Of a stretch of DNA of 64,000 nt, positions 1-64,000 are shown one piece after another. This DNA comes from Solirubrobacterales bacterium. Lineage in GTDB: Bacteria; Actinomycetota; Thermoleophilia; Solirubrobacterales; Thermoleophilaceae. A program made the position numbers and the translations under genes. Position 1 is the stretch's first letter, and each line of letters begins with the position of its first letter. A model generated the notes under the pieces. That model saw nothing but the letters and a program-made list of their open reading frames with translations, was not told the origin of the DNA and did no database searches. The stretch spans positions 66 through 64,065 of the forward strand of contig JAAYBF010000185.1 in assembly GCA_012718975.1 (NCBI GenBank), written 5' to 3'.

Positions 1-220
1 TCGCGCGCAGGCGAAGCGCGGAGCTACTCCCGAAGACCCCTCACACGGACAGCCGGCACCACGCCGATCGGGAGAGCGCTAAGCGAAGCCGAGCACGAAG
101 GCTCGTCACCGGAGACAGGACCCGCGGGCAGCCCGGCAGGACCCGCGGGGAAAGCGGCACGACCCCAAAGCCGTCCCGCCCCCCACACGCCTACGCGAGT
201 TGACAAGGACCCGCGGTTTC

Positions 221-234
221 TGCAATCGTTTGTA
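221..234 (+). promoter_or_regulatory. LacI/GalR-type operator-like box TGCAATCGTTTGTA (site 1 of 4), ending 3 nt before the transketolase-N ATG
   Basis: Near-palindromic 14-mer. It matches 11/12 of the core GCAATCGTTTGC that occurs in the same gene-relative orientation upstream of three other units (11694-11707, 20365-20378, 23133-23146). A TTGACA box lies at 200-205. Confidence 0.55.
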
Positions 235-237
235 GCA

Positions 238-1080
238 ATGTCTCCCGGAGAAACCTCAACACTGCCCGAGGCGCCCAGCTCAGCCGAGCTGGCGGCGCTC
301 GCCGTCCAGATCAAGCTCGAGTCCCTCGCGATGGTGTCGATCCAGGGATTCGGCTATCTCGGCCAGGCGCTGTCGGCCGGGGAGACCTTCGCGGTGCTGT
401 TCGGCGAGGAGATCGACCACGAGACGGACCGGTTCGTGCTCTCCCCGGGCCACTACGCGGTCGTCTACTACGCGGCGGCGGCGGCGGTCGGCCTGCTCGA
501 CCGCCACCAGCTCGCCGGCTACGGCCGTGACGGCGCGCTGCTGGAGGCGATCAGCACCGAGCGCACCCCGGGCGTCGACCTGACCTGCGGCTCGCTCGGC
601 CAGGGCCTCTCCGGCGCGGTCGGCTACGCGCTCGCGGCGCGGCTGGCCGGTGGCGGCCGCCGCACGTTCGCGTTCCTCAGCGACGGCGAGATGGAGGAGG
701 GCCAGGTCTGGGAGGCGGCGATGTTCGCCGCCCACCACGGCCTCGGCGACCTCGTCGTCGCGCTCGACGCGAACGGCTCGCAGGTCGACGGGCCGATCAC
801 CGACGTCACGACGATCGAGCCGATCGCGGAGAAGTGGGCGGCGTTCGGCTGGCACGTCGAGGAGGTCGACGGCCACGACATCGGCGCGCTGCGGCGCGCC
901 TTCGCAGCGTGCCGCGCCGACGACCGCCCGTCGGTCGTGGTCGCGCGCACCGACATCCTCGGCCGCCTGCGCTCGATCCCCGACACCGCGGACGGGCACT
1001 TCCTCAAGCTCGACGTCGAGCTCGAGGCGGCGATCCGGGCCGAGCTGGAAGGGATCGGGAGGACCGCGAGCCATGCTTGA
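238..1080 (+). CDS. Transketolase, N-terminal (TPP-binding) subunit of a split transketolase
   Basis: 280-aa ORF with GFGYLGQALSAGE, SPGHYAVVYYAA and LSDGEMEEGQVWEA...ALDANG (TPP/metal-binding loop), typical of two-subunit transketolases. It overlaps the next gene by 8 nt. Confidence 0.9.
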   Translation: MSPGETSTLPEAPSSAELAALAVQIKLESLAMVSIQGFGYLGQALSAGETFAVLFGEEIDHETDRFVLSPGHYAVVYYAAAAAVGLLDRHQLAGYGRDGALLEAISTERTPGVDLTCGSLGQGLSGAVGYALAARLAGGGRRTFAFLSDGEMEEGQVWEAAMFAAHHGLGDLVVALDANGSQVDGPITDVTTIEPIAEKWAAFGWHVEEVDGHDIGALRRAFAACRADDRPSVVVARTDILGRLRSIPDTADGHFLKLDVELEAAIRAELEGIGRTASHA

Positions 1081-2074
1081 ACCGCCCTACGACATCGTCC
1101 TCAAGCCGTACGGGCAGGCGCTCGTCGATCTCGCGCAGGAGCGCGAGGACGTCGTCTGCCTCGGCGCGGACCTCACCCGCCAGACCGAGACCGACCTCTT
1201 CCGCGACACGATCCCGGAGCGGTTCTTCAACGTCGGGATGGCGGAGGCGAACGCGATCGGGATCGCCGGCGGCCTGGCGCGCGCCGGCCACACGGTCTTC
1301 TTCAACACCTTCGGGGTCTTCGCGACCCGGCGCTGCCTGGACCAGATCGCGATGGCGGTCGCCTACCCGGCGCTGAACGTGAAGGTGATCGGCTTCATGC
1401 CGGGCCTGTCGAGCCCGGGCGGGCCGAGCCACCAGGCGATCGAGGACGTCGCGCTGATGCGCGCGCTGCCGAGCATGACGGTCGTCGACGTCGCCGACGC
1501 GACCGAGACCCGCCAGGCCGTCAGGGCGATCGCCGAGATCGACGGACCGGTCTACATGCGCCTCAAGCGCGGCGAGATCCCGGTGATCTTCGATGACGAC
1601 CACGAGCTGTCGCTCGACCGCGCGCAGGTGCTGGTCGAGGGCGCGGAGCTGACGATCGTCGCCTCCGGGATGCTGCTGGCGGCGGCGCTGTCGGCGGCCC
1701 GCCTGCTGGGCGAGCACGGCGTCGACGCCGGCGTGGTCAACGTGCCGGTGATCAAGCCGTTGGACGCAGCGACGGTGGTCGGCGCGTGCGCCGGCACGCG
1801 CGCGGTCGTGACCGCGGAGAACCACTCGGTGGTCGGCGGGCTGGGCTCGGCGGTCGCCGAGGCGCTCGCCGAGGCGGGCGCCGGCGTCCCGCTGCGCCGC
1901 GTCGGGATCGAGGACCGCTTCGCGGAGTCCGGCAGCCGGCCCTACCTCTTCAGCCGCTACGGGCTGTCGGTCCAGCGGATCGTCGAGCGGGCCTGGGAGG
2001 CCCTCGGCCGCGACGACTCCCCGCCGGCCGCCGCCGACGTCGTCGCCGACGAGGGCACCTACGCGCCGGTCTAG
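1073..2074 (+). CDS. Transketolase, C-terminal (pyrimidine-binding/C-terminal domain) subunit
   Basis: In-frame ATG at 1073 with GGGAGGA about 9 nt upstream. The product starts MLEPPYDIVLKPYGQALVDLA and contains FFNVGMAEANAIGIAGGLA. The track ORF 650..2074 is an upstream over-extension of this frame. Confidence 0.9.
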   Translation: MLEPPYDIVLKPYGQALVDLAQEREDVVCLGADLTRQTETDLFRDTIPERFFNVGMAEANAIGIAGGLARAGHTVFFNTFGVFATRRCLDQIAMAVAYPALNVKVIGFMPGLSSPGGPSHQAIEDVALMRALPSMTVVDVADATETRQAVRAIAEIDGPVYMRLKRGEIPVIFDDDHELSLDRAQVLVEGAELTIVASGMLLAAALSAARLLGEHGVDAGVVNVPVIKPLDAATVVGACAGTRAVVTAENHSVVGGLGSAVAEALAEAGAGVPLRRVGIEDRFAESGSRPYLFSRYGLSVQRIVERAWEALGRDDSPPAAADVVADEGTYAPV

Positions 2075-2107
2075 CCAACGCTTCACCACCACCAGGGAGA
2101 GAACCAG

Positions 2108-3493
2108 ATGAGCACCTATACCCCGAGCACGCCGATCGCCTCCCCCGGGGCGGTCATGGGCGTGGACTGGGAGAGCCGCGTCGACTTCCAGCGCCTGCGC
2201 GAGTACCGCCTGGCGCGCACGAAGGAGATGCTGGAGCAGTCGGAGTGCGGCGCGCTGCTGCTCTTCGACATGAACAACATCCGCTACACGACGGCGGCGC
2301 ACATCGGCAACTGGGCGCGCGACAAGTTCTTCCGCCGGGTGCTGATCACACGCGACGAGGATCCGATCCTCTGGGACATCGGCTCCGCGGCCCGCCAGCA
2401 CCAGATGCACAACCCGTGGCTGCCGGAGGAGAGCTGGCGGCCGGGGCTGTCGAGCTGGCGCGGCTCGATCGACGAGAACGTCGGCGTCGAGGTCGCCAAC
2501 GCGAAGAAGATCGCCGACCTGCTGCGCGAGCGCGGGCTGGAGAACGAGCCGGTCGGCATCGACGTCGGCGAGATCCCGACGATCAAGGCGCTCGAGGCCG
2601 AGGGCCTGACCGTCGTCGACGGCCAGACGACGATGCAGCGGGCGCGGATGATCAAGTCGCCCGACGAGGTCGTGCTGCTCGAGACGGCGGCCGCGATGGT
2701 CGACGCCGCCTACGACGAGCTGTACCGGGCGATGCGCCCGGGCGTGCGCGAGAACGACATCGTGGCGCTGGTCAGCAAGCTGCTGATCGAGCTGGGCTCG
2801 GAGGAGATCGAGGCGATCAACGCGATCTCCGGCGAGCGCTGCAGCCCGCACCCGCACGTCTTCTCGGACCGCATCCTGCGCCCGGGCGACATGGCCTACT
2901 ACGACATCATCCACTCGTTCATGGGCTACCGGACGTGCTACTACCGCACGCTCAACGTGGGTGGCTCGACCGAGTCCCAGCGCGACGCCTACCACCGCGC
3001 GCGCTACTACCTCGACGCGGCGATCGCCGAGATCAAGCCGGGCGCGACCTCGGCCGACGTGGTCGCGAAGTTCCCGAAGGCCGAGGAGTTCGGCTTCGGC
3101 TCCGAGGAGGAGGCGTTCGGCCTCCAGTACGTGCACGGCATCGGCCTCGGCAACTGGGAGCGTCCGCTGATGAGCCGCTACCACTCGCTCGAGCATCCGA
3201 TCGAGATCGAGGAGGGGATGGTCTTCGCGATCGAGACCTACTGGCCCGCCTCCGACGGCGTCTCGGCCGCCCGGATCGAGGAGGAGATCCACGTGACCGC
3301 CGACGGTCCGCGGATCCTCACCCGGTTCCCGGCCGACGAGCTGCTGGTCACCGGCACGCGCTACTGGAACGGCCACTCCTTCGCGGACGGCGCCAACCAC
3401 CTGCGCGAGCCCGACGCCCCGACCACCCCGGCGGTCCTGCCGGCCAGCAACGGGCAGGCGCCCGTCCTGCCGACGGCCGACCGCCCGCGCTGA
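2108..3493 (+). CDS. M24-family pita-bread hydrolase (creatinase/prolidase/DddP-like), paralogue 1
   Basis: 461 aa with an N-terminal creatinase-like region (LLLFDMNNIRYTT) and a C-terminal M24 core (GDMAYYDIIHSFMGYRTCYYRT, VHGIGLG, FAIETY, RIEEEIHVT). RBS GGGAGAG precedes the ATG. It is clearly paralogous to 5531..6868. Confidence 0.85.
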   Translation: MSTYTPSTPIASPGAVMGVDWESRVDFQRLREYRLARTKEMLEQSECGALLLFDMNNIRYTTAAHIGNWARDKFFRRVLITRDEDPILWDIGSAARQHQMHNPWLPEESWRPGLSSWRGSIDENVGVEVANAKKIADLLRERGLENEPVGIDVGEIPTIKALEAEGLTVVDGQTTMQRARMIKSPDEVVLLETAAAMVDAAYDELYRAMRPGVRENDIVALVSKLLIELGSEEIEAINAISGERCSPHPHVFSDRILRPGDMAYYDIIHSFMGYRTCYYRTLNVGGSTESQRDAYHRARYYLDAAIAEIKPGATSADVVAKFPKAEEFGFGSEEEAFGLQYVHGIGLGNWERPLMSRYHSLEHPIEIEEGMVFAIETYWPASDGVSAARIEEEIHVTADGPRILTRFPADELLVTGTRYWNGHSFADGANHLREPDAPTTPAVLPASNGQAPVLPTADRPR

Positions 3494-3498
3494 TCGCG

Positions 3499-4008
3499 AT
3501 GGCCGCGACCGCCCCGGGCCCGCTCGACGAGGCCGACTTCCGGGAGGTCATGGCCGCCGTGTGCACGCCTGTCACCGTCGTCACGACGCTCGACGGTGAC
3601 AGGCCGCACGGCACGACGGTGAGCGCGTTCGGCTCGCTGTCGCTGCGCCCGCCGATGGTCACGGTCGCGCTCGACCGCGACTCCGACCTGCTGGCGCTGG
3701 TGCGCAGGACGCGCCGGATCGGCGTCAACGTGCTCTCCCACGGCCAGGAGGAGCTGGCGCTGGCGTTCGCGCGCAAGGGCGGGGACAAGTTCGACGGCGT
3801 CGCGTGGGGGGTCGACCACGACCTCCCACGCATCGACGGCGTCGGCGGCTGGCTGGCCTGCGACGTCGCCGAGATCGTGCCCGGCGGCGACCATTCGATC
3901 GTCCTCGGCGGCGTCGTCGCCGCGCACGCCCAGAGCGAGCCGCCGCTGGTCTACCAGCGGCGCCTGTTCGGCACCCACTCGGCGTTCCTGGTCGCTCCCG
4001 GCGAGTAG
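3499..4008 (+). CDS. Flavin reductase-like domain protein (NAD(P)H:flavin oxidoreductase component)
   Basis: The ATG at 3499 is in frame with track ORF 1786..4008. The sequence FREVMAAVCTPVTVVTT...GTTVSAFGSLSLRPPMVTVAL...IVLGGVV is typical of the HpaC/NtaB-type flavin reductase fold. Confidence 0.85.
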   Translation: MAATAPGPLDEADFREVMAAVCTPVTVVTTLDGDRPHGTTVSAFGSLSLRPPMVTVALDRDSDLLALVRRTRRIGVNVLSHGQEELALAFARKGGDKFDGVAWGVDHDLPRIDGVGGWLACDVAEIVPGGDHSIVLGGVVAAHAQSEPPLVYQRRLFGTHSAFLVAPGE

Positions 4009-4087
4009 CGGCGGCCGGAGGGCGGCGGGAGCGACCGCCCGCCCCCGCCGCCACGCCGCGCCCCAGGAGAAGTCGGGCGCGGCGCTC

Positions 4088-4110
4088 CGCGATCCCGCTA
4101 GGGGATCGCG
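4088..4110. terminator. Hairpin CGCGATCCC-gctag-GGGATCGCG between convergent operons (overlaps the stop of the ALDH gene)
   Basis: Perfect 9-bp inverted repeat with a 5-nt loop, read directly. It has no T-tract, so terminator function is inferred only from its position. Confidence 0.35.
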
Positions 4111-5534
4111 AAGTACTTGGACTCGGTGTAGTCGAGCAGGCCCTCGTGGCCGCCCTCGCGACCGAGCCCGCTCTGCTTGACGCCGCCGAACGGGGCGGCC
4201 GGGTCCGACACCAGACCGCGGTTGACGGCGATCATGCCGGCCTCGAGCCGCTCGCCGACGCGCAGCGCGCGGTCGAGGTCGCGCGAGTAGACGTAGCTGA
4301 CCAGGCCGTACTCGGTGTCGTTGGCGGCGGCGATCGCCTCGTCCTCGGAGTCGAAGGCGACGACCGGCGCCACGGGTCCGAAGATCTCCTCGCCGAGCAG
4401 CCGCGCGCCGGCGGGGACGCCGGCGAGCACCGTCGGGGCGTAGAAGTGGCCGGCGCGGTCGAGCGCCGCGCCGCCGCAGAGCACGCGCGCGCCGCGGCCG
4501 GTGGCGTCGTCGACGAGCTCGCCGACCGACTCGACGGCCGCCGCGTTGACGAGCGGCCCGACGGCCGCGCCGTCGAGGCCGGGGCCGACGTCGAGGGCGC
4601 CCATCCGCGCGGCGAGCCGCTCGGCGAACTCCTCGGCGACCGGCGCCTCGACGTAGAAGCGGTTGGCGGCGGTGCAGGCCTCGCCGATGTTGCGCATCTT
4701 GGCGACCATCGCCCCGTCGACGGCGGCGTCGAGGTCGGCGTCGGCGAAGACGAGGAACGGCGCGTTGCCGCCCAGCTCCATCGACGTGTTGACGACGCGG
4801 TCGGCGGCGGCGCGCAGCAGCAGGCGGCCGATCTCGGTGGAACCGGTGAACGACAGCTTGCGCACCGCGTCGTGGCCGAGCAGCGCGGCGGCGACGTCGC
4901 CGGAGCGGCGGCTCGGGACGACGTTGACGACACCGTCGGGAACGCCGGCCTCGGCGAGGACGTCGGCGACCAGCAGCGCGGTCAGCGGCGTCTCGGACGC
5001 CGGCTTGAGCACGACCGTGCAGCCGGCGGCGAGGGCCGGGCCGATCTTGCGCGTCGCCATCGCCGCGGGGAAGTTCCACGGCGTGATCAGCAGGCAGACC
5101 CCGACCGGCTGGTGGACGACCAGCATCCGGTTGGCGCCGCTCGGCGCGGTGCCGAAGCTGCCGAGGTTGCGGACCGCCTCCTCGGCGTACCAGCGGAAGA
5201 ACTCGGCGGCGTAGGCGGTCTCGCCCTCGGCGTCGGCGCGCGGCTTGCCGTTCTCGCGCACGATCAGCTCGGCGATCTCGCCGGCGCGGGCGGTCATCGT
5301 CTCGAAGGCCGCGCGCAGGATCTCCGACCGCTCGCGCGGGGCGCGGCCCGCCCAGTCGGCGGCGGCGGCCGCGGCCGCGTCGGCGGCGGCGAGCGCGTCC
5401 TGCACGGTGCCGTTGGCGACCTCGGCGATCGTCTCCTCGCTGGCGGGGTCGGCGACCGCGAAGCTGCCGCCGTCGGAGGCGTCGACGGTCCGCCCGCCGA
5501 TCCGCAGCCCGCCGGCGGGCACGGCGGCGCTCAC
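4098..5534 (-). CDS. NAD(P)-dependent aldehyde dehydrogenase, succinate-semialdehyde dehydrogenase (GabD)-like
   Basis: GTG at 5534 overlaps the upstream stop (GTGA). ALDH motifs are present: ITPWNFP, FTGSTEIG, MELGGNAP, GEACTAANRFYV and EEIFGPV. The track ORF 4098..6692 over-extends into the upstream gene. Confidence 0.88.
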   Translation of the reverse strand: MSAAVPAGGLRIGGRTVDASDGGSFAVADPASEETIAEVANGTVQDALAAADAAAAAAADWAGRAPRERSEILRAAFETMTARAGEIAELIVRENGKPRADAEGETAYAAEFFRWYAEEAVRNLGSFGTAPSGANRMLVVHQPVGVCLLITPWNFPAAMATRKIGPALAAGCTVVLKPASETPLTALLVADVLAEAGVPDGVVNVVPSRRSGDVAAALLGHDAVRKLSFTGSTEIGRLLLRAAADRVVNTSMELGGNAPFLVFADADLDAAVDGAMVAKMRNIGEACTAANRFYVEAPVAEEFAERLAARMGALDVGPGLDGAAVGPLVNAAAVESVGELVDDATGRGARVLCGGAALDRAGHFYAPTVLAGVPAGARLLGEEIFGPVAPVVAFDSEDEAIAAANDTEYGLVSYVYSRDLDRALRVGERLEAGMIAVNRGLVSDPAAPFGGVKQSGLGREGGHEGLLDYTESKYFAIP

Positions 5535-6868
5535 CGGACCACCCCGTCGGGCGCGATCGGCGCGCCGTCGTCGCCGCGCGGGCTGTTGCGGTGCGACTCG
5601 ATCTCGCGGGTGGTGTCCATCGGCCCGTCGGCGGTCAGGAAGTGGCGCGAGCCGGCGACCATCAGGTCCTCGGCGGGGAAGCGCGAGATCACCTCGCAGC
5701 CGTCGGCGGTCACGACCAGCTCCTCCTCGATGCGGGCGGCCTGCCAGCCGTCCGACGCGGGCCAGAACGTCTCCAGGGCGAAGACCATCCCCTCCTCGAT
5801 CGGCTCGGGATTGTCGAGCGACACCAGCCGCGAGATGATCGGCTTCTCCCAGATCGAGAGGCCGAGCCCGTGGCCGAACTGCAGCGCGAAGGCGGCCTCC
5901 TCGTTGGGGAAGCCGAACTCCTCGGCGCGCGGCCAGACCGACACGACGTCGGCGGTGCTGACGCCGGGCTTGATCAGGTCGATCGCGGCGTCGAGGTAGT
6001 AGCGGCAGCGCTTGTAGGCGTCGACGAGGCCGCGCGAGGCGCTGCCGATCGCGAATGTGCGGTAGTAGCAGGTGCGGTAGCCGAGGTAGGAGTGCAGGAT
6101 GTCGAAGTAGGCCGGGTCGCCGGGCCGCAGCGCGCGGTCGGTGAAGACGTGCGGGTGCGGGTTGGCGCGCTCGCCGGAGATCGCGTTGACGCCCTCGACG
6201 TGCTCGGAGCCCATGTCGTAGAGCGACTTGGAGACCAGCCCGACGCACTCGTTCTCGCGCATGCCGGGGCGCAGCGCGCGGTAGAGGTCGTCGTAGGCGG
6301 CGTCGACCATCATCGCGGCGGTGTCGAGCAGCGTGATCTCGTCGCGCGTCTTGATCACGCGCGCGTCCTGCATCAGCTGCTGGCCGTCGGCGACCTCGAG
6401 GCCGGCCCGCTGGAGGGCGAACATCACGCTCGGCTCGACGACGTCGACGCCGACCGGGCTGTCGAGCAGGCCCTGCTCGGCGAGCACCGCGTGGACCTTG
6501 GCGGCGACGTCCTCGGCGCGTCCGGCCGACGGCGGCATCGCGCCGCGCATCGTCGAGATGCCGGCCGGGCTGCGGCCGTCCAGCCACGGGCAGTGGAGGT
6601 CGTGGTGGCGGGCCGCCGAGCCGAAGTCCCAGACGATCGGCTCGCCGCCGCGCGGCAGCAGGCAGAAGCGCGCGAGCTTGTCGATCGCCCACGTCCCGAT
6701 GTGGGTCGCGGTGATGTAGCGGATGTTGTTCATGTCGAAGCAGAGCAGGGCGCCCATGTCGGACGCCTCCAGCATCTGCCGCGCGCGGGCGAGCCGCTCG
6801 GCGCGGAGCCGCTCCATGTCGGCGCGCTGCTCCCAGTCGACGGCCTGCAGGCCGTAGGTGGCGCTCAT
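5531..6868 (-). CDS. M24-family pita-bread hydrolase, paralogue 2
   Basis: 445 aa, collinear with 2108..3493: LLCFDMNNIRYIT, PGDPAYFDILHSYLGYRTCYYRT, GHGLGLS, FALETF, RIEEELVVT. Confidence 0.85.
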   Translation of the reverse strand: MSATYGLQAVDWEQRADMERLRAERLARARQMLEASDMGALLCFDMNNIRYITATHIGTWAIDKLARFCLLPRGGEPIVWDFGSAARHHDLHCPWLDGRSPAGISTMRGAMPPSAGRAEDVAAKVHAVLAEQGLLDSPVGVDVVEPSVMFALQRAGLEVADGQQLMQDARVIKTRDEITLLDTAAMMVDAAYDDLYRALRPGMRENECVGLVSKSLYDMGSEHVEGVNAISGERANPHPHVFTDRALRPGDPAYFDILHSYLGYRTCYYRTFAIGSASRGLVDAYKRCRYYLDAAIDLIKPGVSTADVVSVWPRAEEFGFPNEEAAFALQFGHGLGLSIWEKPIISRLVSLDNPEPIEEGMVFALETFWPASDGWQAARIEEELVVTADGCEVISRFPAEDLMVAGSRHFLTADGPMDTTREIESHRNSPRGDDGAPIAPDGVVR

Positions 6869-6887
6869 CGTGCTCCTTCCGGTCCAG

Positions 6888-7868
6888 TCACGCGCGCGCG
6901 GGGGCCTTTACCCGCGCGCGGATCTCGTCAGCGAGGCGCTCGGCGCTCGGCAGGAAGTCGTCCTCGAGCGTCGGGCTGTAGGGAATCGGCAGCTCGCCGC
7001 TGGCGATCACCCAGCTGTCGTCGATGTCCTCGAGGCCGCGCTCGGCGACGGCGCCGAGCAGGCCGCGCGCCCAGCCGCCGAGCTCGGGCCCCTCGTCGTA
7101 CATCACGACGCGGTTGGTCTTGGCGACCGACTCGAGCACCGTCCGCTCGTCGATGGGGCGGAGCGTGCGCAGGTCGATCACCTCGGCCTCGATCCCGTCG
7201 CCGGCGAGCGTCTCGGCGGCGGCGAGCGCGTCGTGGACGCCGCGCATCGCGGCGACGATCGTGATGTCGGAGCCCTCGCGGACGACGTTGGCCTCGCCGA
7301 TCGGCACGGTGCCGTCGCCCTCGGGGCCCGAGATCGAGTAGAGCCGCTTGTGCTCGAGCACGACAACCGGGTTGTCATCCCGGATCGCGGACTTCAGCAG
7401 GCCCTTGGCGTCGGCCGGGGTCGACGGCGCGACGATCTTGATGCCGGGCACGCCGAGCAGCCACGGCGTCGGGGTCTGGGAGTGGATCGCGCCGAAGCGG
7501 CCGCCGGCGCCGACCGCGCAGCGCACGGTCAGCGGCACCGGGGCCTGCTCGTTCGAGATGTACCAGAACTTCGCCGCCTGGTTGACGAGGCTGTCCATGG
7601 CGAGGATCAGGAAGTCGCCGAACATCACCTCGAAGACGGGCCGCTTGCCGACGACGGCGCTGCCGAACGCGGCGCCGGCGAGCGCCAGCTCGGAGATCGG
7701 GGTGTCGAAGACCCGGCCGGGGCCGAAGCGCTCGTAGAGGCCGGGGGTGACGGCGAACACCCCGCCGGCGGCGGCCACGTCCTCGCCGAAGAACAGGACG
7801 CGCTCGTCGCGCTCCAGCTCCTCCTCGAGCGCGGCGCAGATCGCCTTGCGGAAGGTCGTGTCGCTCAT
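6888..7868 (-). CDS. 2-oxoacid (pyruvate/acetoin-type) dehydrogenase E1 component, beta subunit
   Basis: The product starts MSDTTFRKAICAALEEELERDERVLFFGEDV and contains FDTPISELALAGAAFG and IKIVAPSTPADAKGLL. The ATG at 7868 overlaps the E1-alpha stop (ATGA). Confidence 0.9.
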   Translation of the reverse strand: MSDTTFRKAICAALEEELERDERVLFFGEDVAAAGGVFAVTPGLYERFGPGRVFDTPISELALAGAAFGSAVVGKRPVFEVMFGDFLILAMDSLVNQAAKFWYISNEQAPVPLTVRCAVGAGGRFGAIHSQTPTPWLLGVPGIKIVAPSTPADAKGLLKSAIRDDNPVVVLEHKRLYSISGPEGDGTVPIGEANVVREGSDITIVAAMRGVHDALAAAETLAGDGIEAEVIDLRTLRPIDERTVLESVAKTNRVVMYDEGPELGGWARGLLGAVAERGLEDIDDSWVIASGELPIPYSPTLEDDFLPSAERLADEIRARVKAPARA

Positions 7869-8854
7869 GGCGCGTACTCCGTGGCACGGTCGACGGCAGG
7901 GTCGGGGAACGGCGCCGCCAGCGCCCGCTCGACGGCTGCGGTCAGCTCGCCGCCGACCTCGGCGTCGATCGCGTCGGCGCGCTCGTCGTCGGCGAGCGTC
8001 GCGCGCAGCTGGTCGATCGGGTCGCGCGCCAGCCACGCCTCGACCTCCTCCGGCGGCCGGTAGCGACCGGCGTCGGACTTCGAGTGGCCGAGGTGGCGGT
8101 AGGTGAGCGCCTCGATGAACTGCGGTCCCTCCCCCGCCCGCATCCGCGCGACGGCGGCCCGCGCGGCGGCGGCGACGACCTCCCAGCGGTTGCCGTCGAC
8201 GCGCGCGGCGGGAATGTCGAAGACGCGCGCGCGGCCGGCGATGTCGGCGCCGGCGGTCGACTGCGCGAGCGGCGTGAACTCGCCGTAGAGGTTGTTCTCG
8301 CAGACGAACAGGACCGGCAGCTCGAGCACCTTGGCGAAGTTCAGGCACTCGTGGAAGTAGGCCTGGTTGGTGGCGCCGTCGCCGAAGAAGGCGACGGCCA
8401 CGCGGTCGCCGCCGCGGCAGCCGAGCGCGGCCCCGGTGGCGGCGGCGATGCTCCCGCCGACGATCCCGAAGCAGCCGACCAGGCCGTGGTCGAGGTCGAC
8501 GATGTTCATCGAGCCGGCGCGGCCGCCGCAGGTGCCGGTGCGCCGGCCGAGCAGCTCGGCGGCGAGCGCCTCGGGGTCGCTGCCCTGCGCGAGCGCGGCG
8601 CCGTGGCCGCGGTAGGTCGCGGCGACCCAGTCGCCGGCCTCGAGCGCGGAGCAGACGCCGGCCGAGACGGCCTCCTGGCCGATGTAGAGGTGGACGGTGC
8701 CGTGGATCTCGCCGCGCAGGAACAGCCGCTGCATCTCCTCCTCGAAGCGGCGCAGCAGCAGCATCGTGCGCAGGCCGCCGGCGAGCTCGTCGGCGGTCGG
8801 CTGCCAGTCGCCGGCGACGGCGTCGACGGTGGTCGCGGTCTCGACCGCGCTCAT
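7865..8854 (-). CDS. 2-oxoacid dehydrogenase E1 component, alpha subunit (TPP-binding)
   Basis: Contains LLLRRFEEEMQRLFLRGEIHGTVHLYIGQEA and the TPP motif FFGDGATNQ...CENNLYG. The ATG at 8854 overlaps the upstream stop. Confidence 0.9.
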   Translation of the reverse strand: MSAVETATTVDAVAGDWQPTADELAGGLRTMLLLRRFEEEMQRLFLRGEIHGTVHLYIGQEAVSAGVCSALEAGDWVAATYRGHGAALAQGSDPEALAAELLGRRTGTCGGRAGSMNIVDLDHGLVGCFGIVGGSIAAATGAALGCRGGDRVAVAFFGDGATNQAYFHECLNFAKVLELPVLFVCENNLYGEFTPLAQSTAGADIAGRARVFDIPAARVDGNRWEVVAAAARAAVARMRAGEGPQFIEALTYRHLGHSKSDAGRYRPPEEVEAWLARDPIDQLRATLADDERADAIDAEVGGELTAAVERALAAPFPDPAVDRATEYAP

Positions 8855-9795
8855 CGGGCGGCCTCCAGCGGCTCGCCGAGCCCGTCGCCGACGCCGGCGT
8901 CCTCGGAGGCGATCTCGTAGCCGGAGGCGCGCGCCTGCATCTCGACCAGCGCCGCGAAGTCGACGTCGTCGTAGCCGAGGCCGACGAGCTGCTGGACCAG
9001 CTCGCGCGTGGCGGCCAGCAACGGCATCGGGACGTCGGTCGCGCGGGCGTTGTCGAGCCCGAGGTCGAGGTCCTTGAGCAGCAGCCGCGGCGTGAAGGTG
9101 ACCGAGAAGTCGAGGTCGACGTAGGCGGGCGTCTTGTAGCGCGTGAAGGTCGAGCCCATGACGCTGTCGTTGAGAAACGCCATCAGGTCGGCGCGCCTGA
9201 CGCCGCCCTTCTCGGCGAGCACGGCGATCTCGGCCAGGCACTGGGAGACCACGCCGAGCATCACGTTGTGGCAGATCTTCACCAGCCGGGCGCGCTCGCC
9301 CTCGCCGACGTAGGTCGCGCTGGCGCCGAGGAGCTCGAGGTAGGGCCGCGCCAGCTCCCAGGCGGCCTCGGGACCGGAGACGCAGATCGTCAGGCCGCCG
9401 GTCTCGGCGACGCGCGGGTTGCCGCTGACCGGCGCGGCGAGCATGTCGACCCCGGCCGCGGCCGCGATCGCGCGCACCTCCGCGCCGCCGTCGGGCGACG
9501 CGGTGGTGTGGTCGACGATCACCCGCGGACGGGCGGCGCCGGAGAGGATCCCGCGCTCGCCGGCGACGACCTCGTGGACGTCGGCGGGACCCATGACCAT
9601 CGTGAAGACGATGTCGCGGTCGGCGAGCTCGCGCGGGGAGTCGACGAGCTCGGCACCGAGCTCGGCGAGCGGCTCGGCCTTCGAGCGCGTGCGGTTGTAG
9701 ACCGCGACGTCGTGGCCGGCGGCGAGCAGGCGGGCGGCCAGCGCCGAGCCCATCCGCCCGGCGCCGATCCAGCCGATCCGGAGCGAGTCGCTCAC
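8851..9795 (-). CDS. NAD(P)-dependent 3-hydroxyisobutyrate/6-phosphogluconate dehydrogenase-family oxidoreductase
   Basis: GTG at 9795 (GTGA overlap). It has the Rossmann motif IGWIGAGRMGSALAARLLAAGHDVAVYNRT and the HIBADH-like central and C-terminal helices. Confidence 0.85.
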   Translation of the reverse strand: MSDSLRIGWIGAGRMGSALAARLLAAGHDVAVYNRTRSKAEPLAELGAELVDSPRELADRDIVFTMVMGPADVHEVVAGERGILSGAARPRVIVDHTTASPDGGAEVRAIAAAAGVDMLAAPVSGNPRVAETGGLTICVSGPEAAWELARPYLELLGASATYVGEGERARLVKICHNVMLGVVSQCLAEIAVLAEKGGVRRADLMAFLNDSVMGSTFTRYKTPAYVDLDFSVTFTPRLLLKDLDLGLDNARATDVPMPLLAATRELVQQLVGLGYDDVDFAALVEMQARASGYEIASEDAGVGDGLGEPLEAAR

Positions 9796-10100
9796 GAGGG
9801 CGCGTCCTCGCCGAGCAGCGAGCGCACCAGCGCCAGCGACGCCTCGGAGCTGCCGGCGCCCTCGACGGTGCCGTAGAGCAGCCGCGCGAGCTGGGACAGC
9901 AGGTACGGGTGGACGCCGATGTCGTAGAGCGCCTTGAAGTCGCGCTCCTCGATCGCCGTGCGCTCCTGCGGCAGCAGCTCGAACTGGTCGAGCACGGCGC
10001 CGGGGTCCTGCTCGAACCGCTGGCGCAGCTCGACGTTCCACTTCATCTGCTGGACGAAGTCGTGCGTCGCCAGCTCGCGGTTGAAGTTCTCGATCGCCAT
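9792..10100 (-). CDS. LigA-type small subunit of a class III extradiol ring-cleavage dioxygenase
   Basis: The product MAIENFNRELATHDFVQQMKWNVELRQRFEQDPGAVLDQFELLPQERTAIEERDFKALYDIGVHPYLL matches the LigA-family pattern. The ATG at 10100 has GGAAGGGGATAGGAAG upstream and sits 19 nt after the ligB-like stop. Confidence 0.8.
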   Translation of the reverse strand: MAIENFNRELATHDFVQQMKWNVELRQRFEQDPGAVLDQFELLPQERTAIEERDFKALYDIGVHPYLLSQLARLLYGTVEGAGSSEASLALVRSLLGEDAPS

Positions 10101-10119
10101 CTTCCTATCCCCTTCCTCG

Positions 10120-10962
10120 TCAGACCGTCCAGCGGACGGCGCCGACGCCACAGCGCCACTCGGGCACCTCGGCGTAGGTCAGGACCTCGCATGGGCGCTC
10201 GCCGATCGAGCCCATCGCGACCAGCCAGGAGAGCAGCTCGGCGGTGCCGCCGATGCCGGCCTCCTCCATCCGCTCGAAGGTCGCCTCGCGCAGCACCTTG
10301 TCGTGGTCGCCCTCGGCGAGCAGGTCGAGGAACCAGCGGTCGAAGTCGCCGTCGATCGCCAGGTAGCGCTTGCCGCCGGGCTCGTGGCTGAGCCCGCCGG
10401 AGCCGAGCACGCCGATCCGCAGGCCGTCGGGCAGGGCGCGCAGCGCCTCGCCGAGCTGCTCGCCGAGCTTGTAGGAGGCGCGCTCGTCCGGCACCGGCGG
10501 CACGGTGCAGTTCTGGATCACCGGCAGGACGGCGACGCCCATGTCCTTGAAGCCGGTGAGCGTGACCGGGACCGAGATGTTGTCGTCGAAGCGCAGCGGC
10601 TCGTCCCAGCGCACGACGTTCGCGCCGGCACCCTGCAGGTGGCCGTAGACGGCCTCGGCGAGGTCGGGCCGGCCGGGCATCGAGTAGTCCTCGACGGCGA
10701 GCCAGGGCTTGAACCAGGTGTCCGGGCCGGAGTGCTCGTCGATCATCCCGAAGACGAAGTCGGGGTAGTCGGTGACCGGGAAGTTCGCCAGGTGGTCGTT
10801 GGCGATGATCACCAGCAGGTCGAGATTGGCGTCGCGGATGTCGCTGCCGACCGTGGCGTAGGCCTCGCGCACGTTGCGCTGACTCTCCTCGTCCGCCTTG
10901 TCGAACCAGCCTGTCAGTCCGGGCGCGTGACTCACCGCCGCGGCGAAGACGATGTCTGCCAT
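10120..10962 (-). CDS. LigB-type catalytic subunit of a class III extradiol ring-cleavage dioxygenase
   Basis: 280 aa containing AAAVSHAPG, IIANDHL and GSGGLSHEPGG, the hallmarks of the LigB/AmnB/PCA-4,5-dioxygenase beta family. RBS GAAAGGA precedes the ATG. Confidence 0.85.
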   Translation of the reverse strand: MADIVFAAAVSHAPGLTGWFDKADEESQRNVREAYATVGSDIRDANLDLLVIIANDHLANFPVTDYPDFVFGMIDEHSGPDTWFKPWLAVEDYSMPGRPDLAEAVYGHLQGAGANVVRWDEPLRFDDNISVPVTLTGFKDMGVAVLPVIQNCTVPPVPDERASYKLGEQLGEALRALPDGLRIGVLGSGGLSHEPGGKRYLAIDGDFDRWFLDLLAEGDHDKVLREATFERMEEAGIGGTAELLSWLVAMGSIGERPCEVLTYAEVPEWRCGVGAVRWTV

Positions 10963-11005
10963 CAGATCGGTCCTTTCACGGGTCTTGGTCGTGGGAACGG
11001 GTTGG

Positions 11006-11680
11006 TCAGCTCGCGGCGGGGGACGCGACGAACGAGACGGGCGCGGCGGGCGGGGGGCCGACCTCGAGCCGCCAGGAGACGAAGTCGCGGAAGGCGGTCA
11101 TGAACGTCTCGACGAGCGCCCGGGTCGGCTCGTCGACGAGCCGACCGTCGCCGTCGAAGCGCTCCCAGGCCTTCTGCACGAAGACCTCGGGGCGCAGCAT
11201 CGGCTGGCTGTCGGTGAAGTGGCAGAGCGCGCGCAGGCCCTGCTGGGCGCGGACGGTCCCCATCAGGCCGGCCGAGGCGCCCATCATCCCGACGGCCTTG
11301 TGGCGCAGCGGGCTCGCGTAGGGGCTCTCGCCCGCGCAGGAGACCCAGTCGAGCGCGTTCTTGAGCACGCCGGGGAGGCCGAAGTTGTACTCGGGGGTTG
11401 CGATCAGCACGCCGTCGGTGCGGTCGATCCGCGCGGCGAGGTCGGCGACCGCGTCGGGGAGCCCCTGCTGGCGGACGTCGTCGTCGAAGGGGGGGATCGC
11501 GCGCAGTCCGTCGTAGCGGTCGAACTCGAGGTCCGCGGGCGCGAGCTCGAGCGCCGTGCGCAGCAGCGCGGCGTTGAAGGAGCCCCTGCGCAGGCTGCCA
11601 CAGATCGCGACGATCGACAGCGCGCGGGACGGCTCGGCGGGCGCTCCGCCGGCCGCCTCGCCGGTTGACTGGTCACCCAT
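11006..11680 (-). CDS. NADPH-dependent FMN reductase family protein
   Basis: ATG at 11680. Contains IVAICGSLRRGSFNAALL...LIATPEYNFGLPGVLKNALDW, typical of the FMN_red family. It is the first gene of the 11680-to-4098 operon. Confidence 0.85.
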   Translation of the reverse strand: MGDQSTGEAAGGAPAEPSRALSIVAICGSLRRGSFNAALLRTALELAPADLEFDRYDGLRAIPPFDDDVRQQGLPDAVADLAARIDRTDGVLIATPEYNFGLPGVLKNALDWVSCAGESPYASPLRHKAVGMMGASAGLMGTVRAQQGLRALCHFTDSQPMLRPEVFVQKAWERFDGDGRLVDEPTRALVETFMTAFRDFVSWRLEVGPPPAAPVSFVASPAAS

Positions 11681-11693
11681 GCGGCGAGTGTAC

Positions 11694-11707
11694 TGCAAAC
11701 GATTGCT
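11694..11707 (-). promoter_or_regulatory. LacI-type operator-like box (site 2), centred in the 40-bp divergent intergenic region
   Basis: TGCAAACGATTGCT; its reverse complement contains GCAATCGTTTGC. It lies 14 nt upstream of the FMN-reductase ATG and 14 nt upstream of the formamidase ATG. Confidence 0.55.
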
Positions 11708-11720
11708 AAGATCCACCGCG

Positions 11721-12662
11721 ATGCCGTCGCCCAGGGTCCACGACCTCCCCGCGACCGACGCGACGACGGTCGTCGGCGTCATCGACGCGGCGACCCCGCC
11801 GGTGCTCGCGATCGAGTCCGGCGACGAGCTGCGGATCGAGACCCGCCACCTCTGGGGCGGCGAGATCGTCGACGGCACCACCGTCGCCGACCTCGTCCGG
11901 ATGCGGGACGCCCACATGGGCGCCGGCGCCCTGGGACCGCACACGATCACCGGCCCGGTCGAGGTGATCGGGGCCCGCCCGGGCGACGCCCTGCACGTCG
12001 AGATGCTCGAGCTGGCCCACGGCCCGCACGGCTACAACCTGATCCTCCCCGGCGCGATCGCCACCGGGGTGCTCGCCGAGCGGCTGCCCGAGCCGTCGAT
12101 GACCCACTACGACCTCACCGGCGGTCGGGTCGAGCTGGCCCCCGGCCTCGACGTCGAGCTGGCGCCGTTCCTCGGCATCCTCGGCGTCGCGCCCGCCGTC
12201 GACGGCCCGCTGACCACCTTCGAGCCCGGCCCGTTCGGCGGCAACATCGACCTGCGCGACCTCGTCGAGGGGACCACGCTGGTGCTGCCCGTCTTCCGGC
12301 CCGGCGCCGGCTTCTACACCGGGGACGCGCACGCGCTCCAGGGCGACGGCGAGGTCGACCAGACCGCGCTCGAGACAACGATGGACGCCCGCCTGCGGCT
12401 GACGCTCGAGCCGGGCGCCGGGATCGAGCTGCCGCGCGCGCTGACCGCCGACCACGTCATCCCGCTCGCCTTCGACCGCGACCTCGACGAGGCCGCCCGC
12501 GCCGCGGTCTCCGAGGCCGTCGACATCATCGCCGCCGCCCGCGGGATCGCCGCCGCCGAGGCCTACCGCCTCTGCTCGATCTGCGTCGACGTCGGCATCA
12601 CCCAGCTCGTCAACGGGGTCAAGGGCGCCCACGCCCGCATCCCCCGCGAGCTGCTGGCGTAG
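11721..12662 (+). CDS. Acetamidase/formamidase (FmdA/AmdA) family amidohydrolase
   Basis: ATG at 11721. Contains HTITGPVEVIGARPGDALHVEMLEL...GGNIDLRDLVEGTTLVLPVFRPGAGFYTGDAHALQGDGEV, characteristic of the family. Confidence 0.85.
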   Translation: MPSPRVHDLPATDATTVVGVIDAATPPVLAIESGDELRIETRHLWGGEIVDGTTVADLVRMRDAHMGAGALGPHTITGPVEVIGARPGDALHVEMLELAHGPHGYNLILPGAIATGVLAERLPEPSMTHYDLTGGRVELAPGLDVELAPFLGILGVAPAVDGPLTTFEPGPFGGNIDLRDLVEGTTLVLPVFRPGAGFYTGDAHALQGDGEVDQTALETTMDARLRLTLEPGAGIELPRALTADHVIPLAFDRDLDEAARAAVSEAVDIIAAARGIAAAEAYRLCSICVDVGITQLVNGVKGAHARIPRELLA

Positions 12663-12711
12663 CCGAGTCCTACCCTGATCGTCCGACGAAGTGCGCCGAT
12701 GCGGCGCGGAA

Positions 12712-12748
12712 CCTCGGCCGATCCCGCACGGCGGCGGATCGGCCGAGG
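12712..12748. terminator. Bidirectional terminator-like hairpin between convergent genes
   Basis: Perfect 13-bp stem CCTCGGCCGATCC / GGATCGGCCGAGG with an 11-nt loop. It sits between the stop at 12662 (+) and the stop at 12755 (-). Confidence 0.55.
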
Positions 12749-12754
12749 AAACGG

Positions 12755-13747
12755 CTAGCCGAGCCGGGCGATCGGGATCTCGCGCTGCTCGGCCGACTCG
12801 AGGTCGACCTCGGGCGTGCCGTAGGCGTGGAAGCTCGCGGGCATCCGCAGCCCCCACGCCTGCCCGTCGCGGCGGTCGGCCTCGGTCCAGGTGACCGTCT
12901 TCCAGTCGGGCTCGAAGATCAGGTAGCCCTGCGTGACCAGCTCGATCCGGTTTCCACCCGGCTCGTAGACGTACATGAAGTACTGGTGGCTGATCTTGTG
13001 CTTGCCGGGTCCGGTCTCGATGAAGATCCCGTTCTCGGCCATGATGTCGGCCGCGCGCAGGACGTCCTCGCGGTTGTCGCAGAGCCAGCCGACGTGGTGG
13101 AGCCGGCCGCGCGCGCCGACCACCGCGTCGAGCGAGACCGCGATCTCGTGCACGATCGGCGAGACGCTGTTCCACGAGCTGATCTCGCGCCCGTCGTCGA
13201 GCACGATGTTCTCGCGCAGCTTGAAGCCGAGCTCGTCGGCCAGGAAGCCGCGGTTGGCGGGCACGTCGTCGGTGAGCACGTGCAGGTGGTCGAGCTTGCG
13301 GATCCCCGCGCCGTGGCTCGGCATCCGCTGCGGCATGTTCTTGTAGTAGGGCTTGAGCTCGGGGTCGGCCTCGTACAGCTCGCGGTCCCAATAAACCTCC
13401 ATCAGGTGCCCGGCCGGCATCCGGAACTGGTAGGCGGGGCCGTGGCCGACGTCGCCCTCGATCCAGCCGATGCCCTGCCCGGTCGCCTCGAGCGCCTTCG
13501 CCCGGCGCTCGAGCGCGTCGGCGCTCATCGCCCGCCAGCCGATGTGGCGGATGCCGGCCTCCGGTGCCGCGGTCAGCTTCAGCGTCGTGAGGTCGTGCTC
13601 GGCCCAGACGCGCAGGTAGACCGAGTCGCCGTCGCGCGCGACCTCGCTCATCCCCATCAGCTCCTTGAAGAACCAGAGGCTCTCCTCGATCTTCGGGGTG
13701 CCCAGCTCGACGTGGCCGAGGTAGGCGATCTCCTGGTGCTCGATCAC
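12755..13747 (-). CDS. Type I (vicinal-oxygen-chelate) extradiol dioxygenase, catechol 2,3-dioxygenase-like
   Basis: GTG at 13747 (GTGA overlap). It has two VOC modules: LGHVELGT..., HIGW, DHLHVLTDDV, HHVGW, GPGKH...YVYEPGGNRIEL. Confidence 0.85.
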   Translation of the reverse strand: MIEHQEIAYLGHVELGTPKIEESLWFFKELMGMSEVARDGDSVYLRVWAEHDLTTLKLTAAPEAGIRHIGWRAMSADALERRAKALEATGQGIGWIEGDVGHGPAYQFRMPAGHLMEVYWDRELYEADPELKPYYKNMPQRMPSHGAGIRKLDHLHVLTDDVPANRGFLADELGFKLRENIVLDDGREISSWNSVSPIVHEIAVSLDAVVGARGRLHHVGWLCDNREDVLRAADIMAENGIFIETGPGKHKISHQYFMYVYEPGGNRIELVTQGYLIFEPDWKTVTWTEADRRDGQAWGLRMPASFHAYGTPEVDLESAEQREIPIARLG

Positions 13748-14166
13748 TTGCCCTCTCCGGCCAGCGCCACGCACTCGACCTCGACGAGCACGCCCTCTCG
13801 CGGCGGCGACGCCTGGACGGTCGTGCGCGCCGGGAACTGCGGGCACTCCTCGAAGAACGCACGGTAGACCGCGTTGAACTTCGGGAAGTTCTCCATGTCC
13901 TTGACGTAGCAGTTGCACTTGACGATCCGGTCCTTGGAGGAGCCGGCCGCCTCGACCACGCGGAGCATGTTCTCCAGCGTGAGCTGGGCCTGCTCCTCGA
14001 AGTCCTCGGTGGCGATCGTGTGCGTCTTGGGGTCGAGCGGTCCCTGGCCCGAGCAGTAGACGAAGCCGTTGGCGACGATCGCCTGCGACAGCGGCGCCTT
14101 GGTGTTGCCGGAGAAGCCGACGAGCGGCGCGTCGTCGGTGCTGACGGCGTTCACTTCCATGGTCAT
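13744..14166 (-). CDS. RidA/YjgF-family enamine/imine deaminase (2-aminomuconate deaminase-like by context)
   Basis: 140 aa containing APLSQAIVANGFVYCSGQGPLDPKT...ARTTVQA...LVEVECVA. ATGA overlap with the upstream gene. Confidence 0.85.
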   Translation of the reverse strand: MTMEVNAVSTDDAPLVGFSGNTKAPLSQAIVANGFVYCSGQGPLDPKTHTIATEDFEEQAQLTLENMLRVVEAAGSSKDRIVKCNCYVKDMENFPKFNAVYRAFFEECPQFPARTTVQASPPREGVLVEVECVALAGEGK

Positions 14167-15173
14167 GCGCTCCTTGGGGTCTCTGGGACTGGGATGCCGA
14201 ACAGGTCGATCGCGTTTGCGCCGAGCACCCGCTCGGTGCCGGCGGCGTCGAGGCCGAGGCTCTCGGGGGCCGCGAACGGCCGGTGGTCGCTCATCGCGAA
14301 CGGGCAGTCGCTGCCGGCCATGACGCGGTCGTCGCCGACCAGGTCGAGCAGGTAGCGGGTCGGGGCGTCGTCGAAGAGGACGGTGTCGTAGGCGAACCAG
14401 CGCAGGTGGTCGGCGGGCGGGGCGCCGGCGCGGTCGCGCAGCGTCGGCCAACGACGGAAGCCGGCGTCGATGCGCGCGTACTGGTACGGGAAGAAGCCGC
14501 CGCCGTGGACGAGCACGACGTCGAGGTCGCCGAAGCGGTCGGGCACCTCGGCGCCTAGCAGCGAGCCGACCGCAAGCGTCGTCTCGAACGGGTTGCCGAC
14601 GAGGTTGACGAGGAAGAAGCGGTCCATCCGCGGCGGCGGCGAGAAGTTGCCCGGGTGGAGCACCAGCGGCGCCCCGGCCCGCTCGGCGGCGCCCCAGAGC
14701 GCGTCGAGGTCGGACCGCGCGAGCGTGCCCTCGGCCGTGTTGGCGGCGAGCATCCCGCCCGCGGCGCCCAGCTCGAGCGCCTCGGCGAGCACGTCGGCGG
14801 CCGCCCCGCCGTCGAGGTCGGGCAGCGCGGCGAGGAAGTGCGCGTCGGCGCGGCCGGCGACCGTGGTCGCGAGGTGGCGGTTGACCACGCGGCAGAGCGC
14901 CGCCTGGGTCGGCGCGTCGACCGGCGCGGCGATCATGTCGATCCACGGGCCGAGCAGCGTCACGTCGACGCCGCGCTCGCACTGGCGCTCGCGGTGGACG
15001 TCGGCGTCACGCAGGTTCAGCGGCGCGCCGCGGCCGGTGGCGCCGTTGCGCGCGGCGACGGTCAGCGCGATCTCGCCGCGGCCCGGGTCCTCGCTCGCCG
15101 TCAGGCCGGTCGGCAGCTCCGCGAAGAGCCCCGTCGGCATCAGGTGGGCGTGGACGTCGACGCGCGGCGCCAT
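14163..15173 (-). CDS. Amidohydrolase_2 (ACMSD-family) metal-dependent decarboxylase/hydrolase
   Basis: Contains VDVHAHLMP, LVLHPG, VLVHGGG and GSDCPF, a motif set typical of ACMSD, gamma-resorcylate and 2,3-DHB decarboxylases. Confidence 0.85.
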   Translation of the reverse strand: MAPRVDVHAHLMPTGLFAELPTGLTASEDPGRGEIALTVAARNGATGRGAPLNLRDADVHRERQCERGVDVTLLGPWIDMIAAPVDAPTQAALCRVVNRHLATTVAGRADAHFLAALPDLDGGAAADVLAEALELGAAGGMLAANTAEGTLARSDLDALWGAAERAGAPLVLHPGNFSPPPRMDRFFLVNLVGNPFETTLAVGSLLGAEVPDRFGDLDVVLVHGGGFFPYQYARIDAGFRRWPTLRDRAGAPPADHLRWFAYDTVLFDDAPTRYLLDLVGDDRVMAGSDCPFAMSDHRPFAAPESLGLDAAGTERVLGANAIDLFGIPVPETPRSA

Positions 15174-15174
15174 C

Positions 15175-16668
15175 TCACATGCCGTCGAGCTCGACCGTGA
15201 CCGTCTTCGCCTCGGTGAAGAAGTCGCGCGAGTGGACGCCGCCCTCGCGGCCCACGCCCGACAGCTTCGCCCCGCCGAACGGGGTGCGCAGATCGCGCAC
15301 GAAGAAGCAGTTGACCCACACCAGCCCGGCGCGGACCGAGGCCGCGACGCGGTGGGCGCGCGAGAGGTTGGTCGTCCAGACCATCGCCGCGAGCCCGTAC
15401 GGGGTGTCGTTGGCGCGCTCGAGCGCCTCGGCCTCGCCGTCGAACGGGCTGACCACCAGCGCGGGCCCGAAGATCTCGTCGCGCACGCAGCGGTGGTCGG
15501 CGGGCAGGCCCTCGATGATCGTCGGCTCGACGTAGAAGCCGTCGGCGAGCGCGGGGTCGGACGGGACGCCGCCGCCGAGGCGGACGGCGCCGTCCGCGGT
15601 CCCGGACTCGAGGAAGCCGACGACGCGGTCGCGGTGCTCGGCGGTGACCATCGGGCCGATCTGGGTGGCGGGATCGAGCGGGTCGCCGATCGGCAGCGCC
15701 TTCGCGCCGGCGATCAGCCGCTCCATGAACTCGTCGTAGATCGGCCGCTCGAGCAGCAGCCGCGAGCCGGCGAGGCAGACCTCGCCCTGGTTCTTGAAGA
15801 TGCCCTTCAGCGTGCCGGCGACCGCCAGGTCGAGGTCGGCGTCGGCGAAGACGATGTTCGGCGACTTGCCGCCCAGCTCGAGCGACAGCCCCTTCAGCGT
15901 CGGCGCCGCGTTGGCCATGATCGCCTTGCCGGTCGTCGACTCGCCGGTGAAGGTGACGAGGTCGACGTCGGGGCTCGCGACGAGGTACTCGCCGGCCGCG
16001 TCGGGGCCGAAGCCCTGGACCACGTTGAGCACGCCCGGCGGCAGCACCTCGGCGGCCAGCTCGCCGAGCATCGTCGCGGTGACCGGCGACTGCTCGGCGG
16101 GCTTGAGGATCGCCGTGTTGCCGAACGCGAGCGCCGGCGCGATCTTCCACGAGCCGAGCATCAGCGGGAAGTTCCAGGGCGAGATCGCGGTGACGACGCC
16201 CTTGGGCTCGTAGCGACTGTAGGTGAGGTGCTTGGTGGCGGGGAAGACCTCGGCCTCCGACATCCGCAGCCAGTCGGCGAAGAAGCGCAGGTTGCGCTCG
16301 ACGCGCGGCAGGTCGAAGGTGCGCGACTCGGTGATCGGCTTGCCCATGTCGCGCGTCTCGGCCTGGGCGATCTCCTCGCGCCGGTCGTGGACGGCGTCGG
16401 CGAGGGCGTGCATCAGCTTGCCGCGCTCGTCGGCGGACATTCGCGGCCACGGCCCCTCGTCGAACGCGCGGCGGGCGGCGGCGACGGCGCGGCGGACGTC
16501 CTCGGCCCCGCCCTCGGCGACCCGCGCCCAGACGCGGCCGGTGTGCGGGTCGACGCTCTCGAAGGTGCGGCCGTCGGCGGACGGGACGGCCTCGCCGTCG
16601 ATGACGTGCAGCACGTCGCGGCCGAAGTCGCGGTGCTCGAGCCGCTGCTGGTCGGCGGTCTGGGTCAT
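15175..16668 (-). CDS. 2-hydroxymuconic/2-aminomuconic semialdehyde dehydrogenase-type ALDH
   Basis: 497 aa with ALDH motifs ISPWNFP, FTGESTTG, LELGGKSP and GEVCLAGSR. It sits within a meta-cleavage operon. Confidence 0.88.
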   Translation of the reverse strand: MTQTADQQRLEHRDFGRDVLHVIDGEAVPSADGRTFESVDPHTGRVWARVAEGGAEDVRRAVAAARRAFDEGPWPRMSADERGKLMHALADAVHDRREEIAQAETRDMGKPITESRTFDLPRVERNLRFFADWLRMSEAEVFPATKHLTYSRYEPKGVVTAISPWNFPLMLGSWKIAPALAFGNTAILKPAEQSPVTATMLGELAAEVLPPGVLNVVQGFGPDAAGEYLVASPDVDLVTFTGESTTGKAIMANAAPTLKGLSLELGGKSPNIVFADADLDLAVAGTLKGIFKNQGEVCLAGSRLLLERPIYDEFMERLIAGAKALPIGDPLDPATQIGPMVTAEHRDRVVGFLESGTADGAVRLGGGVPSDPALADGFYVEPTIIEGLPADHRCVRDEIFGPALVVSPFDGEAEALERANDTPYGLAAMVWTTNLSRAHRVAASVRAGLVWVNCFFVRDLRTPFGGAKLSGVGREGGVHSRDFFTEAKTVTVELDGM

Positions 16669-16859
16669 CGGTCCTCCATCTCGCTCTTCGGCACTCCCCC
16701 GACGCCCCAGTGCTCGGCCGGGACCTCGGAGAGGATCACCCGCACCGACGCGCGCGGCGCGCCCGTCGTCTCGACGACGGCGTCGGTCAGGCGGGCGATC
16801 AGCTCGCTCTTGACCGCCGTGTCGCGGCCCTCGATCAGGGTGACCTGGACGAGCGGCAT
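16665..16859 (-). CDS. 4-oxalocrotonate tautomerase family protein
   Basis: 64 aa starting [12 protein letters not shown] (catalytic Pro-1 context). It overlaps the upstream stop by 1 nt (TGATG). Confidence 0.85.
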   Translation of the reverse strand: MPLVQVTLIEGRDTAVKSELIARLTDAVVETTGAPRASVRVILSEVPAEHWGVGGVPKSEMEDR

Positions 16860-17638
16860 CAGGCCGCCGCCGTCACGGTGCCGAGGCCGTCGAACTCCGC
16901 GCTGACCGTCTGCCCGGCGCCGATCGCGACGGCGTCGGTGAGCGCCCCGGAGAGGATCAGCGAGCCGGCGGGGAGGGTCCTGCCCTGCTCGGCGAGGCGG
17001 TTGGCCAGCCACGCCACGGCGGCCGCCGGGTGCTCCATCACGGCGGCGCCCGCGGCGGTGGCGACGAGCTCGCCGTCGCGGCGCAGGACGCAGCCGAGCA
17101 GGCGCAGGTCGCCGACGTCGGCGGGCGCGGCGGCGACCGGGCCGACGATCAGGCTCGCGGCGCTGGCGCTCGCGTTGTCGGCGACGACATCGGGGAGGCG
17201 GAAGTCGAAGTCGCGGTAGCGCGAGTCGATCACCTCGAGCGCGCCGAAGACGGCCTCGGTCGCTGCCAGCACCTCGACGACGGTCGTCGGCCCGGCCAGC
17301 TCCTCGCCGAGCAGGAAGGCGATCTCCGGCTCGACGCGCGGATGGATCAGCCGATCCAGCGGCAGCGGCGTCGCGGCCTCGTGGACCATCGCGTCGGTGA
17401 GCCAGCCGTAGAGCGGGTCGTCGACGCTCATCTGGCGCTGCTTGGCGCGGCTGGTGAGGCCGAGCTTGGCGCCGACGATCCGCTCGCCGGCGGCGAGCCG
17501 GCGCTCGATCCCCCGCCACTGGACGTCGTAGGCCTGCTCGATCGTCAGGTCGGGCTCGGTCGCGGTGAACCGCTCGATGTCGGTCACCTGCTCGACGGCG
17601 GCGGCGAGCCGGTCGGCGATCGCGTCGAGGTCAGGCAC
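16859..17638 (-). CDS. 4-oxalocrotonate decarboxylase / 2-oxopent-4-enoate hydratase family protein (copy A)
   Basis: 259 aa with a GTG start. Contains [14 protein letters not shown] and [10 protein letters not shown], typical of the MhpD/XylI/XylJ fold. A second paralogue lies at 19525..20346. Confidence 0.85.
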
Positions 17639-18653
17639 TGGCGGCCTCCCTTGCGGCGGCCATCTCGGCGGCCACCTCGATGATCAGGTCCTCCTGCCCG
17701 CCGACGGCCTTGCGCCGGCCGATCTCGAGCAGGATGTCGCTGGCGCGGACGCCGAAGCGCTCCTCGGCGCGGCGCGCGTGCAGCAGGAACGACGAGTAGA
17801 CGCCCGCGTAGCCGAGCACGAGGCTGTCGCGGTCGACGATCTGCTCGCGCGGCATCAGCGGCGCGACGACGTCCTCGGCGACGTCGGCGATCTTCAGCGG
17901 GTCGACGCCGGTCTCGATGCCCATCCGCGCGCAGGCGGCGACGAGGATCTCGGTCGGCGTGTTGCCGGCGCCGGCGCCGAGCCCGCGCGTGCAGGCGTCG
18001 ATCCAGCGGGCGCCGGCGTCGATCGCGGCGAGCGAGTTGCCGACGCCGAGCGACAGGTTCTGGTGGCCGTGGAAGCCGACGGCGACCTCGTCGGGCAGCG
18101 CGTCGCGCAGCGCGCCGACGCGGGCGGCGGCGGTGTCGGGCACCAGCGCCCCGGCGGAGTCGGTGACGTAGACGACCTCGGCGCCGGCCTCGGCCATGAT
18201 CGCCGCCTGGCGGGCGAGCTCGTCCGGCTCGGTCATGTGGGCCATCATCAGGAAGCCGATCGCGGTCATCCCGAGCTCGCGGGCGAGCCCGAGGTGCTGG
18301 ATCGAGATGTCGGCCTCGGTGCTGTGGGTGGCGATCCGGACGACCGCGGCGCCGAGCTCGCGGGCCCGCTTGAGGTCGTCCTTGGTGCCGATCCCGGGCA
18401 GCAGCAGCACGGCGAGCCGGGCGTCGTCCATCGCCTCGCGGGCGGCGGTCAGCAGCTCGAGCTCGTCGGTGCCGGAGAAGCCGTAGTTGAACGAGGAGCC
18501 GGCGAGGCCGTCGCCGTGGGCGACCTCGATCACCGGCACGCCGCAGCCGTCGAGCGCCCCCGCGACCGCGCTGACCTGCTCGCGCGTGTACTGGTGGCGC
18601 ATCGGGTGGCTGCCGTCGCGCAGCGTCGAGTCGCAGAGCGTGATCGCGGTCAC
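17631..18653 (-). CDS. 4-hydroxy-2-oxovalerate aldolase
   Basis: Starts [19 protein letters not shown] and contains [23 protein letters not shown], a DmpG/MhpE/BphI-type sequence. GTGA overlap. Confidence 0.92.
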
Positions 18654-19528
18654 GACGCCACCGCCTCGACCTGGGCGAGCTCCTCGCCGACGCGGACGGC
18701 GGCGGCGGTCATGATGTCGAGGTTGCCGGCGTAGGGCGGCAGGTAGTCGCCGGCGCCCTCGACCTCGATGAAGACCGCGACGCGGTCGTCGTCGAAGACC
18801 GGCTCGCCGCGCAGGCGGTAGCCGGGAACGTAGCCCTGGACGCGCGCGGCCATCGCCTGGATGCTCTCCGCGATCGCGTCGCGGTCGGCGCCGGGCGTGA
18901 GCGCGCAGAACACGGTGTTGCGCATCAGGATCTCCGGCTCGGCGGGGTTGAGGATGATGATCGCCTTGCTGTCGCGGGCGCCGCCGATGTCGGCGACCCC
19001 ACCGGCGGTCGTACGGGTGAACTCGTCGATGTTCTGGCGCGTGCCGGGGCCGGCGCTGGAGCTGGAGATCGTCGCGACGATCTCGGCGTAGGGCACCTCG
19101 GTCGCGGCGCTGACAGCGGCGACGATCGGGATCGTCGCCTGCCCGCCGCAGGTGATCAGGTTGACGTCGGGGGCCGAGCGATGCTCGTCGAGGTTGACGA
19201 CCGGGACGACGCCGGGGCCGAGCTTGGCGGGCGTCAGGTCGATCGACTGCACGCCGACGGCGGCGAGCTTCTCGGCGTGGACGACGTGGGCGGACGCGGA
19301 GGTGGCGTCGAAGGCCATCGCGACCGAGTCGGCGTTGTCGACGAGCCAGTCGATCCCCTCGTGGGAGGTCTCCAGCCCGGCGGCGCGGGCGCGGGCGAGG
19401 CCGTCGGACTCCGGGTCGATGCCGACCATCGCGACCGGCTCGAGCCGCTCGGAGCGCGACAGCTTGGCCATCAGGTCGGTGCCGATGTTGCCCGAGCCGA
19501 CGATCGCGCAGGGGACGCGTTCGCTCAT
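18650..19528 (-). CDS. Acetaldehyde dehydrogenase (acetylating)
   Basis: Starts [16 protein letters not shown] and contains [12 protein letters not shown], a DmpF/MhpF/BphJ-type sequence. ATGA overlap. Confidence 0.92.
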
Positions 19529-20346
19529 GCCTGTTCCTCCTGGGAGACGAAGCGGACGCCGACCGACCCGAGGTGGGCGAACTCGGCGGTGACGGAGCTG
19601 CCGGCCACGACGGGGGCGGCGGCGTGCAGCGCCCCGGCGAGCACGACGTCGCCGGCGCGCAGGCCGTCGCCGTAGGCGCCGAGCGTGTTGGCCAGCCAGG
19701 CGAGGCAGCGCACGGGGTTGCCGAGCACGGCGGCGCCGGCGCCGGTCGCGGTGACGGTGCCGTCGATCGTCAGCGCCATGCCGCAGAGGCGGAGGTCGAG
19801 CGCGGTCGGCTCGAGCATCCGCCCGCCGAGCACGCAGCGGGCCGAGGAGGCGTTGTCGGCGATCGTGTCGGCGAGGGTGATCTTCCAGTCGGCGACGCGG
19901 CTGTCGATGATCTCGATCGCCGGGAGCACGCCCGCGATCGCGCGCAGGGCGGCGGAGACGTCGACGCCTGGCCCGGCGAGGTCGGTGCCGAGCACGAAGG
20001 CCAGCTCGGCCTCGACGCGCGGCGCGACCAGCTCACCGACCTCGACGGCGTCGCCGTCGGCGACCATCATGTTGTCGAAGAGGACGCCGTAGTCGGGGCT
20101 GTCGACCCCGAGCTGGCGCTGCATCGCGGCCGAGGTCAGCCCGACCTTGCGCCCGACGATCCGCTCGCCGCCGGCGAGCCGGCGGGCGGTGTTCAGCCCC
20201 TGGATCGCGTAGGCGTCCTCGATCGTCAGCCCCGGCGCGGTCTCGGTCAGCGCGGCGATCCCGACCCGGGCCTCCTCCGCGTCGAACAGCGCGTTGGCAA
20301 GCTCCTGCCGCACCGCGGCCCCAACGGTTGCGTTGTCGTGCTCCAT
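19525..20346 (-). CDS. 2-keto-4-pentenoate hydratase family protein (copy B), first gene of the meta-cleavage operon
   Basis: ATG at 20346 (MEHDNATV...). Contains [14 protein letters not shown] and [10 protein letters not shown]. The track ORF 19525..20499 over-extends across the operator. Confidence 0.85.
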
Positions 20347-20364
20347 AGCGATGACGCCCAGTAT

Positions 20365-20378
20365 TGCAAACGATTGCT
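20365..20378 (-). promoter_or_regulatory. LacI-type operator-like box (site 3), 19 nt upstream of the meta-cleavage operon
   Basis: TGCAAACGATTGCT, identical to site 2 over 14 nt. The shared flank TCCACCGC follows in both sites. Confidence 0.55.
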
Positions 20379-20525
20379 GAAACGTCCACCGCAAACGTCG
20401 ACCGCGGGTCGACAGCCCGTCGCGACGAGCGGCGGACGCCACCGCGCGCACCCGCCGGCCAGCAGGCGAGAGGCCAGGGAGGCGCTCGCCACCGGCCAAC
20501 GCGGCTGGTGGCCGCCGCGCCGACG

Positions 20526-21734
20526 CTAGAGCAGCATCGCGACGCGCTCGTCGACGCCGAGCAGCGCCTTGCCGTAGACCTCGCGCGCGATCCCGTCATT
20601 GGAGAGCGCGTGGCGGCTGGCGGTCTCGACATCGCGCCAGATCCGCTCGATGCCCGCCACCTGGGCGAACCCGGACGTGCCGTGGGCGTTCATCAGGACG
20701 TCGACCGCCTCGCGGCAGGTCTTGGCGACATAGGCGGTGTCCATCCGGATCCGGCAGCGCTCCATCAGGTCGAGCTGCACGCCGGCGAGCGCCGCCTCGT
20801 CGACGACCGTCGCGGCCCGCTCGGCGACGAGCTGGGCGGCGTTGATCATCGCGGCCGCCTCGGCGACCTGGACCTGGAAGCCGACCGAGTCGGTCTGCGC
20901 CTTGTAGATCGAGGTGGCGATCGCCCGCTTGGGCGCCTTCTCGATCACGTAGTCGAGCGCCGCCAGCGCCATGCCGACCAGCGGCCCGGTGAGCGCGAAG
21001 GTGAGCATGCCGGTGAACGGCGCGCGGTAGAGGACCTCGTCGCGATGCTCGGTGGCGTAGTTGCCCTCGAGCGCGTCGCCGAGCGAGATGACGCGGTGGT
21101 CGGGCACGAACGCCTCCTCGACCACGACGGTGTTCGAGGCGGTGGCACGCATGCCGGCGACGTGCCAGGTGTCCCCGACGGTGAAGTCGTCGGAGGGGAT
21201 CAGCGCCAGGCCCTGGTAGCCGGCTCCGGCGCCGTCGCCGATCGGCACGCCGAGGCTGGCCCATTCGGCGAACTGGGAGCCCGAGGCGTACGGCCACTTG
21301 CCGGTCACGATCAGCCCGCCGTCGGCACGGCGGGTCTCGGCCAGCGGCGGGATGATCCCGACCATCCCGGTGTCCGGGCCGTCGGCCCAGACCTCGGCCT
21401 GCGCGGCGTCCGGGTAGAGACCGGCCATCCACGAGGCGGTGTTCATGATGCCGACCACCCACGCGGTCGACGCGCAGCCGCGCGCGAGCTCGATCGCGAC
21501 CCCGAGCAGGGCGCGCCCGTCGGCCTCGTAGCCACCGAGCCGGCGCGGCGCGGTCAGCCGCAGCAGCCCCGCCTCGCGCACCGCCTCGATGACGCCGTCG
21601 TCGAGGCGGCGGTCACGGTCGGCCTGCGCCGCCGCCGCGGCGAGCTGCGGACGCAGGGCGGCGGCGCGGGCGATCAGCTCGGCCCGGCGCTCGGCCGGGT
21701 CCTCGGCTGTCAGTGGTGGCGGCGTGGCACTCAT
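20526..21734 (-). CDS. Acyl-CoA-dehydrogenase-fold flavin-dependent monooxygenase, oxygenase component (HsaA/HpaH-C2/DszC-like)
   Basis: About 402 aa with ACAD-like N, middle and C domains but the context of a two-component oxygenase. The ATG at 21734 has AGGAG 9 nt upstream; the track start at 21755 is a TTG. Confidence 0.75.
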   Translation of the reverse strand: MSATPPPLTAEDPAERRAELIARAAALRPQLAAAAAQADRDRRLDDGVIEAVREAGLLRLTAPRRLGGYEADGRALLGVAIELARGCASTAWVVGIMNTASWMAGLYPDAAQAEVWADGPDTGMVGIIPPLAETRRADGGLIVTGKWPYASGSQFAEWASLGVPIGDGAGAGYQGLALIPSDDFTVGDTWHVAGMRATASNTVVVEEAFVPDHRVISLGDALEGNYATEHRDEVLYRAPFTGMLTFALTGPLVGMALAALDYVIEKAPKRAIATSIYKAQTDSVGFQVQVAEAAAMINAAQLVAERAATVVDEAALAGVQLDLMERCRIRMDTAYVAKTCREAVDVLMNAHGTSGFAQVAGIERIWRDVETASRHALSNDGIAREVYGKALLGVDERVAMLL

Positions 21735-21777
21735 GCGATCTGCTCCTGAGGTCAATTCTGTGCTTTTAGACGACGAA

Positions 21778-21807
21778 GCGCCACGACGGTCGAGACCGCC
21801 GTGGCGC
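21778..21807 (-). terminator. Intercistronic hairpin between the SBP gene and the monooxygenase gene (attenuator/terminator candidate)
   Basis: GCGCCACG..CGTGGCGC outer stem plus CGGT/ACCG inner stem with a CGAG loop. There is no U-tract. Confidence 0.4.
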
Positions 21808-21828
21808 CCGCGTCCAACTGCTTCGGTA

Positions 21829-23109
21829 CTACCCGTCGCTGGAGTCGCCGCCCGAGCTGTTGGTGAACAGCGGGTCGACCCAGCCCTCGGGGATCCAGTC
21901 GCCCGGGCCGTTGGCGATGCCCGGGGTGTCGAGGTTCGCGTCCGCCTCTGCCCACTCGTCGAGGTTCTCGTCGGTGATCAGGACGCTGCGATAGGTGACG
22001 GTGTTGATGATCGGACCGTCGCCCGCGAGCATCCGCAGGGTGACCTCGGCGATGGTCTTGCCCATGCCGTCGGCCGACAGACCGGTGCCGAACCCGTCGT
22101 AGGTGTCGTTGTTGTTGAGCCAGTAGCCGAGCGAGCCGCGCATCGGCGAGCGGTCGCCGGTCGGCGGGACCGGCCGGCCCGACTCCTCGAAGGCCGCCAT
22201 GGCGCCGGGCGCCATCGCCGCGATGTCGAGGATGCCGTCGATCGGCGCGGGGTTCGACGCGAGGAACTTCAGCGTCTCGGCCTTGGCGATCGCCGACACG
22301 AAGTTGCCGGTGACCTCACCGCCGATCTCGACGTCCGGGCAGTGCGAGAGGACCTCCTCGAAGGCGGCCATGCCGCCGACCTCGGCGCCCGAGCCGGGAA
22401 CCGCGTGGACGACCAGCACGTTGCCCTCGCCGCCCATGATCCGCACGACGGCCGAAGCTGCGGCGGCCGAGGAGTGGAAGATGTTCGACTGGACGTTGAC
22501 CACGTACGGGGAGTCGATGTGGTGGGCGCCGACGACGACCGGGATGCCCTGGTCGGCCGCACGCTTGATCTGCCGCTCGAAGGCGTTGGCCTGGATCGGC
22601 TGGAGGATGATGATGTCCGGCTTCTTGCGCAGCAGAGCCTCGAACTGCTGGATCTGCGCCGCGACGTCGATCGAGTCGGCGGTCGACTGGAAGATCACGT
22701 CGTCGACCATCGGGCTCGCCTTCAGATCCTTCTGGATCTGATCGGTCATCAGCGTCTGGTAGTCGGTGTTCAGCGCCGCCCACTGGATGCCGACCGTGTA
22801 GGGCTCGGACCCGCTCGGCGTCCAGTCGGTCCAGGCGCTCCGGCGCACCGGCTCGAAGTACCCGGCGTACTCCTCCTGGACCTCCTCGGGCAGTTCGCCC
22901 AGGACGTCGTCCGGGTCCTCGGGCGGCTTGAGCTCGGCGTAGCCACACTCGTTGGCGGCCGGGAACTCCGCCAGCGACAGCTCGCCGCTGTCCGCCGTAG
23001 TGGAGCTCGTCGAGGCGCCAGAGCCGCCTCCGTCATCGTCCCCGCCGCACGCGGCGAGGCCAAGCGCAGCCGCTATGAACAGAAGCGGTACAGCCAAGCG
23101 TAGCTTCAC
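21829..23109 (-). CDS. Periplasmic-binding-protein type I solute-binding lipoprotein (sugar/ribose-type fold), orphan
   Basis: The GTG at 23109 is preceded by AAGGAG. It has a lipobox LGLAAC followed by a Gly/Ser/Asp linker and a PBP1-like body (IIILQPI..., VVVGAHHID, VLVVHAVPGSG). No permease or ATPase gene is adjacent. Confidence 0.75.
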   Translation of the reverse strand: MKLRLAVPLLFIAAALGLAACGGDDDGGGSGASTSSTTADSGELSLAEFPAANECGYAELKPPEDPDDVLGELPEEVQEEYAGYFEPVRRSAWTDWTPSGSEPYTVGIQWAALNTDYQTLMTDQIQKDLKASPMVDDVIFQSTADSIDVAAQIQQFEALLRKKPDIIILQPIQANAFERQIKRAADQGIPVVVGAHHIDSPYVVNVQSNIFHSSAAAASAVVRIMGGEGNVLVVHAVPGSGAEVGGMAAFEEVLSHCPDVEIGGEVTGNFVSAIAKAETLKFLASNPAPIDGILDIAAMAPGAMAAFEESGRPVPPTGDRSPMRGSLGYWLNNNDTYDGFGTGLSADGMGKTIAEVTLRMLAGDGPIINTVTYRSVLITDENLDEWAEADANLDTPGIANGPGDWIPEGWVDPLFTNSSGGDSSDG

Positions 23110-23132
23110 CTCAGTCTCCTTCAAGGCTCGAC

Positions 23133-23146
23133 AGCAAACGATTGCA
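23133..23146 (-). promoter_or_regulatory. LacI-type operator-like box (site 4), 24 nt upstream of the SBP start
   Basis: AGCAAACGATTGCA; its reverse complement contains GCAATCGTTTGC. Confidence 0.55.
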
Positions 23147-23208
23147 TAGTCGCACCTGCGTTACGGGGTGTCAAGCCGCGACCACCCGATCCCGGGCGGC
23201 GAGGGCCG

Positions 23209-25353
23209 CTAGGCCTCGCTCAGGCCATAGCGCAGGTAGAGCCGGCGCAGCGGCGCCGGCGCCCACCAGTTCCAGTCGCCGAGCAGCCGCATCAGGGCCG
23301 GCACCAGCAGCGCGCGGACGATCGTCGCGTCGATCAGGACCCCGAACGCCATCCCGATCGCGATCTGCTTGACGAAGAAGACCGAGCTGACCGCGAAGGC
23401 GAGGAAGACGACCGCGATCGCCAGCGCCGCGACGGTGATCACCCGGCCCGTCTTGGCGATCCCGAGCGCCACCGCCTCCTCGTTGTCGAGGCCGGCGTCG
23501 TGGTGCTCCTTGATGCGCGCCATCACGAGCACGGCGTAGTCGGTCGCGAGGCCGAAGATCACCGCGAAGAGGAAGACCAGGCTCGTCGTCTCGACCGCGC
23601 TGGGACCGCTGTAGCCGAGCACGCCGTGCAGCAGCCCGTCCTGGAAGGCGAGCACCAGGATGCCGAGCGTCGCCCCGAGCGTCAGCACGTTCATCAGCAG
23701 CGTCTTGAGCGGCAGCAGGACCGAGCCGGTGAGCATGAACAGCAGGATCAGCGTGGCCGCCGCTACGAGCGCCACGACCAGCGGCGCGTGCGCGAGCAGG
23801 CTCTCCTTCTGGTCGATGAAGCGGGCGGTGTTGCCCGAGACGAGGGTGGTCGCGGCCCCCGGGGGCTCGAGCGCGCGGATCGCCGCGACCGCGTCCTGAG
23901 CGGCCCCCTCCAGCGCCGGCCCGGCGAGCGCGAGGTTCGCGTAGGCGAGGTCGCCGCCGTCGGCGCGGGCGAACGGGGCCATCCGGACGACTCCGTCGAC
24001 GACCTCGACCCGGCGCTGGAACGCCGCCAGCTCGCGCGCGCCGGCCTCGCCGCTGACCACGACCGTGACCGCCTCGACGACGTCGCGCGGATAGTGGGCC
24101 TCGAGGTACTCCTTCGCGTCGTAGGACGGCTGGCCGGGCGGGACGGCCTCCGAGCTGGGGCCGGTCAGCGTCGTCCAGAGCAACGGCGAGGCGGCGGCCA
24201 GCATGATCGCCGTGCTCGCCAGCGCGGCGGCGACCGGCCGGCGCATCACCCCGCGCGCCAGCCGGTACCAGCCGCCCGATCCGTCCGTCGTCGCCGCCGC
24301 GCCGCGGCCGCGGCGGATCGAGAGGGCGTCGATGCGCGTGCCCAGCAGGGACAGCAGCGACGGCACGACGAGGATCGCGATGACCGCCGAGAGGATCCCG
24401 ACCGCCGCCCCGGCGACGGCCATCGAGTAGAGGAACCGCTGCGGCATGACGATCAGCGCGGCGAGCGCGGCGGCGACCGTGAAGCCGGAGAAGACGGCGG
24501 TGCGGCCCGCCGTCAGCACCGTGTTGCGGTGCGCCTCGATCGTCGGGCCGTGACGCGCGAGCTCCTCGCGGTAGCGCGAGACCATCAGCAGCGCGTAGTC
24601 GACCGCGAGGCCGAGGCTGAGGCCGGTGGCGATGTTCAGCGCGAACAGCGAGGTGTCGACGAAACCCGCCATCACGCGCAGCACGAGCAGCGTGCCGACG
24701 ATCGAGAGCACGCCGATCGCCAGCGGGATCGCCGCGGCGACCACGCCGCGGAAGACGACGAGCAGCAGCAGGGCGAGGATCGGGAAGGCGATCAGCTCGG
24801 AGGTGAGCAGGTCGGCGCGGGTCTGGTCGTTGGTCTCGTTGAAGCCGGGGGCGAAGCCGCCGACGGCGACGTCGAGATCGCTGGCCGCGGCGATCGGCTG
24901 GACTCCCTCCGCGGCGACGCCGCCGGCATCCTCGACGTCGACGGTGTCGAGGTGGGCGGTGACGACCAGCGAGCGGCCGTCCTCGGCGATCAGCGCGGCG
25001 CCGGCGCGGCGGTCCTCGAGCGGGTTGACGACCCGGCCCACGTGCTCGACCTCGGCGGCGCCGGCCGCGAGCCTGGCGACCTCGCTGCGCACCTCCGGCG
25101 CACGCACGTCGAGGCGTCCGCCGTCCGGGTCGGTCACGACGAGCGCGATCGCCGGGTTCGGGTCGAAGCCGAGCCGCTCGCCGAGCAGCGCGGTGGCGCG
25201 CTCGCTCTCGGAGGAGCTGTCGGTGAAGCCGGCCGCCTTGAGGTGGTGCTCGACGTCGCGGCCGAAGGCGATCGCGAGCACCGCGACGAGGCCGACGAGG
25301 CCGAGGACGAGCTTGGGGCGGCGCCAGGTGATGTCGGCGATCCGGGCGAGCAT
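23209..25353 (-). CDS. MMPL-family (RND superfamily) membrane transporter
   Basis: Two blocks of multiple TM helices separated by soluble loops, with a typical N-terminus WRRPKLVLGLVGLVAVLAIAFG. I prefer the start at 25353 (MLARIADITW) because the track start at 25395 lies inside the operator palindrome. Confidence 0.85.
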   Translation of the reverse strand: MLARIADITWRRPKLVLGLVGLVAVLAIAFGRDVEHHLKAAGFTDSSSESERATALLGERLGFDPNPAIALVVTDPDGGRLDVRAPEVRSEVARLAAGAAEVEHVGRVVNPLEDRRAGAALIAEDGRSLVVTAHLDTVDVEDAGGVAAEGVQPIAAASDLDVAVGGFAPGFNETNDQTRADLLTSELIAFPILALLLLVVFRGVVAAAIPLAIGVLSIVGTLLVLRVMAGFVDTSLFALNIATGLSLGLAVDYALLMVSRYREELARHGPTIEAHRNTVLTAGRTAVFSGFTVAAALAALIVMPQRFLYSMAVAGAAVGILSAVIAILVVPSLLSLLGTRIDALSIRRGRGAAATTDGSGGWYRLARGVMRRPVAAALASTAIMLAAASPLLWTTLTGPSSEAVPPGQPSYDAKEYLEAHYPRDVVEAVTVVVSGEAGARELAAFQRRVEVVDGVVRMAPFARADGGDLAYANLALAGPALEGAAQDAVAAIRALEPPGAATTLVSGNTARFIDQKESLLAHAPLVVALVAAATLILLFMLTGSVLLPLKTLLMNVLTLGATLGILVLAFQDGLLHGVLGYSGPSAVETTSLVFLFAVIFGLATDYAVLVMARIKEHHDAGLDNEEAVALGIAKTGRVITVAALAIAVVFLAFAVSSVFFVKQIAIGMAFGVLIDATIVRALLVPALMRLLGDWNWWAPAPLRRLYLRYGLSEA

Positions 25354-25374
25354 GGCGCCGGACGGTACCAAAGT

Positions 25375-25393
25375 GAGTTCCAAAATGGAACTC
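25375..25393. promoter_or_regulatory. Perfect palindrome GAGTTCCA-AAA-TGGAACTC in the mmpL/hxlR divergent region
   Basis: 8-bp arms with a 3-nt spacer, read directly. It is AT-richer than its surroundings and lies 22 nt upstream of the preferred mmpL start and 41 nt upstream of hxlR. Confidence 0.5.
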
Positions 25394-25433
25394 ATAAGTT
25401 TGGATCGGGAACCCGCTCGCTAGGATCGGAGGG

Positions 25434-25940
25434 GTGACACGGCCGCAACTGGACGAGATGAACTGCGCGATCGCCCGCACCCTCGACGTGATCGGCGACC
25501 GCTGGACCGGCCTGATCCTGCGCGACGTGTCGCTCGGAATCACCCGCTTCGACGCGATCCAGCGCGACCTCGGGATCTCCCGCCGGGTGCTCAGCGAGCG
25601 GCTCGCCACGATGGTCGACCACGGCATCCTCCAGCGCGTCGCCTACCAGACCGCCCCCGCCCGCTACGACTACTTCCCGACCGAGAAGGGCGCCGACCTC
25701 GGCCTCGTCCTGCTCGCGATGCAGGCCTGGGGCAACCGCTGGCTCTTCGACGACGAGGAGGTCCCGCTGCTGCTACGCCACGCCTCATGCGGCAACGAGG
25801 TCAGCCCGCAGATCGCCTGCCCGGAGTGCGGCGAGGAGCTGCGCCCCCAGGACATCGTCCCCGTGCCCGGCCCCGGCGGCGTCGACGACAGCGCCGAGCT
25901 GACCGCCGCGCTCGAGCGCTGGAGCCAGCCGGGCGGCTAG
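25434..25940 (+). CDS. HxlR-family winged-helix transcriptional regulator with a Cys/His-containing C-terminal extension
   Basis: Contains CAIARTLDVIGDRWTGLILRDV...RFDAIQRDLGISRRVLSERL...YFPTEKG, a canonical HxlR core. A tail of about 60 aa contains HASCGNEVSPQIACPEC. The start is GTG 25434 or ATG 25458. Confidence 0.85.
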   Translation: MTRPQLDEMNCAIARTLDVIGDRWTGLILRDVSLGITRFDAIQRDLGISRRVLSERLATMVDHGILQRVAYQTAPARYDYFPTEKGADLGLVLLAMQAWGNRWLFDDEEVPLLLRHASCGNEVSPQIACPECGEELRPQDIVPVPGPGGVDDSAELTAALERWSQPGG

Positions 25941-26467
25941 GCGCCGCCGGCGGCGGTGGGAGCGGTGGGGTCGCCGCCCTCGTCGCCGGGGTGCTCGCGA
26001 GCGATGAAGTCCTCGATGTCGGACCAGCGGTCGGTCGCGCGCTCGGCGATCGCGAGCAGATCGGACATCGTCGCGATCTCCTCGACCTGCTCCTTGAGGA
26101 ACCACTGGACGAACTGCTCGCTGACGTAGTCGTTGGCCTCGCGGGCGATCGCGGCGAGGCCGGAGATCTGGTCGGTGACCCGCTTCTCCTGCTCGAGCGC
26201 GAGCGCGATCGGGGCGACGACATCGTCGAAGTCGGTCCGCGGCGCCTCGACGCCCGGGATCGTCGGCGTCTCACCCGCGTCGAGCAGGTACTGGACCATC
26301 ATCATCGCGTGGCCGCGCTCCTCGAGCGCCTGGCGGTAGAAGAAGCTCGCGAGCTGCGGCAACGTGAGCGAGTCGTAGTAGACCGCGACGGCTACGTACT
26401 GCTGGTGAGCGGCGTACTCCCGCCCGATCTGCTCGTTGAGCTCCGACACGAACTGCTCAGCCGGCAT
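25937..26467 (-). CDS. Ferritin (non-haem, Ftn-like)
   Basis: 176 aa containing LNEQIGREYAAHQQYVAVAVYY...ALEERGHAMMMVQYL...ALEQEKRVTDQI...EQFVQWFLKEQVEE (di-iron ligand pattern). Confidence 0.88.
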   Translation of the reverse strand: MPAEQFVSELNEQIGREYAAHQQYVAVAVYYDSLTLPQLASFFYRQALEERGHAMMMVQYLLDAGETPTIPGVEAPRTDFDDVVAPIALALEQEKRVTDQISGLAAIAREANDYVSEQFVQWFLKEQVEEIATMSDLLAIAERATDRWSDIEDFIAREHPGDEGGDPTAPTAAGGA

Positions 26468-26568
26468 CTCGCGCCCCTTTCGTTCGGTGACCTGCGACTC
26501 GCGCGACGCTACCGCAGAGCCCGGATTCGGTCGCCCTTCGTCGCCGTTAGGTCGGCCTTCCCCGCAAG

Positions 26569-26593
26569 GTAGTTGGCCAACCTGGCCAACTAC
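26569..26593 (+). promoter_or_regulatory. Inverted repeat GTAGTTGGCCA-ACC-TGGCCAACTAC upstream of the TA module
   Basis: Perfect 11-bp arms, 17 nt upstream of the antitoxin ATG. This is the usual position for autoregulatory operators of type II TA operons. Confidence 0.5.
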
Positions 26594-26610
26594 GCTGATA
26601 TGCTGTGCCG

Positions 26611-26850
26611 ATGCGCTCTTACAGCATCGGCGAGGCCAAGACGAACCTGTCGCAGCTGATCGCGGCCGCCGAGCGCGGCGAGCCCGTGGAGATCCGGCGC
26701 GGCAGGACACCGGTGGCCAGGCTGGTTCCGGTGGCTCCGGCGAGCAAGCCGGTACGCAAGCCGGGCGCGCTCAAGGGAAAGATCAAGGTCGCCGACGACT
26801 TCGACTCCTGGCCCGACGACATCGCCAAGGCGCTCGGCATCGTCGACTGA
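26611..26850 (+). CDS. Phd/YefM-family type II antitoxin
   Basis: The N-terminus MRSYSIGEAKTNLSQLIAAAERGEPVEIRRGRTPVARLVP is the classic Phd/YefM pattern. A PIN toxin follows 1 nt downstream. Confidence 0.8.
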   Translation: MRSYSIGEAKTNLSQLIAAAERGEPVEIRRGRTPVARLVPVAPASKPVRKPGALKGKIKVADDFDSWPDDIAKALGIVD

Positions 26851-26851
26851 C

Positions 26852-27244
26852 GTGCGGCTGCTCGTCGACACCCACGCGCTGCTCTGGTGGGCGACGGCGG
26901 ACCGACGCCTGTCCAAGCCCGCGCGCGCGGCGATCGCCTCGGCGGGGGAGCCGCTCATCGGAGCAGGCACCATGTTCGAGATGGCCGTCAAGGCCTCGGT
27001 CGGAAAGCTCGAGCTGCCGCCGGACTGGACGGTGGAGCTGCTCGACCGTGAGCGCTTCGCGATCCTCCCGATCCTCCCGCTGCACGCCCACACGCTGGCG
27101 ACGCTCGCCTTCGTCAGCGTGAACGGCAGCGAGCTGCGCGATCCGTTCGACAGGCTGCTGGTCGCCCAGGCCGACGCCGAGGACGTCCCCGTGGTCACGC
27201 GCGACCCGGCGATCGCCGCCCACGGCGTGCCGACGATCTGGTAG
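26852..27244 (+). CDS. vapC: PIN-domain toxin (VapC-like)
   Basis: Starts MRLLVDTHALLWW and contains DPFDRLLVAQA and VVTRD, matching the acidic-residue pattern of PIN domains. GTG start at 26852. Confidence 0.8.
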   Translation: MRLLVDTHALLWWATADRRLSKPARAAIASAGEPLIGAGTMFEMAVKASVGKLELPPDWTVELLDRERFAILPILPLHAHTLATLAFVSVNGSELRDPFDRLLVAQADAEDVPVVTRDPAIAAHGVPTIW

Positions 27245-27249
27245 CGGCC

Positions 27250-28326
27250 TCAGCCGCCGGAGAAGCGGAAGCCGGTGGCCGCGACCGGGAGGTCGATCGG
27301 GCTCTCCGGCAGGCCAGGCGGAACCTCGGGGTTGTTGAACTCGCGCGGGGCGGTGTCGTTGGGGGTGTCGGGGTGCATCAGCGCGGCCAGCAGCTGGATG
27401 TGGTCGCGGCCGACGCCGAGCTCGGTCTGGCCGCCGCCGTAGGCGCCGATGCCCTCCGCCTCGCAGTGGTCGTAGGCGGCGAACAGCCGCTCGAGGGGGC
27501 CGAAGCGCGACGGCTTGACGTTGACCGTGCGCGGCTTGAACGGCAGCGCCTCGATGTCGGCGACCGAGTGGATCGGCGCATCCCAGGTGATCCGGTCGCG
27601 GTGGGGCTCGAGCACCGCCATCGCCTCCGGGCTGTCGAGGTCGGGGTCCTCGAGCCACGCGTCGGGGAACGCCTCGGCGACGCGGCGGTAGAGCTCGGGG
27701 TCGGTCTCCACGTCGACCGGGGTGCCCTTGTAGCGGCCCTTGAGGTCGAGCGAGTCGACGGCGCCGGTGTCGACCAGGGTGGCGATCAGCTCGTCGTCCC
27801 AGCTTGCGGTCGGGTCGAGCTTGAAGCGCGTCGACGGGTACAGCTCGAGCACGCGCAGCAGCCGGTCGGGCCGGTCGGGGCCGTCGCTGCCCATCGGGGC
27901 GAGGCGCATCGAGACCACGTAGTTCAGCGGCCGCGGGGTGCGGCCGAGCACGTCGCCGAGCGACCGGCCGGCCTGGCGCAGCGCGAGGTCGAGCGCCGCC
28001 GACTCGAACGCCCAGCGGCGGTAGTCGCGGTAGTCCTCGCGCTCGGGGGCGCCCGCCTCGAAGAGGTCGAGCCCGTCCAGCAGCGCCGAGAACGAGCCGA
28101 GCGTGTGCTCGCCGGCGAGCGGCTGGACCGGGCCCGCGTCCTGCAGCCGGCCGTGGTCGTCGGGGTCGTAGGTGACGTCCTCGCCGCGGCCCTCCTCGCC
28201 GGCCCCGCGCAGCACGATCTCGGTCGAGCGGCGCTCGAACTCCGGCGAGAGCTGGAGTCGCAGACCCTCCAGCGCGTACTGCTCGATCGTCAGGGGCAGG
28301 TCGCGCAGGAGATCGTAGGTCGCCAT
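27250..28326 (-). CDS. Conserved hypothetical protein (possible TIM-barrel/enolase-superfamily-like fold; function unknown)
   Basis: 358-aa ORF with normal amino-acid composition and clear GC3 bias. I recognise no diagnostic motif. The fold suggestion rests only on spaced acidic residues (SLDLKGRYKG, WLEDPD, ITWDAP). Confidence 0.6.
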   Translation of the reverse strand: MATYDLLRDLPLTIEQYALEGLRLQLSPEFERRSTEIVLRGAGEEGRGEDVTYDPDDHGRLQDAGPVQPLAGEHTLGSFSALLDGLDLFEAGAPEREDYRDYRRWAFESAALDLALRQAGRSLGDVLGRTPRPLNYVVSMRLAPMGSDGPDRPDRLLRVLELYPSTRFKLDPTASWDDELIATLVDTGAVDSLDLKGRYKGTPVDVETDPELYRRVAEAFPDAWLEDPDLDSPEAMAVLEPHRDRITWDAPIHSVADIEALPFKPRTVNVKPSRFGPLERLFAAYDHCEAEGIGAYGGGQTELGVGRDHIQLLAALMHPDTPNDTAPREFNNPEVPPGLPESPIDLPVAATGFRFSGG

Positions 28327-28367
28327 GGCGGCAATCCTATTCGCGGCGTCCAGCCGGACCGGGCGGC

Positions 28368-28787
28368 TCAGCGGGCGGGGACGGCGAGCACGGGCAGCTC
28401 GGCGAGGTGGAGCAGCTTGTGCGGGACCGAGCCGAGGATGGCGCCCTTGATCGGGCTGTCGCCGTAGCTGCCGACCACGATCATCCTGGCGTCGCGCTCG
28501 GCGGCGAGCTCGAGCAGGGCGTCGACCGGGCGGGCGTCGACGAGCGCGAGCTCGGCCGCGACCCCGGCCGCGGTGGCGCGCGCGAGGGCGTGGTCGACGA
28601 ACCGCTGGCCGACCTCGCGGACGGCGTCGCGCGCCGCGACGACCTCCTCGCCCATCCCGCCCGGCGGCTCGTAGCCGAAGGCGATCACGAGCCGGTCGCC
28701 GAGCTCGGCCGCCAGCTCGATCGCGGCGTCGAGCGCGGCGCGCGCGCCGGCCGAGTCGTCGTAGCCGACTATGAGGTCACGGGGCAC
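28368..28787 (-). CDS. Universal stress protein (UspA family)
   Basis: Contains IVGYDDS, MIVVGSYG and GSVPHKLLHLAELPVLAV. The GTG start has GGAGGAG upstream and overlaps the permease 3' end by 11 nt. Confidence 0.85.
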   Translation of the reverse strand: MPRDLIVGYDDSAGARAALDAAIELAAELGDRLVIAFGYEPPGGMGEEVVAARDAVREVGQRFVDHALARATAAGVAAELALVDARPVDALLELAAERDARMIVVGSYGDSPIKGAILGSVPHKLLHLAELPVLAVPAR

Positions 28788-30306
28788 CGGCTGTCTCCTC
28801 CACGGCGACCTTACCCGCGGCGACCTCCGGCGGCACGCGCTCGAACCCGCTGCGGCCGAAGAAGCGCTCGTGCCCGCCCGCGCGCCAGGCCAGCATCAGC
28901 ACCAGGCCGATCGCCAGGAAGCCGAGGCCGACGACGGTCGGCAGCCCGACGCCGAGGATCTGCGACTGGGTGTAGGAGGCCTCGGGGTCGGCGAAGTCGA
29001 TCGTCGCCTTGACGAACAGGTACCCGAGCGTGACCGCCCCGATCAGCGGCGCCACCCCGATGAAGAGGAAGTTCGTCACCGAGCGGCGCAGCTCGCGGCG
29101 GTAGTAGATGACGCACGCCACCCCGCTGAGCGCGTAGTAGAAGGCGATCATCAGCGCCAGCGCGGTCAGCGTGTCGAAGAGGAAGTTCTCGCTGAACGCG
29201 CTCACCCCGACGTACCAGACGGTCGCCACGATCCCGATGACGACCGTCGAGACGTGCGGGGTGTAGAACCGCTCGTGGACGCGGCCGAGCGCGGCGGGCA
29301 TCGCGTCGGCGCGCGCCATCGACAGCGTGGTCCGCGACGCCGGCAGGATCGTCGTCTGGGTCGAGGCGAGCGCCGAGGTGAGGATCGCCAGCACGACCAG
29401 CTTGTCCAGCGGCGAGCCGAGCACCGAGGAGGCGAGCGTCGAGAAGATCCCCTCGTCGTCGGCGAACTCCTCGAGCAGGCCGGGCCCGGCGTAGGCGATC
29501 ACCGCGACGGTCACGAGGATGTAGGTGCCGAGCAGGATCACCGTGCTCGACACGCCGGCCACCCCCGGCGCCGACACCGAGTCCTCGGTCTCCTCGGTGA
29601 GGTTGACCGCCGACTCCCAGCCCCAGTAGATGAAGACCCCGGTCAGCATCCCCGCGACCAGGATCGACAGCGTCGGCACCTCGAAGGGGTTCAGCCACGA
29701 CAGCGACGGGTCGACCGACGTCGGGTCCGCGTCGCCGGCGAAGACCTTCACGAGCGCCACGACGGCGAAGAGCAGCAGCCCGAGCACCTGGCCGAAGATC
29801 AGGATCCGCTGCAGCCGCGCCGAGGCCTCGGTGCCGATCACGCAGATCCAGGTCATCACCGCGATCAGCACGACCGCGAAGGCGATCACCGCCCACTTGT
29901 CGCCCGCGAGCCCATCGAGCCCGAAGAACAGGAACGTGTAGCGGGCGGCGACGTCGGCGAGCGAGCCGATCACCAGCACGCCGGTCATCGTGATCGCCCA
30001 GCCGCCCATCCAGCCCATGTAGGGGCCCATCGCGCGCGTCACCCAGGAGAAGGTGGTGCCGCAGTCCTGGTCGGCGCGGTTCATGTAGTAGAAGGCCGCC
30101 GCGATGAAGAACATCGGGACGAACGAGGCGATCAGCACCGCCGGCGCCTGGACGCCCGCCTCGACGACGATCAGCCCGATCACCGCCGCCAGCGAATAGG
30201 CCGGCGCCGTCGAGGCGAGGCCGATCACCAGCGCGTCGGTGAATCCGATGGCGTCCTTCTTCAGACCCTTGTCGCCGGTCTGCGCCACCGTCGCATCCGT
30301 CGCCAT
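28777..30306 (-). CDS. APC-superfamily amino acid/polyamine permease
   Basis: 509 aa with about 12 predicted TM helices and an N-terminus ALVIGLASTAPAYSLAAVIG typical of APC transporters. Confidence 0.85.
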   Translation of the reverse strand: MATDATVAQTGDKGLKKDAIGFTDALVIGLASTAPAYSLAAVIGLIVVEAGVQAPAVLIASFVPMFFIAAAFYYMNRADQDCGTTFSWVTRAMGPYMGWMGGWAITMTGVLVIGSLADVAARYTFLFFGLDGLAGDKWAVIAFAVVLIAVMTWICVIGTEASARLQRILIFGQVLGLLLFAVVALVKVFAGDADPTSVDPSLSWLNPFEVPTLSILVAGMLTGVFIYWGWESAVNLTEETEDSVSAPGVAGVSSTVILLGTYILVTVAVIAYAGPGLLEEFADDEGIFSTLASSVLGSPLDKLVVLAILTSALASTQTTILPASRTTLSMARADAMPAALGRVHERFYTPHVSTVVIGIVATVWYVGVSAFSENFLFDTLTALALMIAFYYALSGVACVIYYRRELRRSVTNFLFIGVAPLIGAVTLGYLFVKATIDFADPEASYTQSQILGVGLPTVVGLGFLAIGLVLMLAWRAGGHERFFGRSGFERVPPEVAAGKVAVEETAGAP

Positions 30307-30309
30307 CGA

Positions 30310-31155
30310 CTACGCCTCCTGGTAGAGGGCAGGCTCTCGCTCTGGCCTGACAGCGGCGATCATCTCACCGCGGCGCTGCTGGAGCAAGACCGCCGCGATC
30401 CCGGCGACCGCGGCGGCGAACAGCAGCGTCGCCAGCACGTTGACCTGGACCGGGATCCCGCGCAGGCTCACACCGAAGATGTAGAGCGGGAACGTCTCGG
30501 TCGTGCCGGAGTTGAAGTTCGAGATCACGAAGTCGTCGATCGACAGCGCGAAGGCGAGCAGCGCCGCCGCGACGACCGCCGGCGCGATCAGCGGCAGCGT
30601 GATCGTGCGGAACGCCGTCAGCGGGCGGGCGCCGAGATCGGCGGCGGCCTCCTCGAGGCTGCGGTCGAAGCCGATCAGGCGCGATCTGACGACGATCACG
30701 ACGAAGCTGATCGAGAACATCACGTGGGCGATGAACAGCGTCGTGAACCCGAGCGCGATGCCGTAGATCAGGAACATCGACAGCAGCGCCGCGCCGATCA
30801 CGATCTCCGGCGTCGCCATCGGCAACACGATCAGCAGGTTCGAGACGGCGCGGCCGCGGAAGCGGTGGCGGACCAGCGCGAGCGCCATCATCGTGCCGAT
30901 CGCCGTCGAGACCACGGTCGACACCGCGGCCAGCTGGAGGCTGGTCAGCAGCGCCTCGTTGACCGCCGGCTCGCCGAAGGCGTCGCGCCAGTACTCGAGC
31001 GTGAAGCCGCTCCAGTCGTAGTCGAGCTTGCCGCGGGTCGTCTGGTCGAAGGAGAACAGCGCGATCACCGCGATCGGCGCCAGCATGTAGGCGACCGCGA
31101 GTCCGGCGTAGATCATCAGCGCGTTGTGGCGCAGCCAGCGCCACGCGGCGGTCAC
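30310..31155 (-). CDS. ABC transporter permease (PotC/PotI-like)
   Basis: GTG at 31155 (GTGA overlap). It carries the EAA-type loop SLEEAAADLGARPLTAFRTITLPL. Confidence 0.85.
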   Translation of the reverse strand: MTAAWRWLRHNALMIYAGLAVAYMLAPIAVIALFSFDQTTRGKLDYDWSGFTLEYWRDAFGEPAVNEALLTSLQLAAVSTVVSTAIGTMMALALVRHRFRGRAVSNLLIVLPMATPEIVIGAALLSMFLIYGIALGFTTLFIAHVMFSISFVVIVVRSRLIGFDRSLEEAAADLGARPLTAFRTITLPLIAPAVVAAALLAFALSIDDFVISNFNSGTTETFPLYIFGVSLRGIPVQVNVLATLLFAAAVAGIAAVLLQQRRGEMIAAVRPEREPALYQEA

Positions 31156-32030
31156 GCGCGCGCCTCCTCGTCCTCGTCGCCCATGAACGCGCCGGTGCCG
31201 GCCAGCCGCAGATAGACCACGACGACCACGAGGATGGCGGCCATCATCAGGAACGAGAGCGCCGCCGCCTCCGGGTAGTCGCGCTGCTGGAGGTACAGCG
31301 ACTGGATCACGTTGCCGACCATCGCCTGGCCGGCGCCGCCGAGCAGCAGCGCGTTGACGTAGTCGCCGACCGCCGGGATGAAGGTGAGCAGCACGCCCGC
31401 GACGACCCCCGGCGCGCTGATCGGCAACGTCACCCGCCAGAACGCCTTCGCCGACGACGCGTAGAGGTCCTTCGCCGCCTCGATCAGCCGCACGTCCATC
31501 CGCTCCAGCGACGCGTAGATCGGCAGGATCATGAACGGCAGGAAGTTGTAGGTGAGGCCGGCGACGACGGCGCCGCCGGTGGCGAGCACCCGCCCGTCGG
31601 GCGGCACGACCTGGAGGAACTGGAGGATGTCGACCGCCGGGCTCGAGTCGGCGAGGATCGTCTTCCAGGCGATCGTGCGGATCAGGTAGGTGGTGAAGAA
31701 CGGCGCCACCACCGCGAAGAGCAGCAGCAGCTTCCAGCGGCCGGCGCGCAGCGCGATCGCGTAGGCGAGCGGGTAGGCGATCGCGAGCGCGAGCACCGTC
31801 GCCGCGCCCGCGTAGAGGAACGAGCGCAGCACCTGGGTCTCGTAGCCGGTGACCGCGTCGGCGAAGTTCGACCACTGCCAGGTCATCGCGAAGCCGCCGC
31901 TCTCCAGCGAGCCGGAGCGCAGCGCCATCTCGCCCATGAAGTACATCGGCACGACGAAGAACAGCGCCAGCCAGATCGCGCCCGGGCCGAGCAGCCCGTA
32001 CGGCGCGATCCGGCGGCGCCATCCGCCCAT
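31152..32030 (-). CDS. ABC transporter permease (PotB/PotH-like)
   Basis: 292 aa with the EAA loop LIEAAKDLYASSAKAFWRVTLP. Confidence 0.85.
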   Translation of the reverse strand: MGGWRRRIAPYGLLGPGAIWLALFFVVPMYFMGEMALRSGSLESGGFAMTWQWSNFADAVTGYETQVLRSFLYAGAATVLALAIAYPLAYAIALRAGRWKLLLLFAVVAPFFTTYLIRTIAWKTILADSSPAVDILQFLQVVPPDGRVLATGGAVVAGLTYNFLPFMILPIYASLERMDVRLIEAAKDLYASSAKAFWRVTLPISAPGVVAGVLLTFIPAVGDYVNALLLGGAGQAMVGNVIQSLYLQQRDYPEAAALSFLMMAAILVVVVVYLRLAGTGAFMGDEDEEARA

Positions 32031-32031
32031 C

Positions 32032-33198
32032 TCAGCCGCCCCGGACCAGGTCCTGGAAGGCCTCCACGACCTCGTCGCGGTCGGCGGCGGAGCCCGGCGG
32101 CTCGGGCTGGGTCGAGCAGTCCGCGGTGAACTGCTCGGTCGGGAAGATCAGCGGGTTCTCCGCCAGCTTCGTCTGGCCGCGGTCGACGAACACCTGCTTG
32201 ACGCCCTCCACCGGGGTGACGTACTGGACGTACTCGGCGATGTCGGCCTGGACCTCGGGCTGGTAGACGAAGTCCATCCAGGCGAGCGCCGCCGCGGTGT
32301 TCGGCGCGCCCTTGGGGATCACCATGTTGTCCGACCAGAGGATGCAGCCCTGGGTCGGCATCCGCCACTCGACGTCGGGGTTCTCGATCAGCGACGTGTC
32401 GCCCGACCAGCCGATCGCCGCGACGACGTTCTCGTTGGCCATGTCCTGGGTGTAGTCGTTGCCGGTGATCCGCCGGATCTGGCCGGACTCGACCGCCCCG
32501 CGCAGCTTGTCGATGGCGTCGAGCCACTGCTGCTTGGTCGCGTCGTTGGGATCGACGCCGTCGGCCTTCATCACCAGCGGCACGGTGTCGCGCATCTCCG
32601 AGAGGACCGTGACCTTGCCCTTGTAGCGCGGGTCGAAGAGATCGTTGACCGAGCGGACGTCGGGCGCGAGCTCGGCGTTGACCATCAGCCCGGTCATCCC
32701 GCTCTGCCACGGCACCGAGAAGTCACGGCCCGGGTCGAACGCGGGGTCGCGCAGGCTCGGCAGCATGTTCTCGAAGACCGTCGGCACGGTCGAGTGGTCG
32801 ATCTGCTGGAGGTAGCCGAGGTCGTACATCTGCTTGGCCATCCAGTCGGTGACCACGAAGATGCTGCGCCCGCCGGACCTGCCGTCCTGGAGCTGGGGCT
32901 GCAGCTTGCCGAAGAAGTCGGCGTTGTCGTTGACGTCCTCGACGTAGTCGACCTTCACGCCGGTCTCGTCCTCGAACTCGGCGACGGTGTTGGAGTCCCC
33001 GACGTCGATGTAGCCGGGCCAGGTCGAGATCGTCAGCTCCCCCTCGACGTCGCCCGCGGCCGCGACCTCGGTCGAGGTGTCGGCGCCGCCGCCGACGTTG
33101 TCGTCGCCGCAGGCGGCGAGCGCGAGCGCCGCGACCAGCGCGGCGACGATGACGAGGAGCGGCGCGCGCAGGCGCGCGCCCCATGCGGGGGTGCTCAT
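32032..33198 (-). CDS. Spermidine/putrescine-type ABC substrate-binding lipoprotein (PotD/PotF-like)
   Basis: Lipobox LALAAC and a PBP2 body (ISTWPGYID..., LWSDNMVIPKGAPN). Confidence 0.8.
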   Translation of the reverse strand: MSTPAWGARLRAPLLVIVAALVAALALAACGDDNVGGGADTSTEVAAAGDVEGELTISTWPGYIDVGDSNTVAEFEDETGVKVDYVEDVNDNADFFGKLQPQLQDGRSGGRSIFVVTDWMAKQMYDLGYLQQIDHSTVPTVFENMLPSLRDPAFDPGRDFSVPWQSGMTGLMVNAELAPDVRSVNDLFDPRYKGKVTVLSEMRDTVPLVMKADGVDPNDATKQQWLDAIDKLRGAVESGQIRRITGNDYTQDMANENVVAAIGWSGDTSLIENPDVEWRMPTQGCILWSDNMVIPKGAPNTAAALAWMDFVYQPEVQADIAEYVQYVTPVEGVKQVFVDRGQTKLAENPLIFPTEQFTADCSTQPEPPGSAADRDEVVEAFQDLVRGG

Positions 33199-34376
33199 GG
33201 CGTACCTCCGGTTGCTGTAGACAGCGTCTGTCCGCCCCCCGCCTCCGACTCGGTGGCCGCCGCGGCCACCGGCCCCGACTCGCGCACCACGTGTACGTGC
33301 TCGGGCGCCCAGCCGACCCGCACCGGCACACCGCCGCCCGGCAGCCGGCGCCGCTGGGCCTCGTCGGCGTTGGGCACGAGCACGGTGAGCGCCACTCCGG
33401 GCCCGACCCGCACCACGATCTGGGTCGACGTGCCGAGGTAGACCGAGCTCTCCACGACGCCGTCGACCCCGGGCCGACCGAACGGCGCGGCGTCGGCGTC
33501 GGCGTCGGCGTCGATCGTCAGCTTCTCCGGGCGGACGACCGCATGGCAGCGGTCGCCGGCGGCGAGCGGCGACGGCACGGCGACCTCCAGCGCGGGGCCG
33601 GCGTCGAGCCGCACCCGGCCGTTCGCGCCGTCCGCCTCGACGACCGCGGGCATCAGGTTCGAGACGCCGATGAAGCCCGCGACGAAGGCCGTCGCCGGAC
33701 GCTCGTAGACCACCTCGGGCGCCGCGACCTGCTCGACCGCACCGCGGTCCATCACCGCGATCCGGTCCGACATCGTCAGCGCCTCCTCCTGGTCGTGGGT
33801 GACGTAGACGAAGGTGATGCCGACGTCGCGCTGGATCGCCTTGAGCTCGACCTGGAGGCGCTTGCGCAGCTTGAGGTCGAGCGCGCCGAGCGGCTCGTCG
33901 AGCAGCAGCACGGCCGGCCGGTTGACGAGCGCACGCGCGAGCGCGACGCGCTGCTGCTGGCCGCCGGAGAGCTGGCGCGGCTTGCGGCCCGCCTCGGCGG
34001 AGAGGCCGACGCGCTCGAGCTCCTCACCGACACGGCGACGGGTCTCGGCCCGGCCGACGCCGCTGCGCTCCAGGCCGAAGGCGACGTTGCGCGCGACGGT
34101 GAGGTGCGGGAAGAGGGCGTAGCTCTGGAAGACGGTGTTGGTCGGACGGCGGTGCGGCGGCAGGCCGGAGACGTCGGCGCCGTCGATCAGCACCCGTCCC
34201 GAGGTCGGCTGCTCGAAGCCGGCGACCATCCGCAGCGTCGTCGTCTTGCCGCAGCCGCTGGGGCCGAGCAGCGTGAAGAACTCGCCACCCTCGATCTCGA
34301 GGTCCACGCCGGCTACGGCGGTCAACTCGCCGAAGCGCTTGACGACCGACTCCAGCTGAACTCCCCCGAGGCTCAT
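33195..34376 (-). CDS. ABC transporter ATP-binding protein (PotA-like)
   Basis: Walker [10 protein letters not shown], signature [15 protein letters not shown], Walker B LLLDEP and a C-terminal TOBE-like domain. Confidence 0.9.
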
Positions 34377-34553
34377 CCCGCTCCCACGTTATGTCCATCG
34401 CGGAGCCGTGACAATCCGCAATAGGCCGAAATAGGGACTTCGTCGTTCACCCATCTGTACAACAGGGTACGCCGCCCGTTTCACGCCGAGCCGGTTGTCA
34501 GGCGGGCTGCGGCGCAGTACCGTTGTCCACGCCGTCTAGGACGAGGGAGACAA

Positions 34554-35957
34554 TTGGCGACCACACCGCAAGAGGCGATCGACGGGCAGGGCACGGGCGC
34601 GGGCGGCGCGCTGCAGGAGGCCGCCAAGCGGCACCTGTGGATGCACTTCACGCGGATGAGCAGCTATCGCGACGCCGAGGTGCCGATCATCGTCCGCGGC
34701 GACGGCTGCTACGTCTACGACGAGGCCGGCAAGCGCTACCTCGACGGCCTCTCCGCGCTCTTCTGCGTCAACGCCGGCCACGGCCGCACCGAGATCGGCG
34801 AGGCGATGGCCGCCCAGGTCTCCGAGCTCGGCTTCTACACCAACTGGAGCTACGCCCACCCGCGCGCGATCGAGCTCGCCGAGCGGATCGCCGGCTACGC
34901 CCCCGGCGATCTCGAGCGCGTGTTCTTCACCTCCGGCGGCAGCGAGTCGGTCGAGTCGGCGCTCAAGCTCTGCCGGATCTACCACCGCCACAACGGCGAG
35001 GGCGGCCGCTACAAGGTGATCGCCCGCGAGATCGCCTACCACGGCACCACGATGGGCGCGCTGACCGCGACCGGCATCCCCGACCTGCGCGCCCCGTTCG
35101 AGCCGCTGAACCCCGGCGGGCGCCACGCCCCCAACACCAACAGCTACCGCTGGCCGGCCGACCGCGACCCGCTCTGGGCCGCCGACCAGATCGAGGAGCG
35201 GATCCTCTTCGAGGGGCCCGAGACCGTCTCGGCGGTGATCCTCGAGCCGGTCCAGAACGCCGGCGGCTGCTTCACCCCCCAGGACGGCTACTGGCAGCGC
35301 GTGCGCGAGATCTGCGACCGCTACGGCGTGCTGCTGATCTCCGACGAGGTGATCTGCTCGTGGGGCCGGCTCGGCCACTGGTTCGGCTGCGAGCGCTACG
35401 GCTACCAGCCCGACATCGTCACCACCGCCAAGGGCCTCACGTCGGCCTACTCGCCGATGGGCGCGGTGATCGCCTCCGCGAAGGTCGCCGCGCCGTTCCT
35501 CGAGGGCACCAGCATGTTCACCCACGGCTTCACCTTCGGCGGCCACCCGGTGTCGGCGGCCGCCGCGCTGGCGAACCTCGACATCTTCGAGCGTGAGGAC
35601 CTCTGCGGCCACGTGCGCGCCAAGGAGGGCGAGCTCCGCCAGACGCTCGAGGACCTGCGCGACATCCCGATCGTCGGCGACGTGCGCGGCGCCGGCTTCT
35701 TCCACGCGATCGAGCTCGTCAAGGACCGCGACACCAAGGAGACCTTCGACGACGACGAGTCGGAGTGGCTGCTGCGCGGGTTCCTCTCCGGCGCGCTCTA
35801 CGAGAACGGGCTGATCTGCCGCGCCGACGACCGCGGCGACCCGGTGATCCAGCTCTCGCCGCCACTGATCGCCGACAGCGAGCAGTTCGCCGAGATCGGC
35901 GCGACGCTGCGCAAGGTGCTGACCGAGGCGGCCGACCGCGTCGCGGCGGAGCGCTAG
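34554..35957 (+). CDS. Class III PLP-dependent aminotransferase (omega-amine/putrescine:pyruvate or GABA-type)
   Basis: Contains FTSGGSESVESALK, ISDEVICSWGRLGHWF and TTAKGLTS (PLP lysine). An apparent TTG start is preceded by GAGGGAG. Confidence 0.85.
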   Translation: MATTPQEAIDGQGTGAGGALQEAAKRHLWMHFTRMSSYRDAEVPIIVRGDGCYVYDEAGKRYLDGLSALFCVNAGHGRTEIGEAMAAQVSELGFYTNWSYAHPRAIELAERIAGYAPGDLERVFFTSGGSESVESALKLCRIYHRHNGEGGRYKVIAREIAYHGTTMGALTATGIPDLRAPFEPLNPGGRHAPNTNSYRWPADRDPLWAADQIEERILFEGPETVSAVILEPVQNAGGCFTPQDGYWQRVREICDRYGVLLISDEVICSWGRLGHWFGCERYGYQPDIVTTAKGLTSAYSPMGAVIASAKVAAPFLEGTSMFTHGFTFGGHPVSAAAALANLDIFEREDLCGHVRAKEGELRQTLEDLRDIPIVGDVRGAGFFHAIELVKDRDTKETFDDDESEWLLRGFLSGALYENGLICRADDRGDPVIQLSPPLIADSEQFAEIGATLRKVLTEAADRVAAER

Positions 35958-35975
35958 GGGGATGCGGGCGCGCAG

Positions 35976-37535
35976 ATGCTGACCGTCCGCGATCTCGTCG
36001 ACGAGCTGGGCCTGACGCTGCTCTCCGGCGAGGAGGCGGCCGAGGCGCCGGTCCGCTGGGTCCACATCAGCGAGCTGAGCGACCCGACGCCGTGGCTCTC
36101 CGGCGGCGAGATGATCCTCACCACCGGGCTCCAGCTGACCACGCCCAAGCTCCAGCGCGACTTCGCCCGGCTGCTCTGCGACCACCACCTCGCCGGCGTC
36201 GGCTTCGGCACCGGGTTCGCCCACGACGCGGTGCCCGAGCCGCTGCTCGAGGAGGCGCGGATCGTCGGGCTACCCGTCTTCGAGATCCCCTACGAGCTGC
36301 CGTTCATCGCGATCACCGAGAAGGCGTTCGGGCGGCTGGTCAACGAGCAGTACGAGGTGCTCCAGCGCGGCATCGCGATCCACAAGCGGCTCGAGCGGCT
36401 GGTGCTCGAGGAGCGCGGCCTCGACGAGCTGGTCGGCGCCGTCTCGGCCGCGATCGGCGGCGTCGTGATGGTCCTCGACGCGCGCGGCGAGACGCTCGCC
36501 GCCAAGACCTTCCGGCGCAAGCTCAGCGACCCCGCCGTCGAGGCGATCCGCGCCCGCGTGCGCGAGCGCGGTGGCGCGCGCCAGAGCGACTTCGCCCCCG
36601 AGCACCCCGAGGTCGCGGGCCGCTCGCTAGTGCTGCCGGTCTCCACCCGCGGGCGCGGGACGCCGCAGGCCTGGCTGGTCGCCAGCCGCGACGCCGGCAG
36701 CCTCGGCGACTTCGAGCGGCTGATCCTCCAGCAGGCGGCGACCGTCGTCGCGCTCGAGCTGATGCGCCAGCGGGTGATGCGCGACACCGAGCGGCGGCTC
36801 GCCGGCGACGTGCTCGCCCAGGCGCTCACCGGCCGGCTGCCCGAGAGCGAGGTCGGCTCGCGGCTGCGGCCGTTCGGGATCGGCGAGCGAGCCGCCGTGC
36901 TCGTCTTCGACGGCGACGACCCCGGCGCCGCCGAGCCCGAGCTCGAGGCCGCGCTCTCGGAGGCCGGCGTCGGCGCGCTGGTGGCCTGCCGCGAGCGGCT
37001 GCTGTGCGCGGTCGTCGACGGCGGCGCCGGCGACCTCGACCCGATCGACCTCGCGCGCGAGCTGCGCGCCGCGCTCGCGGCCGGCCACGGCGGCGAAGGC
37101 GTCCGCGCGGCGGCGAGCCGGGTCGCGCCGGTCGGGCTGGTGCGGCGCAGCTTCCACGAGGCGCGCTGCGCGCTCGAGGCGACCGGGCTCTCCAACGGCG
37201 CCGCGCCCGAGGTCGCCTCCTACGAGGACCTCGGCGCGTTCCGGCTGCTGCTCGCCGTCCAGGACGACGAGGCGCTGCGCGTCTACACCGAGAGCGTGCT
37301 CGGCCCGCTCGAGGACGGTGGCGGCGAGTACGGCGACGAGCTGCTGCGCTCGCTCGAGGCGTTCATCGAGCAGAACGGGCAGTGGGAGAAGGCCGCCCGC
37401 CAGCTCTACTGCCACCGCCACACGCTCCGCTACCGGATCAAGCGGATCGAGGAGCTGACCGGCCGCGACCTCAAGTCGGCGCGCGACCGGATCGAGCTGT
37501 GGCTCGCGCTGAGGGCGAGAGAGCTGATTGCATGA
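35976..37535 (+). CDS. PucR/CdaR-family transcriptional regulator
   Basis: N-terminal PucR-like domain (LTVRDLVDELGL...WVHISEL.DPTPWLSGGEMILTTG) and a C-terminal HTH (LYCHRHTLRYRIKRIEELTG). Confidence 0.85.
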   Translation: MLTVRDLVDELGLTLLSGEEAAEAPVRWVHISELSDPTPWLSGGEMILTTGLQLTTPKLQRDFARLLCDHHLAGVGFGTGFAHDAVPEPLLEEARIVGLPVFEIPYELPFIAITEKAFGRLVNEQYEVLQRGIAIHKRLERLVLEERGLDELVGAVSAAIGGVVMVLDARGETLAAKTFRRKLSDPAVEAIRARVRERGGARQSDFAPEHPEVAGRSLVLPVSTRGRGTPQAWLVASRDAGSLGDFERLILQQAATVVALELMRQRVMRDTERRLAGDVLAQALTGRLPESEVGSRLRPFGIGERAAVLVFDGDDPGAAEPELEAALSEAGVGALVACRERLLCAVVDGGAGDLDPIDLARELRAALAAGHGGEGVRAAASRVAPVGLVRRSFHEARCALEATGLSNGAAPEVASYEDLGAFRLLLAVQDDEALRVYTESVLGPLEDGGGEYGDELLRSLEAFIEQNGQWEKAARQLYCHRHTLRYRIKRIEELTGRDLKSARDRIELWLALRARELIA

Positions 37536-38620
37536 ACGTCGCCGTCCTCGGAGCCGCCGGGATCATCGCGCCCGCCATCGTGCGCGACCTGGCGGAGTCC
37601 GAGGAGGTCGGCGAGCTGCTGCTGCTCGACCTCGACGGCGGGCGGGCCGAGCAGGTCGCCGCCGAGCACGGCGGCAGCCGGGCGCGGGCACGCGCGGTCG
37701 ACGCGCGCGGCGGGCTGGCCGCGATGCTCGACGGCGTCGACGTGCTCGTCAACTCGGCCAGCTACCGCGTCAACCTCGACGCGATGCGCGCCTGCCTCGA
37801 CGGCGGCGCCCACTACGTCGACCTCGGCGGGCTCTACTGGCTGACCGGAGACCAGCTCGAGCTCTCCGGCGAGTTCGAGGCGGCCGGCCTGCTGGCGCTG
37901 CTCGGGATGGGCTCGAGCCCCGGCAAGACCAACGTGATGGCCGCCAAGGCCGTCGCCGAGCTCGGCGGCCGCGCCCGCCGCGTCGACGTGCTCGCCGCCG
38001 GCCGCGACCTCGACCCGCCCGACGGGCCGAGCTACCCCTACTCGGTGCAGACGCTCGTCGACGAGCTGACTATGGCGCCGATGGCCCAGCGCGGCGGCGA
38101 GCCGGTCGCGCTCGAGCCGCTCCAGGACGGCGGCGAGGTCGACCTGCCCGAGCCGATCGGCCGCGCGGCGACGATCTACACGCTGCACTCCGAGGTGCGC
38201 ACCTTCCCGGACAGCTTCGGCTGCGGGGAGTGCAGCTTCCGGCTGTCGCTCGCGCCGGCCGTGCTCGAGCGGGTGCGGGCGCTGACCGGCGCCGGGGAGG
38301 AGGCCGTCGCCGCCGCGGCGGAGGAGGCGGTGCCGGCGTCGGCGCGGACGGTGTCGGTCCACCGGGTCGAGGCCGAGGGCGAGCACGGCGACCGCGTGAC
38401 GGTGACCGCGGTCACCCGGCCGCTGGAGGCCTGGGGGATCGGCGGCGGGATCATCTCGACGGCGACCCCGGCCGCAGCGGCGGTGCGGCTGCTGGCGCGC
38501 GGGCGGATCGACGCGCGCGGCGCGCTGCCGCCGGAGCGCTGCGTCTCCCCCGACGACCTGTTCCCCGAGCTGGAGCGGCGCGGCTGCGAGTTCGACACGG
38601 TCAGCGAGGCGGTGCGATGA
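37532..38620 (+). CDS. Saccharopine dehydrogenase-like NAD(P)-binding protein
   Basis: The ATG at 37532 overlaps the pucR stop (ATGA). Contains [18 protein letters not shown]...[30 protein letters not shown], typical of the Sacchrp_dh_NADP family. Confidence 0.75.
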
Positions 38621-39747
38621 GGATCGGAGTCCCGACCGAGGTCAAGCCCGACGAGTACCGGGTGGCGCTCACGCCGGCCGGCGCGCGCGAGCTGGCCGAG
38701 CACGGCCACGAGGTGACCGTGCAGGCCGGCGCGGGCGCTGGCTCGGGGATCGCCGACGACGACTACGCCGCGCAGGGCGCGCGGATCGCCGCCGGCGCCG
38801 AGGAGGTGTTCGAGACGGCCGAGCTGGTGCTCGGCGTCAAGGAGCCCCAGCCGGAGGAGGTCGGGCTGCTGCGGCCCGAGCAGCTGCTGTTCACCTACCT
38901 GCACCTCGCGCCGGCGCCGGAGCTGACCCGGGGCCTGCGCAACTCCGGCGCGACCTGCATCGCCTACGAGACCGTCGAGGACGGCCGCGGCCGGCTGCCG
39001 CTGCTGGCGCCGATGAGCGAGGTCGCCGGCAAGATCGCCACCCAGGCGGGCGCGTTCATGCTCGAGCGGCCGCTCGGAGGGCGCGGCGTCCTGCTCGGTG
39101 GGGTTCCCGGCGTCGCGGCGGCGAACGTGATGGTGATCGGCGGCGGGGTCGTCGGCTTCAACGCGGCGAAGATCGCGATCGGGATGGACGCCGACGTGTT
39201 CGTCTACGACCGCGACGTCGACCGCTTGCGCGAGCTCGACACGGCCTTCGGCGGGCGTGCCTCGACCGTCTACTCCTCGACCCTGGCGATCGAGGAGATG
39301 CTCCCCCACGCCGATCTCGTGATCGGCGCCGTGCTCGTCCACGGCGCGCGCGCGCCGAACGTGATCCGGCGCGAGCAGCTCGCCCTGATGAAGCAGCGGG
39401 CGGTGCTCGTCGACGTCTCGATCGACCAGGGCGGCTGCTTCGAGACCTCGCGGCCGACGACGCACTCCGACCCCACCTACGAGGTCGACGGGATCACCCA
39501 CTACTGCGTCACCAACATGCCGGGCGCGGTGCCGATCACCTCCACCTACGCACTCACCAACGCCACCCTGCCCTACGTGCTCGCGCTGGCCGACCACGGG
39601 CTGCGGGGGGCGCTGGGAATCCACCCCGGGCTTGCGCCGGGCGTTAACGTCATCGGCGGGCGAGTGACCCTCGCCGCCGTGGCGGAGGGCACGGGGATGG
39701 AGCACACGCCGTTGGAGGACGTGCTCGGGGAGCTGGAGCCGGCCTAG
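38617..39747 (+). CDS. ald: Alanine dehydrogenase
   Basis: Starts [20 protein letters not shown] and contains [14 protein letters not shown] and [10 protein letters not shown], a canonical Ald sequence. ATGA overlap with the upstream gene. Confidence 0.92.
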
Positions 39748-39786
39748 CGCCGAACCGCGGTCACAAAGAGCCTGAGGAGGAGGAAG

Positions 39787-41226
39787 ATGGCAGCGACGAT
39801 CGTCAAGCTGAGGAACTTCATCGGCGGCGAGTTCGCCGACGCGGCGGAGGGCCGCACCGAGCAGGTCACCGACCCGGCGACCACCGAGCCGATCGGCGAG
39901 GTGCCGCTCTCGACCGCGGTCGACGTCGACCGCGCGGTCGCCGCCGCGCGCGGCGCCTTCGACGGCTGGTGGGCGACGACGCCGAAGCAGCGCGCGGCGA
40001 TGATCAACGCGCTCGCCGACGCGTTCGCCGAGCACGCCGAGGAGATCGCCGACCTGGAGTCCGCCGACGCCGGCAAGCCGCGCGGCGAGGCCCGCGGCGA
40101 GGTCGACGCGATGGTCGACAACCTCCGCTTCTTCGCCGGCGCCGGCCGCACGATGGGCGGCCTCGCGGCGGGCGAGTTCATGGACGGGCGGACGTCGATC
40201 ATTCGCCGCGAGCCGGTCGGCGTGGTCGGCCAGATCACGCCGTGGAACTACCCGCTGATGATGGCGGTGTGGAAGATCGGCCCGGCGCTGGCGACCGGCA
40301 ACACGGTCGTCCTGAAGCCGGCCGAGACGACGCCGCTGACGACCCTGAAGATGGCCGAGTGGGCCGCCGAGATCTTCCCGCCCGGCGTGCTCAACATCGT
40401 CTCCGGCCACGGCGAGGACGCCGGCGCGCCGCTGGTCCGCCACCCCGACGTCGACATGGTCTCGCTGACCGGCTCGCCGCCGACCGGCAGGTGGATCGCC
40501 GCGGCCGCCGCCGAGACGCTGAAGAAGGTCCACCTCGAGCTCGGCGGCAAGGCGCCGGTGGTGGTCTTCGACGACGTCGACATGGAGTCGGCGCTGGCGA
40601 CGATCGCCGAGGCCGGCTACTACAACGCCGGCCAGGACTGCACCGCCGCCTGCCGGGTGCTGGCGTCCTCGAAGGTCTACGACGACGTCGTCAACGGTCT
40701 GGTCGCGCAGGCCGGCGGCCAGGTGGTGGGGTTGACCAGCGCGGCCGACACGACGCTCGGCCCGCTGAACTCGGCCACCCAGCGCGAGCGCGTGGAGGGC
40801 TTCCTCGAGCGGCGTCCGTCGAACGCCGAGATCGTCACCGGCGGCGGCCGGCCGGACGGCCTGCCGGGCTACTACCTCGAGCCGGCGGTCGTCGCCGGCC
40901 TCGCCCAGGACGACGAGATGGTCCAGAAGGAGATCTTCGGGCCGGTGATCACCGTCCAGCCCTTCGACGACGAGGCGAAGGCGATCGAGTGGGCCAACGG
41001 CACCCGCTACGGGCTGTCGGCGTCGGTCTGGACGCGCGACGTGGGCCGCGCGATGCGCGTCTCACGCGCGCTGCGCTTCGGCTGCGTCTGGATCAACGAC
41101 CACTTCTCGATCACCCCCGAGATGCCCCACGGCGGCTACAAGGAGTCCGGCTACGGCAAGGACATGTCGATGTACGCGCTCGAGGACTACACCGAGGTCA
41201 AGCACGTGGTGGCGAGCCTGGACTGA
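39787..41226 (+). CDS. Aldehyde dehydrogenase, gamma-aminobutyraldehyde (PatD/betaine-aldehyde)-type
   Basis: RBS GAGGAGGAGGAAG. Contains [32 protein letters not shown] and KEIFGPV. Confidence 0.88.
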
Positions 41227-41408
41227 CGGCTCAGGCCCGCTCGCGGCCGGTGGACTCGAACCGGGGCGAGCCATAGCCGGCCAAGGCGTCCGGAGTGAGA
41301 TGCTCTAGAAAGTAGAGCAGATCTGCTCTATTCATGAGCGTAGCCCCATATCCTTGCGCCGGTCGGTGTATGGAAGCGCGCCGCCGCGGTTGCCGCCGCG
41401 GTGGGCGG

Positions 41409-43010
41409 CTAGTCGGACGCTCCGTCCGGCGGGCCGGCGGCGACGAGCTCGACGCGGTCGCGCCCGGCAGCCTTGGCGGCGTAGAGGGCGCGGTCGGCCA
41501 TCCGGACGAGCGAGTCGCCGTCGAGTGCGTCGAGCGGGTAGACGGCGATGCCGAAGCTCGCGGTCACGCGCAGCTCCGGCTGCTGGAACTCGAGCGCCGA
41601 GATCGCCTCGCGGAGCTTCTCGCAGACCTCGAGCGCGCCGGAGTGCTCGGTCTCGGGCAGCAGCAGGAGGAACTCCTCGCCGCCGTAGCGGCCGCCGAAG
41701 TCGCTCGCCCGCAGGACACCCTCGAGCGTCGACCCGACCGCGGCGAGGACGTCGTCGCCGGCGCCGTGGCCGAAGCGGTCGTTGACCTGCTTGAAGTGGT
41801 CGAGGTCGAACAACACCGCGCTCAGCGGCTGGACCGTACGGCCGGCGTGGGCGACCATCCGCTTGAGGTTGTCGCGGCAAGAACGGGAGTTCGGCAGGCC
41901 GGTGAGCGCATCGGTCGCCGCGCGCGCCTCGGCGATCGCCAGGTTGCGCAGGTTGGCGAGCACCGGCGCGGCCTGGGTGACCGACTCGGCGATCCGCTGC
42001 CGGTCGTCGGCGGCGAGCGGCGACGCGTCGCGCACGAGCACCGACCCGATCACCTCGCCGCCGACCAGCGACGGCGTGCAGAGCACCTCGGCCGCCGAGC
42101 GGCCGCACAGCTCGCATTCGAGCAGCGGGGCGGCACCGGCGCCCTGCTCGTAGGCGTGGCCGAGGCGGACGGCGAGGCAGGAGTCGGGCTCGGCGTCGAC
42201 GAGCCGCTCGGCCAGTCCCGCGTCGCCGTCGACGGCCGTCGCGGCGTACAGCCGGTTGTCGGAGTTGTTGCGGTTGAGGACGGTCACGTCAGCACCCTCG
42301 ATCGACCGCTCGAGATGACTCTTGACCAGGGCGTGGGCCTCGGACTCGTCGCGCATGATCTGCATCGCCCCGGCGAACTCGGCCTGGGTGTCGCGATAGC
42401 GCCGCGCCCGGGCGAGGCGGGCACGGGCACGGCGAACCTCGCGGTTGATCAGCCAGAAGCCAAGCGCGAAGAAGACGACCGCGAGCAACACGATCACGAT
42501 CGCCGACACCAGCCCGGCGTCGCCGAGCTCGTCGCTGCGCTCGGCGGCGAGCTGCTCCTGGAGGCGCTCATCCTGGGCGCGGTAGCGGTCGAACAGGCGC
42601 TTGCGCTCGCGCGCGGCGGCGGGGGACGGCAGACGGGCGGCGCCCTGCCCGAGGGCCGCGATCTCCTCCTCGGCGGAGGAGCGCCAGCGGGTGGCGATGG
42701 CGATCAGCGAGTCGAGGGTCGCCGCCTGAGGCCCGTCCTCGGCGAGCCGGCGCGCCTGGTCCGCGGCGGCGCCGAACTCCCGGCCGCCGACGACGAACGG
42801 CTCGAGGAACGCGCGGTCGCGCGTGAGCACGTAGCCGCGCAAGCCGGTCTCCTGGTCGAGCATCGCGGTGAGCATCGCCGCGGCGGCGCGGCTCTCGTCG
42901 AAGAGCCGGTCGGCGGTCGAGCGCTGGTGCGCGGAGACCGTCCAGACCGCTGCCGCGACGACCGCCACGGCGACAGCGAGCAGCACGCGCGTGCGATTGG
43001 CGCCGGACAT
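41409..43010 (-). CDS. Membrane-anchored CHASE3 / GAF-like / GGDEF diguanylate cyclase
   Basis: An N-terminal TM helix is followed by a CHASE3-like segment (ETGLRGYVLTRDRAFLEPF), a second TM, a GAF-like region and a GGDEF domain with RYGGEEF and DHFKQVND. Confidence 0.85.
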   Translation of the reverse strand: MSGANRTRVLLAVAVAVVAAAVWTVSAHQRSTADRLFDESRAAAAMLTAMLDQETGLRGYVLTRDRAFLEPFVVGGREFGAAADQARRLAEDGPQAATLDSLIAIATRWRSSAEEEIAALGQGAARLPSPAAARERKRLFDRYRAQDERLQEQLAAERSDELGDAGLVSAIVIVLLAVVFFALGFWLINREVRRARARLARARRYRDTQAEFAGAMQIMRDESEAHALVKSHLERSIEGADVTVLNRNNSDNRLYAATAVDGDAGLAERLVDAEPDSCLAVRLGHAYEQGAGAAPLLECELCGRSAAEVLCTPSLVGGEVIGSVLVRDASPLAADDRQRIAESVTQAAPVLANLRNLAIAEARAATDALTGLPNSRSCRDNLKRMVAHAGRTVQPLSAVLFDLDHFKQVNDRFGHGAGDDVLAAVGSTLEGVLRASDFGGRYGGEEFLLLLPETEHSGALEVCEKLREAISALEFQQPELRVTASFGIAVYPLDALDGDSLVRMADRALYAAKAAGRDRVELVAAGPPDGASD

Positions 43011-43087
43011 CTACCTGTGGCTTCGGCTGCTCGGGGCGAAACTTGAGCCGCGCGGTCCTCCGACCGCCGGGCGCCTAACCTCCGCTC

Positions 43088-43561
43088 GTGGCCCGCTACG
43101 AGTTCCTGACGACGTGGCTGCTGCGGGCGCCGCGGGCGGCGGTCTGGGACGCGATCCAGGACGTGGGGCAGTGGCCGCAGTGGTGGCGCGGCGTCGAGTC
43201 GGTCGCCGAGCTCGACGGCGGGGATGGCGACCGGGTCGGGAGCCGCTACCGGGTCCGCTGGCGCAGCTTCGTGCCCTACGCGATCGAGTTCGTCTTCGAG
43301 GTCGAGCACGTGGCGCTGCCGGAGACCATGAGCGGCCGCGCGACCGGCGACCTGGAGGGCACAGGCGCCTGGCGGCTGGTCGAGCGCGAGGGGATCACGG
43401 CCGTCAGCTACGACTGGCGGGTCGACACCACCAAGCGCTGGATGAACGCCGTCGCGCCGGTCGCGCGCCCGGTGTTCGGCTTCAACCACGACTGGGTGAT
43501 GCGGCGCGGGGGCGAGGGGCTGGCGGAGCTGCTGGGGGTGGAGCTGGTGGCGGGAAGCTAG
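43088..43561 (+). CDS. SRPBCC (START/polyketide-cyclase-like) family protein
   Basis: 157 aa with a GTG start. Contains APRAAVWDAIQDVGQWPQWW, typical of the family. Confidence 0.75.
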   Translation: MARYEFLTTWLLRAPRAAVWDAIQDVGQWPQWWRGVESVAELDGGDGDRVGSRYRVRWRSFVPYAIEFVFEVEHVALPETMSGRATGDLEGTGAWRLVEREGITAVSYDWRVDTTKRWMNAVAPVARPVFGFNHDWVMRRGGEGLAELLGVELVAGS

Positions 43562-43800
43562 CGGGGCGGCTCGTCATGCCGCGGGTCAACGCCACCCCGC
43601 CCACGCCGCTCGCGCCGGTGGGGCAACTCGTGCTGGAGCATCAGCACCACGAACCCGATGGCGGCCGACGTCCAGATCACGGCCTGGTACTGAGCATCGC
43701 TCGGACTCCACCCGAACGCGGTTAGGCCGACAACCATCAGTGCGACCGAGATGCCCGTCGAGATGTGGGCCTTGCGAAAGCTGTGATGCCGCAGCCACAT
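43558..43800 (-). CDS. Small two-TM membrane protein, hypothetical
   Basis: 80 aa with two hydrophobic helices and a basic tail. GC3 bias is acceptable and I recognise no family. Confidence 0.45.
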   Translation of the reverse strand: MWLRHHSFRKAHISTGISVALMVVGLTAFGWSPSDAQYQAVIWTSAAIGFVVLMLQHELPHRRERRGRGGVDPRHDEPPR

Positions 43801-43939
43801 GCATTTATCCTATCTCGTCACAAGATCGAAGACCAAGAACGCGACGGCGATGCAACCGCCGAAGCAGCCTGCGTCGCCGACGGAATCCTCACGCCGAGAA
43901 GCGCTGTGCCGACGGCCTGCGCGCTTCTCGCTCAACGCG

Positions 43940-43968
43940 AGAGGGCCGGCCATGGTGGCCGGCCCTCT
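43940..43968 (-). terminator. Terminator-like hairpin downstream of the secreted-protein operon
   Basis: AGAGGGCCGGCCA-TGG-TGGCCGGCCCTCT, a perfect 13-nt inverted repeat about 65 nt after the stop at 44033. Confidence 0.55.
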
Positions 43969-44032
43969 GTCGAGTCGGGTCGAGCGCTCGGGGGCGCGCC
44001 GGCCCCCTGGTGGCGCGCCGCTCGGGCGCCGC

Positions 44033-46780
44033 CTATCGGCCTCCCTTGGCCTTGGTCTTGGTCGTGGACTTCGCCCTGCACGGGGTGGTGACTCTCAGGC
44101 CGCGTGCCCGCACCTTCCCGTTCTGACCGCGGAACACGGTCCTGGCGATGTGCTTCTTGGGCTTGGCGCAGAGGTTGATGTCGCCCCTGCGGCTGCCAGT
44201 CACGGCGAGGATGCCGTTCTGGCCACCCTTGATGTTGAGGTTGAACTTGGCGATCGGAGCGTCGGGCACACCGGCGAAGGTGTTGACCAGACGCCCGTTC
44301 TTGGTCGTCGAGGACTTGCCGACCAGGTTGACCGCGATCTCGCCGCGGAGGGCGGCCACGATCATCGGCAGCGTCCGGATCTCGTTGCCCGTGTCGGGGT
44401 CGATCCGGATGTTCTTGACGAAGTACACGTTGCCGACCAGGTCACGCTCCAGCAGCGGCGTCTTCGCCCGCGCCCGCCCCACGATCGAGCCCTCGGGGCA
44501 GTGCTTCTCGAGATCCGGCTTGGTCCCGTCCTCGAACTCGCACAGCGCCTGCGCGTTGTCGGGGTCGAGCGCCAGGCTCGGCGGAAGCACGACCCTGGCG
44601 CGCCGGATGCCCGCCTCGCCGATCCCGGTCTGCCGCACCTCCGCACGGACACCCGGGTGCTTCCCGGTCCGCGTCTGGCGCGGGCCGGTGAGCCGGAGAC
44701 CGAGGCGCGGCTTGAACTTCAGGTCGGCGCAGTCGCTGGCCTGGAACCGTGCCGAGACCGGCGCCGACTGCCCGGCGGCCGAGCCGAGCACCCCGTCGAC
44801 CTGCTTCTGCGCGCACGAGGTCGGGTTGATCATGAAGCCCGGCTTGTCGACGAGCACGTCGACGCGCTGCAGCCGGACCGGGACGCCCTTGACGATCGTC
44901 GGCAGCGGATCGCTGACGACGCTCACCTCGGCGGTGAACGGATCGACGTAGACCTTCTGGCGGACGACGACCTCGCCGAGGTCGAACGGGCCGGCCTTCG
45001 CCGGGACCACGACCCGCAGGCTGTAGGGGGCATCCCCGTAGGCGCCCTCGAGCGTGACCGTGCCGGGCAGCATGAACGGCTGCCCGCCGGGACCGGCGAA
45101 CGTGCGGACCGATCCGACCTGGGTGTTGAGGTTGCCCTTGATCTTCGCGAGCAGCCCGGTGGGCATCTCCAGCGACACCCCGTTCATGGCGGTGTCGCGG
45201 TCGGGCTTGGCTATGTGCAGCGCGAACGGCGAGAACGCGCCGCCGGTCGGGTCGGTCGTGCCGGCCGAGAAGGTCGGCGAGAACCCGCCGAGGCCGGCGG
45301 TGCAGTCGACGTCGAACTCAGAGGTGCGGTCGACCGTCTGGCCACCCCAGGAGCTGAGCTCGATGTCGATCGTCTTGGTGCCGCAGGTCGGCGGCGTCGC
45401 GAGCGGCGCCCGCGGACCCGACTTGAGGTCGAGCTCGATGCTCGACACCGGCAGCTCGGGGTTGTTGTCGAACGTGGTCACCAGCCGCCCGGTGCTCGCG
45501 TCGGCGCGGACCTGGCCGGGAAGCCGGACCGAGATGCCGCGCTTCTCGTTCTCCAGGACCAGCGCCAGGCGGAACATCTCCCCGGACTGCGGGTCGCTGG
45601 AGTTCTGCGAGCGGATGTAGACCCCGCCGGAGATCTCCTCCTCCATCAGCGGCGACTTCGCCGTGACGGTGCCGACCTTCGAGGCCTCCGGGCACTCGAC
45701 CGGCTGCTTGGACTTCAGCTTGAGCTGGGCGTCGGAGCAGGCCTGGAGGCCGTTGGCCGCCGACGGGTTGATCGTCATCCCCTCGGGGAGCGTGACGACC
45801 GCCTTCTTGAGCGCCGGCGGCGCCTGACCCTCATCGTTGTCCTCCTGCGGGAACGACATGTCGACGTCGAGCCCGCTCGGCGCGTCGGGCGCCGTCGTCG
45901 TCGGCGCGATGTCCACCGACGGCTCGAACTCCAACGTGTCGCATGAGGTGATCAGCGGCGACACCGCCTGGGCGGTCTTGAAGACACCGGGATTCGTCCA
46001 GCTGTCGGTCTCGAGGACCGTCACCGGAGCCTCCGCCGGACAGTTCGTCGTCGAGTTCGTCAAGAACGGCTTCTCGAACGCTCCGGGCTCGCCCTTCTCC
46101 CGACAGCGGAAGTTCGAGTTGTTCGGGATGAAGTCCATCTCCACGCCGTAGCTACAGAACGTGGTGTCGACGCTCTTCAGGAAGTTGTTGTTGATCGCCG
46201 GCACGTTCATGTTCACGCCGTAATCACCATCGGAACGCAACTCCGGATACACGATGAACGTCAGGCTGGCCTCGCTGAACCCGAACTCCGCCGGGTAGCC
46301 GTCCTCCGGGGCAACATTGACCACCGGCGTGTTGAGATCAGTCAAACCGCGGACCCGCACCCACCCGACAAACGAATCCTCCGGACAGAACGTCGGCGCG
46401 GCCGAGTTCGTCTGAGCGCCGACGGTGTCCAGCGGGCAGGTACCCGCGGCCTGGGGATTGCCGACGAAGCCGGCCGGGAGCCGCATGCTCAGCGAGCGCG
46501 GGTCCTCGACAGGCCGCTGCGGCGCGAGGGTGTTCGACGGGGACACCCCCGGGCCTGGATCGTAGGTGTTGAACGCGAAGAACGCCCTAGCCGAGTGCGG
46601 GTGCGCGCTGGCGCGTGTCTCGTCCTCACCAGCAGCATTCTTGACCTCGGTGAAGAACGAGCTGATGCCGTACTCGCTGCCCGGTGGCGGACCGACCGCG
46701 CCCGCGGGCGCGGTCGCCCCCAGCATCGCGATGGCCGCCAGGCCCACCGATAGCGCACACCGGCCCAGGAATCGCTCCAT
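44033..46780 (-). CDS. Large secreted Cys-rich modular protein, unknown function (P1)
   Basis: I prefer the start at 46780 (MERFLGRCALSVGLAAIAMLGATAPAGA = signal peptide) with GGAAAGG upstream. It has three repeats of LPxG..NP...C-x13-17-CPExSxVG and a basic tail ending KAKGGR. Confidence 0.8.
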   Translation of the reverse strand: MERFLGRCALSVGLAAIAMLGATAPAGAVGPPPGSEYGISSFFTEVKNAAGEDETRASAHPHSARAFFAFNTYDPGPGVSPSNTLAPQRPVEDPRSLSMRLPAGFVGNPQAAGTCPLDTVGAQTNSAAPTFCPEDSFVGWVRVRGLTDLNTPVVNVAPEDGYPAEFGFSEASLTFIVYPELRSDGDYGVNMNVPAINNNFLKSVDTTFCSYGVEMDFIPNNSNFRCREKGEPGAFEKPFLTNSTTNCPAEAPVTVLETDSWTNPGVFKTAQAVSPLITSCDTLEFEPSVDIAPTTTAPDAPSGLDVDMSFPQEDNDEGQAPPALKKAVVTLPEGMTINPSAANGLQACSDAQLKLKSKQPVECPEASKVGTVTAKSPLMEEEISGGVYIRSQNSSDPQSGEMFRLALVLENEKRGISVRLPGQVRADASTGRLVTTFDNNPELPVSSIELDLKSGPRAPLATPPTCGTKTIDIELSSWGGQTVDRTSEFDVDCTAGLGGFSPTFSAGTTDPTGGAFSPFALHIAKPDRDTAMNGVSLEMPTGLLAKIKGNLNTQVGSVRTFAGPGGQPFMLPGTVTLEGAYGDAPYSLRVVVPAKAGPFDLGEVVVRQKVYVDPFTAEVSVVSDPLPTIVKGVPVRLQRVDVLVDKPGFMINPTSCAQKQVDGVLGSAAGQSAPVSARFQASDCADLKFKPRLGLRLTGPRQTRTGKHPGVRAEVRQTGIGEAGIRRARVVLPPSLALDPDNAQALCEFEDGTKPDLEKHCPEGSIVGRARAKTPLLERDLVGNVYFVKNIRIDPDTGNEIRTLPMIVAALRGEIAVNLVGKSSTTKNGRLVNTFAGVPDAPIAKFNLNIKGGQNGILAVTGSRRGDINLCAKPKKHIARTVFRGQNGKVRARGLRVTTPCRAKSTTKTKAKGGR

Positions 46781-46812
46781 CCTGTTTGCCTTTCCAGCCG
46801 ACTCGACCGACA

Positions 46813-49800
46813 TCAACGACCGCCCTTCTTGGCCTTGTTCTGTTTCCGCTGCGGCTGCTTGAAGGTGACCCTCACGGTCCTGGAAGCGGACTGGCCGTCC
46901 TTGGCCCGATACGAGATCCGGACACGGACCTTCAGCGCCTTGCGCTTCCTCAACGCCTTCCTCGCACGGAAGCCCAGGGCGACCTTCACCGTGTAGCTCC
47001 CGGCCCTCGACGCGAACCGCCTGGTCCGCCGGACCGCGCGGCCGGCAACTGAGATCCGTCCCGCGTCCGGCACCCGCACCTTCAACCGTCCAGCCGGTCC
47101 GGTGACCGCCTTCACCTTCGAGACGCCGACCACAGCCCTCTTCTCATGCGGGACGTTCCCTTCTCCGCCAGAGCGCACCGAGCCGATCGAATCAGGCGCC
47201 GGCGGAGCCGACAGCTCCCCCTGACACCCCTCACCCTGACACGGCTCGGGCGGCGCCGGCGACGGCGCGAACCCGCCACCCCGACGCAAGACGTACGTCG
47301 CCACCGAGCCGCTGGTGTGCTCAGGCAGCAACGGCGCGGCGGTCGTGATCGTGATCGTGTCCCCAGACGGCGACATCGTCACCGCTCCCGCGTCCTGAAT
47401 CGACTGCCCGGACGACAGCAGGAAGAACTCGTCGTCCGCGGCCCGCCACAGATACGCGTCCTCGGCCGTGTTCACATCGTCAGGACTCAAGCGCTCCGCC
47501 GTCTTGAAGATGAAGCTGGCGCCACCATTGGAGAACTGACGAGCCGCGCCGTGGCGATTCGAGACCGACTGCAGCGAGCCGGTGCCATTGGCCGCTGTCA
47601 TCGTCCCGAAATCCGGCGATATCCCGGCGCTGCGGGCCGCGCCGTTGTGGTCGGGATCGTCCGGCCAGAGTCGCCGCAGGCCCCCGCTGTGGGCATCGAA
47701 GCGAAAGACATCGTTGAACGTATCGCCGGGCAGGCGATCCCCGGCGAGATCGGCCGTGCTCAAGAAGAATGCGTACCGTCCCGAATCGGACAGCTGGATC
47801 TTTCGACGCACATCGCCAGCCCAAAGATCGGCGTCGGCGGCCGCGAGCGTCCCCACGAACTTGATCGTTCCGGCCGGATCGGGCGCTGGACGGTGGTACA
47901 CGTACAGGTTTGGCTGACCAGACTGCGGCGTGTTGCCATAGACGTTTGCACCCGCGAGCGCCCGCCCGTTGGCCACGAAGTAGACACGGCTACCGTCATC
48001 GGACACCCGCACGACGTTGAGCACACCGGCTCCGTCCGCCTCCGTGCCGATCGTCACCGGGACCAGCTTGTTGCCCGGACGCTCGAAGTCGTACTCGTAC
48101 AGATCCATCTTGCTGGCCGTGTCCAGATCGCCGTCAACCAGCTTCTGCTCGGTCTTGAAGTACACGCGGTTGCCGTCCCGAGACGCGCCCGAGAACGCCG
48201 CGCGCTGCTGCACTCCACAATCGGTCGTGCACTGCGTTGCAGAAAGGTCGACGGGATCGTTCGCCCCCTCCTTCATCCACACACGATTGACCGCGGCCGA
48301 GTTGCAAGCCGGGAGCGCCAACGACGGAGTGAAGAAGATCCGCTGACCATCCGCAGACACCGCATGCAGCCCAGTCACACCCGTGGTGCCGAGATACCCA
48401 CCGAGATGCATGGTGCACGTCGGAAACATCGTGGCGCCCCCGCTGAACGCCACCTGGCGAGTCTCGATCGAACCGTCGGGCTGACGCACGGCGACCATGA
48501 GGGTCTCGCGTGAGGTCGGACGCGCGTCGACGGTCCCGTCGGTCAGCGCCGGCCGATCCTTGGTCCTGAACACGACGGTATTCAGATCGGCCGATGTCCC
48601 CACGATGGTGCTCGAACCGGTCGAGTCGTCGAGTACGGGGCCCGCGACGCGCATGGTCCCATCGCTCTCCCGGATGAACGGGGTGAAGCGATTCGTGCCG
48701 ACGTCGGCGCGCGCGTTGCCCATCCAAAGCGCGCGTGAGCCATCGTCGGTGTGATCCCGGACCCCGCCCTGCCCCTGCAAGAACGGGTACACGGATCCGG
48801 GCGGAGTGAGCGGCTCGGTCACCCAGCCGGACTCGGTCCTGCGGGCGAAGTACAGGTTGTTGAAGTTCGTGAGATTCTCGGAGTCGGCGAACCCGCCCGC
48901 TGAACTGAACAGCAGCGAGTTGCCTTCGGGATTCATCGCTCCAGCAAGAGCACGCTGCCCGCTGGTCCAGTTCGGCGTGGCCAGCTCGTATGCGAAGCAC
49001 ATGGGTAGGACCTGGGCGGCGAGTCCTTGCTGGGCGCGGATGTCGGCGTTCGGGCACGGGTCGTGGGGTGCTACGTCGCTGCGGAAGGTCCGATCGGCTC
49101 CGAGAGCGGTGCCGCCACCGTTCTCGGCGACGAGGCGGTAGTGGTAGGTGGTGTCGGGCTGGAGCCGGCCGGTCGTCGCCGACACGTCCACGACGTCCTC
49201 ACCGGGCCCCAGCTTGGGCGGCTGGCAGGCGGCGCGGCGGCCGTAGTCGGTCGTCAGGCCGTACTCGAAGTAGCAGTCGCTGGTCGGGAACGAGGCGCTG
49301 TTGGGATTGACGGCGCCGGCGAGCTTGGCTGACGGGAAGTCGATATCGCTGGCCGAGCCGGTGGTCACCTCTGGGGCGTCGGGCTTCGGTGCGAATGTCG
49401 CCGTCGCGTCAAGCGGATTGACGAGGACGGCGGCGGTCTGACACGTCGGACTATCCCCCGAGCAGGTGCCTCCCACGGTGCCGGACCAGCCGACGAACGC
49501 CGCGTCCTCGGCCGGCGTGGCGGTGAGCTGGATGCCAGCGAAGTTGATAGGGAAGTCGAAGCTGCAGGCCGTCTGCTCGGCGCCTGGAATGTTCGAGCAG
49601 TCGATTCCCGCGGGATCGCTGACGACGTGCCCGGTCCCGGGTCCCGCGAGCGTTACCGAGACCACCGCGGCGGACGCGCTCGCCGGCAGGGCAGCCACGG
49701 CCAACGCGACGGCGACAACAAGGCCGAGCGGCAATGCCAGCCGCGGCCTGAGAGCGGGGGCCCTTCGCGCTCGTCGTTCGCTTCGGACTGAGTGGGGCAT

Positions 49801-49818
49801 ATCTGTTGGGTCCTCCAT
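46813..49818 (-). CDS. Large secreted multidomain protein (P2): InlB-B-repeat-like, FN3-like, PD40/TolB-like beta-propeller repeats, Ig-like C-terminus
   Basis: Signal peptide RRAPALRPRLALPLGLVVAVALAVAALPASASA. B-repeat-like VTLAGPGTGHVVSDPAGIDC...FVGWSG and FN3-like YFEYGLTTDYG...TTYHYRLVA. Recurrent DG(S/Q/N)R(V/I)(Y/F)F motifs, and a tail ending KAKKGGR. Possible starts are 49818, 49800 or 49881. Confidence 0.8.
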   Translation of the reverse strand: MEDPTDMPHSVRSERRARRAPALRPRLALPLGLVVAVALAVAALPASASAAVVSVTLAGPGTGHVVSDPAGIDCSNIPGAEQTACSFDFPINFAGIQLTATPAEDAAFVGWSGTVGGTCSGDSPTCQTAAVLVNPLDATATFAPKPDAPEVTTGSASDIDFPSAKLAGAVNPNSASFPTSDCYFEYGLTTDYGRRAACQPPKLGPGEDVVDVSATTGRLQPDTTYHYRLVAENGGGTALGADRTFRSDVAPHDPCPNADIRAQQGLAAQVLPMCFAYELATPNWTSGQRALAGAMNPEGNSLLFSSAGGFADSENLTNFNNLYFARRTESGWVTEPLTPPGSVYPFLQGQGGVRDHTDDGSRALWMGNARADVGTNRFTPFIRESDGTMRVAGPVLDDSTGSSTIVGTSADLNTVVFRTKDRPALTDGTVDARPTSRETLMVAVRQPDGSIETRQVAFSGGATMFPTCTMHLGGYLGTTGVTGLHAVSADGQRIFFTPSLALPACNSAAVNRVWMKEGANDPVDLSATQCTTDCGVQQRAAFSGASRDGNRVYFKTEQKLVDGDLDTASKMDLYEYDFERPGNKLVPVTIGTEADGAGVLNVVRVSDDGSRVYFVANGRALAGANVYGNTPQSGQPNLYVYHRPAPDPAGTIKFVGTLAAADADLWAGDVRRKIQLSDSGRYAFFLSTADLAGDRLPGDTFNDVFRFDAHSGGLRRLWPDDPDHNGAARSAGISPDFGTMTAANGTGSLQSVSNRHGAARQFSNGGASFIFKTAERLSPDDVNTAEDAYLWRAADDEFFLLSSGQSIQDAGAVTMSPSGDTITITTAAPLLPEHTSGSVATYVLRRGGGFAPSPAPPEPCQGEGCQGELSAPPAPDSIGSVRSGGEGNVPHEKRAVVGVSKVKAVTGPAGRLKVRVPDAGRISVAGRAVRRTRRFASRAGSYTVKVALGFRARKALRKRKALKVRVRISYRAKDGQSASRTVRVTFKQPQRKQNKAKKGGR

Positions 49819-49896
49819 CGTGCCTTCTCGACTTTCTCCCGCCACGGGCGCCAGCCGGCCAGAAGCGGTACGCATCTCCATCGCTCAGGACACGTC

Positions 49897-49918
49897 GTTT
49901 GCGCCAAAAGACGCAAAC
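49897..49918. promoter_or_regulatory. Inverted repeat GTTTGCG-n8-CGCAAAC in the divergent region between the secreted-protein operon and the tandem TetR gene
   Basis: 7-bp arms in a locally AT-richer spacer. The direct repeats AGAACGCGCG at 50035-50044 and 50062-50071 lie nearer the TetR start. Confidence 0.4.
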
Positions 49919-50098
49919 AGCCATGTCCATGATCTTTCTAAGAAACACCTAGCTACCGATTTCGTCAAGGGGCAACCGTGAGTGGGTGCTCGATCCGGAC
50001 AGGAAGCTGAGGTCCGGCCAGCGCCGACCGGCCCAGAACGCGCGGCGGCGCGCCTAGAGATAGAACGCGCGTGCGCTCGTTGTAGGCTCGGTGGCCGC

Positions 50099-51412
50099 AT
50101 GACGAAGACTCCCTGGGGCGATTCCGAGGAGCTGCGTGCCCGCAAGCTCACGCCGGGGCACCGTCTCCCCGCGGCGGAAGTGGCGCGCAGCCAGCGGGAA
50201 CGCCTGCTCGCCGCGGTCGTCGCCACGGTGGCCGAGCAGGGCTACGAACGGACCTCGGTCGCCGACATCGTCGAGGCGTCAGGGGTCTCGCGCACCGCCT
50301 TCTACAGGCACTTCTCGAACAAGGAGGAGTGCTTCGTCGCGGCGGTCGACGGGACTCTCGAGATCGCGATGGCGGCTATCGGCGAGGCCTACCGCACCGA
50401 GGGCGGCTGGGACGCCCGACTCGTCCGGGCGTTCGAGACCTACGTGAACGAGATCATGGCCCAGCCAGCCGCGGCTCAGATCTGCCTGATCGATACCTTC
50501 GCCGCGGGCCCCGCCGCTATCGAGCGCGTCAACCGCGGCGGGGCGCAGTTCGAGCGGATGCTGCGGCAGAGCTTCGCGCAGTCGCCCCTGCACGCGGGGC
50601 TGCCGCCCTTGGTGGTCCGCGGCATCGTCGGCGGGGTGCGCAACGTGGTCGCGACACGGCTCCGGGTCGGCCAGGCCGACACCCTGGGCGAGCTCGCACC
50701 GGGACTGGGCGCTTGGACGCTGACCTACCGCGCGCCCTCGACCCCGATCCGGCGCCCGCGCGTGCAGCCGGCGGCACCCGGCGCCGCCCGCCCGGACGCC
50801 AACGACCAGATGGCGCGGATCTTCGCCGCGCTCGATTCGGTCGTCCGCGAGAAGGGCTATCTGGCGACCACCCTCGACGACGTCGCCGACCGGTCGGCGA
50901 TCTCGTTCAGCACGTACTACAACTACTTCAGCACCAAGGAAGAGGCGTTTCTCGCCGCCTACGACCAGGGGATCGCCCAGGCGTACGCGGCGTCCGCCCC
51001 CCCGTTCCAGCGCGCCCCGGACTGGCCGCACGGCGTGCGAGCGGCCCTGGAGGGCCTGCTCACCTACCTGGCCCGCGAGCCCGACTGGGCCTACTCGGCC
51101 GTCGTCGAGGTGCTGGCCGTCGGCGCCCCCGGGATAGCGCGCCGCGATGCCGCGATCGAGAAGTTCACGAGGATGCTCGAACCCGGCTTCGAAGAGGCCC
51201 CCGACCTCGCTCCGGTCGCCCGTGAGGCGATCGGCGGCGCGATCTTCGAGACGCTCTACAACCGCATCCGCGAGCGCGACTCGCGCAAGCTGCTCGACCT
51301 GCTGCCGACGGTGACCTTCCTCGCCCTCGCGCCGTTCATCGGGGCCGACGCGGCGGTCGCCGTCGCCAACGAGCGGGCGCCGCGCCGAGTCGCCCACAGC
51401 CGCGCCTCCTAA
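50099..51412 (+). CDS. Tandem (fused double) TetR-family regulator
   Basis: 437 aa with two complete TetR_N HTH segments (YERTSVADIVEASGVSRTAFYRHFSNKEECF and YLATTLDDVADRSAISFSTYYNYFSTKEEAF). Each is followed by a helical ligand-domain-like region. Confidence 0.8.
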   Translation: MTKTPWGDSEELRARKLTPGHRLPAAEVARSQRERLLAAVVATVAEQGYERTSVADIVEASGVSRTAFYRHFSNKEECFVAAVDGTLEIAMAAIGEAYRTEGGWDARLVRAFETYVNEIMAQPAAAQICLIDTFAAGPAAIERVNRGGAQFERMLRQSFAQSPLHAGLPPLVVRGIVGGVRNVVATRLRVGQADTLGELAPGLGAWTLTYRAPSTPIRRPRVQPAAPGAARPDANDQMARIFAALDSVVREKGYLATTLDDVADRSAISFSTYYNYFSTKEEAFLAAYDQGIAQAYAASAPPFQRAPDWPHGVRAALEGLLTYLAREPDWAYSAVVEVLAVGAPGIARRDAAIEKFTRMLEPGFEEAPDLAPVAREAIGGAIFETLYNRIRERDSRKLLDLLPTVTFLALAPFIGADAAVAVANERAPRRVAHSRAS

Positions 51413-51531
51413 CGCCGTCCCGGCCGGCTCCCGACGCGACCGGCCGGCGCCGGCCCGGCACGACCTGCCGCGGTATGGCAGACTGACCATGACCGGTATT
51501 GATAAGCTTCCGTACTTACGATTGGGAGCCG

Positions 51532-52185
51532 ATGCGCGAGGCGGGGAACCAAGGGGGCGCGACCGCGCCCAGATCGAAGCGCCGCAGGCGAGGCCAGCTC
51601 AAGAGCGGCCCCCACGGGCTGACGCGTGAGGAGGTCGCTGCCCATCAGAGCGCACGCATCCAAGCGGCGATGAGCGAGCTCGTGGCGGCGCGTGGCTACG
51701 ACGGGACCACCGTCGAGGAGATCGTCACGCGAGCCGGCGTATCGCGGAAGACGTTCTACGAACGCCACAAGAGCCGTGAACAGTGGTTCATCGAGATCTG
51801 CCAGACCGCCGCGGGCGGGTTGAGCGATCGGATCACGCGTGCCGGCGAGGCTGGCGGAAGCCGCAGCGAGCGCGCCGCGCGGATCGCAACCACGCTGCTC
51901 GGGCACTGGCTCGACGACCCCACCTCGGCGCACGCGTGCTTCGTCGAGACCCTCGCCGCCGGCGAGCAGGCCCGGGCGTGGCGCGGACAGCTGCTCGAAA
52001 CCCTCCACACGACCATCGCTCAGGCGATCGGCGGAGAGCGTGCCCCAGACATCGATCGCCTCGCGACACGGGCCGCGGTCGGGGCGGTCCTGGAGCTGGT
52101 CGGCCACGACGCGATCCAGGTCGACGAGCAGCAAGCCGTCGCGCTGATACAGACCATCCTCGTCACCGGCGAGCCACCGCGATGA
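51532..52185 (+). CDS. TetR-family transcriptional regulator (single module)
   Basis: Contains YDGTTVEEIVTRAGVSRKTFYERHKSREQWF. The ATG at 51532 has GGGAG upstream; the track start at 51499 is a TTG. Confidence 0.8.
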   Translation: MREAGNQGGATAPRSKRRRRGQLKSGPHGLTREEVAAHQSARIQAAMSELVAARGYDGTTVEEIVTRAGVSRKTFYERHKSREQWFIEICQTAAGGLSDRITRAGEAGGSRSERAARIATTLLGHWLDDPTSAHACFVETLAAGEQARAWRGQLLETLHTTIAQAIGGERAPDIDRLATRAAVGAVLELVGHDAIQVDEQQAVALIQTILVTGEPPR

Positions 52186-53309
52186 CCGCGACCCCGTGGG
52201 GAGACCCGCGCGACCTGCACGCCCGCACACGGCCCGCCGCAGATGACGGGGGGACGGTGCGCGAGCGGGTCCACGCGGCGATGGTGACCGCCGTCGCCGA
52301 GCGCGGCTACGACGCGATCCGCGAGGACGACCTGGCCGAGCTCGCGGGCGTGACGCGCGCCGCTTTCGACGCGGAGTTCGACGACCGCCTCGGCTGCTTC
52401 GTCGCGACGCTCGAAGCCACGCTCGAGCTCGCAGCGGCCGCCGCGACGGCCGCCGTCCGACCGGAGGCGGACTGGCGCGCCCGCATCGAGCTCTCCTTCC
52501 AGGCGCTCCTGGAGTTCGTCGCGGCCTATCCGGCCGCCGCGCGGCTCTGCCTCGTCGACGTCTACGCCGCCGGGCCTGCGGCGGTCGCCGCGCTCGACCG
52601 GAGGACCCGCACGGTGGGTCGCTGGGCGATCTCGACCATCGAGCAGTCGCCGGAGCGGGCGAGCATGCCGCGCGACATCGTGCGCGCGGCAGTCGGTGGG
52701 GTGCGCCACATTGTTCAGGCGCGCATCATGGCGGGGCGCACGAGCGAGCTGCCCGGTCTCGCCCCCGCGCTCGTGGACTGGCTGCTGACCTATCGCACGC
52801 CGCCGGTCGACCTCCCGCCGGCGATCGCGGGCGCGCCACCGCCCCCGGAGGACGTACGCGACCGCCGCGGCCTGGACCGGTCGTCACGCGTCGCCGCGCT
52901 CGAGGAGTCCGTCGTGCGGATGCGCGACACCGCCGTGCGCGCCTACCGTGCCGCGCCCGACTGGACCCGCGGGGTGCGCGACGGCCTGAGGGCGCTACTG
53001 GAGTACCTCTCGACGCACCCGGCGGAGGCGCGCCTGGCGACCGAGGTCGTCTGGGCGGGGCCGGCGGTCCGAGCCCGCTTCGACGCGCTGGCGGTGGGCT
53101 TTGCGATCCAGCTCGCGGAGGGCCTGCGCGGGCGCTCGCCCGCACCGGGACTCGCGGCCGAGGCAATCGGGTTCAGCATCGCAACGCTCATCTTCGAACG
53201 CACGACCCGGCAGGGGCCCGAGCAGCTCGAGGAGATCGGCCCGGTCGCGACGTTCGTCGCACTCGCCCCCGCCGTCGGCGCGATCGAGGCCTGCGCCGTG
53301 GTCGAGTGA
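52182..53309 (+). CDS. TetR-like regulator, long paralogue of 50099..51412 lacking the second HTH
   Basis: The ATG overlaps the upstream stop (ATGA). It shares the N-terminus MT-TPWGD with the tandem TetR and has one HTH-like segment (YDAIREDDLAELAGVTRAAFDAEFDDRLGCF). Its second half aligns to the second ligand domain of the tandem protein (APDWTRGVRDGLRALLEYL versus APDWPHGVRAALEGLLTYL). Confidence 0.7.
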   Translation: MTATPWGDPRDLHARTRPAADDGGTVRERVHAAMVTAVAERGYDAIREDDLAELAGVTRAAFDAEFDDRLGCFVATLEATLELAAAAATAAVRPEADWRARIELSFQALLEFVAAYPAAARLCLVDVYAAGPAAVAALDRRTRTVGRWAISTIEQSPERASMPRDIVRAAVGGVRHIVQARIMAGRTSELPGLAPALVDWLLTYRTPPVDLPPAIAGAPPPPEDVRDRRGLDRSSRVAALEESVVRMRDTAVRAYRAAPDWTRGVRDGLRALLEYLSTHPAEARLATEVVWAGPAVRARFDALAVGFAIQLAEGLRGRSPAPGLAAEAIGFSIATLIFERTTRQGPEQLEEIGPVATFVALAPAVGAIEACAVVE

Positions 53310-53355
53310 GGGCCAGCGGCCCGCGGAAGGCCGCGTCCCGCGCTCGCTGACGCCG

Positions 53356-53991
53356 TCAGTCCGCCGGGGCGTTCGGCAGGACGGAGCGGTCGCGGACGAC
53401 CTTCGGCGGGTCGACGGAGGTGTCGACCCACATGCAGAAGAAGCGGTCGCGGTCGTCGCGGGCGACGCAGACGCGGAAGTAGTCCTCGCCGTGCTTGGCG
53501 AGGTTGGCGGTCTCGACGTTGCGGATCAGCTCGTCGTCGCCGGAGGCGCGGACGTAGTCGAGGACGGCGCGGCCGGCGGCCTCGGTCGCCTCGGTCTCGG
53601 AGACGATCACCGGCCGGTGCGCGAGGCCGGCGATCACGGTCGCCAGCACGCCGAGCCCGAGCAGCACGGTGGCGGTGCGGTCGCGCAGCACGTCGCGCTC
53701 GGCGTCGCCCAGCGGCGGCCCGCCGGCCGCGGCCAGCTCGGCCGCGCGGCGGTCGGCGAGCCGGCGGGCGATCCAGGGAGCGACCGCGCCGACCAGGATC
53801 AGGTTGCCGAACGTCGCGATCAGCAGGCCCTCGACGAAGTTCAGTCCGATGCCGTCCGCGGTCGAGATCGGGGGCATCAGGTCGAGGATCAGCGCGCCCG
53901 CGAGCGTCGCGGCGGCGAACGCCGGCCACTGCGTCGCCCCGCGCAGCCGCCAGCGCAGGCGGCGGGCCCAGAAGCGCTCGCTGGAGCTCAC
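53356..53991 (-). CDS. Hypothetical membrane protein (two N-terminal TM helices plus a soluble C-terminal domain)
   Basis: The GTG at 53991 is the first start clear of lipB on the opposite strand. The track ORF 53356..54936 is an antisense over-extension. Confidence 0.55.
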   Translation of the reverse strand: MSSSERFWARRLRWRLRGATQWPAFAAATLAGALILDLMPPISTADGIGLNFVEGLLIATFGNLILVGAVAPWIARRLADRRAAELAAAGGPPLGDAERDVLRDRTATVLLGLGVLATVIAGLAHRPVIVSETEATEAAGRAVLDYVRASGDDELIRNVETANLAKHGEDYFRVCVARDDRDRFFCMWVDTSVDPPKVVRDRSVLPNAPAD

Positions 53992-54039
53992 CGCGCCAGC
54001 GTAGCCTGCCCGCGCGGGCGCCTGTCTAAGATCGAAGCC

Positions 54040-54801
54040 GTGTCCGAGCTCTGGGTGACCACGCTGGGTCAGGTGCCCTACGCCGACGCGGCCGCCCTCC
54101 AGGAGCGGCTCCGCGCGGCGCGCCAGGACGACGCGATCCCCGACGTGCTGCTGCTGCTCGAGCACCCGCCCGTCTACACGCGCGGACGGCGCGCGACCGC
54201 CGCCGACCTGCCGCGCGGCGAGTCCTGGTACCGCGACCAGGGCATCGACATCCACGACTCCGACCGCGGCGGCCAGGTCACCTACCACGGACCCGGGCAG
54301 CTCGTCGGCTACCCGATCCTGCGGATCGGCTCGGTGCGCCGCTACGTCGAGGACCTCGAGGCCGCGCTGATCGCCGCGCTCGCCGACGAGGGGATCGCCG
54401 CGCGCGTGCCCGACAAGCTGACCGGCGTCTGGGCCGGCGACGCGAAGATCGCCTCGATCGGGATCCACGTCTCCCGCCACGTCACGATGCACGGCTTCGC
54501 CGTCAACGTCGACAACGACCTCGCGCCGTTCGACTGGGTCTCGGCCTGCGGCGTGCCGGGCGCGCGGATGACGTCGATCGCGCGCGAGAAGGAGGAGCTG
54601 GGAATCGGCGCGGCGTCGATGTCGTGCTTTCGCAAGCGCGCCGCCCACCGGCTCACCGAGCGGCTCGGCCGCCGCCAGCGGCTCGTGACCCCGCCCCGGC
54701 TGCTCGCCGCCGCCGGCATCGGCCCCGGCGACCTGCCGCCGGCGCGGCCGTTCGCCTCCCCGGCCAACTGCGACACGCCGTCGCAGGCCGCCACGCCATA
54801 G
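54040..54801 (+). CDS. lipB: Octanoyltransferase (lipoyl(octanoyl) transferase)
   Basis: Contains LLLLEHPPVYTRGR, RGGQVTYHGPGQLVGYPI and KIASIGIH, canonical LipB motifs. GTG start at 54040. Confidence 0.9.
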   Translation: MSELWVTTLGQVPYADAAALQERLRAARQDDAIPDVLLLLEHPPVYTRGRRATAADLPRGESWYRDQGIDIHDSDRGGQVTYHGPGQLVGYPILRIGSVRRYVEDLEAALIAALADEGIAARVPDKLTGVWAGDAKIASIGIHVSRHVTMHGFAVNVDNDLAPFDWVSACGVPGARMTSIAREKEELGIGAASMSCFRKRAAHRLTERLGRRQRLVTPPRLLAAAGIGPGDLPPARPFASPANCDTPSQAATP

Positions 54802-54814
54802 GCTGGGACCCGAC

Positions 54815-55825
54815 GTGAGCGATCTGCGCATCCACCAGACCCGGTCGCGCGCCAACCCCGGCGGCGTCCGCGACGCCGCCACGGCGCTCGGCGGCGAGGT
54901 GATCGAGTTCGGCGCCCGTAAGCCGAAGTGGTTCAAGGTCCCCGCCCCCGGCGGCGAGCGTTACCGCGAGCTGCGCAAGCTGATGGACAGCGAGGGGCTG
55001 CACACCGTCTGCCAGGAGGCGGCCTGCCCGAACATCGGCGAGTGCTGGGAGACCGGCAGCGCCACGTTCATGATCCTCGGCGACACCTGCACCCGCCGCT
55101 GCGGCTTCTGCAACGTCAAGACCGGCAAGCCGACCCACAACGACCCGCTCGAGCCGCTGCGGGTCGCCCAGTCGGTCAAGCGGATGGACCTCCGCCACGC
55201 CGTCATCACCAGCGTCGACCGCGACGACCTGCCCGACCTCGGCGCCTCGGCGTTCGTCGGGGTGATCCGCTCGATCCGCCGCTTCTCGCCCGGCACGAAG
55301 GTCGAGGTGCTCACCCCGGACTTCCGCGGCGAGGAGATGCCGCTCGCGCGCGTGATCGCCGAGCGGCCCGACGTCTTCAACCACAACGTCGAGACGGTGC
55401 CGCGGCTCTACCCGCTCGCGCGGCGCGGCTCGAAGTTCCTGCGCTCCTGCCGCGTGCTGCGCAACGCGAAGGAGATGGGCGGCGAGGGCGTCGTGACGAA
55501 GTCGGGCCTGATGACGGGCCTGGGCGAGTCGCGCGAGGAGCTGCTCGACACCTTCGGGCAGCTGCGCGAGCACGGCGTCCAGGTGCTGACCGTCGGCCAG
55601 TACCTGCGCCCGACGCGCAACCACCTGCCGGTCGTCCGCTACTGGCACCCCGACGAGTTCGCCGACCTCGAGCGTGAGGCCTACAAGATGGGCTTCGAGG
55701 CCGTCGCGGCGGGGCCGCTGGTGCGGTCGAGCTACTTCGCCGAGCAGACGCTCGAGCGGGCCGCCGCGCGCGAGGCCGCGGCCCGTCCCGCGGCCGCCGC
55801 CGCCCCAGCAGCCGCGGCCGGGTGA
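54815..55825 (+). CDS. lipA: Lipoyl synthase
   Basis: Contains the clusters CQEAACPNIGEC and the radical-SAM motif CTRRCGFC, plus SGLMTGLGE and RSSY. Confidence 0.95.
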   Translation: MSDLRIHQTRSRANPGGVRDAATALGGEVIEFGARKPKWFKVPAPGGERYRELRKLMDSEGLHTVCQEAACPNIGECWETGSATFMILGDTCTRRCGFCNVKTGKPTHNDPLEPLRVAQSVKRMDLRHAVITSVDRDDLPDLGASAFVGVIRSIRRFSPGTKVEVLTPDFRGEEMPLARVIAERPDVFNHNVETVPRLYPLARRGSKFLRSCRVLRNAKEMGGEGVVTKSGLMTGLGESREELLDTFGQLREHGVQVLTVGQYLRPTRNHLPVVRYWHPDEFADLEREAYKMGFEAVAAGPLVRSSYFAEQTLERAAAREAAARPAAAAAPAAAAG

Positions 55826-55866
55826 GTTCGACGTTTCGGACGTATGTCGTCCGAAACGTCGAACTC
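55824..55866 (+). terminator. Perfect 19-bp-stem hairpin overlapping the lipA stop codon
   Basis: GAGTTCGACGTTTCGGACG-tatgt-CGTCCGAAACGTCGAACTC. It is not followed by a T-tract. Confidence 0.55.
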
Positions 55867-55919
55867 GGCATCGATCGCGGTCGAGGACAGCGGCCGCGGA
55901 CGGCGAAGCTAGCGGTGGG

Positions 55920-56099
55920 ATGAGCGGGCGGACGTTGGCACTGTCGGGGGCGCTGGCGCTCGTCGCGATCCTCGGCGCGCTGACCCTGCGGGTGATGTTC
56001 GTCTACGGGATCGACGTGCTCGTGGTGATCTCGCTGGCGATCGTCGCGTTCGTCGGATTCGGGGTGATCGGCGCGCTGCGCCACCCGCCGGAGGGATGA
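55920..56099 (+). CDS. Small (59 aa) two-TM membrane protein, hypothetical
   Basis: The product MSGRTLALSGALALVAILGALTLRVMFVYGIDVLVVISLAIVAFVGFGVIGAL has its stop overlapping the next ATG (ATGA). Confidence 0.5.
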   Translation: MSGRTLALSGALALVAILGALTLRVMFVYGIDVLVVISLAIVAFVGFGVIGALRHPPEG

Positions 56100-57094
56100 G
56101 CGTGCGGCGCCGCCGTCACGGGCCGACGTTCAGGCGCCGACGGCGCACGACCACCCGCCGCGCCGCCGCGATCGCCGCCCAGGTGGCGCTCGTCGCCGCG
56201 GCGGTCTTCCTCGCCCTCTGGGCGGTGCTCGGCGGTCGCGACGGTGACAGCCCGGCCCCGTCGGCCGCGGCGTCCGCGGTCGCCTCCGAGCCGGCGCCGC
56301 CCGGCTCGTTCGAGAGCCGCTCGCCGGCACCGATCCGGATGATCCCCGAGGACGCGTTCGCGGTCCGCTGGCGCAAGCCGCCGCGGGCGGCGCTGGTGTT
56401 CGACATGCGCACCGGCGAGTCGCTCTACCGGCGCGCGGCGCGGCGCGAGTACCCGATCGCGAGCCTGACGAAGATCATGACCGCGCTCGCGGTGACGGCG
56501 GCGACCGAGCCGGATGAGGCGGTGACGGTGCCGCGCGGCCTCCGGTACGAGGGCTCGGCGGTGGGACTGCTCCCGAAGGGCCGGCGGGTGCGGGCCGAGC
56601 CGCTGCTCGGCGGCCTGATGATCGTCTCGGGCAACGACGCCGCGATCGTGCTCGCCCGCCACGTGTCGGGAACCGTCGCGCGGTTCGTCGCCCTGATGAA
56701 CGAGCAGGCGCGGCTGTGGGAACTCGGCTGCACGCGCTTCGAGACGCCGCACGGGCTCTCCGACGGCGACCGGTCGTGCGCGGTCGACCTGGCGGTGATG
56801 ACACGGCTGGCGATGCGGCGGCCGCGGATCGCCGCCGTCGCCGGGGCGGCGCAGGCCAGCTACCGGTTCCCGATCGAGGGCGGCAAGCTCTACCTGTCGG
56901 GCCACAACCCGCTGATCCGCGCCGGCTACCGCGGCGCGACTGGCCTGAAGACCGGCTACACCGACGCCGCCGGCCGGTGCTTCGTCGGCGTCGCCCGCCG
57001 CGGCGGGCGCTCCTACGGGGTCGTCCTGCTCGACTCGCCCGACCCGGGCCGCCAGGCCGCCCGGCTGCTCGACCTGGCGTTCGCGACCGGTTGA
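56096..57094 (+). CDS. D-alanyl-D-alanine carboxypeptidase (peptidase S11, PBP5-like)
   Basis: SxxK (ASLTK), SxN (SGND) and KTG (KTGYT) motifs occur in the correct order after an N-terminal TM/signal anchor. Confidence 0.88.
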   Translation: MSVRRRRHGPTFRRRRRTTTRRAAAIAAQVALVAAAVFLALWAVLGGRDGDSPAPSAAASAVASEPAPPGSFESRSPAPIRMIPEDAFAVRWRKPPRAALVFDMRTGESLYRRAARREYPIASLTKIMTALAVTAATEPDEAVTVPRGLRYEGSAVGLLPKGRRVRAEPLLGGLMIVSGNDAAIVLARHVSGTVARFVALMNEQARLWELGCTRFETPHGLSDGDRSCAVDLAVMTRLAMRRPRIAAVAGAAQASYRFPIEGGKLYLSGHNPLIRAGYRGATGLKTGYTDAAGRCFVGVARRGGRSYGVVLLDSPDPGRQAARLLDLAFATG

Positions 57095-57152
57095 GCCGAC
57101 GGCGGGGCTAGTGTCCCCGCCCCGCAGCCGCCGCCGACGACCTGGAGACGCG

Positions 57153-58223
57153 ATGACGCACACCACCCGGACCCTCTCGACGCTGTTCGCGACAGCTGCC
57201 GCCACCGTCGCCGCGCTGGCGGGCGCCGGCGCCACGCTGGCGATCGTGGACGGCCAGCCGGTGCGGCCGGCCGACTACCCCTACTTCACCGTCGTCGGCG
57301 CCGGCTGCGGCGGCACGCTGATCGCCCCCAAGCGCGTGCTGACCGCCGCCCACTGCCGCGAAGCCGTCGACACCCGTCCCGTCGTGCGGGTCGGGCCGGA
57401 CGGCGTGCGGCGCCGGGTGGTCCTGCGCGCGATCCATCCGCTCCATGTCCGTGAGCTGGCGAAGATGGAGCGGGAGTTCCCGCCCCCGGCCGCCGACCTG
57501 ATGCTGCTCGCGCTCGACCGCCCCGTGTCCGGTGTTCCGCTCGCGCGAATCGCCACCCCGGGCGACGGACTGACGGCCCCCGGGACCGGCGCCTTCGCGA
57601 TCGGGCGCGGCGCGACCGCCAGCGACGGTGGCGGGGCGGGACCGCTCCGGGGTGGCGCGGTCGAGATCCAGGCGCCGTCACGCTGCGCCGACCAGCTCCC
57701 CACCCGCCTGCTGCGCCGCTGGTCGCTCTGCACCCGGGACCCGCGCATGGACGACCCGACGTTCCCGGGACCGTTCGTGTCGGCCTGCGTCGGTGACAGT
57801 GGCAGCCCGCTGCTCGCCGGGGACGGCGACCGGCCGCTTGTGGTCGGGGTGGTCAGCTGGGGCCCGCGGTGCGGCGAGGAGCGGGACCCGGAGCTGTACG
57901 CGAACGCGGTCGTCGGGCGGCGGTTCGCGCTCGCGCGCCGGCCGATCTGGGCCCCAGCGACCCGTGGACGGCCGTGGATCGCCGGACGGGTGGCGGTCGG
58001 CGCGACTGTCCGCTGCGCCGTCCGCTGGCTGGTGCGGCCGACGCGCCAGCTGCGCTTCTCGTTCGTGCTCGACGGCCGGCAGATCCAGTCGAGCCGCCGC
58101 GCCCGCCTGCGGCTGCGCGCCGCGCACGCCGGCGGCCGGCTGAGCTGCGACGTGACCGGCGCAACCGCGGGAGGCCGCGTGGGAACGCCCCTCTCGCGCG
58201 CCCGCCGCGTCGCCGCCGGCTGA
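57153..58223 (+). CDS. Secreted trypsin-like (S1) serine protease with a C-terminal extra domain
   Basis: Contains IVDGQPV, LTAAHC, DLMLL and GDSGSPL. The ATG at 57153 has GGAG upstream and a signal-like TLSTLFATAAATVAALAGAGA. Confidence 0.85.
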   Translation: MTHTTRTLSTLFATAAATVAALAGAGATLAIVDGQPVRPADYPYFTVVGAGCGGTLIAPKRVLTAAHCREAVDTRPVVRVGPDGVRRRVVLRAIHPLHVRELAKMEREFPPPAADLMLLALDRPVSGVPLARIATPGDGLTAPGTGAFAIGRGATASDGGGAGPLRGGAVEIQAPSRCADQLPTRLLRRWSLCTRDPRMDDPTFPGPFVSACVGDSGSPLLAGDGDRPLVVGVVSWGPRCGEERDPELYANAVVGRRFALARRPIWAPATRGRPWIAGRVAVGATVRCAVRWLVRPTRQLRFSFVLDGRQIQSSRRARLRLRAAHAGGRLSCDVTGATAGGRVGTPLSRARRVAAG

Positions 58224-58340
58224 GGCGGGCGGCCGCGGGCCGCGCATGCCGACACGCGGTCGCGGGCATGACCGATGTCATGGCGAAGACAGGCCGCGCG
58301 CCACTGGTGGCGCGCCATGGCCGCGCCTAGCGTGACCGGC

Positions 58341-59456
58341 ATGAATCACGACACGACGACAACCGACAGGAGGCGGCGACGCCTGCTGCGCTGGGCGGCC
58401 CCGGCGCTCGGGGTGGCGTGGCTGTGGCCGCTCGCGATCGCGTTCGCGGTCTCCGAGCCGACCGGCGGCGAAATCGCGCTCGTCGCGGCGGGGCTGGCGA
58501 CCTTCGGGATCGTGTTCCTGCTCGCGGCCGACGGGCGGGCGCTCGCCGTGACGGTTCCGGCGCTACTCGCGATCGCCACCGCGCTCACGCTCACCGCCGA
58601 CCCAGCGTTCGGCTGGCTCTACGCCTGGCCGGCCGCGGCGGCGACGGTCCGCCTCGACCGCGGCCGGGCGGCAGCCGTCCTCGTGGCGACCGTCGCGCTC
58701 GCCGCCGCGGCGATGGCGGCCGCCGGTGCCCCGTCCGGGGTCCTGTTGAGCGCGACCGGCGGGGTCGCGGCGCTCGGCGCGCTCTGGCTGGTGATCGGCC
58801 GGCTGATGCGGACCAGCGAGCAGCTTCGCGCGGCGCGAGCCGACCTCGCGGAGCTGGCCGTCGCCGAGGAGCGGCTGCGCTTCGCGCGCGACCTCCACGA
58901 CCTCCTCGGCCACGACCTCTCCGTCATCGCGCTGAAAGCCGAGCTGGCTGGGCGGCTGCTGCAGCGGCAACCTGAGCGGGCGGCGGAGGAGATCGGCGTG
59001 GTCAGTGACCTGACCCGCGCCGCGCTGCGCCAGGTGCGCGACGCGGTCGACGGCTACCGCCGGCCGACGCTCGCGAGCGAGCTCGCGGGAGCACGACTGG
59101 CGCTCGACGCCGCGGGTATCGAGTTGCGGGTCGAGGGCGACGGCGCGCCGCTCCACGGGGAGGTCGAGGAGGTGCTCGCCTGGGCGGTCCGCGAGGGCGC
59201 CACCAACGCGATCCGCCACAGCGCCGCCCGCCACGCGGCGATCGTGCTGCAGGCGTGCGGCGGCACCGCCGAGCTCGAGATCGCCGACGACGGACGCGGC
59301 GCCCCCGGGGCGGCACCTTCGGGACACGGTCTGACCGGGCTGCGCGAGCGCGTCCAGTCGATCGGCGGGACGGTCGAGGCCGGCGCCCGCCCCGGCGGCG
59401 GCTTCCGGCTGAAGGTCCGCGCTCCGGCCACTCCCGGACCGTCCGCGACCGCGTGA
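58341..59456 (+). CDS. Sensor histidine kinase (HisKA_3, DesK/LiaS/NarX-type)
   Basis: Multiple N-terminal TM helices, an H-box RLRFARDLHDLLGHDLS and an HATPase region (EGATNAIRHS, DDGRG, GHGLTGLRERV). The start is uncertain (58275, 58317 or 58341). Confidence 0.85.
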   Translation: MNHDTTTTDRRRRRLLRWAAPALGVAWLWPLAIAFAVSEPTGGEIALVAAGLATFGIVFLLAADGRALAVTVPALLAIATALTLTADPAFGWLYAWPAAAATVRLDRGRAAAVLVATVALAAAAMAAAGAPSGVLLSATGGVAALGALWLVIGRLMRTSEQLRAARADLAELAVAEERLRFARDLHDLLGHDLSVIALKAELAGRLLQRQPERAAEEIGVVSDLTRAALRQVRDAVDGYRRPTLASELAGARLALDAAGIELRVEGDGAPLHGEVEEVLAWAVREGATNAIRHSAARHAAIVLQACGGTAELEIADDGRGAPGAAPSGHGLTGLRERVQSIGGTVEAGARPGGGFRLKVRAPATPGPSATA

Positions 59457-60058
59457 TCGGCGTTCTGCTCGCCGAGGACCAGGCGCTCGTCCGGGGCGCG
59501 CTGGCGAGCCTGCTCGGCCTCGAGGAGGACATCGAGGTGGTGGCGGAGGTCGGTGCCGGGGACGAAGTGGTGGCCGCGGCCGAGGCCTGCCGTCCCGACG
59601 TCGCGCTGCTCGACATCGGGCTGCCCGGCCGCGACGGACTGGCGGTCGCCGAGGAGCTGGGCGAACGGCTACCGACCGTGCGGGTGGTGATGCTCACCAC
59701 GTTCAACCGGCCCGGCTACCTGCGCCGCGCGATGGAGGCTGGAGCGGCGGGCTTCCTACTCAAGGACGCTCCGGCGGCGGAGCTGGCCCGGGCGGTGCGG
59801 ACGGCGGCGGCGGGACGGCGGGTGGTCGATCCGGGGCTGGCCGCCGCCGCGCTCGAACAGGGCGAGAGCCCGCTGACCCCGCGTGAGCGGGAGGTCCTCG
59901 ACCGCTCACGCGATAACGGGACCGTCGCCGAGCTCGCGGACGCGCTCCACCTCTCGCCCGGCACGACCCGCAACCACCTGTCGGCGATCATGCGAAAGCT
60001 CGACGTCCACAGCCGGATCGAGGCGATCCGCGTCGCCGAGGAGCGCGGCTGGCTGTGA
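59453..60058 (+). CDS. NarL/LuxR-family response regulator
   Basis: GTG at 59453 (GTGA overlap with the kinase). It has a receiver domain (VLLAEDQ, DVALLDIGLPGRDG) and a LuxR HTH (LTPREREVL...ELADALHLSPGTTRNHLSAIMRKL). Confidence 0.9.
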   Translation: MIGVLLAEDQALVRGALASLLGLEEDIEVVAEVGAGDEVVAAAEACRPDVALLDIGLPGRDGLAVAEELGERLPTVRVVMLTTFNRPGYLRRAMEAGAAGFLLKDAPAAELARAVRTAAAGRRVVDPGLAAAALEQGESPLTPREREVLDRSRDNGTVAELADALHLSPGTTRNHLSAIMRKLDVHSRIEAIRVAEERGWL

Positions 60059-60105
60059 TCCGTCCGGCCGTGGACCGGGCGGGGCGCGGCGCGTAGATTG
60101 GTCGG

Positions 60106-61072
60106 ATGACCTCGACCGACGTCGCGGAGCTCGCGGCCGACCGTGCGGCCACCAGGCCCGCCGCCGCCGGCTTCGGTCACTGGCCGGCGGTACGCGCCGC
60201 GGCGGTCGTCGCCTACCTAGCGGCGCTGGTCGCCTGGTCGTTCCGCTACGGCATCCCGATCCAGCGCGAGCTGGTGATCGCGTGGACGTGCGGGGCGCTC
60301 GCGTGCGCGTCGCTGGGGCGGAGCCCGCGGCAGATCGTCTGGCTGGTGCGCGACTGGCTGCCGCTGGTGGCGATCCTGCTCGCCTACGACTTCACCCGCG
60401 GAGCGGCGGACTCGCTCGGCATCGCCGTGAACGTGACGCCGATGATCGACTTCGACCGGTTCGTTCCTCGGCGACACTCCGACCGAGTGGCTCCAGGCCA
60501 AGCTCGACGAGCCGGGTGTGGTGCGCTGGTGGGACGTCGCGTTCACGGTCGTCTACACGTCCTACTTCATCGTCCCGTTCGCGGTCGCGGGGGTGCTCTG
60601 GATTCGGGACCGGCTCGCGTTCCTGCGCTTCACGCGGCGGCTGGTGAGCCTGGCGCTCGCCGGGCTGGCCATCTACATCCTGTATCCGGCCGCGCCACCG
60701 TGGATGGCGGCGCAGGAGGGCCTGCTGGAGGGGGTGCGGCGCACCACCGCCGACGGCTGGAGCACGATCGGCATGGGCACCGCGGGCCTCTTCTCGAAGG
60801 GTCAGGCGAGCGTCAACCTCGTCGCGGCGATGCCGTCGCTGCACTCGGCGTTCACGGCCCTGGTGTCGATGTTCCTCTGGCGCCGGGTGAGCGTGTGGTG
60901 GCGGCCGCTGCTCGTCGCGTATCCGCTCGCCATGGGTCTGACCCTGATCGCCACCGGCGAGCACTACTTCGTCGACGTCCTGCTCGGCTGGGCCTACGCC
61001 GGCGCCGTCATGGCCGCCTGGACCTTCTGGGAGCGCCGCCGCGGCCTGCCGGCCGTCGCTGACGGCCGCTGA
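60106..61072 (+). pseudogene. PAP2-family (PAP2_3 / inositol-phosphorylceramide-synthase-like) membrane phosphatase, apparently frameshifted
   Basis: The N-terminal part is in frame 60106 up to MIDFDRFV. The conserved continuation FLGDTPTEWLQAKLDEPGVVRWWDVAFTVVYTSYF...PSLHSAF...GEHYFVDVLLG is in the +1 frame, open from 60446 to 61072. The switch maps to about 60460-60466. Confidence 0.6.
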
Positions 61073-61122
61073 GCCGCGCCGCCTGGCCGCCCCGCCCCCG
61101 CCATGCGAACATGTGCGACGAA

Positions 61123-61195
61123 GGGGCCATAGCTCAGCTGGAAGAGCGCCTGCTTTGCAAGCAGGAGGTCGCCGGTTCGAGCCCGGCTGGCTCCA
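61123..61195 (+). tRNA. tRNA-Ala(TGC): tRNA-Ala (anticodon TGC)
   Basis: Folds as a cloverleaf by hand: acceptor GGGGCCA/TGGCTCC (with the G3:U70 identity pair), D arm GCTC-AGCTGGAA-GAGC, anticodon arm CCTGC-TTTGCAA-GCAGG and T arm GCCGG-TTCGAGC-CCGGC. CCA is not encoded. Confidence 0.95.
61153..61195 (+). repeat. Left copy (inside tRNA-Ala) of the 42/43-nt direct repeat, att-like
   Basis: CTTTGCAAGCAGGAGGTCGCCGGTTCGAGCCCGGCTGGCTCCA is repeated at 63153-63194 with a single C deletion. Confidence 0.85.
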
Positions 61196-61390
61196 TTCGC
61201 GGGATTCGTGGCCAGCAGCGAGATGGCTGGTCACGGACCACGGAGGGGACGCGTGCCGGCGGTGCCGCTTGGAAGCGATTTGGAAGCGCCCGAGCCGCTT
61301 CTGGGCTCGGATTTCCTTGGCCGGTGCCGCTCCTGCCCGATACGTTCGCCGCCGTTGTCGTATCCAGCAACCGCAAGGGAGCGAGCGGCC

Positions 61391-61681
61391 ATGGCCATCA
61401 CCCTCAACCGGGAGCAGCGCGACGCGATGTACTCGCAGCTCCGAACCGACATCACGGGCTTCAACGACATCGAGCTGAACCTGCGAGCCGGCGACTTCGA
61501 CGCGGCGCGCCGCCAGAGCCAGCGAATGTCCGGGACGGCCGCCTGCTCGACGGCCTCGCTGAATAGGAGCATTCAGCCTCGACTATCGCAGAGCAGCGAT
61601 CTCGTGGTCGGGGCGCGACGGTATGCGGTAGTTCCCCAGGTCGAGGTGGAGGTCATCGACCTTGACATCGACAACGGGTAA
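61391..61681 (+). CDS. Hypothetical small protein (island)
   Basis: The ATG is preceded by AGGGAG, and the N-terminal 55 aa have plausible composition (MAITLNREQRDAMYSQLRTDITGFNDIELNLRAGDFDAARR). The 3' third is doubtful and competes with a minus-strand fragment. Confidence 0.3.
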   Translation: MAITLNREQRDAMYSQLRTDITGFNDIELNLRAGDFDAARRQSQRMSGTAACSTASLNRSIQPRLSQSSDLVVGARRYAVVPQVEVEVIDLDIDNG

Positions 61682-61875
61682 CGGTTTGCACGCCATAGCT
61701 CTCTCCCTAGCAACCGCCATCTTGGGCTGCGAGGCTCCGGCAGAACTCGCGAGACCCTCGGGTCGAGGGCTGCGGTGCACACCAGTTCTGGCCATTGGCC
61801 ACTTGCGCACGGAACGGGGGGGCGGTTGGCCCCTGCTACCTGTTCTGGCGCGTCCTCCAGGCCGGGACGGCGAGG

Positions 61876-62967
61876 TCAACCGCGGGCGCGTGAAAGGCTC
61901 TCGGCGGCCTCGTCGGGCGAGTACTGTAGCCGATAGAGACGGTCGCGCCCTCCAACGTGACGGTAGATCGTAATCGTTGACAAGAACTGCCGCTTGAACT
62001 GAACCGCACGGCGACGGGAGTCAGTGTCCGGGTCAAAGATCCACTCAGCTACGGCTGCCGGCAACGCGAAGGTCAACTCAGGCTGCCCCGGCCTCTCGTC
62101 AAGAGTCACGGTCCATCTCTGGCCATTCGCTACGGACGGGCTCCAGTGAATCGAGACCTGCTGGACTGGGTCGGAATCCAGAGCCTCGATCACCAGCATT
62201 GGGTTTCCGGCTCGTAGCAACAGCAGGTACGGGCCGTTGGCCATGCCGACGAATAGCTCTCCCATCGGGCCAATCCGCTCGCGAAGTATTCCCTCAACGT
62301 CATTCCACGCTGCGCCGATGCCGTTCGCTGGCAGTGGAACGCCGTCTGGCCACGTGCCGAGCGCGATCCGGAGGCACGCTCTTAGCTGGCTCACGAACCT
62401 TCGCGCGCGCGAAGGTCCAGCGCGATCTGCATAGAAGGTGTCGGTGATGTCGTCGGCGAGCCTGACGATGTCTCGGAACTCCACCGCGCTGAGATCGACG
62501 AGCGAGATCTGATGCGCAAGTGCGTACTCGGCGGCCGGAGCGCTGAACCCGGACGTCGAGAACAGTGCGTACCGGTAGGTGAACCTGGGCACCAATGCAC
62601 GTCGCGCCCCAGGCGTTCGCTCGACATGCTGGTTCACATCGGAGACGACGCCCAACGCGTTTCGAACGTCGTCAATGCCGCACTTTCGACCGCGTGCCTT
62701 GGCCTCCACGAACAGCCTGATCGGAAATGTAAACGCGGGAATCCACAGCAGTTCTCCGAGGACATCCACCTGATGCAAGCCTCCTCGACCACGAACCGCT
62801 AACCCATTGGGCCGATCTTCGAGTACTCCCGGGTCCTGGCTCGCATCGGCGAGAAGTCGATAGCCAGTGTTCTGGATGAGCTTGGCTAGAAGCTCCTCAA
62901 GCACATAGCCCCGAAGCGTGTCACGCGAGATCGCCACTGAAGCATCCTCTCCGTCCGGGCACATCAC
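61876..62967 (-). CDS. Mrr-like PD-(D/E)XK restriction-endonuclease-domain protein with an uncharacterised C-terminal domain
   Basis: The N-terminal half has GGLHQVDVLG...IRLFVEAKAR...IDDVRNALGVV...YRYALFSTSGFSAPAAEYALAHQISLVDL, which matches the Mrr_cat pattern (D...E-x-K, then a TTS-type strand). I recognise no motif in residues from about 190 to 363. Confidence 0.65.
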   Translation of the reverse strand: MMCPDGEDASVAISRDTLRGYVLEELLAKLIQNTGYRLLADASQDPGVLEDRPNGLAVRGRGGLHQVDVLGELLWIPAFTFPIRLFVEAKARGRKCGIDDVRNALGVVSDVNQHVERTPGARRALVPRFTYRYALFSTSGFSAPAAEYALAHQISLVDLSAVEFRDIVRLADDITDTFYADRAGPSRARRFVSQLRACLRIALGTWPDGVPLPANGIGAAWNDVEGILRERIGPMGELFVGMANGPYLLLLRAGNPMLVIEALDSDPVQQVSIHWSPSVANGQRWTVTLDERPGQPELTFALPAAVAEWIFDPDTDSRRRAVQFKRQFLSTITIYRHVGGRDRLYRLQYSPDEAAESLSRARG

Positions 62968-63152
62968 CGCAAGCCCCTGGCGTCGTCACCTGGACCGGAG
63001 ATGCACGCCAAGGGACCCACGACTCTAACCCCCACCTTTGGAAGTGCCGACGCGCGTCCTGGGTAGCCACAGGCGACGGCGATTGATGCCGATGCCGCTT
63101 CAACTCCGCAAGATGGCCGCAGACGGCGACACCCCGCAACACCCCGCCCACC

Positions 63153-63194
63153 CTTTGCAAGCAGGAGGTCGCCGGTTCGAGCCGGCTGGCTCCA
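63153..63194 (+). repeat. Right copy of the tRNA-Ala 3'-half direct repeat, att-like
   Basis: CTTTGCAAGCAGGAGGTCGCCGGTTCGAGCC-GGCTGGCTCCA. The upstream 30 nt do not form the 5' half of a tRNA. Confidence 0.85.
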
Positions 63195-63270
63195 CTCGCC
63201 GAGCGGCGATCCGGGACGGTGGATGTCGTACGACCGGGGCGATGTAGGCGCGACCTAACGCGCGGCGCCG

Positions 63271-63690
63271 TCAGCTGCCGAGACGCTCGGTGTCCTGCCC
63301 CGTGATCTCGGCGATGAGCTCGAAGTCCTTATCGTCGTGCAGGACCGAGAGGCCGGCGAGTTCGGCTGTCGCGGCTACCAGTAAGTCCGGTACCGAGGGC
63401 GCTCGGTGCTGTCCGCGATCCGCCAGGAGCGTCAGGATCTCGACGGCCCGATCCTCCGAGGTCGGCGTGGCGTACTCGACAGGCATCGACGCAACGGGCG
63501 CCTCACGCAGGCCCGCCCGAAGGTCCCGTGCGTCTCGCGCCGAGTACCCGACCTCGAGCAGGGTCACAGTTGCGATTCGCACCAGCCCCCGCTCGATGCG
63601 ATCGCCCCACACCGCGGCATCCGGGCTGCGCGCGAGCCGGACCAGCGCCGACTTGTCAATCAGCCAGCCCCCCTCCGAAGGCGGGGTCAC
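63271..63690 (-). CDS. vapC: PIN-domain toxin (VapC-like)
   Basis: Contains [27 protein letters not shown] and [14 protein letters not shown] start with a GTGA overlap to the antitoxin. Confidence 0.8.
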
Positions 63691-63908
63691 GACCAGGCTC
63701 GGCGCATGACCTCGGGGTCGCCGAGGTCCGAGAAGCGATCCGCGAATCGCTGCAGGTCGGCGGGGGTCACCGGGCTCGCCGGGCGTGAAGCCTCCTGGCG
63801 AAGCCGGCGCCTCAGATACTCCGTGCGGGAGAGCTTCAAGCGCGCGGCCAGCGCATCGATACGCGCAAGGTCCTCTGCGGGGACGTCACGGATGAGCAGA
63901 TCGGGCAT
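63687..63908 (-). CDS. vapB: Ribbon-helix-helix (FitA/VapB-like) antitoxin
   Basis: The N-terminus [36 protein letters not shown] is a typical RHH antitoxin start. An alternative GTG start is at 63935. Confidence 0.7.
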
Positions 63909-64000
63909 CGGGACGATGCTAGCAGGCGATATCACGCCCCCCCCCGAAGGCCTCGAGTATCCGCCGCCGCTCCGACCGTCGGTCCAGGTCGAACGCGGCG

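Follow-up and report, generated by a model that had tools for sequence, protein, structure and literature searches.

Four LacI-type operator-like boxes and their predicted regulator at an aromatic-compound degradation cluster of a Solirubrobacterales bacterium

In a 64-kb stretch of DNA from a Solirubrobacterales bacterium (the window), one short box recurs before the genes of an aromatic-compound degradation cluster of about 23 kb, which raises the question of what kind of regulator reads the box and what that regulator would control. A motif search of the window returns three exact matches to GCAATCGTTTGC and a fourth copy, GCAATCGTTTGT, that agrees with it at 11 of 12 positions, just as an earlier note made from the sequence had described; no further match with up to one mismatch is present in the window. 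The four boxes head 24 genes in total, one more than the approximate count of that note, whose description of the gene content of the four units is otherwise borne out. The features are as follows.

200..205, plus strand: perfect TTGACA, putative -35 element upstream of operator copy 1, read from the sequence and kept in the related locus L003
222..233, plus strand: operator copy 1, GCAATCGTTTGT, 4 nt 5' of the ATG of the split-transketolase operon; PWM score 29.6 bits
238..4008, plus strand: unit 1, transketolase N-subunit, transketolase C-subunit, M24 hydrolase (DddP/creatinase-like) and flavin reductase (HsaB/HpaC-like), from gene calls, Pfam and NCBIfam
4098..11680, minus strand: unit 2, FMN reductase, LigB, LigA, HIBADH-like reductase, E1 alpha, E1 beta, M24 hydrolase and SSADH-like aldehyde dehydrogenase
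11692-11687, minus strand, and 11707-11712, plus strand: -10-like hexamers TACACT and TAAGAT, respectively, flanking operator copy 2, read by eye
11695..11706, minus strand: operator copy 2, exact; PWM score 27.7 bits
11721..12662, plus strand: divergent gene of the formamidase/acetamidase family (Pfam FmdA_AmdA; start codon read), sharing operator copy 2
12755..20346, minus strand: unit 3, nine genes, for a hydratase, acetaldehyde DH, aldolase, 4-OD-like decarboxylase, 4-OT tautomerase, HMSD-like ALDH, ACMSD-like amidohydrolase, RidA and a catechol-2,3-dioxygenase-like enzyme
20366..20377, minus strand: operator copy 3, exact, 19 nt 5' of the ATG of the meta-cleavage operon; PWM score 30.4 bits
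20388-20383 and 20365-20360, minus strand: -35-like TGGACG and -10-like AATACT, bracketing operator copy 3, read by eye
20526..23109, minus strand: unit 4, Peripla_BP_4 solute-binding lipoprotein and HsaA/HpaB(C2)-like flavin monooxygenase
23134..23145, minus strand: operator copy 4, exact, 24 nt 5' of the GTG of the binding-protein gene and over the predicted transcription start; PWM score 25.6 bits
23151-23146, minus strand: putative -10-like GACTAT of unit 4, separated from TTGACA by a 17-nt spacer
23169..23174, minus strand: perfect TTGACA, putative -35 element of unit 4, read from the sequence

The unit assignments carry some limits of their own. None of the unit 1 genes reaches an NCBIfam equivalog cut-off, and the catechol-2,3-dioxygenase-like enzyme of unit 3 scores 315.8 bits against the C23O model, whose cut-off is 320.2. 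The binding protein of unit 4 has the lipobox LAAC and is an orphan, with no permease or ATPase nearby.

The number and placement of the boxes set them well apart from background. Shuffled sequences give 0.10 expected sites against the four found, and 0/100 shuffles reach four. With a scoring matrix trained only on sites in other loci, the four copies score 25.6-30.4 bits, and the runner-up among ~64,000 positions, which lies in coding sequence, reaches 8.2 bits; a relaxed search of the window with GCAANCGNTTGC and up to two mismatches returns 34 matches against 31.5 expected, the level of chance. Because of this gap in score, and because the relaxed search yields no excess, we take the window to hold exactly four sites. 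All four are fully non-coding in a window that is 8.6% non-coding (P ~5e-5), and each is followed within 40 nt by a start codon (P ~2e-6). The gaps to the first gene of the transcription unit are 4, 14, 19 and 24 nt, so that the range of 3-24 nt given earlier was nearly right. All four share the central T/T variant and the same orientation relative to the downstream gene. Elsewhere in the window, between 28 and 41 kb, lie further operons for catabolism and transport, and the PWM scan finds no box at any of them.

When relatives are included, the motif proves to be an even palindrome, GCAAWCGWTTGC, with a central CG and a weak extension to 14-16 bp (T...A, C...G). Exact GCAANCGNTTGC matches in 2.0 Mb divide by central variant into 25 TT/AA, 14 AT, 12 TA and 6 other, and an A/T symmetric variant of the box is found in relatives. 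The asymmetric T-CG-T core of the window copies is thus one state of W-CG-W and not a general feature; likewise, the constant orientation holds for the window and fails as a general rule, since it is not conserved in relatives. Even palindromes with a central CG are a hallmark of LacI-family sites (PMC4052901). The box is also identical at 11 of 12 positions to the PurR box, GCAAACGTTTGC (PMC3739930), and its exact reverse complement occurs inside one putative H. influenzae PurR site (PMC3739930). Together with the co-occurrence of LacI genes described below, these properties uphold the original placement of the box in the LacI/GalR/PurR operator class.

The window itself encodes no such protein: tblastn with seven LacI queries (E<=1e-3) finds no LacI homolog in the six frames of the 64 kb. 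Its regulators are of HxlR, PucR and TetR type (two of the latter), along with a HisKA_3 kinase and its LuxR/NarL-type response regulator, and gene content and tblastn agree in this with the first reading of the sequence. The link to a regulator comes from a comparison set of ~160 loci, 80 of them enzyme-centred (collected with a cluster enzyme as query, 1.37 Mb) and 80 regulator-centred (collected with a LacI query, from metagenomes). The enzyme-centred loci hold 9 exact boxes against 0.1 expected, a roughly 90-fold enrichment, and 29 boxes within one mismatch against 3.45 expected. Among them, a LacI gene lies within +-10 kb in 6/13 motif-positive and 1/67 motif-negative loci (Fisher p=3.7e-5), no LacI gene being found within 10 kb in the remaining 7/13 motif-positive loci; GntR genes show no association with the box (p=0.76). 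In the regulator-centred loci, the box is present in 30/44 of those with >=50% identity, and 55 matches occur in 326 kb where roughly 1 is expected, mostly 10-500 bp from the LacI gene. The other 14/44 close LacI loci are without the motif, but many of them come from contigs only 1-4 kb long. About two dozen boxes precede the LacI start by 40-260 nt, an arrangement suggestive of autoregulation.

Across the related loci, 93/104 sites fall outside deep-coding DNA, which makes up 69% of the sequence (p=4e-35), and the commonest first downstream genes encode LacI (20), HIBADH (16), a Peripla_BP_6 binding protein (15) and M24 (10). The boxes precede homologous genes despite differing gene order. 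In locus L004, the box stands before a HIBADH-TK-M24 operon, and in L003, boxes stand before TK, M24_b, monooxygenase and ABC operons, one of them just 5' of an ACAD-type monooxygenase and another 5' of the ABC operon, which ends in a binding-protein gene; homologs of both unit 4 families are present in L003. Between operator 1 and L003, an 18-nt block, TTTCTGCAATCGTTTGTA, is kept with its T variant while the flanks diverge; the window and L003 also have in common the footprint made up of the operator and the putative -35. The last five genes of unit 2 form the conserved core of the regulon, with the same families found under the box in relatives.

The regulators adjoining the box in relatives are bona fide LacI proteins (PF00356 plus Peripla_BP_1/3) and form a distinct subfamily, recognizable by the head 'TLRDVA.RAGVH(P/A).T(V/A)SRALNP'. 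Two traits set them apart from RbsR and CytR: the distinctive 'VH(P/A)' of the recognition segment and an insertion of 2 residues after the HTH. Their closest solved structures are CcpA, RbsR and PurR, with CcpA 2o20 at the top (175 bits) by a small margin. Membership in named groups was considered and rejected, none of the regulators reaching the cut-offs of the named models (382-531 bits): they score 180-207 bits against the NCBIfam PurR model (cut-off 501; 28-31% identity to PurR), 156-201 against the CcpA model TIGR01481 (442), 204-248 against the RbsR-type model (382) and 193-228 against that of CytR (436). They belong to the RbsR/CytR/PurR/CcpA branch as an unnamed orthologous group. RbsR and CytR supply the best-scoring curated models and share with these regulators the HTH, hinge and Peripla_BP core, the kind of operator and the local, often autoregulated regulon with an ABC transporter, whereas the regulon here has no ribose or nucleoside genes.

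Our preferred reading, to which we give a probability of about 0.85, is that the four boxes are predicted operators of one local LacI-family repressor whose gene lies outside the 64-kb window. A LacI dimer would bind the palindrome GCAAWCGWTTGC, with its hinge helices placed at the central CG. Each box is likely to overlap a core promoter whose transcript has a short leader or none: at sites 2 and 3 it would lie between the presumed -35 and -10, at site 1 it would cover the -10 and start, and at site 4 the start site. Given this overlap, we propose that a bound repressor excludes RNA polymerase, which would make the effect one of repression rather than activation. Operator 2 is centred, with 14 nt on either side, in the 40-bp gap between the divergent starts at 11680 (minus strand) and 11721 (plus strand), and this single operator at 11.7 kb could shut both divergent promoters. 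This geometry of occlusion depends on hexamers that were picked out by eye, since none of the four sites was called as a promoter in a strict sigma-70 scan. Typical LacI-TF sites lie 30-140 nt from the start codon (PMC4052901); those of the window, at 4-24 nt, are closer, which makes sense only for transcripts with short leaders or none, as we infer. As for the flank that sites 2 and 3 had been said to share, GCGGTGGA is indeed present at both on the minus strand, at a differing spacing of 5 nt versus 7 nt from the box, and it is more likely a -35-like promoter element than a part of the operator. Release of the repressor by a small molecule would then turn on all 24 genes together, the most likely ligand being a substrate or early intermediate of the pathway and probably no sugar.

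The same LacI subfamily could instead follow the logic of PurR, binding DNA only with a co-repressor (for example an end product, or a nitrogen or carbon source that the cell prefers), so that the genes would be under feedback or preference repression and not substrate induction. PurR of the Enterobacterales, Pasteurellales and Vibrionales is also a LacI-family dimer with a non-sugar effector, and its even, central-CG palindrome has a core nearly identical to ours (GCAAACGTTTGC versus GCAAWCGWTTGC); its ligand and default state have changed but its motif has stayed RbsR-like (PMC4052901), and the regulators here score alike against the PurR, RbsR and CytR models. PurR orthologs, on the other hand, are confined to three gammaproteobacterial orders (PMC4052901), and the low identity and sub-threshold scores given above set these proteins apart from PurR. 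PurR acts on purine biosynthesis and depends on a co-repressor; the boxes studied here precede genes for catabolic enzymes and transport, the usual setting of LacI repressors released by an inducer, as is probably the case here. A PurR regulon as such was rejected, the targets not being purine or pyrimidine biosynthesis genes. We consider co-repressor logic improbable.

Less probable again is a reading of the boxes as cre-like sites for a global, CcpA-analogous LacI-family regulator, encoded anywhere in the genome and serving carbon-catabolite repression instead of this pathway. The cre consensus is WTGNAANCGNWNNCW, with which the box is loosely compatible (TGCAATCGTTTGCA nearly fits by eye); the top structural match is to CcpA, itself a LacI-family protein, and no local regulator is seen in the window. 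A global site should be spread over many unrelated catabolic operons, yet within the 64 kb the four sites belong to one cluster, and the catabolic and transport operons at 28-41 kb are without it. The regulon content is narrow and conserved, a LacI gene adjoins the box in relatives and is often itself preceded by it, and the CcpA model scores fall far below their cut-off.

It is very unlikely that one of the HxlR, PucR, TetR or NarL-type regulators binds the box and that its likeness to LacI sites is a coincidence. Such genes are present in the window and short palindromes are bound by many families, but HxlR and PucR homologs occur in 0 motif-positive loci and TetR homologs in no locus at all, against six with LacI; in addition, regulator-centred sampling places the box beside LacI genes, and the even palindrome with central CG is a LacI signature. 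Hardly tenable is the idea that the four boxes are left over from the duplication of a promoter cassette, or from a small repeat, and have no regulatory role: sites 2 and 3 do share extra flank (GCGGTGGA ... GCAATCGTTTGCA.TAC) and all four copies have the same T/T centre, but the 12-mer is kept at non-homologous promoters of Actinomycetota and Ktedonobacterales loci with differing flanks, is strongly enriched in non-coding DNA and is tied to a specific regulator gene.

Under the preferred reading of a local LacI-family repressor, the regulon core that relatives conserve is also the ancestral one: it holds the LacI gene, genes for a Liv-type ABC transporter, ThDP E1 alpha/beta and an M24 hydrolase, and those for the HIBADH-like reductase and the SSADH-like dehydrogenase. 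In the lineage of the window, this regulon would have been enlarged by placement of the same operator before the transketolase, phenol-hydroxylase and catechol meta-cleavage operons. More tentatively, and at somewhat less than even odds, the effector sensed by this LacI branch is no carbohydrate but an aromatic amine, a phenol, an N-heterocycle or an intermediate formed from one of them, and the branch controls a widespread catabolic route (M24 hydrolase, ThDP E1/split transketolase, HIBADH-like reductase, SSADH-like dehydrogenase), expanded here to a complete phenol-hydroxylase/catechol meta-cleavage pathway.

It was fair to call a sugar-type repressor motif over an aromatic or N-aromatic cluster unusual, in that, among LacI-TF groups assigned to a pathway, 96% regulate carbohydrate metabolism (PMC4052901) and the targets here are non-sugar. 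Exceptions are nucleoside/nucleobase groups (AdeR, HpxR, UriR, PurR) and NtdR (PMC4052901). What is unusual for a LacI-type switch is therefore the set of regulated genes, the mechanism being canonical. Like the LacI-TF regulons of Ravcheev et al. 2014 (RegPrecise), the one predicted here has a palindrome 5' of co-localised operons and of the TF gene, conserved across genomes; it differs in its targets, which are M24, ThDP-E1, HIBADH, SSADH and aromatic ring-cleavage genes. In the literature searched, the operator was not found described as the site of such a LacI regulator. If the more tentative reading, of a non-carbohydrate effector, is correct, it would provide a LacI regulon for degradation of aromatic or nitrogen compounds, a function essentially absent from roughly 180 pathway-assigned LacI groups.

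The comparison gives an orphan motif a candidate regulator and makes the pair open to test. It defines a new LacI orthologous group with the predicted operator GCAAWCGWTTGC and a core regulon conserved in Actinomycetota and Ktedonobacterales. This group offers a way into a catabolic gene set (M24, ThDP enzymes, HIBADH, SSADH) that is widespread but uncharacterised. As the repressor ligand should be a pathway substrate or early intermediate, screening the purified protein for ligands could show which compound is broken down. The locus may also show how a regulon grows as further operons gain its operator, here operons for aromatic ring cleavage brought under a LacI repressor, and a LacI-type sensor for a non-sugar aromatic or nitrogen compound with a defined 12-bp operator would suit use as a biosensor.

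Homologous M24/transketolase clusters are not always accompanied by a LacI gene. In 28 of the enzyme-centred loci, including those of Streptomyces, Pseudonocardia and Amycolatopsis, the same genomic niche is occupied by GntR/FCD regulators, which belong to another family and, as noted above, are not associated with the LacI box; this is a case of non-orthologous regulator replacement. In relatives, xanthine-dehydrogenase-type Mo hydroxylases often join the M24/ThDP/HIBADH/SSADH route.

The 12-nt box GCAATCGTTTGC occurs exactly three times in the window, at 11695-11706 (site 2), 20366-20377 (site 3), and 23134-23145 (site 4), all on the minus strand, and once with a single mismatch (GCAATCGTTTGT) at 222-233 on the plus strand (site 1), as the earlier note had reported. 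No further match with up to one mismatch was found in the 64 kb, and dinucleotide-preserving shuffles gave a mean of 0.10 matches by chance. The loosened palindrome GCAANCGNTTGC, with up to two mismatches allowed, returned 34 matches in the window where 31.5 were expected, which is chance level. When the window was scanned with a position matrix built solely from loci outside it, which like the site lists was seeded with the window 12-mer and is biased toward it, the four boxes scored 25.6 to 30.4 bits and the next best position, which is intragenic, 8.2 bits, with nothing in between. Because of this gap and the chance-level outcome of the loosened search, we count exactly four sites, with no grey zone. 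All four are fully non-coding, in a window with a non-coding share of 8.6%, and all lie within 40 nt of the start codon of the first gene (chance probability, about 2e-6). The gaps of 4, 14, 19, and 24 nt agree with the placement just upstream of first start codons originally described.

Genes in the window, which has a G+C content of about 72%, were called from third-position GC bias and annotated with Pfam and NCBIfam. Downstream of the four boxes are five transcription units that together cover 238-23109 continuously; the unit content is that proposed from the sequence alone, with the count of about 23 genes becoming 24.

Transcription units headed by the boxes
238-4008, plus strand: unit 1, split transketolase N and C subunits, M24-family hydrolase, flavin reductase
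11680 to 4098, minus strand: unit 2, FMN reductase, LigB, LigA, HIBADH-like reductase, E1 alpha, E1 beta, second M24 hydrolase, SSADH-like aldehyde dehydrogenase
11721-12662, plus strand: divergent formamidase-family gene
20346 to 12755, minus strand: unit 3, dmp-type meta-cleavage operon with hydratase, acetaldehyde dehydrogenase, aldolase, 4-OD, 4-OT, hydroxymuconic-semialdehyde-dehydrogenase-like enzyme, ACMSD-like amidohydrolase, RidA, and catechol-2,3-dioxygenase-like enzyme (315.8 bits, cut-off 320.2)
23109 to 20526, minus strand: unit 4, Peripla_BP_4 lipoprotein and HsaA/HpaB(C2)-like flavin monooxygenase

Among the exact GCAANCGNTTGC matches in 2.0 Mb of loci, the central variable positions read TT/AA in 25 cases, AT in 14, TA in 12, and otherwise in 6. 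On these counts, which fit independent A/T choices, the motif is a true palindrome, GCAAWCGWTTGC, weakly extended to T...A and C...G. A functional T-CG-T asymmetry was rejected, as the central positions act as independent A/T positions; the T/T form is exclusive in the window and is not general across the loci. The constant orientation of the box that the earlier note had stressed holds in the window and fails as a general feature, since in relatives the box can point either way with respect to the downstream gene, and a functional role for it was likewise rejected. An even palindrome with a central CG has been described for 1173 of 1303 LacI-family transcription factors (Ravcheev et al. 2014, PMC4052901). 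The box carries this family signature and is a candidate operator.

The box recurs in relatives, sampled as 80 loci from reference genomes among the matches listed for the unit 1 M24 hydrolase, with 10-kb flanks (1.37 Mb in total). It was found exactly 9 times against 0.1 expected, and 29 times with up to one mismatch against 3.45 expected. The 13 box-positive loci come from Thermoleophilia, Solirubrobacteraceae, other Actinomycetota metagenome-assembled genomes (MAGs), several Ktedonobacterales, and a Bradyrhizobiaceae MAG (L006), and their boxes are almost always intergenic, beside homologs of window genes. The closest relative among the matches listed (L003), with an M24 hydrolase 91% identical to that of the window, has five copies, upstream of the transketolase operon, a second M24 gene, a monooxygenase gene, and an ABC-transporter operon whose last gene is homologous to that of the window's binding protein. 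At the transketolase promoter, TTGACA and the 18-nt block TTTCTGCAATCGTTTGTA are identical between the window and this locus while the surrounding DNA has diverged, a classic footprint. The L003 contig (CAZMVL010000060.1) is labelled as a Paraperlucidibaca (Gammaproteobacteria) MAG; given its G+C content of 72.5% and the identity of its M24 hydrolase, it is probably a mis-binned actinobacterial contig.

The Peripla_BP_4 solute-binding lipoprotein of the window (21829-23109) stands as an orphan: no genes for a permease or ATPase are close by. In L003, its homolog (55%) ends a four-gene ABC operon directly upstream of the transketolase operon. From this arrangement, the transporter genes absent from the window, and perhaps the LacI gene too, may lie just left of window position 1.

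Protein clustering across these loci yielded one box-linked family, of about 340 amino acids with a LacI head and hinge, which was confirmed as PF00356 plus Peripla_BP_1/3. Its genes adjoin box copies in four loci (L004, L049, L054, and L077), and that of L003 is cut at the locus edge. Of the 13 box-positive loci, 6 have a LacI gene no more than 10 kb away, against 1 of the 67 box-negative ones (Fisher p=3.7e-5). A GntR/FCD regulator is encoded inside the cluster in 28 homologous M24/transketolase loci (L009-L037 and others, e.g., L026:2264-3049 and L048:6246-6995), including those of Streptomyces, Pseudonocardia, and Amycolatopsis, and 23 of the 28 are without the LacI box. As regulator of the box, GntR/FCD was rejected, having no association with it in the enzyme-centred loci. 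The same set of enzymes is thus accompanied by GntR/FCD in some loci and by LacI in others, a non-orthologous regulator replacement.

A second sample, centred on the regulator, consisted of 80 metagenome loci fetched with an alignment of four LacI orthologs. In 44 of these loci the LacI has 50% or more identity to the query, and 30 of the 44 carry the box; many box-negative loci in this set are contigs of 1-4 kb. In 326 kb there are 55 box matches, where roughly one is expected at the shuffle rate of the enzyme-centred set, and most lie 10-500 bp from the LacI gene. As the box stands 40-260 nt upstream of the LacI start in about two dozen loci, frequent autoregulation is suggested. The earlier note would have given up its regulon had the box been equally dense in coding DNA. 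This is not the case: deep-coding DNA accounts for 69% of the sequence across all 160 loci, yet 93 of 104 sites fall elsewhere (p=4e-35). Gene calls in the loci are heuristic, and several of the remaining 11 "coding" sites seem to reflect mis-called starts.

The commonest first genes downstream of the box encode LacI (20), a HIBADH-like protein (16), a Liv-type Peripla_BP_6 binding protein (15), and an M24 hydrolase (10), and the same operons continue with ABC permeases and ATPases, E1 alpha and beta, and an SSADH-like gene. In the archetype loci (L132, L133, and L092), LacI is divergent from a single transporter/HIBADH/M24/E1 alpha/E1 beta/aldehyde dehydrogenase operon, with one or two boxes between. 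In the window, this core makes up the distal end of unit 2, and the transketolase, monooxygenase/binding-protein, and meta-cleavage operons would be lineage-specific additions to the regulon. Relatives also have paired operators, 13 bp apart from centre to centre directly downstream of the LacI gene (L083:4529-4553, L084:2000-2024, L086:1285-1309, L156:537-561) or 62-67 bp apart in divergent LacI/operon intergenic regions (L088:17696-17769, L092:5437-5514, L115:1807-1885, L132:9875-9953), whereas the window sites are all single.

The head TLRDVA.RAGVH(P/A).T(V/A)SRALNP is common to the orthologs; its His stands in place of the Ser found in most family members. Compared with PurR and LacI, they also carry two extra residues after the helix-turn-helix. 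Their closest solved structures are CcpA, RbsR, and PurR (155-175 bits). None reaches the cut-off of the NCBI curated models for RbsR-type regulators (204-248 bits, cut-off 382), CytR (193-228, cut-off 436), PurR (180-207, cut-off 501), or CcpA (156-201, cut-off 442), and on these grounds all four identities were rejected. As database names of homologs read only "LacI family transcriptional regulator," the proteins form an orthologous group of the RbsR/CytR/PurR/CcpA branch that has no name of its own, and the mechanism would be that of a canonical LacI-family repressor-operator system.

The window itself encodes HxlR, PucR, two TetR, and a HisKA_3/NarL-type pair, matching the inventory made at first reading, and a six-frame search with seven LacI proteins found no LacI homolog in its 64 kb, also as claimed there; every factual statement of that reading was borne out. 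Homologs of the window's HxlR, PucR, and TetR never accompany the box in the relative loci. A search for this organism's own LacI via the L003 fragment returned only fragments of at most 69% identity with generic names; for the exact gene 1 product there was no record, and the M24 product was found only on metagenome contigs of 5.3 and 2.6 kb that end inside the transketolase gene. One TetR-type protein (50099-51412, 437 amino acids) has two TetR_N domains, a tandem-duplicated TetR, and is followed by an ordinary TetR gene (51499-52185).

Each box seems to overlap a core promoter. A strict sigma-70 promoter and terminator scan called nothing at any of the four sites, so the following geometry, read by eye, is not tool-supported.

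Promoter hexamers read by eye
200-205, plus strand: perfect TTGACA, site 1
23174-23169, minus strand: perfect TTGACA, site 4
Sites 2 and 3: 17-nt spacer from -35-like TGGATC/TGGACG to -10-like TACACT/AATACT

At sites 1 and 4, the box would cover the -10/start region after TTGACA, and at sites 2 and 3 it would sit inside the spacer. The flank that the earlier note had seen shared by sites 2 and 3 (GCGGTGGA) is present and would be explained by these -35-like hexamers (TGGAYS, 17 nt from -10-like hexamers); as part of the operator, TCCACCGC was ruled out, its spacing being 5 nt versus 7 nt and the flank being absent elsewhere. The site 2 box lies in the middle of a 40-bp gap (11681-11720) between the divergent start codons at 11680 (minus) and 11721 (plus), 14 nt away from either one, and is bordered by the -10-like hexamers TACACT on the minus strand and TAAGAT on the plus strand, again by eye. 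With a centred box and such a hexamer on each strand, a single dimer could block two leaderless promoters, and the gap looks like a compact bidirectional leaderless promoter pair under one operator. Leaderless or short-leader mRNAs are common in Actinomycetota, and the very short box-to-start distances fit such transcripts.

Most LacI-family factors bind DNA without ligand and are released by an inducer (PMC4052901). As the targets are catabolic genes plus transporters, the likeliest logic would be substrate-induced derepression. A PurR-like co-repressor logic in its place is quite improbable. The box core matches the gammaproteobacterial PurR box GCAAACGTTTGC at 11 of 12 positions, and its exact reverse complement lies within one putative H. 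influenzae PurR site (PMC3739930).

The additions in the window are clearly aromatic: extradiol dioxygenases (LigAB and C23O-type), an HsaAB/HpaBC-like hydroxylase of two components, a formamidase, and the complete lower pathway of meta-cleavage, in which RidA and an ACMSD-like enzyme have an aminophenol or hydroxyanthranilate flavour. The conserved core (DddP/creatinase-like M24, ThDP E1, HIBADH-like, and SSADH-like enzymes) gave no NCBIfam equivalog-level match, and the closest solved structures to M24 are DddP-type, at only about 74 bits. Relatives place xanthine-dehydrogenase-type Mo hydroxylase subunits (MoCoBD, FAD_binding_5, Fer2_2) and a flavin amine oxidase beside or under the box (L038:3153-6334, L088:12176-16314, L111:12676-14994, L091:6908-8509), which hints at an N-heterocycle or amine as the compound that the conserved pathway handles.

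Such a target set is atypical for the family, because 96% of pathway-assigned LacI-family groups control carbohydrate metabolism, and the effectors known apart from sugars are nucleobases, nucleosides, and a protein (PMC4052901). It is plausible, and we hold it tentatively, that this LacI senses an aromatic or N-compound. Within limited literature coverage that leaves novelty unproven, no report was found on the gene set or on a LacI-type regulator of aromatic or N-heterocycle degradation. A defined operator and a defined regulator group provide a route to the substrate of an uncharacterised, widespread pathway.

A separate, box-free nitrogen-compound cluster at 28777-41226 encodes a PucR-family regulator together with an amino-acid permease, a polyamine-type ABC transporter, a class-III aminotransferase, and saccharopine, alanine, and aldehyde dehydrogenases. 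At 44033-49734, two very large open reading frames (927 and 973 amino acids) adjoin each other on the minus strand, with a weak InlB B-repeat as their sole Pfam match; G+C is lower there, at about 66-67% versus 72% overall.

Follow-up and report, generated by a model that had tools for sequence, protein, structure and literature searches.

Gene content and organization

The 64-kb window (64,000 nucleotides) is derived from a Solirubrobacterales MAG, a soil actinobacterium. Genes were called by GC3 log-odds, and their families were checked against Pfam and NCBIfam (Table 1). All twelve genes that an earlier sequence-only reading had assigned to two convergent operons are present at the positions given there, with strong matches to Pfam/NCBIfam families. 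The minus-strand operon, described there as coupled throughout by 4-nt overlaps, has such overlaps at four of its seven junctions, the other three being gaps of 43, 19, and 19 nt. One of the overlaps couples the LigA gene translationally to that of the HIBADH-like dehydrogenase; on the plus strand the two transketolase (TK)-like genes overlap by 8 nt. The 89-nt gap between the convergent operons contains no T-tract terminator by consensus scan; from its predicted fold, the GC-rich hairpin in this region is a possible bidirectional terminator.

The formamidase-like gene is divergent to the FMN-reductase operon, and Pfam confirms this gene as well as the neighboring RidA and ACMSD-like genes. 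By its gene content, the operon that includes the latter two is a predicted aminophenol/3-hydroxyanthranilate-type meta-cleavage pathway. A fourth operon encodes a solute-binding protein (SBP), the true start of which is probably a GTG in GVG context some 15 nt beyond the TTG that was called, and an ACAD-fold oxygenase with structural matches to XiaF (1.4e-71) and HsaA (2.4e-57).

Table 1. Genes, operators, and other features of the locus
Coordinates	Strand	Feature	Evidence or remark
222..233	+	Operator O1 (GCAATCGTTTGT)	5 nt before ATG238
238..1080	+	Split TK-like TPP enzyme, N-terminal (PP-binding) subunit	Pfam Transketolase_N 1.4e-30
1073..2074	+	Split TK-like TPP enzyme, Pyr + C-terminal subunit	Transket_pyr + Transketolase_C
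2108..3493	+	M24a, DddP-like M24 protein	Peptidase_M24 1.4e-31
3499..4008	+	Flavin reductase (HsaB/HpaC-like)	Pfam Flavin_Reduct 4.5e-38; NCBIfam best match HsaB
4005..4100		GC-rich hairpin region between convergent stop codons	Fold -67.3 kcal/mol, z = -3.55
4098..5534	-	ALDH, succinate-semialdehyde-DH (SSADH)-like	Aldedh 5e-159; SSADH subfamily 539 bits vs cutoff 646
5531..6868	-	M24b, DddP-like M24 protein	Peptidase_M24
6888..7868	-	2-Oxoacid/acetoin-dehydrogenase-type E1 beta	Transket_pyr/Transketolase_C; NCBIfam PRK09212 323.5 bits vs cutoff 321
7865..8854	-	E1 alpha (TPP-binding), PDH-like	E1_dh 7.3e-68
8851..9795	-	Beta-hydroxyacid dehydrogenase (HIBADH family)	NAD_binding_2/NAD_binding_11; catalytic Lys retained
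9792..10100	-	LigA, small subunit of class III extradiol dioxygenase	Pfam LigA 7.1e-13
10120..10962	-	LigB, catalytic subunit	Pfam LigB; H12, H57, H193, E242 present
11006..11680	-	NAD(P)H-dependent FMN reductase-family protein, first gene of operon	FMN_red 7.1e-35; no NCBIfam equivalog
11695..11706		Operator O2 (GCAAACGATTGC)	40-nt divergent region, FMN-reductase operon/formamidase-like gene
11721..12662	+	Acetamidase/formamidase-family protein, 313 aa	FmdA_AmdA 3.8e-33; FmdA equivalog 75 bits vs cutoff 500
12755..13747	-	Type I extradiol dioxygenase, catechol-2,3-dioxygenase-like	TIGR03211 315.9 bits vs cutoff 320.2; PDB 9wgj 354 bits
13744..14166	-	RidA-family enamine/imine deaminase	Pfam/NCBIfam
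14163..15173	-	ACMSD-like Amidohydro_2 decarboxylase	Nearest structures ACMSDs, 2e-29
15175..16668	-	2-Hydroxy/aminomuconic semialdehyde dehydrogenase-like ALDH	TIGR03216 578.6 bits vs cutoff 693
16665..20346	-	Five lower meta-cleavage genes	Pfam/NCBIfam
16665..16859	-	4-OT tautomerase	
16859..17638	-	FAA_hydrolase-family decarboxylase/hydratase	
17631..18653	-	DmpG aldolase	
18650..19528	-	DmpF acetaldehyde DH	
19525..20346	-	2-Oxopent-4-enoate hydratase-like	
20366..20377		Operator O3 (GCAAACGATTGC)	Upstream of meta-cleavage operon
20526..21734	-	ACAD-fold oxygenase, two-component flavin monooxygenase (HsaA/XiaF-like)	NCBIfam HsaA 265.7 bits vs cutoff 450
21829..23124	-	CUT2-type (Peripla_BP_4) solute-binding lipoprotein	
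23134..23145		Operator O4 (GCAAACGATTGC)	Overlaps TTGACA-N17 promoter-like site, upstream of SBP/monooxygenase operon

A shared operator

The 12-bp LacI-type operator GCAAWCGWTTGC occurs four times in the 64 kb, where 0.19 copies are expected, and no shuffle reached this number. Each copy lies 5–40 nt upstream of an operon start, with none elsewhere in the window; the units so headed are the TK operon, the FMN-reductase/LigBA/E1/M24 operon, the meta-cleavage operon, and the SBP/flavin-monooxygenase operon. This placement argues that the adjacency is regulated and not due to chance, and from the shared operator the two convergent operons are predicted to be members of a regulon with four promoters. 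Upstream of O1 there is a TTGACA -35-like hexamer, which suggests that the TK transcript may be leaderless.

Operators and gene layout are retained in a 93%-identical relative (L083) from other samples, in which a LacI gene is found upstream of the TK N-subunit gene; in our window the LacI gene itself lies outside the 64 kb. The O1 arrangement and O2 are both conserved in L083, where a second copy of O2 is located between the FMN_red and LigB genes and an AAA_16 gene is inserted between the convergent operons. The link to the formamidase-like, RidA, and ACMSD-like neighbors that had been proposed from the sequence is thus real, resting on the same operator and the retained layout. Of 76 genome loci, 31 also have the operator no more than 250 bp upstream of M24b, and 100 copies were counted in 2.2 Mb of fetched loci, for which base composition gives an estimate of about two by chance. 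LacI genes approximately 50% identical to that of the relative are found near operator-bearing fetched loci. Because LacI operators of the central-CG kind are rather generic, a different LacI paralogue could bind some of the sites.

Independently conserved modules

The view that the twelve genes constitute a single coherent pathway around LigAB ring opening does not hold: its parts are conserved separately, with other partners. Module B consists of the HIBADH-like dehydrogenase, the PDH-like E1 alpha/beta, M24b, and the SSADH-like ALDH. More than 100 fetched loci from several phyla share its HIBADH-E1αβ-M24b core, usually with an E2 gene. Among 80 genome loci, E1 alpha/beta genes are present in 56–58, HIBADH in 56, and E2 in 40, while LigAB, TK, M24a, or flavin reductase is found within 10 kb in none of them. 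No E2 (lipoyl acyltransferase) gene exists anywhere in the 64-kb window; Phaeobacter plasmid pGal_E78, by comparison, carries M24/E1 with E2, E3, and an SSADH-like ALDH. The usual company of module B is a Leu/Ile/Val-type (HAAT) ABC transporter and E2, without aromatic-ring enzymes, a setting that, judged from gene neighborhoods, would favor an aliphatic amino-acid-like substrate over an aromatic one. The closest solved structure to E1 alpha is the mitochondrial-type PDH E1 alpha (2e-46), ahead of BCKDH; those closest to the HIBADH-like protein are succinic semialdehyde reductase (3pef), 2-(hydroxymethyl)glutarate DH (3cky), and tartronate semialdehyde reductase.

Module A, the split TK-like enzyme with M24a, is a separate paralogous module conserved elsewhere; in at least 14 other loci the Pyr + C gene immediately precedes M24a. 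Frequent companions of module A are an ACAD-like monooxygenase, flavin reductase, crotonase, and RidA. M24 and the ACAD-like oxygenase occur together again in Streptomyces, in Microbacterium, and on a Paenarthrobacter plasmid, where flavin reductase, crotonase, RidA, and a HIBADH-like gene join them in varying subsets; the reductase is present in the Streptomyces and Paenarthrobacter loci, whereas that of Microbacterium has the oxygenase without it. No ring-cleaving dioxygenase is found in the module A locus of Streptomyces. In our window the only candidate oxygenase for the flavin reductase of the TK operon is that of the fourth operon, beyond the stretch covered by the sequence-only reading, and the two are probably partners.

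The LigB orthologues in other actinobacteria, 60–69% identical, again have different partners, the LigAB genes adjoining those for isochorismatase, metallo-β-lactamase (Lactamase_B), and NMT1-type ABC proteins, which suggests an amide-bearing or heterocyclic substrate for this subfamily. The regulators of the modules elsewhere also differ (GntR, IclR, XRE-cupin). Because the modules are separately conserved with other partners and regulators, their co-regulation in this locus does not have to imply a single linear pathway. Separate conservation had been named in advance as a sign of chance adjacency; the former was indeed found, but the latter is opposed by the shared operator.

The M24 proteins

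M24a and M24b are paralogues (59% identity) with metal-ligand positions D266/C277/H343/E376/E391 and D256/C267/H333/E366/E381, respectively; in all orthologues examined, the place of the second metal-ligand Asp is taken by an invariant Cys. Their nearest relatives are the DMSP lyase DddP, followed by prolidases and ectoine hydrolase. DddP (an M24 “pita-bread” enzyme; PDB 4rzy/4s00/4b28) gives the best match in sequence (E 7e-20) and in fold, along the entire length of both domains; for the AF2 model of M24b (pLDDT 80) the best fold match is 4rzy (TM 0.77, 23% identity). Being DddP-like with a non-canonical metal site, the pair are not the generic hydrolases they had been taken for, and their genomic context is also that of non-peptidases. 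They differ from DddP in that it keeps the bridging Asp, in their low NCBIfam DddP scores (118–131 vs a cutoff of 600), and in their carriers, which are soil Thermoleophilia, Chloroflexota, and actinomycetes, the gene always being paired with a TPP enzyme. The predicted regulon holds two copies of an uncharacterized trio in which an unusual DddP-like M24 protein is combined with a thiamine enzyme and a hydroxyacid dehydrogenase.

Comparison with known systems

The enzyme set matches no pathway found in the literature, in agreement with the sequence-only reading, and no literature was found on the M24/TPP modules. Ectoine degradation by DoeA/EutD and DoeC/Ssd is similar in that an M24 enzyme, DoeA, which is a detectable homologue of M24a/b, opens a small nitrogen ring, after which an SSADH-like ALDH oxidizes the semialdehyde. 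The deacetylase (DoeB) and aminotransferase (DoeD) are, however, absent here, with TPP enzymes and a HIBADH-like gene instead, and the DoeA equivalog scores are 49–62 against cutoffs of 575–613. The E1 proteins are of the heterotetramer type of AcoABCL and PDH complexes, and orthologous loci carry an E2 nearest PDH acetyltransferases and sometimes LpdA; the differences are the M24 gene that separates E1 beta from E2 in loci of the Chloroflexota type, the constant partnership with a HIBADH-like gene and ALDH, and the lack of E2 in the window.

Split transketolases are known from sugar catabolism, namely the sulfo-TK SqwGH and the apulose-4-phosphate transketolase AptAB. The division into N and Pyr + C subunits is common to both, and the TK-like genes of this window and of Microbacterium are likewise associated with a CUT2 sugar-type binding protein and a LacI/GntR regulator. 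By contrast, the present locus lacks sugar kinase/isomerase genes, and its TK-like enzyme is always followed by M24a. NCBIfam transketolase scores fall far under the equivalog cutoffs. Relative to E. coli TktA, E411, H473, and R520 are kept, whereas the residues binding the donor C1-OH (H26, now Y), the acceptor C2-OH (D469, now G), and phosphate (H461, now F) are changed.

Meta-cleavage pathways for 2-aminophenol and 3-hydroxyanthranilate are encoded by the amn and nba clusters. The neighbor operon resembles these in its ACMSD-like decarboxylase, RidA-type deaminase, muconic semialdehyde DH, 4-OT, 4-OD-like protein, hydratase, aldolase, and acylating acetaldehyde DH; it differs in employing a type I (VOC) catechol-2,3-dioxygenase-like protein in place of a cupin 3-HAO or an AmnAB-type enzyme. 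Like protocatechuate 4,5-dioxygenase, LigAB comprises a small LigA and a catalytic LigB with iron ligands and catalytic His, but LigB scores only 72 bits against that enzyme and 108 vs 290 for the NCBIfam class III subfamily, and the hydrolase and NMT1-type partners noted above set its subfamily apart. Among flavin monooxygenases (HsaAB, XiaF, and C2-HpaH) the oxygenase best matches XiaF/HsaA and the reductase HsaB, yet both are under equivalog cutoffs (266 vs 450 and 105 vs 230) and their genes are in different operons, 16 kb apart.

Proposed function and alternatives

The explanation we favor, at roughly even confidence, is that positions 222–23145 form a single LacI-type regulon, with about 24 genes in four or five transcription units, a lineage-specific assembly of independently conserved modules. 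Module B would be the native target of the LacI/operator pair in Thermoleophilia, and module A would work with the flavin monooxygenase (3499–4008 and 20526–21734) and the CUT2 binding protein; the FMN-reductase/LigBA unit with its divergent formamidase-like gene, and the meta-cleavage operon, would have been attached to these.

A plausible candidate substrate is an N-containing (hetero)aromatic or lactam-type compound; the N-containing aromatic proposed earlier fits the neighbor operon. We infer the nature of the substrate and all of the following steps. The flavin monooxygenase would hydroxylate the compound and the extradiol enzymes cleave the hydroxylated ring, the FMN reductase presumably holding an auto-oxidizable polyhydroxy substrate in its reduced state. 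The Cys-variant M24 enzymes may catalyze amide/lactam hydrolysis or elimination of a leaving group to give a hydroxy- or oxo-acid, nitrogen being removed by RidA and the formamidase-like enzyme. The HIBADH-like enzyme and ALDH could interconvert hydroxy acid, semialdehyde, and acid, and the TPP enzymes would decarboxylate a 2-oxo acid or cleave an α-hydroxyketone, with the meta-cleavage operon yielding pyruvate and acetyl-CoA in the final stage.

A serious rival for the M24/TPP modules, possible though clearly less probable, is that M24(Cys), TPP enzyme, and HIBADH (with or without ALDH) degrade an aliphatic, zwitterionic, amino-acid-like metabolite and are chemically separate from the aromatic genes, merely sharing a regulator in this lineage. 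Candidates include a sulfonium/ammonium propionate or butyrate (DMSP, DMSHB, S-methylmethionine), a homoserine- or ectoine-like compound, and pantothenate/pantoate. M24 would then be a lyase or a ring/amide hydrolase, like DddP or DoeA; HIBADH and the SSADH-like ALDH would oxidize an omega-hydroxy acid via the semialdehyde, and E1/E2 or TK would decarboxylate a 2-oxo acid. The M24 relationships agree with this, as do the proximity of HIBADH to succinic-semialdehyde reductases and of ALDH to SSADH, reminiscent of the DoeA + DoeC logic of ectoine catabolism, and the occurrence of module B with HAAT transporters and full E1/E2(/E3), without oxygenases, in Chloroflexota and Phaeobacter. Crotonase is often present, ketopantoate-reductase-family genes lie beside M24a in a Bradyrhizobiaceae MAG, and marine actinobacteria cleave DMSP in the absence of a known ddd gene (PMC6309047). 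Against it, the likeness to DddP is distant and a metal ligand is changed; M24 occurs with an ACAD-fold flavin monooxygenase in four actinobacterial contexts (RidA in three of the four, DmpFG in two); the modules here share operons and operator with LigAB and the meta-cleavage pathway; and no diagnostic gene, e.g., for an aminotransferase or dimethylmalate DH, backs any candidate substrate.

That the locus is a gene-dense “catabolic shelf” of unrelated pathways, brought together by neutral adjacency and without biological meaning as a combination, appears improbable. Every module does occur without the others in other genomes, and L083 tolerates the AAA_16 insertion, but four identical operators stand exactly at the four operon heads, LigA is coupled to the HIBADH gene of module B, the flavin reductase finds its only candidate oxygenase in another operon, and the arrangement is kept in the relative. 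Least credible by far is a housekeeping role as pentose-phosphate transketolase, pyruvate dehydrogenase E1, and Xaa-Pro peptidases: source annotations do name the M24 proteins Xaa-Pro aminopeptidase/dipeptidase and E1 beta is narrowly above the NCBIfam PDH E1-beta subfamily cutoff, but the TK subunits miss their cutoffs and carry the H26Y, H461F, and D469G changes, M24a/b and their orthologues lack the second metal-ligand Asp, E1 alpha scores 303 against a PDH equivalog cutoff of 394, and at more than 100 loci the genes belong to regulated catabolic operons accompanied by transporters and regulators.

Gene calls and operon layout

Since the G+C content of the window is 72%, genes were called with a GC3 log-odds model, and each was then compared with Pfam and NCBIfam. 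All genes of the two convergent operons proposed in the sequence-only reading were recovered. The minus operon had also been described as coupled by 4-nt overlaps; this holds at four of the seven junctions, the other three being gaps of 43, 19, and 19 nt. The 89-nt gap between the convergent operons forms a strong GC-rich hairpin, which is the sole structure there, a terminator consensus scan of the gap having given no match. In L083, a relative locus with a 93%-identical M24b, a gene for an AAA_16 protein (408 aa; 12771-13997) sits exactly in this gap, between those for ALDH and flavin reductase. An exact-protein look-up returned no match for TK_N and none for Conexibacter P0145. In what follows, module A denotes the split transketolase (TK)-like thiamine pyrophosphate (TPP) enzyme (TK_N, TK_C) with M24a, and module B the HIBADH-like protein, E1 alpha/beta, M24b, and ALDH.

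Features of the window, with operator positions, strands, and contents
Feature	Position	Strand	Content or remark
Plus (TK) operon	238-4008	+	Split transketolase-like N and Pyr/C subunits, M24 protein (M24a), Flavin_Reduct protein
M24a	2108-3493	+	M24 protein of the plus operon
Minus operon	11680-4098	-	FMN_red, LigB, LigA, HIBADH-like, E1 alpha, E1 beta, second M24 (M24b), SSADH-like ALDH
M24b	5531-6868	-	M24 protein of the minus operon
Third (meta-cleavage) operon	12755-20346	-	Catechol-2,3-dioxygenase-like, RidA, ACMSD-like decarboxylase, muconic-semialdehyde DH, 4-OT, decarboxylase/hydratase pair, DmpG, DmpF
Fourth operon	20526-23124	-	SBP and ACAD-fold oxygenase
Predicted operator O1	222-233		Heads TK operon; O1-O4 lie 5-40 nt before the first gene of the operon
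Predicted operator O2	11695-11706		Heads FMN_red-LigBA-HIBADH-E1ab-M24b-ALDH operon; common to the divergent formamidase-like gene
Predicted operator O3	20366-20377		Heads meta-cleavage operon
Predicted operator O4	23134-23145		Heads operon of CUT2-type binding lipoprotein and HsaA/XiaF-like oxygenase
Toxin-antitoxin pair	26605-27244		Phd/YefM antitoxin and PIN-domain toxin, type II
Amine-type catabolic cluster	30310-41226		PotABCD-like ABC transporter, class III aminotransferase, PucR-family regulator, saccharopine-dehydrogenase-like and alanine-dehydrogenase-like genes, third ALDH
Two very large ORFs	44033-49881	-	927 and 1022 aa
lipB, lipA	54040-55825	+	Octanoyltransferase, lipoyl synthase
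tRNA-Ala(TGC)	61123-61195		Rfam, ARAGORN

A shared operator and a predicted LacI regulon

During start-codon assignment the 11-mer GCAATCGTTTG was noticed upstream of both convergent operons. It is part of a 12-bp near-palindrome, GCAAWCGWTTGC, whose central CG is typical of LacI-family operators. The 11-mer has exactly four copies in the 64 kb; with one mismatch allowed, 0.19 would be expected, and four was matched by no shuffle. A LacI regulon is thus predicted from a palindromic operator with a central CG, present at several promoters and kept in related loci. L083, which was found in two other samples, retains the whole layout with its operators and, immediately before TK_N, has a LacI gene whose position here corresponds to sequence beyond the window start; the window itself has no LacI gene, its contig ending just upstream. 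The L083 LacI is about 50% identical to LacI genes near module B in other loci. Of 76 genome loci, 31, all of actinobacterial type, have the same operator no more than 250 bp upstream of M24b, and the 2.2 Mb of fetched loci hold 100 copies against approximately 2 estimated from base composition. It was not found at the module A loci of other lineages. Judged by this distribution the operator is native to module B, and the simplest reading is that the module B regulator captured module A, the LigAB/FMN-reductase unit, and the meta-cleavage operon in this lineage. The case illustrates regulon growth through the capture of ring-cleavage and lower-pathway operons by one regulator; the predicted operator and regulon link about 24 genes in an uncultured Solirubrobacterales lineage, and could be used in the hunt for an inducer.

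Between its FMN_red and LigB genes L083 possesses an extra operator copy (5821-5832), which the window does not have. At 203-240 and 11680-11712 of the window the operators coincide in part with promoter-like elements; the start codons come within 5-16 nt, and no ribosome-binding site is obvious. The transcripts of some of these operons may be leaderless.

Conservation of the modules in other genomes

M24a is 59% identical to M24b and belongs to an orthologue group of its own. Among 29 M24a-type loci, taken from the metagenome scan and three genome contexts, 14 have TK_C immediately before M24a and three more have TK_C fragments there; a HIBADH-like gene often follows M24a. The Streptomyces sp. 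NBC_01089 operon reads ACAD-like oxygenase, flavin reductase, crotonase, TK_N, TK_C, M24a, Dabb, and HIBADH, followed by DmpFG, while the Microbacterium locus holds a CUT2 ABC system, Dabb, crotonase, TK_N/C-M24a, two RidA genes, and an ACAD-like oxygenase. The 42-kb plasmid of Paenarthrobacter ureafaciens encodes fused E1ab, E2, an ACAD-like oxygenase, amidase, RidA, crotonase, a HIBADH-like protein, M24, and flavin reductase. The M24/E1ab-fusion/E2/ACAD-oxygenase/amidase/RidA cluster makes up about half of this plasmid (unnamed5, NZ_CP101190.1; strain SD-1, loci L173/L174), and provides a convenient experimental handle. The plasmid comes from a cultured sulfonamide degrader, and the M24 plasmid cluster goes undiscussed in the paper on the strains concerned (PMC10873849). 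A match on a Rhodococcus opacus 1CP plasmid was uninformative, the M24 gene standing isolated among IS elements. In several actinobacterial module A loci, among L107-L114 and similar metagenome loci, M24a-HIBADH is closely followed by genes for a family III CoA-transferase and a short citrate-synthase-like (citryl-CoA-lyase-like) protein, both families assigned by eye from the sequence; this hints that the module A end product is a hydroxy-dicarboxylate handled as its CoA ester.

For module B, a scan of GTDB species-representative genomes found at least 583 stretches encoding an M24b relative. The best 80 of these loci (72-77% identical) belong mainly to Thermoleophilia and Chloroflexota, and include one Bryobacterales and one Firmicutes-labelled MAG. 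Within 10 kb of M24b, E1 alpha/beta are encoded in 56-58 of these best 80 and a HIBADH-like protein in 56; a lipoyl E2 is present in 40, the usual order being HIBADH-E1a-E1b-M24b-E2. None of the same 80 has LigB, TK_N/C, a second M24a-type gene, FMN_red, or flavin reductase within 10 kb. Many of the 80 additionally carry a Leu/Ile/Val-type ABC transporter, an FrsA-like alpha/beta hydrolase, a third M24, a molybdenum hydroxylase, and a CrtI-like flavoprotein. In NCBIfam the last four of these accessory genes found distant matches at best (FrsA, CrtO, glyceraldehyde DH), so that a nicotine-like pathway for module B is a guess. A PDB search with the HAAT and CUT2 binding proteins returned generic Leu/Ile/Val and sugar binders, giving no clue to the ligand. 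The Phaeobacter plasmid pGal_E78 carries the module B core with E2, LpdA, and an SSADH-like ALDH. Overall, matches are found in Actinomycetota, Chloroflexota, an Acidobacteriota MAG, and Roseobacters, and distantly in haloarchaea.

LigAB orthologues (60-69% identical) are found in Baekduia, Actinomadura, and Pseudonocardia, in all three beside an isochorismatase-family gene and, in varying combinations, metallo-beta-lactamase, NMT1-type ABC, Amidohydro_2, and 4-OT genes; at these three loci neither M24 nor E1 ever adjoins them. The sequence-only reading had linked the two operons to the degradation of an N-containing aromatic or heteroaromatic compound, and separate conservation with different partners was to count against it, as a sign of chance adjacency. 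This is what the gene-neighbourhood survey found: module A, module B, and LigAB are each kept separately in other company.

The M24 proteins

Both M24 proteins contain the pita-bread domain (PF00557; 110.3 and 117.6 bits, cutoff 23). The residues at the metal-ligand positions are D266, C277, H343, E376, and E391 in M24a and D256, C267, H333, E366, and E381 in M24b. The canonical five-ligand set is Asp, Asp, His, Glu, Glu; here the second position is Cys, where DddP and the peptidases have Asp. Every one of 120 M24b orthologues has the Cys, and a 30-sequence alignment of M24a and M24b likewise shows no other residue there. Over their whole length both proteins match DddP ahead of any peptidase, at 23% identity, and their scores against the NCBIfam DddP equivalog NF043017 are 130.6 (M24a) and 118.3 bits (M24b) against a cutoff of 600. 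The D-C-H-E-E site together with scores so far below this cutoff indicates that they are neither canonical M24 peptidases nor DddP. An AlphaFold model of M24b (mean pLDDT 80) has the two-domain fold; its top Foldseek matches are the DddP structures 4rzy, 4s01, 4s00, and 4b28 (TMq 0.76-0.77; rmsd 3.1-3.3 Å over 396 alignment columns), followed by prolidases, ectoine hydrolase, and creatinase. M24a and M24b are best described as a distinct DddP-like subfamily, hereafter M24(Cys), in which Cys invariably replaces an Asp of the dinuclear metal site and whose closest relative is a lyase rather than a peptidase.

TPP enzymes, dehydrogenases, and LigAB

Alignment of the TK-like pair with E. coli TktA reveals that the TPP/cofactor residues, GDG-N motif included, and the catalytic residues are kept (H66, D155, N185, H261, E411, H473, and R520). 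The substrate positions read H26Y, H461F, and D469G, with R358/S385 in gaps, in a pairwise comparison at low identity which carries moderate weight; these three changes argue against an ordinary sugar-phosphate transketolase. The subunits score 171.8 and 236.2 bits against NF004559 (transketolase), the cutoff of which is 488.

E1 alpha and E1 beta form a heteromeric pair (E1_dh 229 bits). E1 beta exceeds the PRK09212 cutoff (323.5 versus 321 bits); E1 alpha, whose nearest structure is a mitochondrial-type PDH E1 alpha, stays under that of the equivalog TIGR03182 (303 versus 394). The E2 of orthologous loci is nearest to PDH acetyltransferases, and tblastn detected no lipoyl-bearing E2 in the 64-kb window. 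The adjoining lipoate synthesis genes lipB and lipA lie 45 kb from this E1 pair without an E2 in the window.

The HIBADH-like protein is nearest to succinic-semialdehyde reductases and 2-(hydroxymethyl)glutarate dehydrogenase; an imine reductase was ruled out, the catalytic Lys being retained. By NCBIfam the ALDH of the minus operon is SSADH-like. LigB (PF02900, 98.4 bits) and LigA (PF07746, 49 bits) constitute a class III extradiol dioxygenase. The iron ligands and catalytic His are present in LigB as H12, H57, H193, and E242, which we take to correspond to H12/H61/H195/E242 of 1B4U. LigB lies below the protocatechuate 4,5-dioxygenase equivalog (PRK13372, 71.5 versus 837 bits; 1b4u_B, 72 bits).

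Neighbours predicted to be co-regulated

Apart from its dioxygenase, the third operon has the gene complement of aminophenol/3-hydroxyanthranilate meta-cleavage systems, combining ACMSD-type, RidA-type, semialdehyde DH, 4-OD, hydratase, aldolase, and acetaldehyde DH genes, and the nearest structures to its ACMSD-like decarboxylase are ACMSDs. It differs from them in having a VOC/type I dioxygenase instead of a cupin 3-HAO or AmnAB-type enzyme; this dioxygenase scores 315.9 bits against TIGR03211 (cutoff 320.2). A literature search on PDB 9wgj found no relevant publication. The fourth-operon oxygenase is nearest to the indole monooxygenase XiaF and HsaA, and its sole candidate reductase is the product of the last gene of the TK operon.

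Proposed function and alternatives

Taken as a whole, the island belongs to a familiar type of catabolic cluster, with an ordinary meta-cleavage part. No description was found in the literature of the two conserved M24(Cys)+TPP+HIBADH modules, of the metal-site variant, or of the expanded LacI regulon, a search on the M24 + E1/TK cluster having returned no relevant publication. The chance of new chemistry in the modules is substantial: as paralogous three-gene units conserved across phyla, for which no literature was found, they probably act on a common environmental compound by an unknown chemistry.

Beside the observed operator, synteny statistics, family assignments, and active-site residues, we propose a route served by a single regulon. 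A flavin monooxygenase and two extradiol dioxygenases would attack an N-containing (hetero)aromatic or lactam-type compound, and the FMN reductase would hold an easily oxidised polyhydroxy intermediate in reduced form, much as benzoquinone and nicotine-blue reductases do. Nitrogen would be removed by the formamidase-like enzyme and RidA. Each M24(Cys) enzyme would then open or release a hydroxy/oxo-acid fragment, which HIBADH and ALDH would interconvert between alcohol, aldehyde, and acid, and which the paired TPP enzyme would cleave or decarboxylate. That modules of TPP enzyme, Cys-variant DddP-like M24, and beta-hydroxyacid dehydrogenase constitute an undescribed, very widespread catabolic pathway with a new non-peptidase M24 activity is a tentative proposal, to which we give somewhat less than an even chance. 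If true, a D-C-H-E-E M24 lyase or ring/amide hydrolase feeds TPP-dependent C-C cleavage, and the substrate is a common, unrecognised soil or plant metabolite. As one concrete case, a DMSP or sulfonium lyase so far missing in actinobacteria may belong to this family.

The main rival, a serious one but in our view less likely, holds that an aliphatic zwitterion is the substrate of the M24/TPP modules, whose link to the aromatic genes is co-regulation alone. In its favor, DddP and DoeA are the nearest relatives of the M24 proteins, the dehydrogenases are of the SSA type, and amino-acid-type transporters with a complete E1/E2/E3 set, but no oxygenases, are encoded at the loci in Chloroflexota and Phaeobacter. 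Marine Microbacterium and Agrococcus isolates reported to convert DMSP to DMS without any recognised ddd gene offer a lead (PMC6309047): DddP-like M24(Cys) proteins occur in Microbacterium and are thus candidates for this cleavage. Chance adjacency of the operons, a further alternative to the proposed regulon-wide route, is unlikely, since they share operators and LigA is translationally coupled to the HIBADH gene. Active-site residues and gene context exclude a housekeeping role.

Several known routes were considered and set aside, some genes fitting in each and no diagnostic gene set being present: hydroquinone-type, gamma-resorcylate, inositol (IolD), apiose/sulfoquinovose transketolase, Rut-like pyrimidine, indole/isatin-to-anthranilate, pantothenate, and S-methylmethionine. 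The existence of cultured carriers, namely Streptomyces sp. NBC_01089, Microbacterium sp. LWH7-1.2, P. ureafaciens SD-1 (on the 42-kb plasmid), and Phaeobacter gallaeciensis DSM 26640 (on pGal_E78), makes module function accessible to experiment.

Other features of the window

The toxin-antitoxin pair divides the catabolic island from the remainder of the window. The amine-type cluster is a separate unit. The two very large ORFs lie in a stretch with a G+C content of 0.67 against 0.72 and have essentially no Pfam match, a sub-threshold InlB B-repeat at most; they may represent foreign DNA or a surface-protein locus. The tRNA-Ala gene is the sole RNA gene that Rfam and ARAGORN found in the window.

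Follow-up and report, generated by a model that had tools for sequence, protein, structure and literature searches.

Two adjacent genes on the minus strand (44033-49818) of the window, a 64,000-nucleotide stretch of a Solirubrobacterales MAG, encode two large proteins, P2 and P1, which look secreted and which both carry a polybasic C-terminus. The genes are translationally coupled. As a family pair, P2-P1 has not been described before, but its general type is familiar. We propose that P1 and P2 form a heteromeric cell-surface complex that would be held by charge on the anionic envelope of this soil actinobacterium (order Solirubrobacterales) and would bind an external ligand. This reading is tentative and we give it a probability of roughly 0.42. 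The features on which it is built are collected in Table 1.

Table 1. Features of the P2-P1 locus and its surroundings (positions counted from the first letter of the window)
Feature	Coordinates	Strand	Basis or remark
P2 gene	46813..49818	-	ORF and translation; ~1001 aa from ATG 49818; stop codon 46813-46815
P2 signal peptide region (RRARRAP...LPASASA / AVV)	49669..49818	-	translation; top hydrophobic stretch aa 48-66
P2 Ig-like domain, InlB B-repeat-like	49381..49668	-	sub-threshold Flg_new_2 match; AF2 beta-sandwich
P2 FN3-like domain	49081..49371	-	weak Pur_ac_phosph_N match (Pfam); AF2 strands 144-240
P2 PD40-type beta-propeller region, ~580 aa	47266..49008	-	recurrent DG.R.YF ... DLY.YD motifs; weak PD40 match
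P2 Pro-rich linker, motif PCxG[DE]xCQG	47104..47265	-	low model confidence; invariant Cys pair
P2 C-terminal Ig-like polybasic domain, ending KKGGR-COOH	46816..47103	-	AF2 strands 903-981
P1 gene	44033..46813	-	926 aa from ATG 46813; alternative start 46780 (M13) gives 915 aa
P1 signal peptide (MERFLGRCALSVGLAAIAMLGATAPAGA / VGP)	46697..46780	-	translation
P1 module 1, aa 30-284 (915-aa numbering)	45929..46693	-	hhalign m1 vs m2, probability 96.6%
P1 module 2, aa 285-497	45290..45928	-	hhalign m2 vs m4 99.6%, m2 vs m3 96.8%
P1 module 3, aa 498-688	44717..45289	-	hhalign m2 vs m3 96.8%
P1 module 4, aa 689-901	44078..44716	-	hhalign m2 vs m4 99.6%
P1 polybasic tail RAKSTTKTKAKGGR	44036..44077	-	translation; starts right after the last conserved Cys
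Terminator-like hairpin GAGGGCCGGCC-ACCAT-GGCCGGCCCTC	43941..43967	-	66 nt past the P1 stop
P2/TetR divergent intergenic region	49819..49981	.	palindrome GTTTGCG-N8-CGCAAAC at 49897-49918
TetR-type regulator, 476-codon ORF	49982..51412	+	TetR_N E 1.4e-22, 79.7 bits, 2 stretches (Pfam)
Second TetR-type regulator	51499..52185	+	TetR_N E 2e-10, 40.7 bits (Pfam)
Third TetR-like ORF, start uncertain	52182..53309	+	TetR_N E 0.011, 15.9 bits, under cut-off

Gene organization and translational coupling

The longest P2 ORF covers 46813-49881 on the minus strand (maximum 1022 codons). A GAGAAGG Shine-Dalgarno-like motif 5' of ATG 49818 makes this codon the most likely start, and it coincides with the end coordinate given in the first-pass annotation. 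The longest P1 ORF on the same strand covers 44033-46816. Its ATG (46813) begins within the P2 stop codon (TGATG), and this start agrees with the N-termini of the P1 orthologues P0002 and P0003. The overlap is 1 nt in the orthologous locus L001, and the P2-P1 spacing is 0-1 nt in L001-L003. A gap of 32 nt had been described between the two genes; it exists only if P1 starts at M13, and it vanishes with ATG 46813. The stop/start overlap couples P1 and P2 translationally. As the genes also form a single transcription unit, the two proteins are presumably made together. The strong hairpin that had been noticed at the operon end was borne out by folding (-40.3 kcal/mol, z -6.95), and none of 200 shuffled sequences was equally stable.

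Low GC within the unit had been taken as a hint of foreign origin, but this interpretation does not hold. GC dips to 0.61-0.64 around 45.75-46.5 kb, while GC3 there stays at 0.87-0.93 and the drop falls on codon positions 1 and 2. Because of this pattern, the dip is attributed to amino-acid composition rather than to foreign DNA; the low-GC segment is rich in Asn, Phe, Ser and Thr.

Recurrence of the gene pair and neighbouring regulators

Searches returned 275 homologs of P2 and more than 2054 of P1. The two-gene unit is real and conserved: 75 adjacent pairs in which P1 follows P2 were counted at about 80 loci, essentially all of them from Solirubrobacterales. The pairs occur in Patulibacter, Conexibacter, Baekduia, Thermoleophilaceae and Solirubrobacteraceae, frequently in tandem arrays; cultured carriers include Conexibacter arvalis DSM 23288 and C. 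stalactiti KCTC 39840. At least nine P1 genes are present in the MAG CAWIJS and at least six on chromosome OY970159.1. At one locus, L066, an uninterrupted ORF appears to fuse a P2 core naturally to a P1 core that lacks a separate signal peptide, in a single MAG where an assembly error is possible.

Three TetR-type genes had been described as divergent from the operon. Two of them exceed the Pfam cut-off, whereas the third is weak in Pfam; it shares a BLAST cluster with other TetR-like genes. The homologous TetR-like cluster has 67 members and is found at 29 of about 80 loci, and the P2/TetR intergenic region contains a block that is conserved with L001. TetR-type proteins may control P2-P1 here. 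This regulation would not be general, since a TetR-like gene lies directly upstream of only 14 of the 65 P2 genes with enough flank.

Domain architecture of P2

In the AF2 model of P2 (pLDDT 87.8), two beta-sandwiches are followed by a large propeller region; a disordered linker then leads to another sandwich at the C-terminus. The InlB-B-like, FN3-like and propeller modules that had been suggested find support at the fold level in AF2 and Foldseek, but all of their Pfam matches in P2 itself are sub-threshold. Flg_new_2 (PF18998) reaches 20.1 bits against a gathering score of 23.6, and the same domain is precomputed on the close homologs P0121, P0132, P0133 and P0144. The FN3-like region gave a profile match to the FN3 structure 3b83 (E 0.039). 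PD40 (PF07676) scores 12.6 bits in the window P2 against a cut-off of 20.9, and it is over the cut-off in the relatives P0286 (24.7) and P0320 (23.6). The propeller matched those of Sevenless/ROS1, tricorn, GH74 and BT4663 with a Foldseek probability of 1.0, and the Foldseek matches include proteins that combine a propeller with FN3. P2 resembles TolB/PD40 proteins, tricorn, BT4663-type sensors and Sevenless/ROS1 in its blade motifs, its propeller and its Ig/FN3 flanks. It differs from these systems in that the PD40 match of the window P2 is below cut-off, a peptidase or sensor domain is absent, the C-terminus bears an additional polybasic domain and P1 is always the partner.

In the linker, C854, C859 and Q860 are unchanged across 59 sequences, and pLDDT falls below 50 at 866-887. 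P2 was also considered as a thioester protein (CxEQ; TED) and rejected: the motif, PCQGEGCQGE, differs from CxEQ and lies in this low-confidence Pro-rich linker and not in a folded domain. Foldseek matches to A2M, C3 and TEP have low probability and cover Ig domains.

P1 is built of four homologous modules

P1 is composed of four modules that are homologous to one another, each about 200 aa long. Its AF2 model (pLDDT 90.5, pTM 0.78) is all-beta, and the modules are beta-sandwich pairs arranged in a compact array. The first-pass annotation had described Cys-paired modules of no known family. We agree with this description: the Cys residues pair within the repeated modules, and neither Pfam nor NCBIfam gave a match for P1. 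The module carries a disulfide-bridged loop with the motif LP.G...NP.A..C-x(13-16)-CP..S.VG.

Foldseek aligned P1 with a probability of 1.0 to AgI/II C123 (SpaP), ClfA and SdrD (structures 7l0o, 6e3f, 5jq6 and 10ps) and to a Tupanvirus DUF11 protein, the best viral match; the beta-sandwich pairs are the common feature. The TM-scores to the adhesin structures are at most 0.24 to 0.27 and identities are 7-10%, so the likeness is at the domain level only. MSCRAMM and antigen I/II adhesins have AgI/II C-terminal or SdrG-type N2N3 domains with the DEv-IgG fold, and a sortase signal. P1 was rejected as a member of these families on the basis of the low TM-scores, the absence of a sortase signal and the absence of AgI/II- or MSCRAMM-type Pfam matches in P1 and in nine diverse homologs. 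Unlike them, P1 is made of a module of its own family, repeated four times and bearing the bridged loop. DUF11 (PF01345) and TIGR01451 were not found in the window P1 with Pfam and NCBIfam; where DUF11 occurs in P1 homologs, it is an extra N-terminal domain, as in P0101 (aa 67-139).

Export and absence of classical anchors

Both window proteins have an N-terminal hydrophobic signal region, which is shared by 109 of the 117 P1 homologs and by 38 of the 41 P2 homologs. Both products thus look secreted, presumably via these signal peptides, and, as had been claimed, they lack every classical anchor that was sought. Beyond the signal peptide, neither P1 nor P2 has a TM-like segment, an LPXTG motif or a lipobox. 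In sortase-anchored proteins, an LPXTG-like motif near the C-terminus precedes a hydrophobic segment and then a short basic tail. A candidate of this kind in P1, LAVTG at aa 869, was rejected: it lies in a folded module, it is not conserved (family consensus LAVTR) and it is not succeeded by a hydrophobic segment, the maximum KD19 beyond the signal peptide being 1.35. P2 gave no sortase motif. PEP-CTERM, GlyGly-CTERM and PGF-CTERM signals, of the exosortase, rhombosortase and archaeosortase types, consist of a short motif, a TM helix and a basic cluster. They were rejected here, as there is no C-terminal TM segment and no NCBIfam match at E up to 1. Pfam also gave no SLH domain at E up to 1. 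A T9SS C-terminal sorting domain was dismissed as well, because the P2 C-terminal domain has no such Pfam or NCBIfam match and the hosts are Actinomycetota, whereas T9SS hosts are Bacteroidota-type diderms. The traits common to the P2 C-terminal domain and the T9SS CTD are only a small beta-sandwich and the terminal position.

Polybasic C-termini of P2 and P1

P1 and P2 of the window both end in KGGR, and no other credible gene of the window has a KGGR-type basic tail. The charge of P2 is strongly asymmetric. The last 100 aa carry a net charge of +31 in the window P2 and +25.4 in P2-type proteins (sd 3.8, n=162), whereas the remainder is about -30. In the last 20 aa, K+R amounts to 6.3 in P2 and 6.9 in P1 compared with 2.6 in 475 other ORFs from these loci, and D+E to 0.6 and 0.4, respectively, against 2.4; K+R in P1 family tails ranges over 6.9-7.6. 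The P2 C-terminal domain was found in 566 representative proteins, always at the extreme C-terminus. A copy of it ends about 20 of 120 P1 homologs, which makes a shared C-terminal function plausible.

The very end is conserved mainly in P2. KGGR or KGR terminates 43 of 49 close P2 homologs, and among 147 further representatives with the P2 C-terminal domain the terminus is GGR in 50 and KGR in 13. A GG.?[RK] ending is found in 34% of P2, 6% of P1 and 0% of the 475 other ORFs. Among 120 P1 homologs, the window P1 is the only one that ends in KGGR. Hence the shared basic tail that had been noticed stands as a polybasic C-terminus kept in both families, but not as a common KGGR end, which P1 orthologues do not keep. 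Judged from these sequences, the KGGR/KGR end is a signature of the P2 family, and its strictness exceeds the needs of simple charge, a point against retention by charge.

Possible roles of the P2-P1 pair

The body of P2 (Ig-like, FN3-like and propeller parts) is rigid and acidic (about -30), and the flexible Pro-rich linker connects it to the small Ig-like domain with a charge of about +25 to +31 and the KGGR end. P1 contributes four two-sandwich modules with folds like those of Gram-positive adhesin domains, followed by its Lys/Arg-rich tail. The two proteins would contact each other, and their polybasic C-terminal modules may hold the complex non-covalently on wall glycopolymers or the membrane, while the propeller and the Ig-like modules would bind an external macromolecular ligand. 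A precedent exists in Lactobacillus S-layer proteins, in which the wall-binding part has a high predicted pI and electrostatic contact with negative wall polymers was proposed (PMC3666127). Like P1 and P2, SlpA and CbsA are Sec-exported, lack an LPXTG or TM anchor and have a basic terminal part beside an acidic or neutral part. There is no sequence kinship, however, and P2-P1 differs from them in comprising two proteins, each about 1000 aa long and encoded together, with many paralogous pairs, in the small Ig-like basic domain of P2 with its conserved KGGR and in showing no sign of a lattice.

A lattice was nevertheless weighed, because the first-pass annotation had listed an S-layer-like structure. 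The large size, secretion and all-beta structure of P1 and P2, together with a basic, putatively wall-binding part, would suit subunits of an S-layer or similar regular surface lattice, and SbsB is among the weak Foldseek matches of P1 (probability 0.14). The many P1 paralogs in CAWIJS and on OY970159.1, the regulators that often adjoin, the missing SLH domain and the GC3 of P2 (0.82, the lowest among the genes of the window, so that very high expression is not suggested) make this very improbable. An equally slight prospect is that P2 acts as an extracellular enzyme, its propeller being for instance of the lactonase or hydrolase type, with P1 as the substrate-binding partner. NHL/SGL propellers occur in distant relatives of P2, for which one source gives the label sugar lactone lactonase YvrE, and GH74 and prolyl oligopeptidase propellers are among the Foldseek matches of P2. 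The NHL domains are, however, additional N-terminal parts outside the conserved core, the repeats of the core are of the non-catalytic PD40/TolB type, and no catalytic-domain match was obtained for P2 in Pfam, NCBIfam or PDB sequences.

The strict end of P2, together with the GG-basic ends of some P1, could instead be recognised as a signal for sorting or processing by a dedicated enzyme, perhaps a transpeptidase or protease, for trimming or covalent wall attachment, and would then belong to a new lineage-specific anchoring system. Position-specific conservation at the extreme end, as in the 43 close homologs and the 34% against 0% given above, is unusual for a charge-only tail. We consider this quite unlikely all the same, since the motif is almost confined to one protein family and is missing from most P1 orthologues, and thus is not distributed as a general tag on varied passengers would be; the neighbours of P2-P1 loci include no conserved candidate enzyme gene, and the L066 fusion has its RRGG stretch internally. 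Somewhat less unlikely is that P1 and P2 are released into the extracellular matrix or the soil and serve there as a matrix scaffold or capture protein, attaching through the polybasic ends to extracellular DNA, acidic exopolysaccharide, humic material or mineral surfaces. The same charge data and the lack of a covalent anchor motif apply here. Mycobacterial HBHA is a small, surface-exposed coiled-coil protein that binds polyanions and has no signal peptide. It has no homology to P1, and the resemblance of its Lys/Ala/Arg-rich C-terminal tail to P1 tails such as KRQTKAAKRKAKRAAAKARH is compositional only. The Lys/Ala-rich tail of actinobacterial HBHA binds sulfated glycans, and HBHA was also reported to be nucleoid-associated (PMC3293801, PMC10665949); many P1 tails are similar (e.g., TKRQTKAAKRKAKRAAAKARH). 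The present data fit binding to the own wall and binding to external polyanions equally, and the tight pairing and the many paralogs suit both.

Returning to the charge-held surface complex, a more far-reaching form of it, which we regard as unlikely, would make P2-P1 a Solirubrobacterales-specific, hitherto undescribed modular surface receptor: a heterodimer of a propeller protein and a four-module Ig protein. Its display would depend on a novel module for retention or sorting at the C-terminus, made up of the polybasic Ig-like domain and the KGGR end, and each genome would have some ten or more such pairs under different regulation. Such a heterodimer would be loosely integrin-like in parts. 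In the proposed complex itself, the many paralogous pairs per genome, often adjoined by TetR-type regulators of one subfamily, would amount to a repertoire of surface complexes, each of which may be switched on by its own cue.

Conservation and distribution of the P2-P1 pair

The two-gene unit of P2 and P1 proposed in the first-pass annotation recurs widely. HMM scans of 82 fetched loci found 75 adjacent, co-oriented pairs in which the P2-type gene directly precedes the P1-type gene. The pairs frequently occur in tandem arrays; at least nine P1 genes of the MAG CAWIJS were found within fetched loci alone, and the whole window contains a single pair. Homologs of P1 fall into more than 2054 clusters at 90% identity, every named one of which is hypothetical. 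P2 has 275 matches, and the contigs of the close ones also carry P1 homologs. More than 540 P1-type stretches were confirmed in a scan of species-representative genomes. Nearly all of the best 80 of these belong to Solirubrobacterales/Thermoleophilia, and the cultured carriers among these 80 include Conexibacter arvalis, C. stalactiti and Patulibacter defluvii. Short contigs from MAGs with the labels Nakamurella lactea, Tepidisphaeraceae and Paraperlucidibaca also carry P1-type genes (loci L013, L040 and L056). Binning errors are probably behind these three matches in unrelated taxa, contig mis-binning being more likely than a true presence of P1 outside Thermoleophilia. No match to P1 was obtained by tblastn against plasmids.

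In one locus (L066), an uninterrupted ORF of 2012 codons spans both cores, in the order P2-type propeller core, basic stretch RRHKKRKHHKGRHRKQRRGGQSSR, two FN3-like domains and a complete P1 core without its own signal peptide. This ORF is possibly a natural P2-P1 fusion or possibly a MAG assembly error; if it is not an error, it supports a shared function of P2 and P1.

Gene structure and composition

The operon consists of two long ORFs (Table). The end coordinate in the first-pass annotation coincides with the most likely start codon of P2, which is directly preceded by a GAGAAGG motif. The 32-nt gap described between the genes holds if P1 starts at ATG 46780, but not if it starts at the upstream ATG, which overlaps the stop codon of P2 as TGATG. 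P2 and P1 are translationally coupled, because of this overlap, because the N-terminus from the upstream ATG (MSVESAGKANRMERF...) agrees with those of the P1 orthologues P0002 and P0003, and because the spacing is 0-1 nt as called in loci L001-L003. A strong hairpin does lie at the end of the operon, and none of 200 shuffles was equally stable.

The NCBI protein GXY03_12370, encoded in a Solirubrobacterales MAG, is 100% identical to window P1. In a collection of 5.8 billion proteins, P1 was found at 100% with a truncated N-terminus, and its neighbour P2 was missing, the best match having 86% identity. The public record may lack a call for P2 or list it as a pseudogene, though the P2 ORF is intact and confidently folded.

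Foreign origin had been suggested from low GC near 46 kb. GC indeed falls to 0.61-0.64 there, against 72% for the window, but GC3 remains at 0.87-0.93. The drop falls in codon positions 1 and 2 of a segment rich in Asn, Phe, Ser and Thr, and therefore is not a sign of foreign DNA. Among the convincing genes of the window, most of which are at 0.93-0.99, P2 has the lowest GC3 (0.82); that of P1 is 0.925 and is lower in its first third.

Table. Coordinates of features of the P2-P1 operon, its surroundings and related loci
Feature	Position	Strand	Remarks
Two long ORFs	44033-49881	minus	
P2 ORF	46813-49881	minus	
P2 start ATG	49818	minus	
P1 upstream ATG	46813	minus	
P2 linker	47104-47265	minus	carries PCxG[DE]xCQG
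Low-GC stretch	around 45.75-46.5 kb		
LAVTG	44201-44215	minus	P1 aa 869-873 (926-aa numbering); like the actinobacterial sortase E motif
Hairpin	43941-43967		3' of P1 stop; fold -40.3 kcal/mol, z -6.95
Palindrome GTTTGCG-N8-CGCAAAC	49897-49918		candidate operator
Upstream block	49925-49975		also L001:7510-7570
First TetR ORF	49982-51412	plus	476 codons
P2-P1 spanning ORF	L066:4620-10658	plus	
TetR-related regulator	L074:2787-3803		
dnd-type cluster	L001:16363-21423		
P2 beta-sandwich domain 1	aa 45-140		AlphaFold2
P2 beta-sandwich domain 2	aa 144-240		AlphaFold2
P2 large beta-propeller region	about aa 265-845		AlphaFold2
P2 Pro-rich linker	aa 866-887		AlphaFold2; low confidence
P2 C-terminal sandwich and one helix	aa 900-985		AlphaFold2

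Domain architecture of P2 and P1

Neither protein had a match above cut-off in Pfam, NCBIfam or PADLOC, and neither family's profile had a meaningful match among PDB sequences. P2 showed only sub-threshold Pfam matches to Flg_new_2 (InlB B-repeat), Pur_ac_phosph_N (FN3-like fold) and PD40, and no NCBIfam match. The AlphaFold2 model of P2, built on 59 sequences and numbered after a 995-aa query, has a mean pLDDT of 87.8 and a pTM of 0.76. Foldseek searches of both proteins against PDB and BFVD gave domain-level matches only, with low TM-scores; for P2 these were extracellular propeller-plus-FN3 architectures (Sevenless/ROS1, tricorn, GH74, BT4663) at probability 1.0. The domains of the model together with these matches indicate that the modules originally listed for P2 are correct at fold level. 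The whole family has the linker motif PCQGEGCQGE, in the consensus form PCxG[DE]xCQG; in 59 homologs, with identities as low as 31%, its two cysteines and the glutamine (C854, C859 and Q860) never vary. The motif is situated in a Pro-rich segment of low confidence, and a disulfide loop or an inter-subunit link are candidate roles. We rejected a thioester reading of CQGEGCQGE, since the order of the motif is wrong and its location is a disordered linker.

P1 had been described as belonging to no recognised family, and the empty Pfam and NCBIfam scans bear this out. P1 and nine diverse homologs had no Pfam, NCBIfam or PADLOC match save an accessory N-terminal DUF11 in a single homolog. Profile-profile comparison of four segments revealed that P1 is built from a single module of about 200 aa, repeated four times (match of module 2 to 4 at 99.6%, of 1 to 2 at 96.6% and of 2 to 3 at 96.8%). 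A disulfide-bridged loop motif, LP.G...NP.A..C-x(13-16)-CP..S.VG, was read from the sequences of modules 1, 2 and 4. The AlphaFold2 model of P1 is all-beta and confident (pLDDT 90.5, pTM 0.78). Its Foldseek matches were adhesin domains of Gram-positive bacteria (AgI/II C123, ClfA, SdrD), integrin legs and one DUF11 protein, with probabilities up to 1.0, yet with TM-scores of at most 0.27. P1 has a familiar domain type and an unfamiliar overall architecture. As first described, neither P2 nor P1 has a classical anchor. The LAVTG in P1 was rejected as a sortase signal, because it is internal, is replaced by LAVTR in the family and is not followed by a membrane segment.

Basic C-terminal ends

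A KAKGGR-like tail shared by both proteins had been proposed as well. Both window proteins end in KGGR, no other credible gene of the window has such a tail, and basic tails are family-wide in P1 and P2; among 120 listed P1 homologs, however, the KGGR end occurs in window P1 only. A KGGR or KGR end is present in 43 of 49 close P2 homologs and is a real signature of the P2 family. When the last 110 aa of P2 were used as a query, 566 representative proteins were returned, with the domain always at the extreme C-terminus; GGR ended 50 and KGR 13 of the 147 newly returned representatives carrying it. All carriers share the same propeller core, and longer ones add only NHL or FN3, so that the domain is family-specific and its reading as a general tag on varied passengers was rejected. 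The last 100 aa of P2 carry a net charge of +25.4 on average and +31 in the window, the remainder carrying about -30. In P1, the tail directly follows the last conserved Cys and has 7.6 K/R in its last 20 aa; among the 120 listed homologs it is conserved in composition, not in sequence. In the species-level loci, the last 20 aa contain 6.3 K+R in P2 ORFs (n=92), 6.9 in P1 ORFs (n=96) and 2.6 in other ORFs (n=475), with 34%, 6% and 0%, respectively, ending in GG.?[RK]. Since a homolog of the P2 C-terminal domain ends about 20 of the 120 P1 homologs (a long form of about 990 aa; E-values down to 1e-15), the two families share a C-terminal module in many genomes, of which window P1 keeps the tail only.

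Neighbouring genes and regulation

The divergent TetR cluster reported upstream of the pair is present, with three TetR-type ORFs of which the third is weak. The first, a tandem or double TetR, contains two TetR_N stretches. The window is syntenic with the orthologous locus L001, with TetR genes, an SRPBCC gene and a CHASE3-GGDEF gene in common. Just past the latter, L001 has a dnd-type DNA phosphorothioation cluster (DndB, PAPS reductase-like, SMC-like and DndE) and the window an aldehyde dehydrogenase gene. The 67 members of a BLAST-connected TetR-like cluster are spread over 29 of about 80 loci, and a member lies directly upstream of only 14 of 65 P2 genes; the association is recurrent, not universal. 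A related regulator in locus L074 combines TetR_N with weak C-terminal helix-turn-helix matches (FaeA, HTH_36) below cut-off; this regulator and the double TetR belong to a single BLAST cluster found repeatedly next to the pairs. A perfect palindrome lies between P2 and the first TetR gene. It is partly kept in L001 and was found in no other locus, and its single occurrence is not significant (a match in 11 of 100 shuffles). An upstream block, GTTG..TTGACG..CGGTAGCT..TGTTT, is common to the window and L001 and may be the P2 promoter; a sigma-70 consensus scan gave no match.

Interpretation and significance

The data show that P2 and P1 are conserved as a co-translated pair and that both are rigid all-beta proteins, exported, with polybasic C-terminal modules. 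The most economical mechanism, to which we give a probability of 0.42, is that P2 and P1 would form a heteromeric surface complex. Their basic ends would hold this complex by charge on anionic envelope polymers, an external ligand would be bound through its propeller and Ig modules, and local regulators would govern the paralogous pairs. Similar charge-based holding has been suggested for Lactobacillus S-layer proteins, by way of their high-pI wall-binding parts (PMC3666127).

Alternatively, P2 and P1 might be released as matrix proteins that bind polyanions, which we consider unlikely. It is more doubtful still that KGGR is a true sorting or processing signal; this end is frequent in close P2 homologs and confined to the window protein among the listed P1 homologs. 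That the pair itself forms an S-layer is highly improbable, because the paralogy of the pairs, the regulators adjacent to them and the low GC3 of P2 count against it, and we give just as little credence to an enzyme.

The general kind of the pair is already familiar, namely large Ig/propeller proteins, surface or extracellular, that are retained non-covalently in Gram-positive bacteria. The family to which P1 belongs is undescribed, as is the architecture of the P2 core with its C-terminal domain. The literature available held no report of obligate P2-P1 pairing, and nothing relevant was found on surface proteins of Conexibacter or Solirubrobacterales.

Solirubrobacterales are abundant soil Actinomycetota, and to our knowledge their cell surface is almost unstudied. 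The P2-P1 pair is among their most expanded secreted protein families, and P1 is still without a Pfam or NCBIfam entry. Definition of the pair, the four-module repeat and the polybasic C-terminal module provides two new families for annotators. If the KGGR end proves to be a processed signal, it would be a new class of Gram-positive surface-sorting signal. The pair offers a concrete hypothesis for how large proteins may be displayed without sortase-type anchors in Solirubrobacterales.
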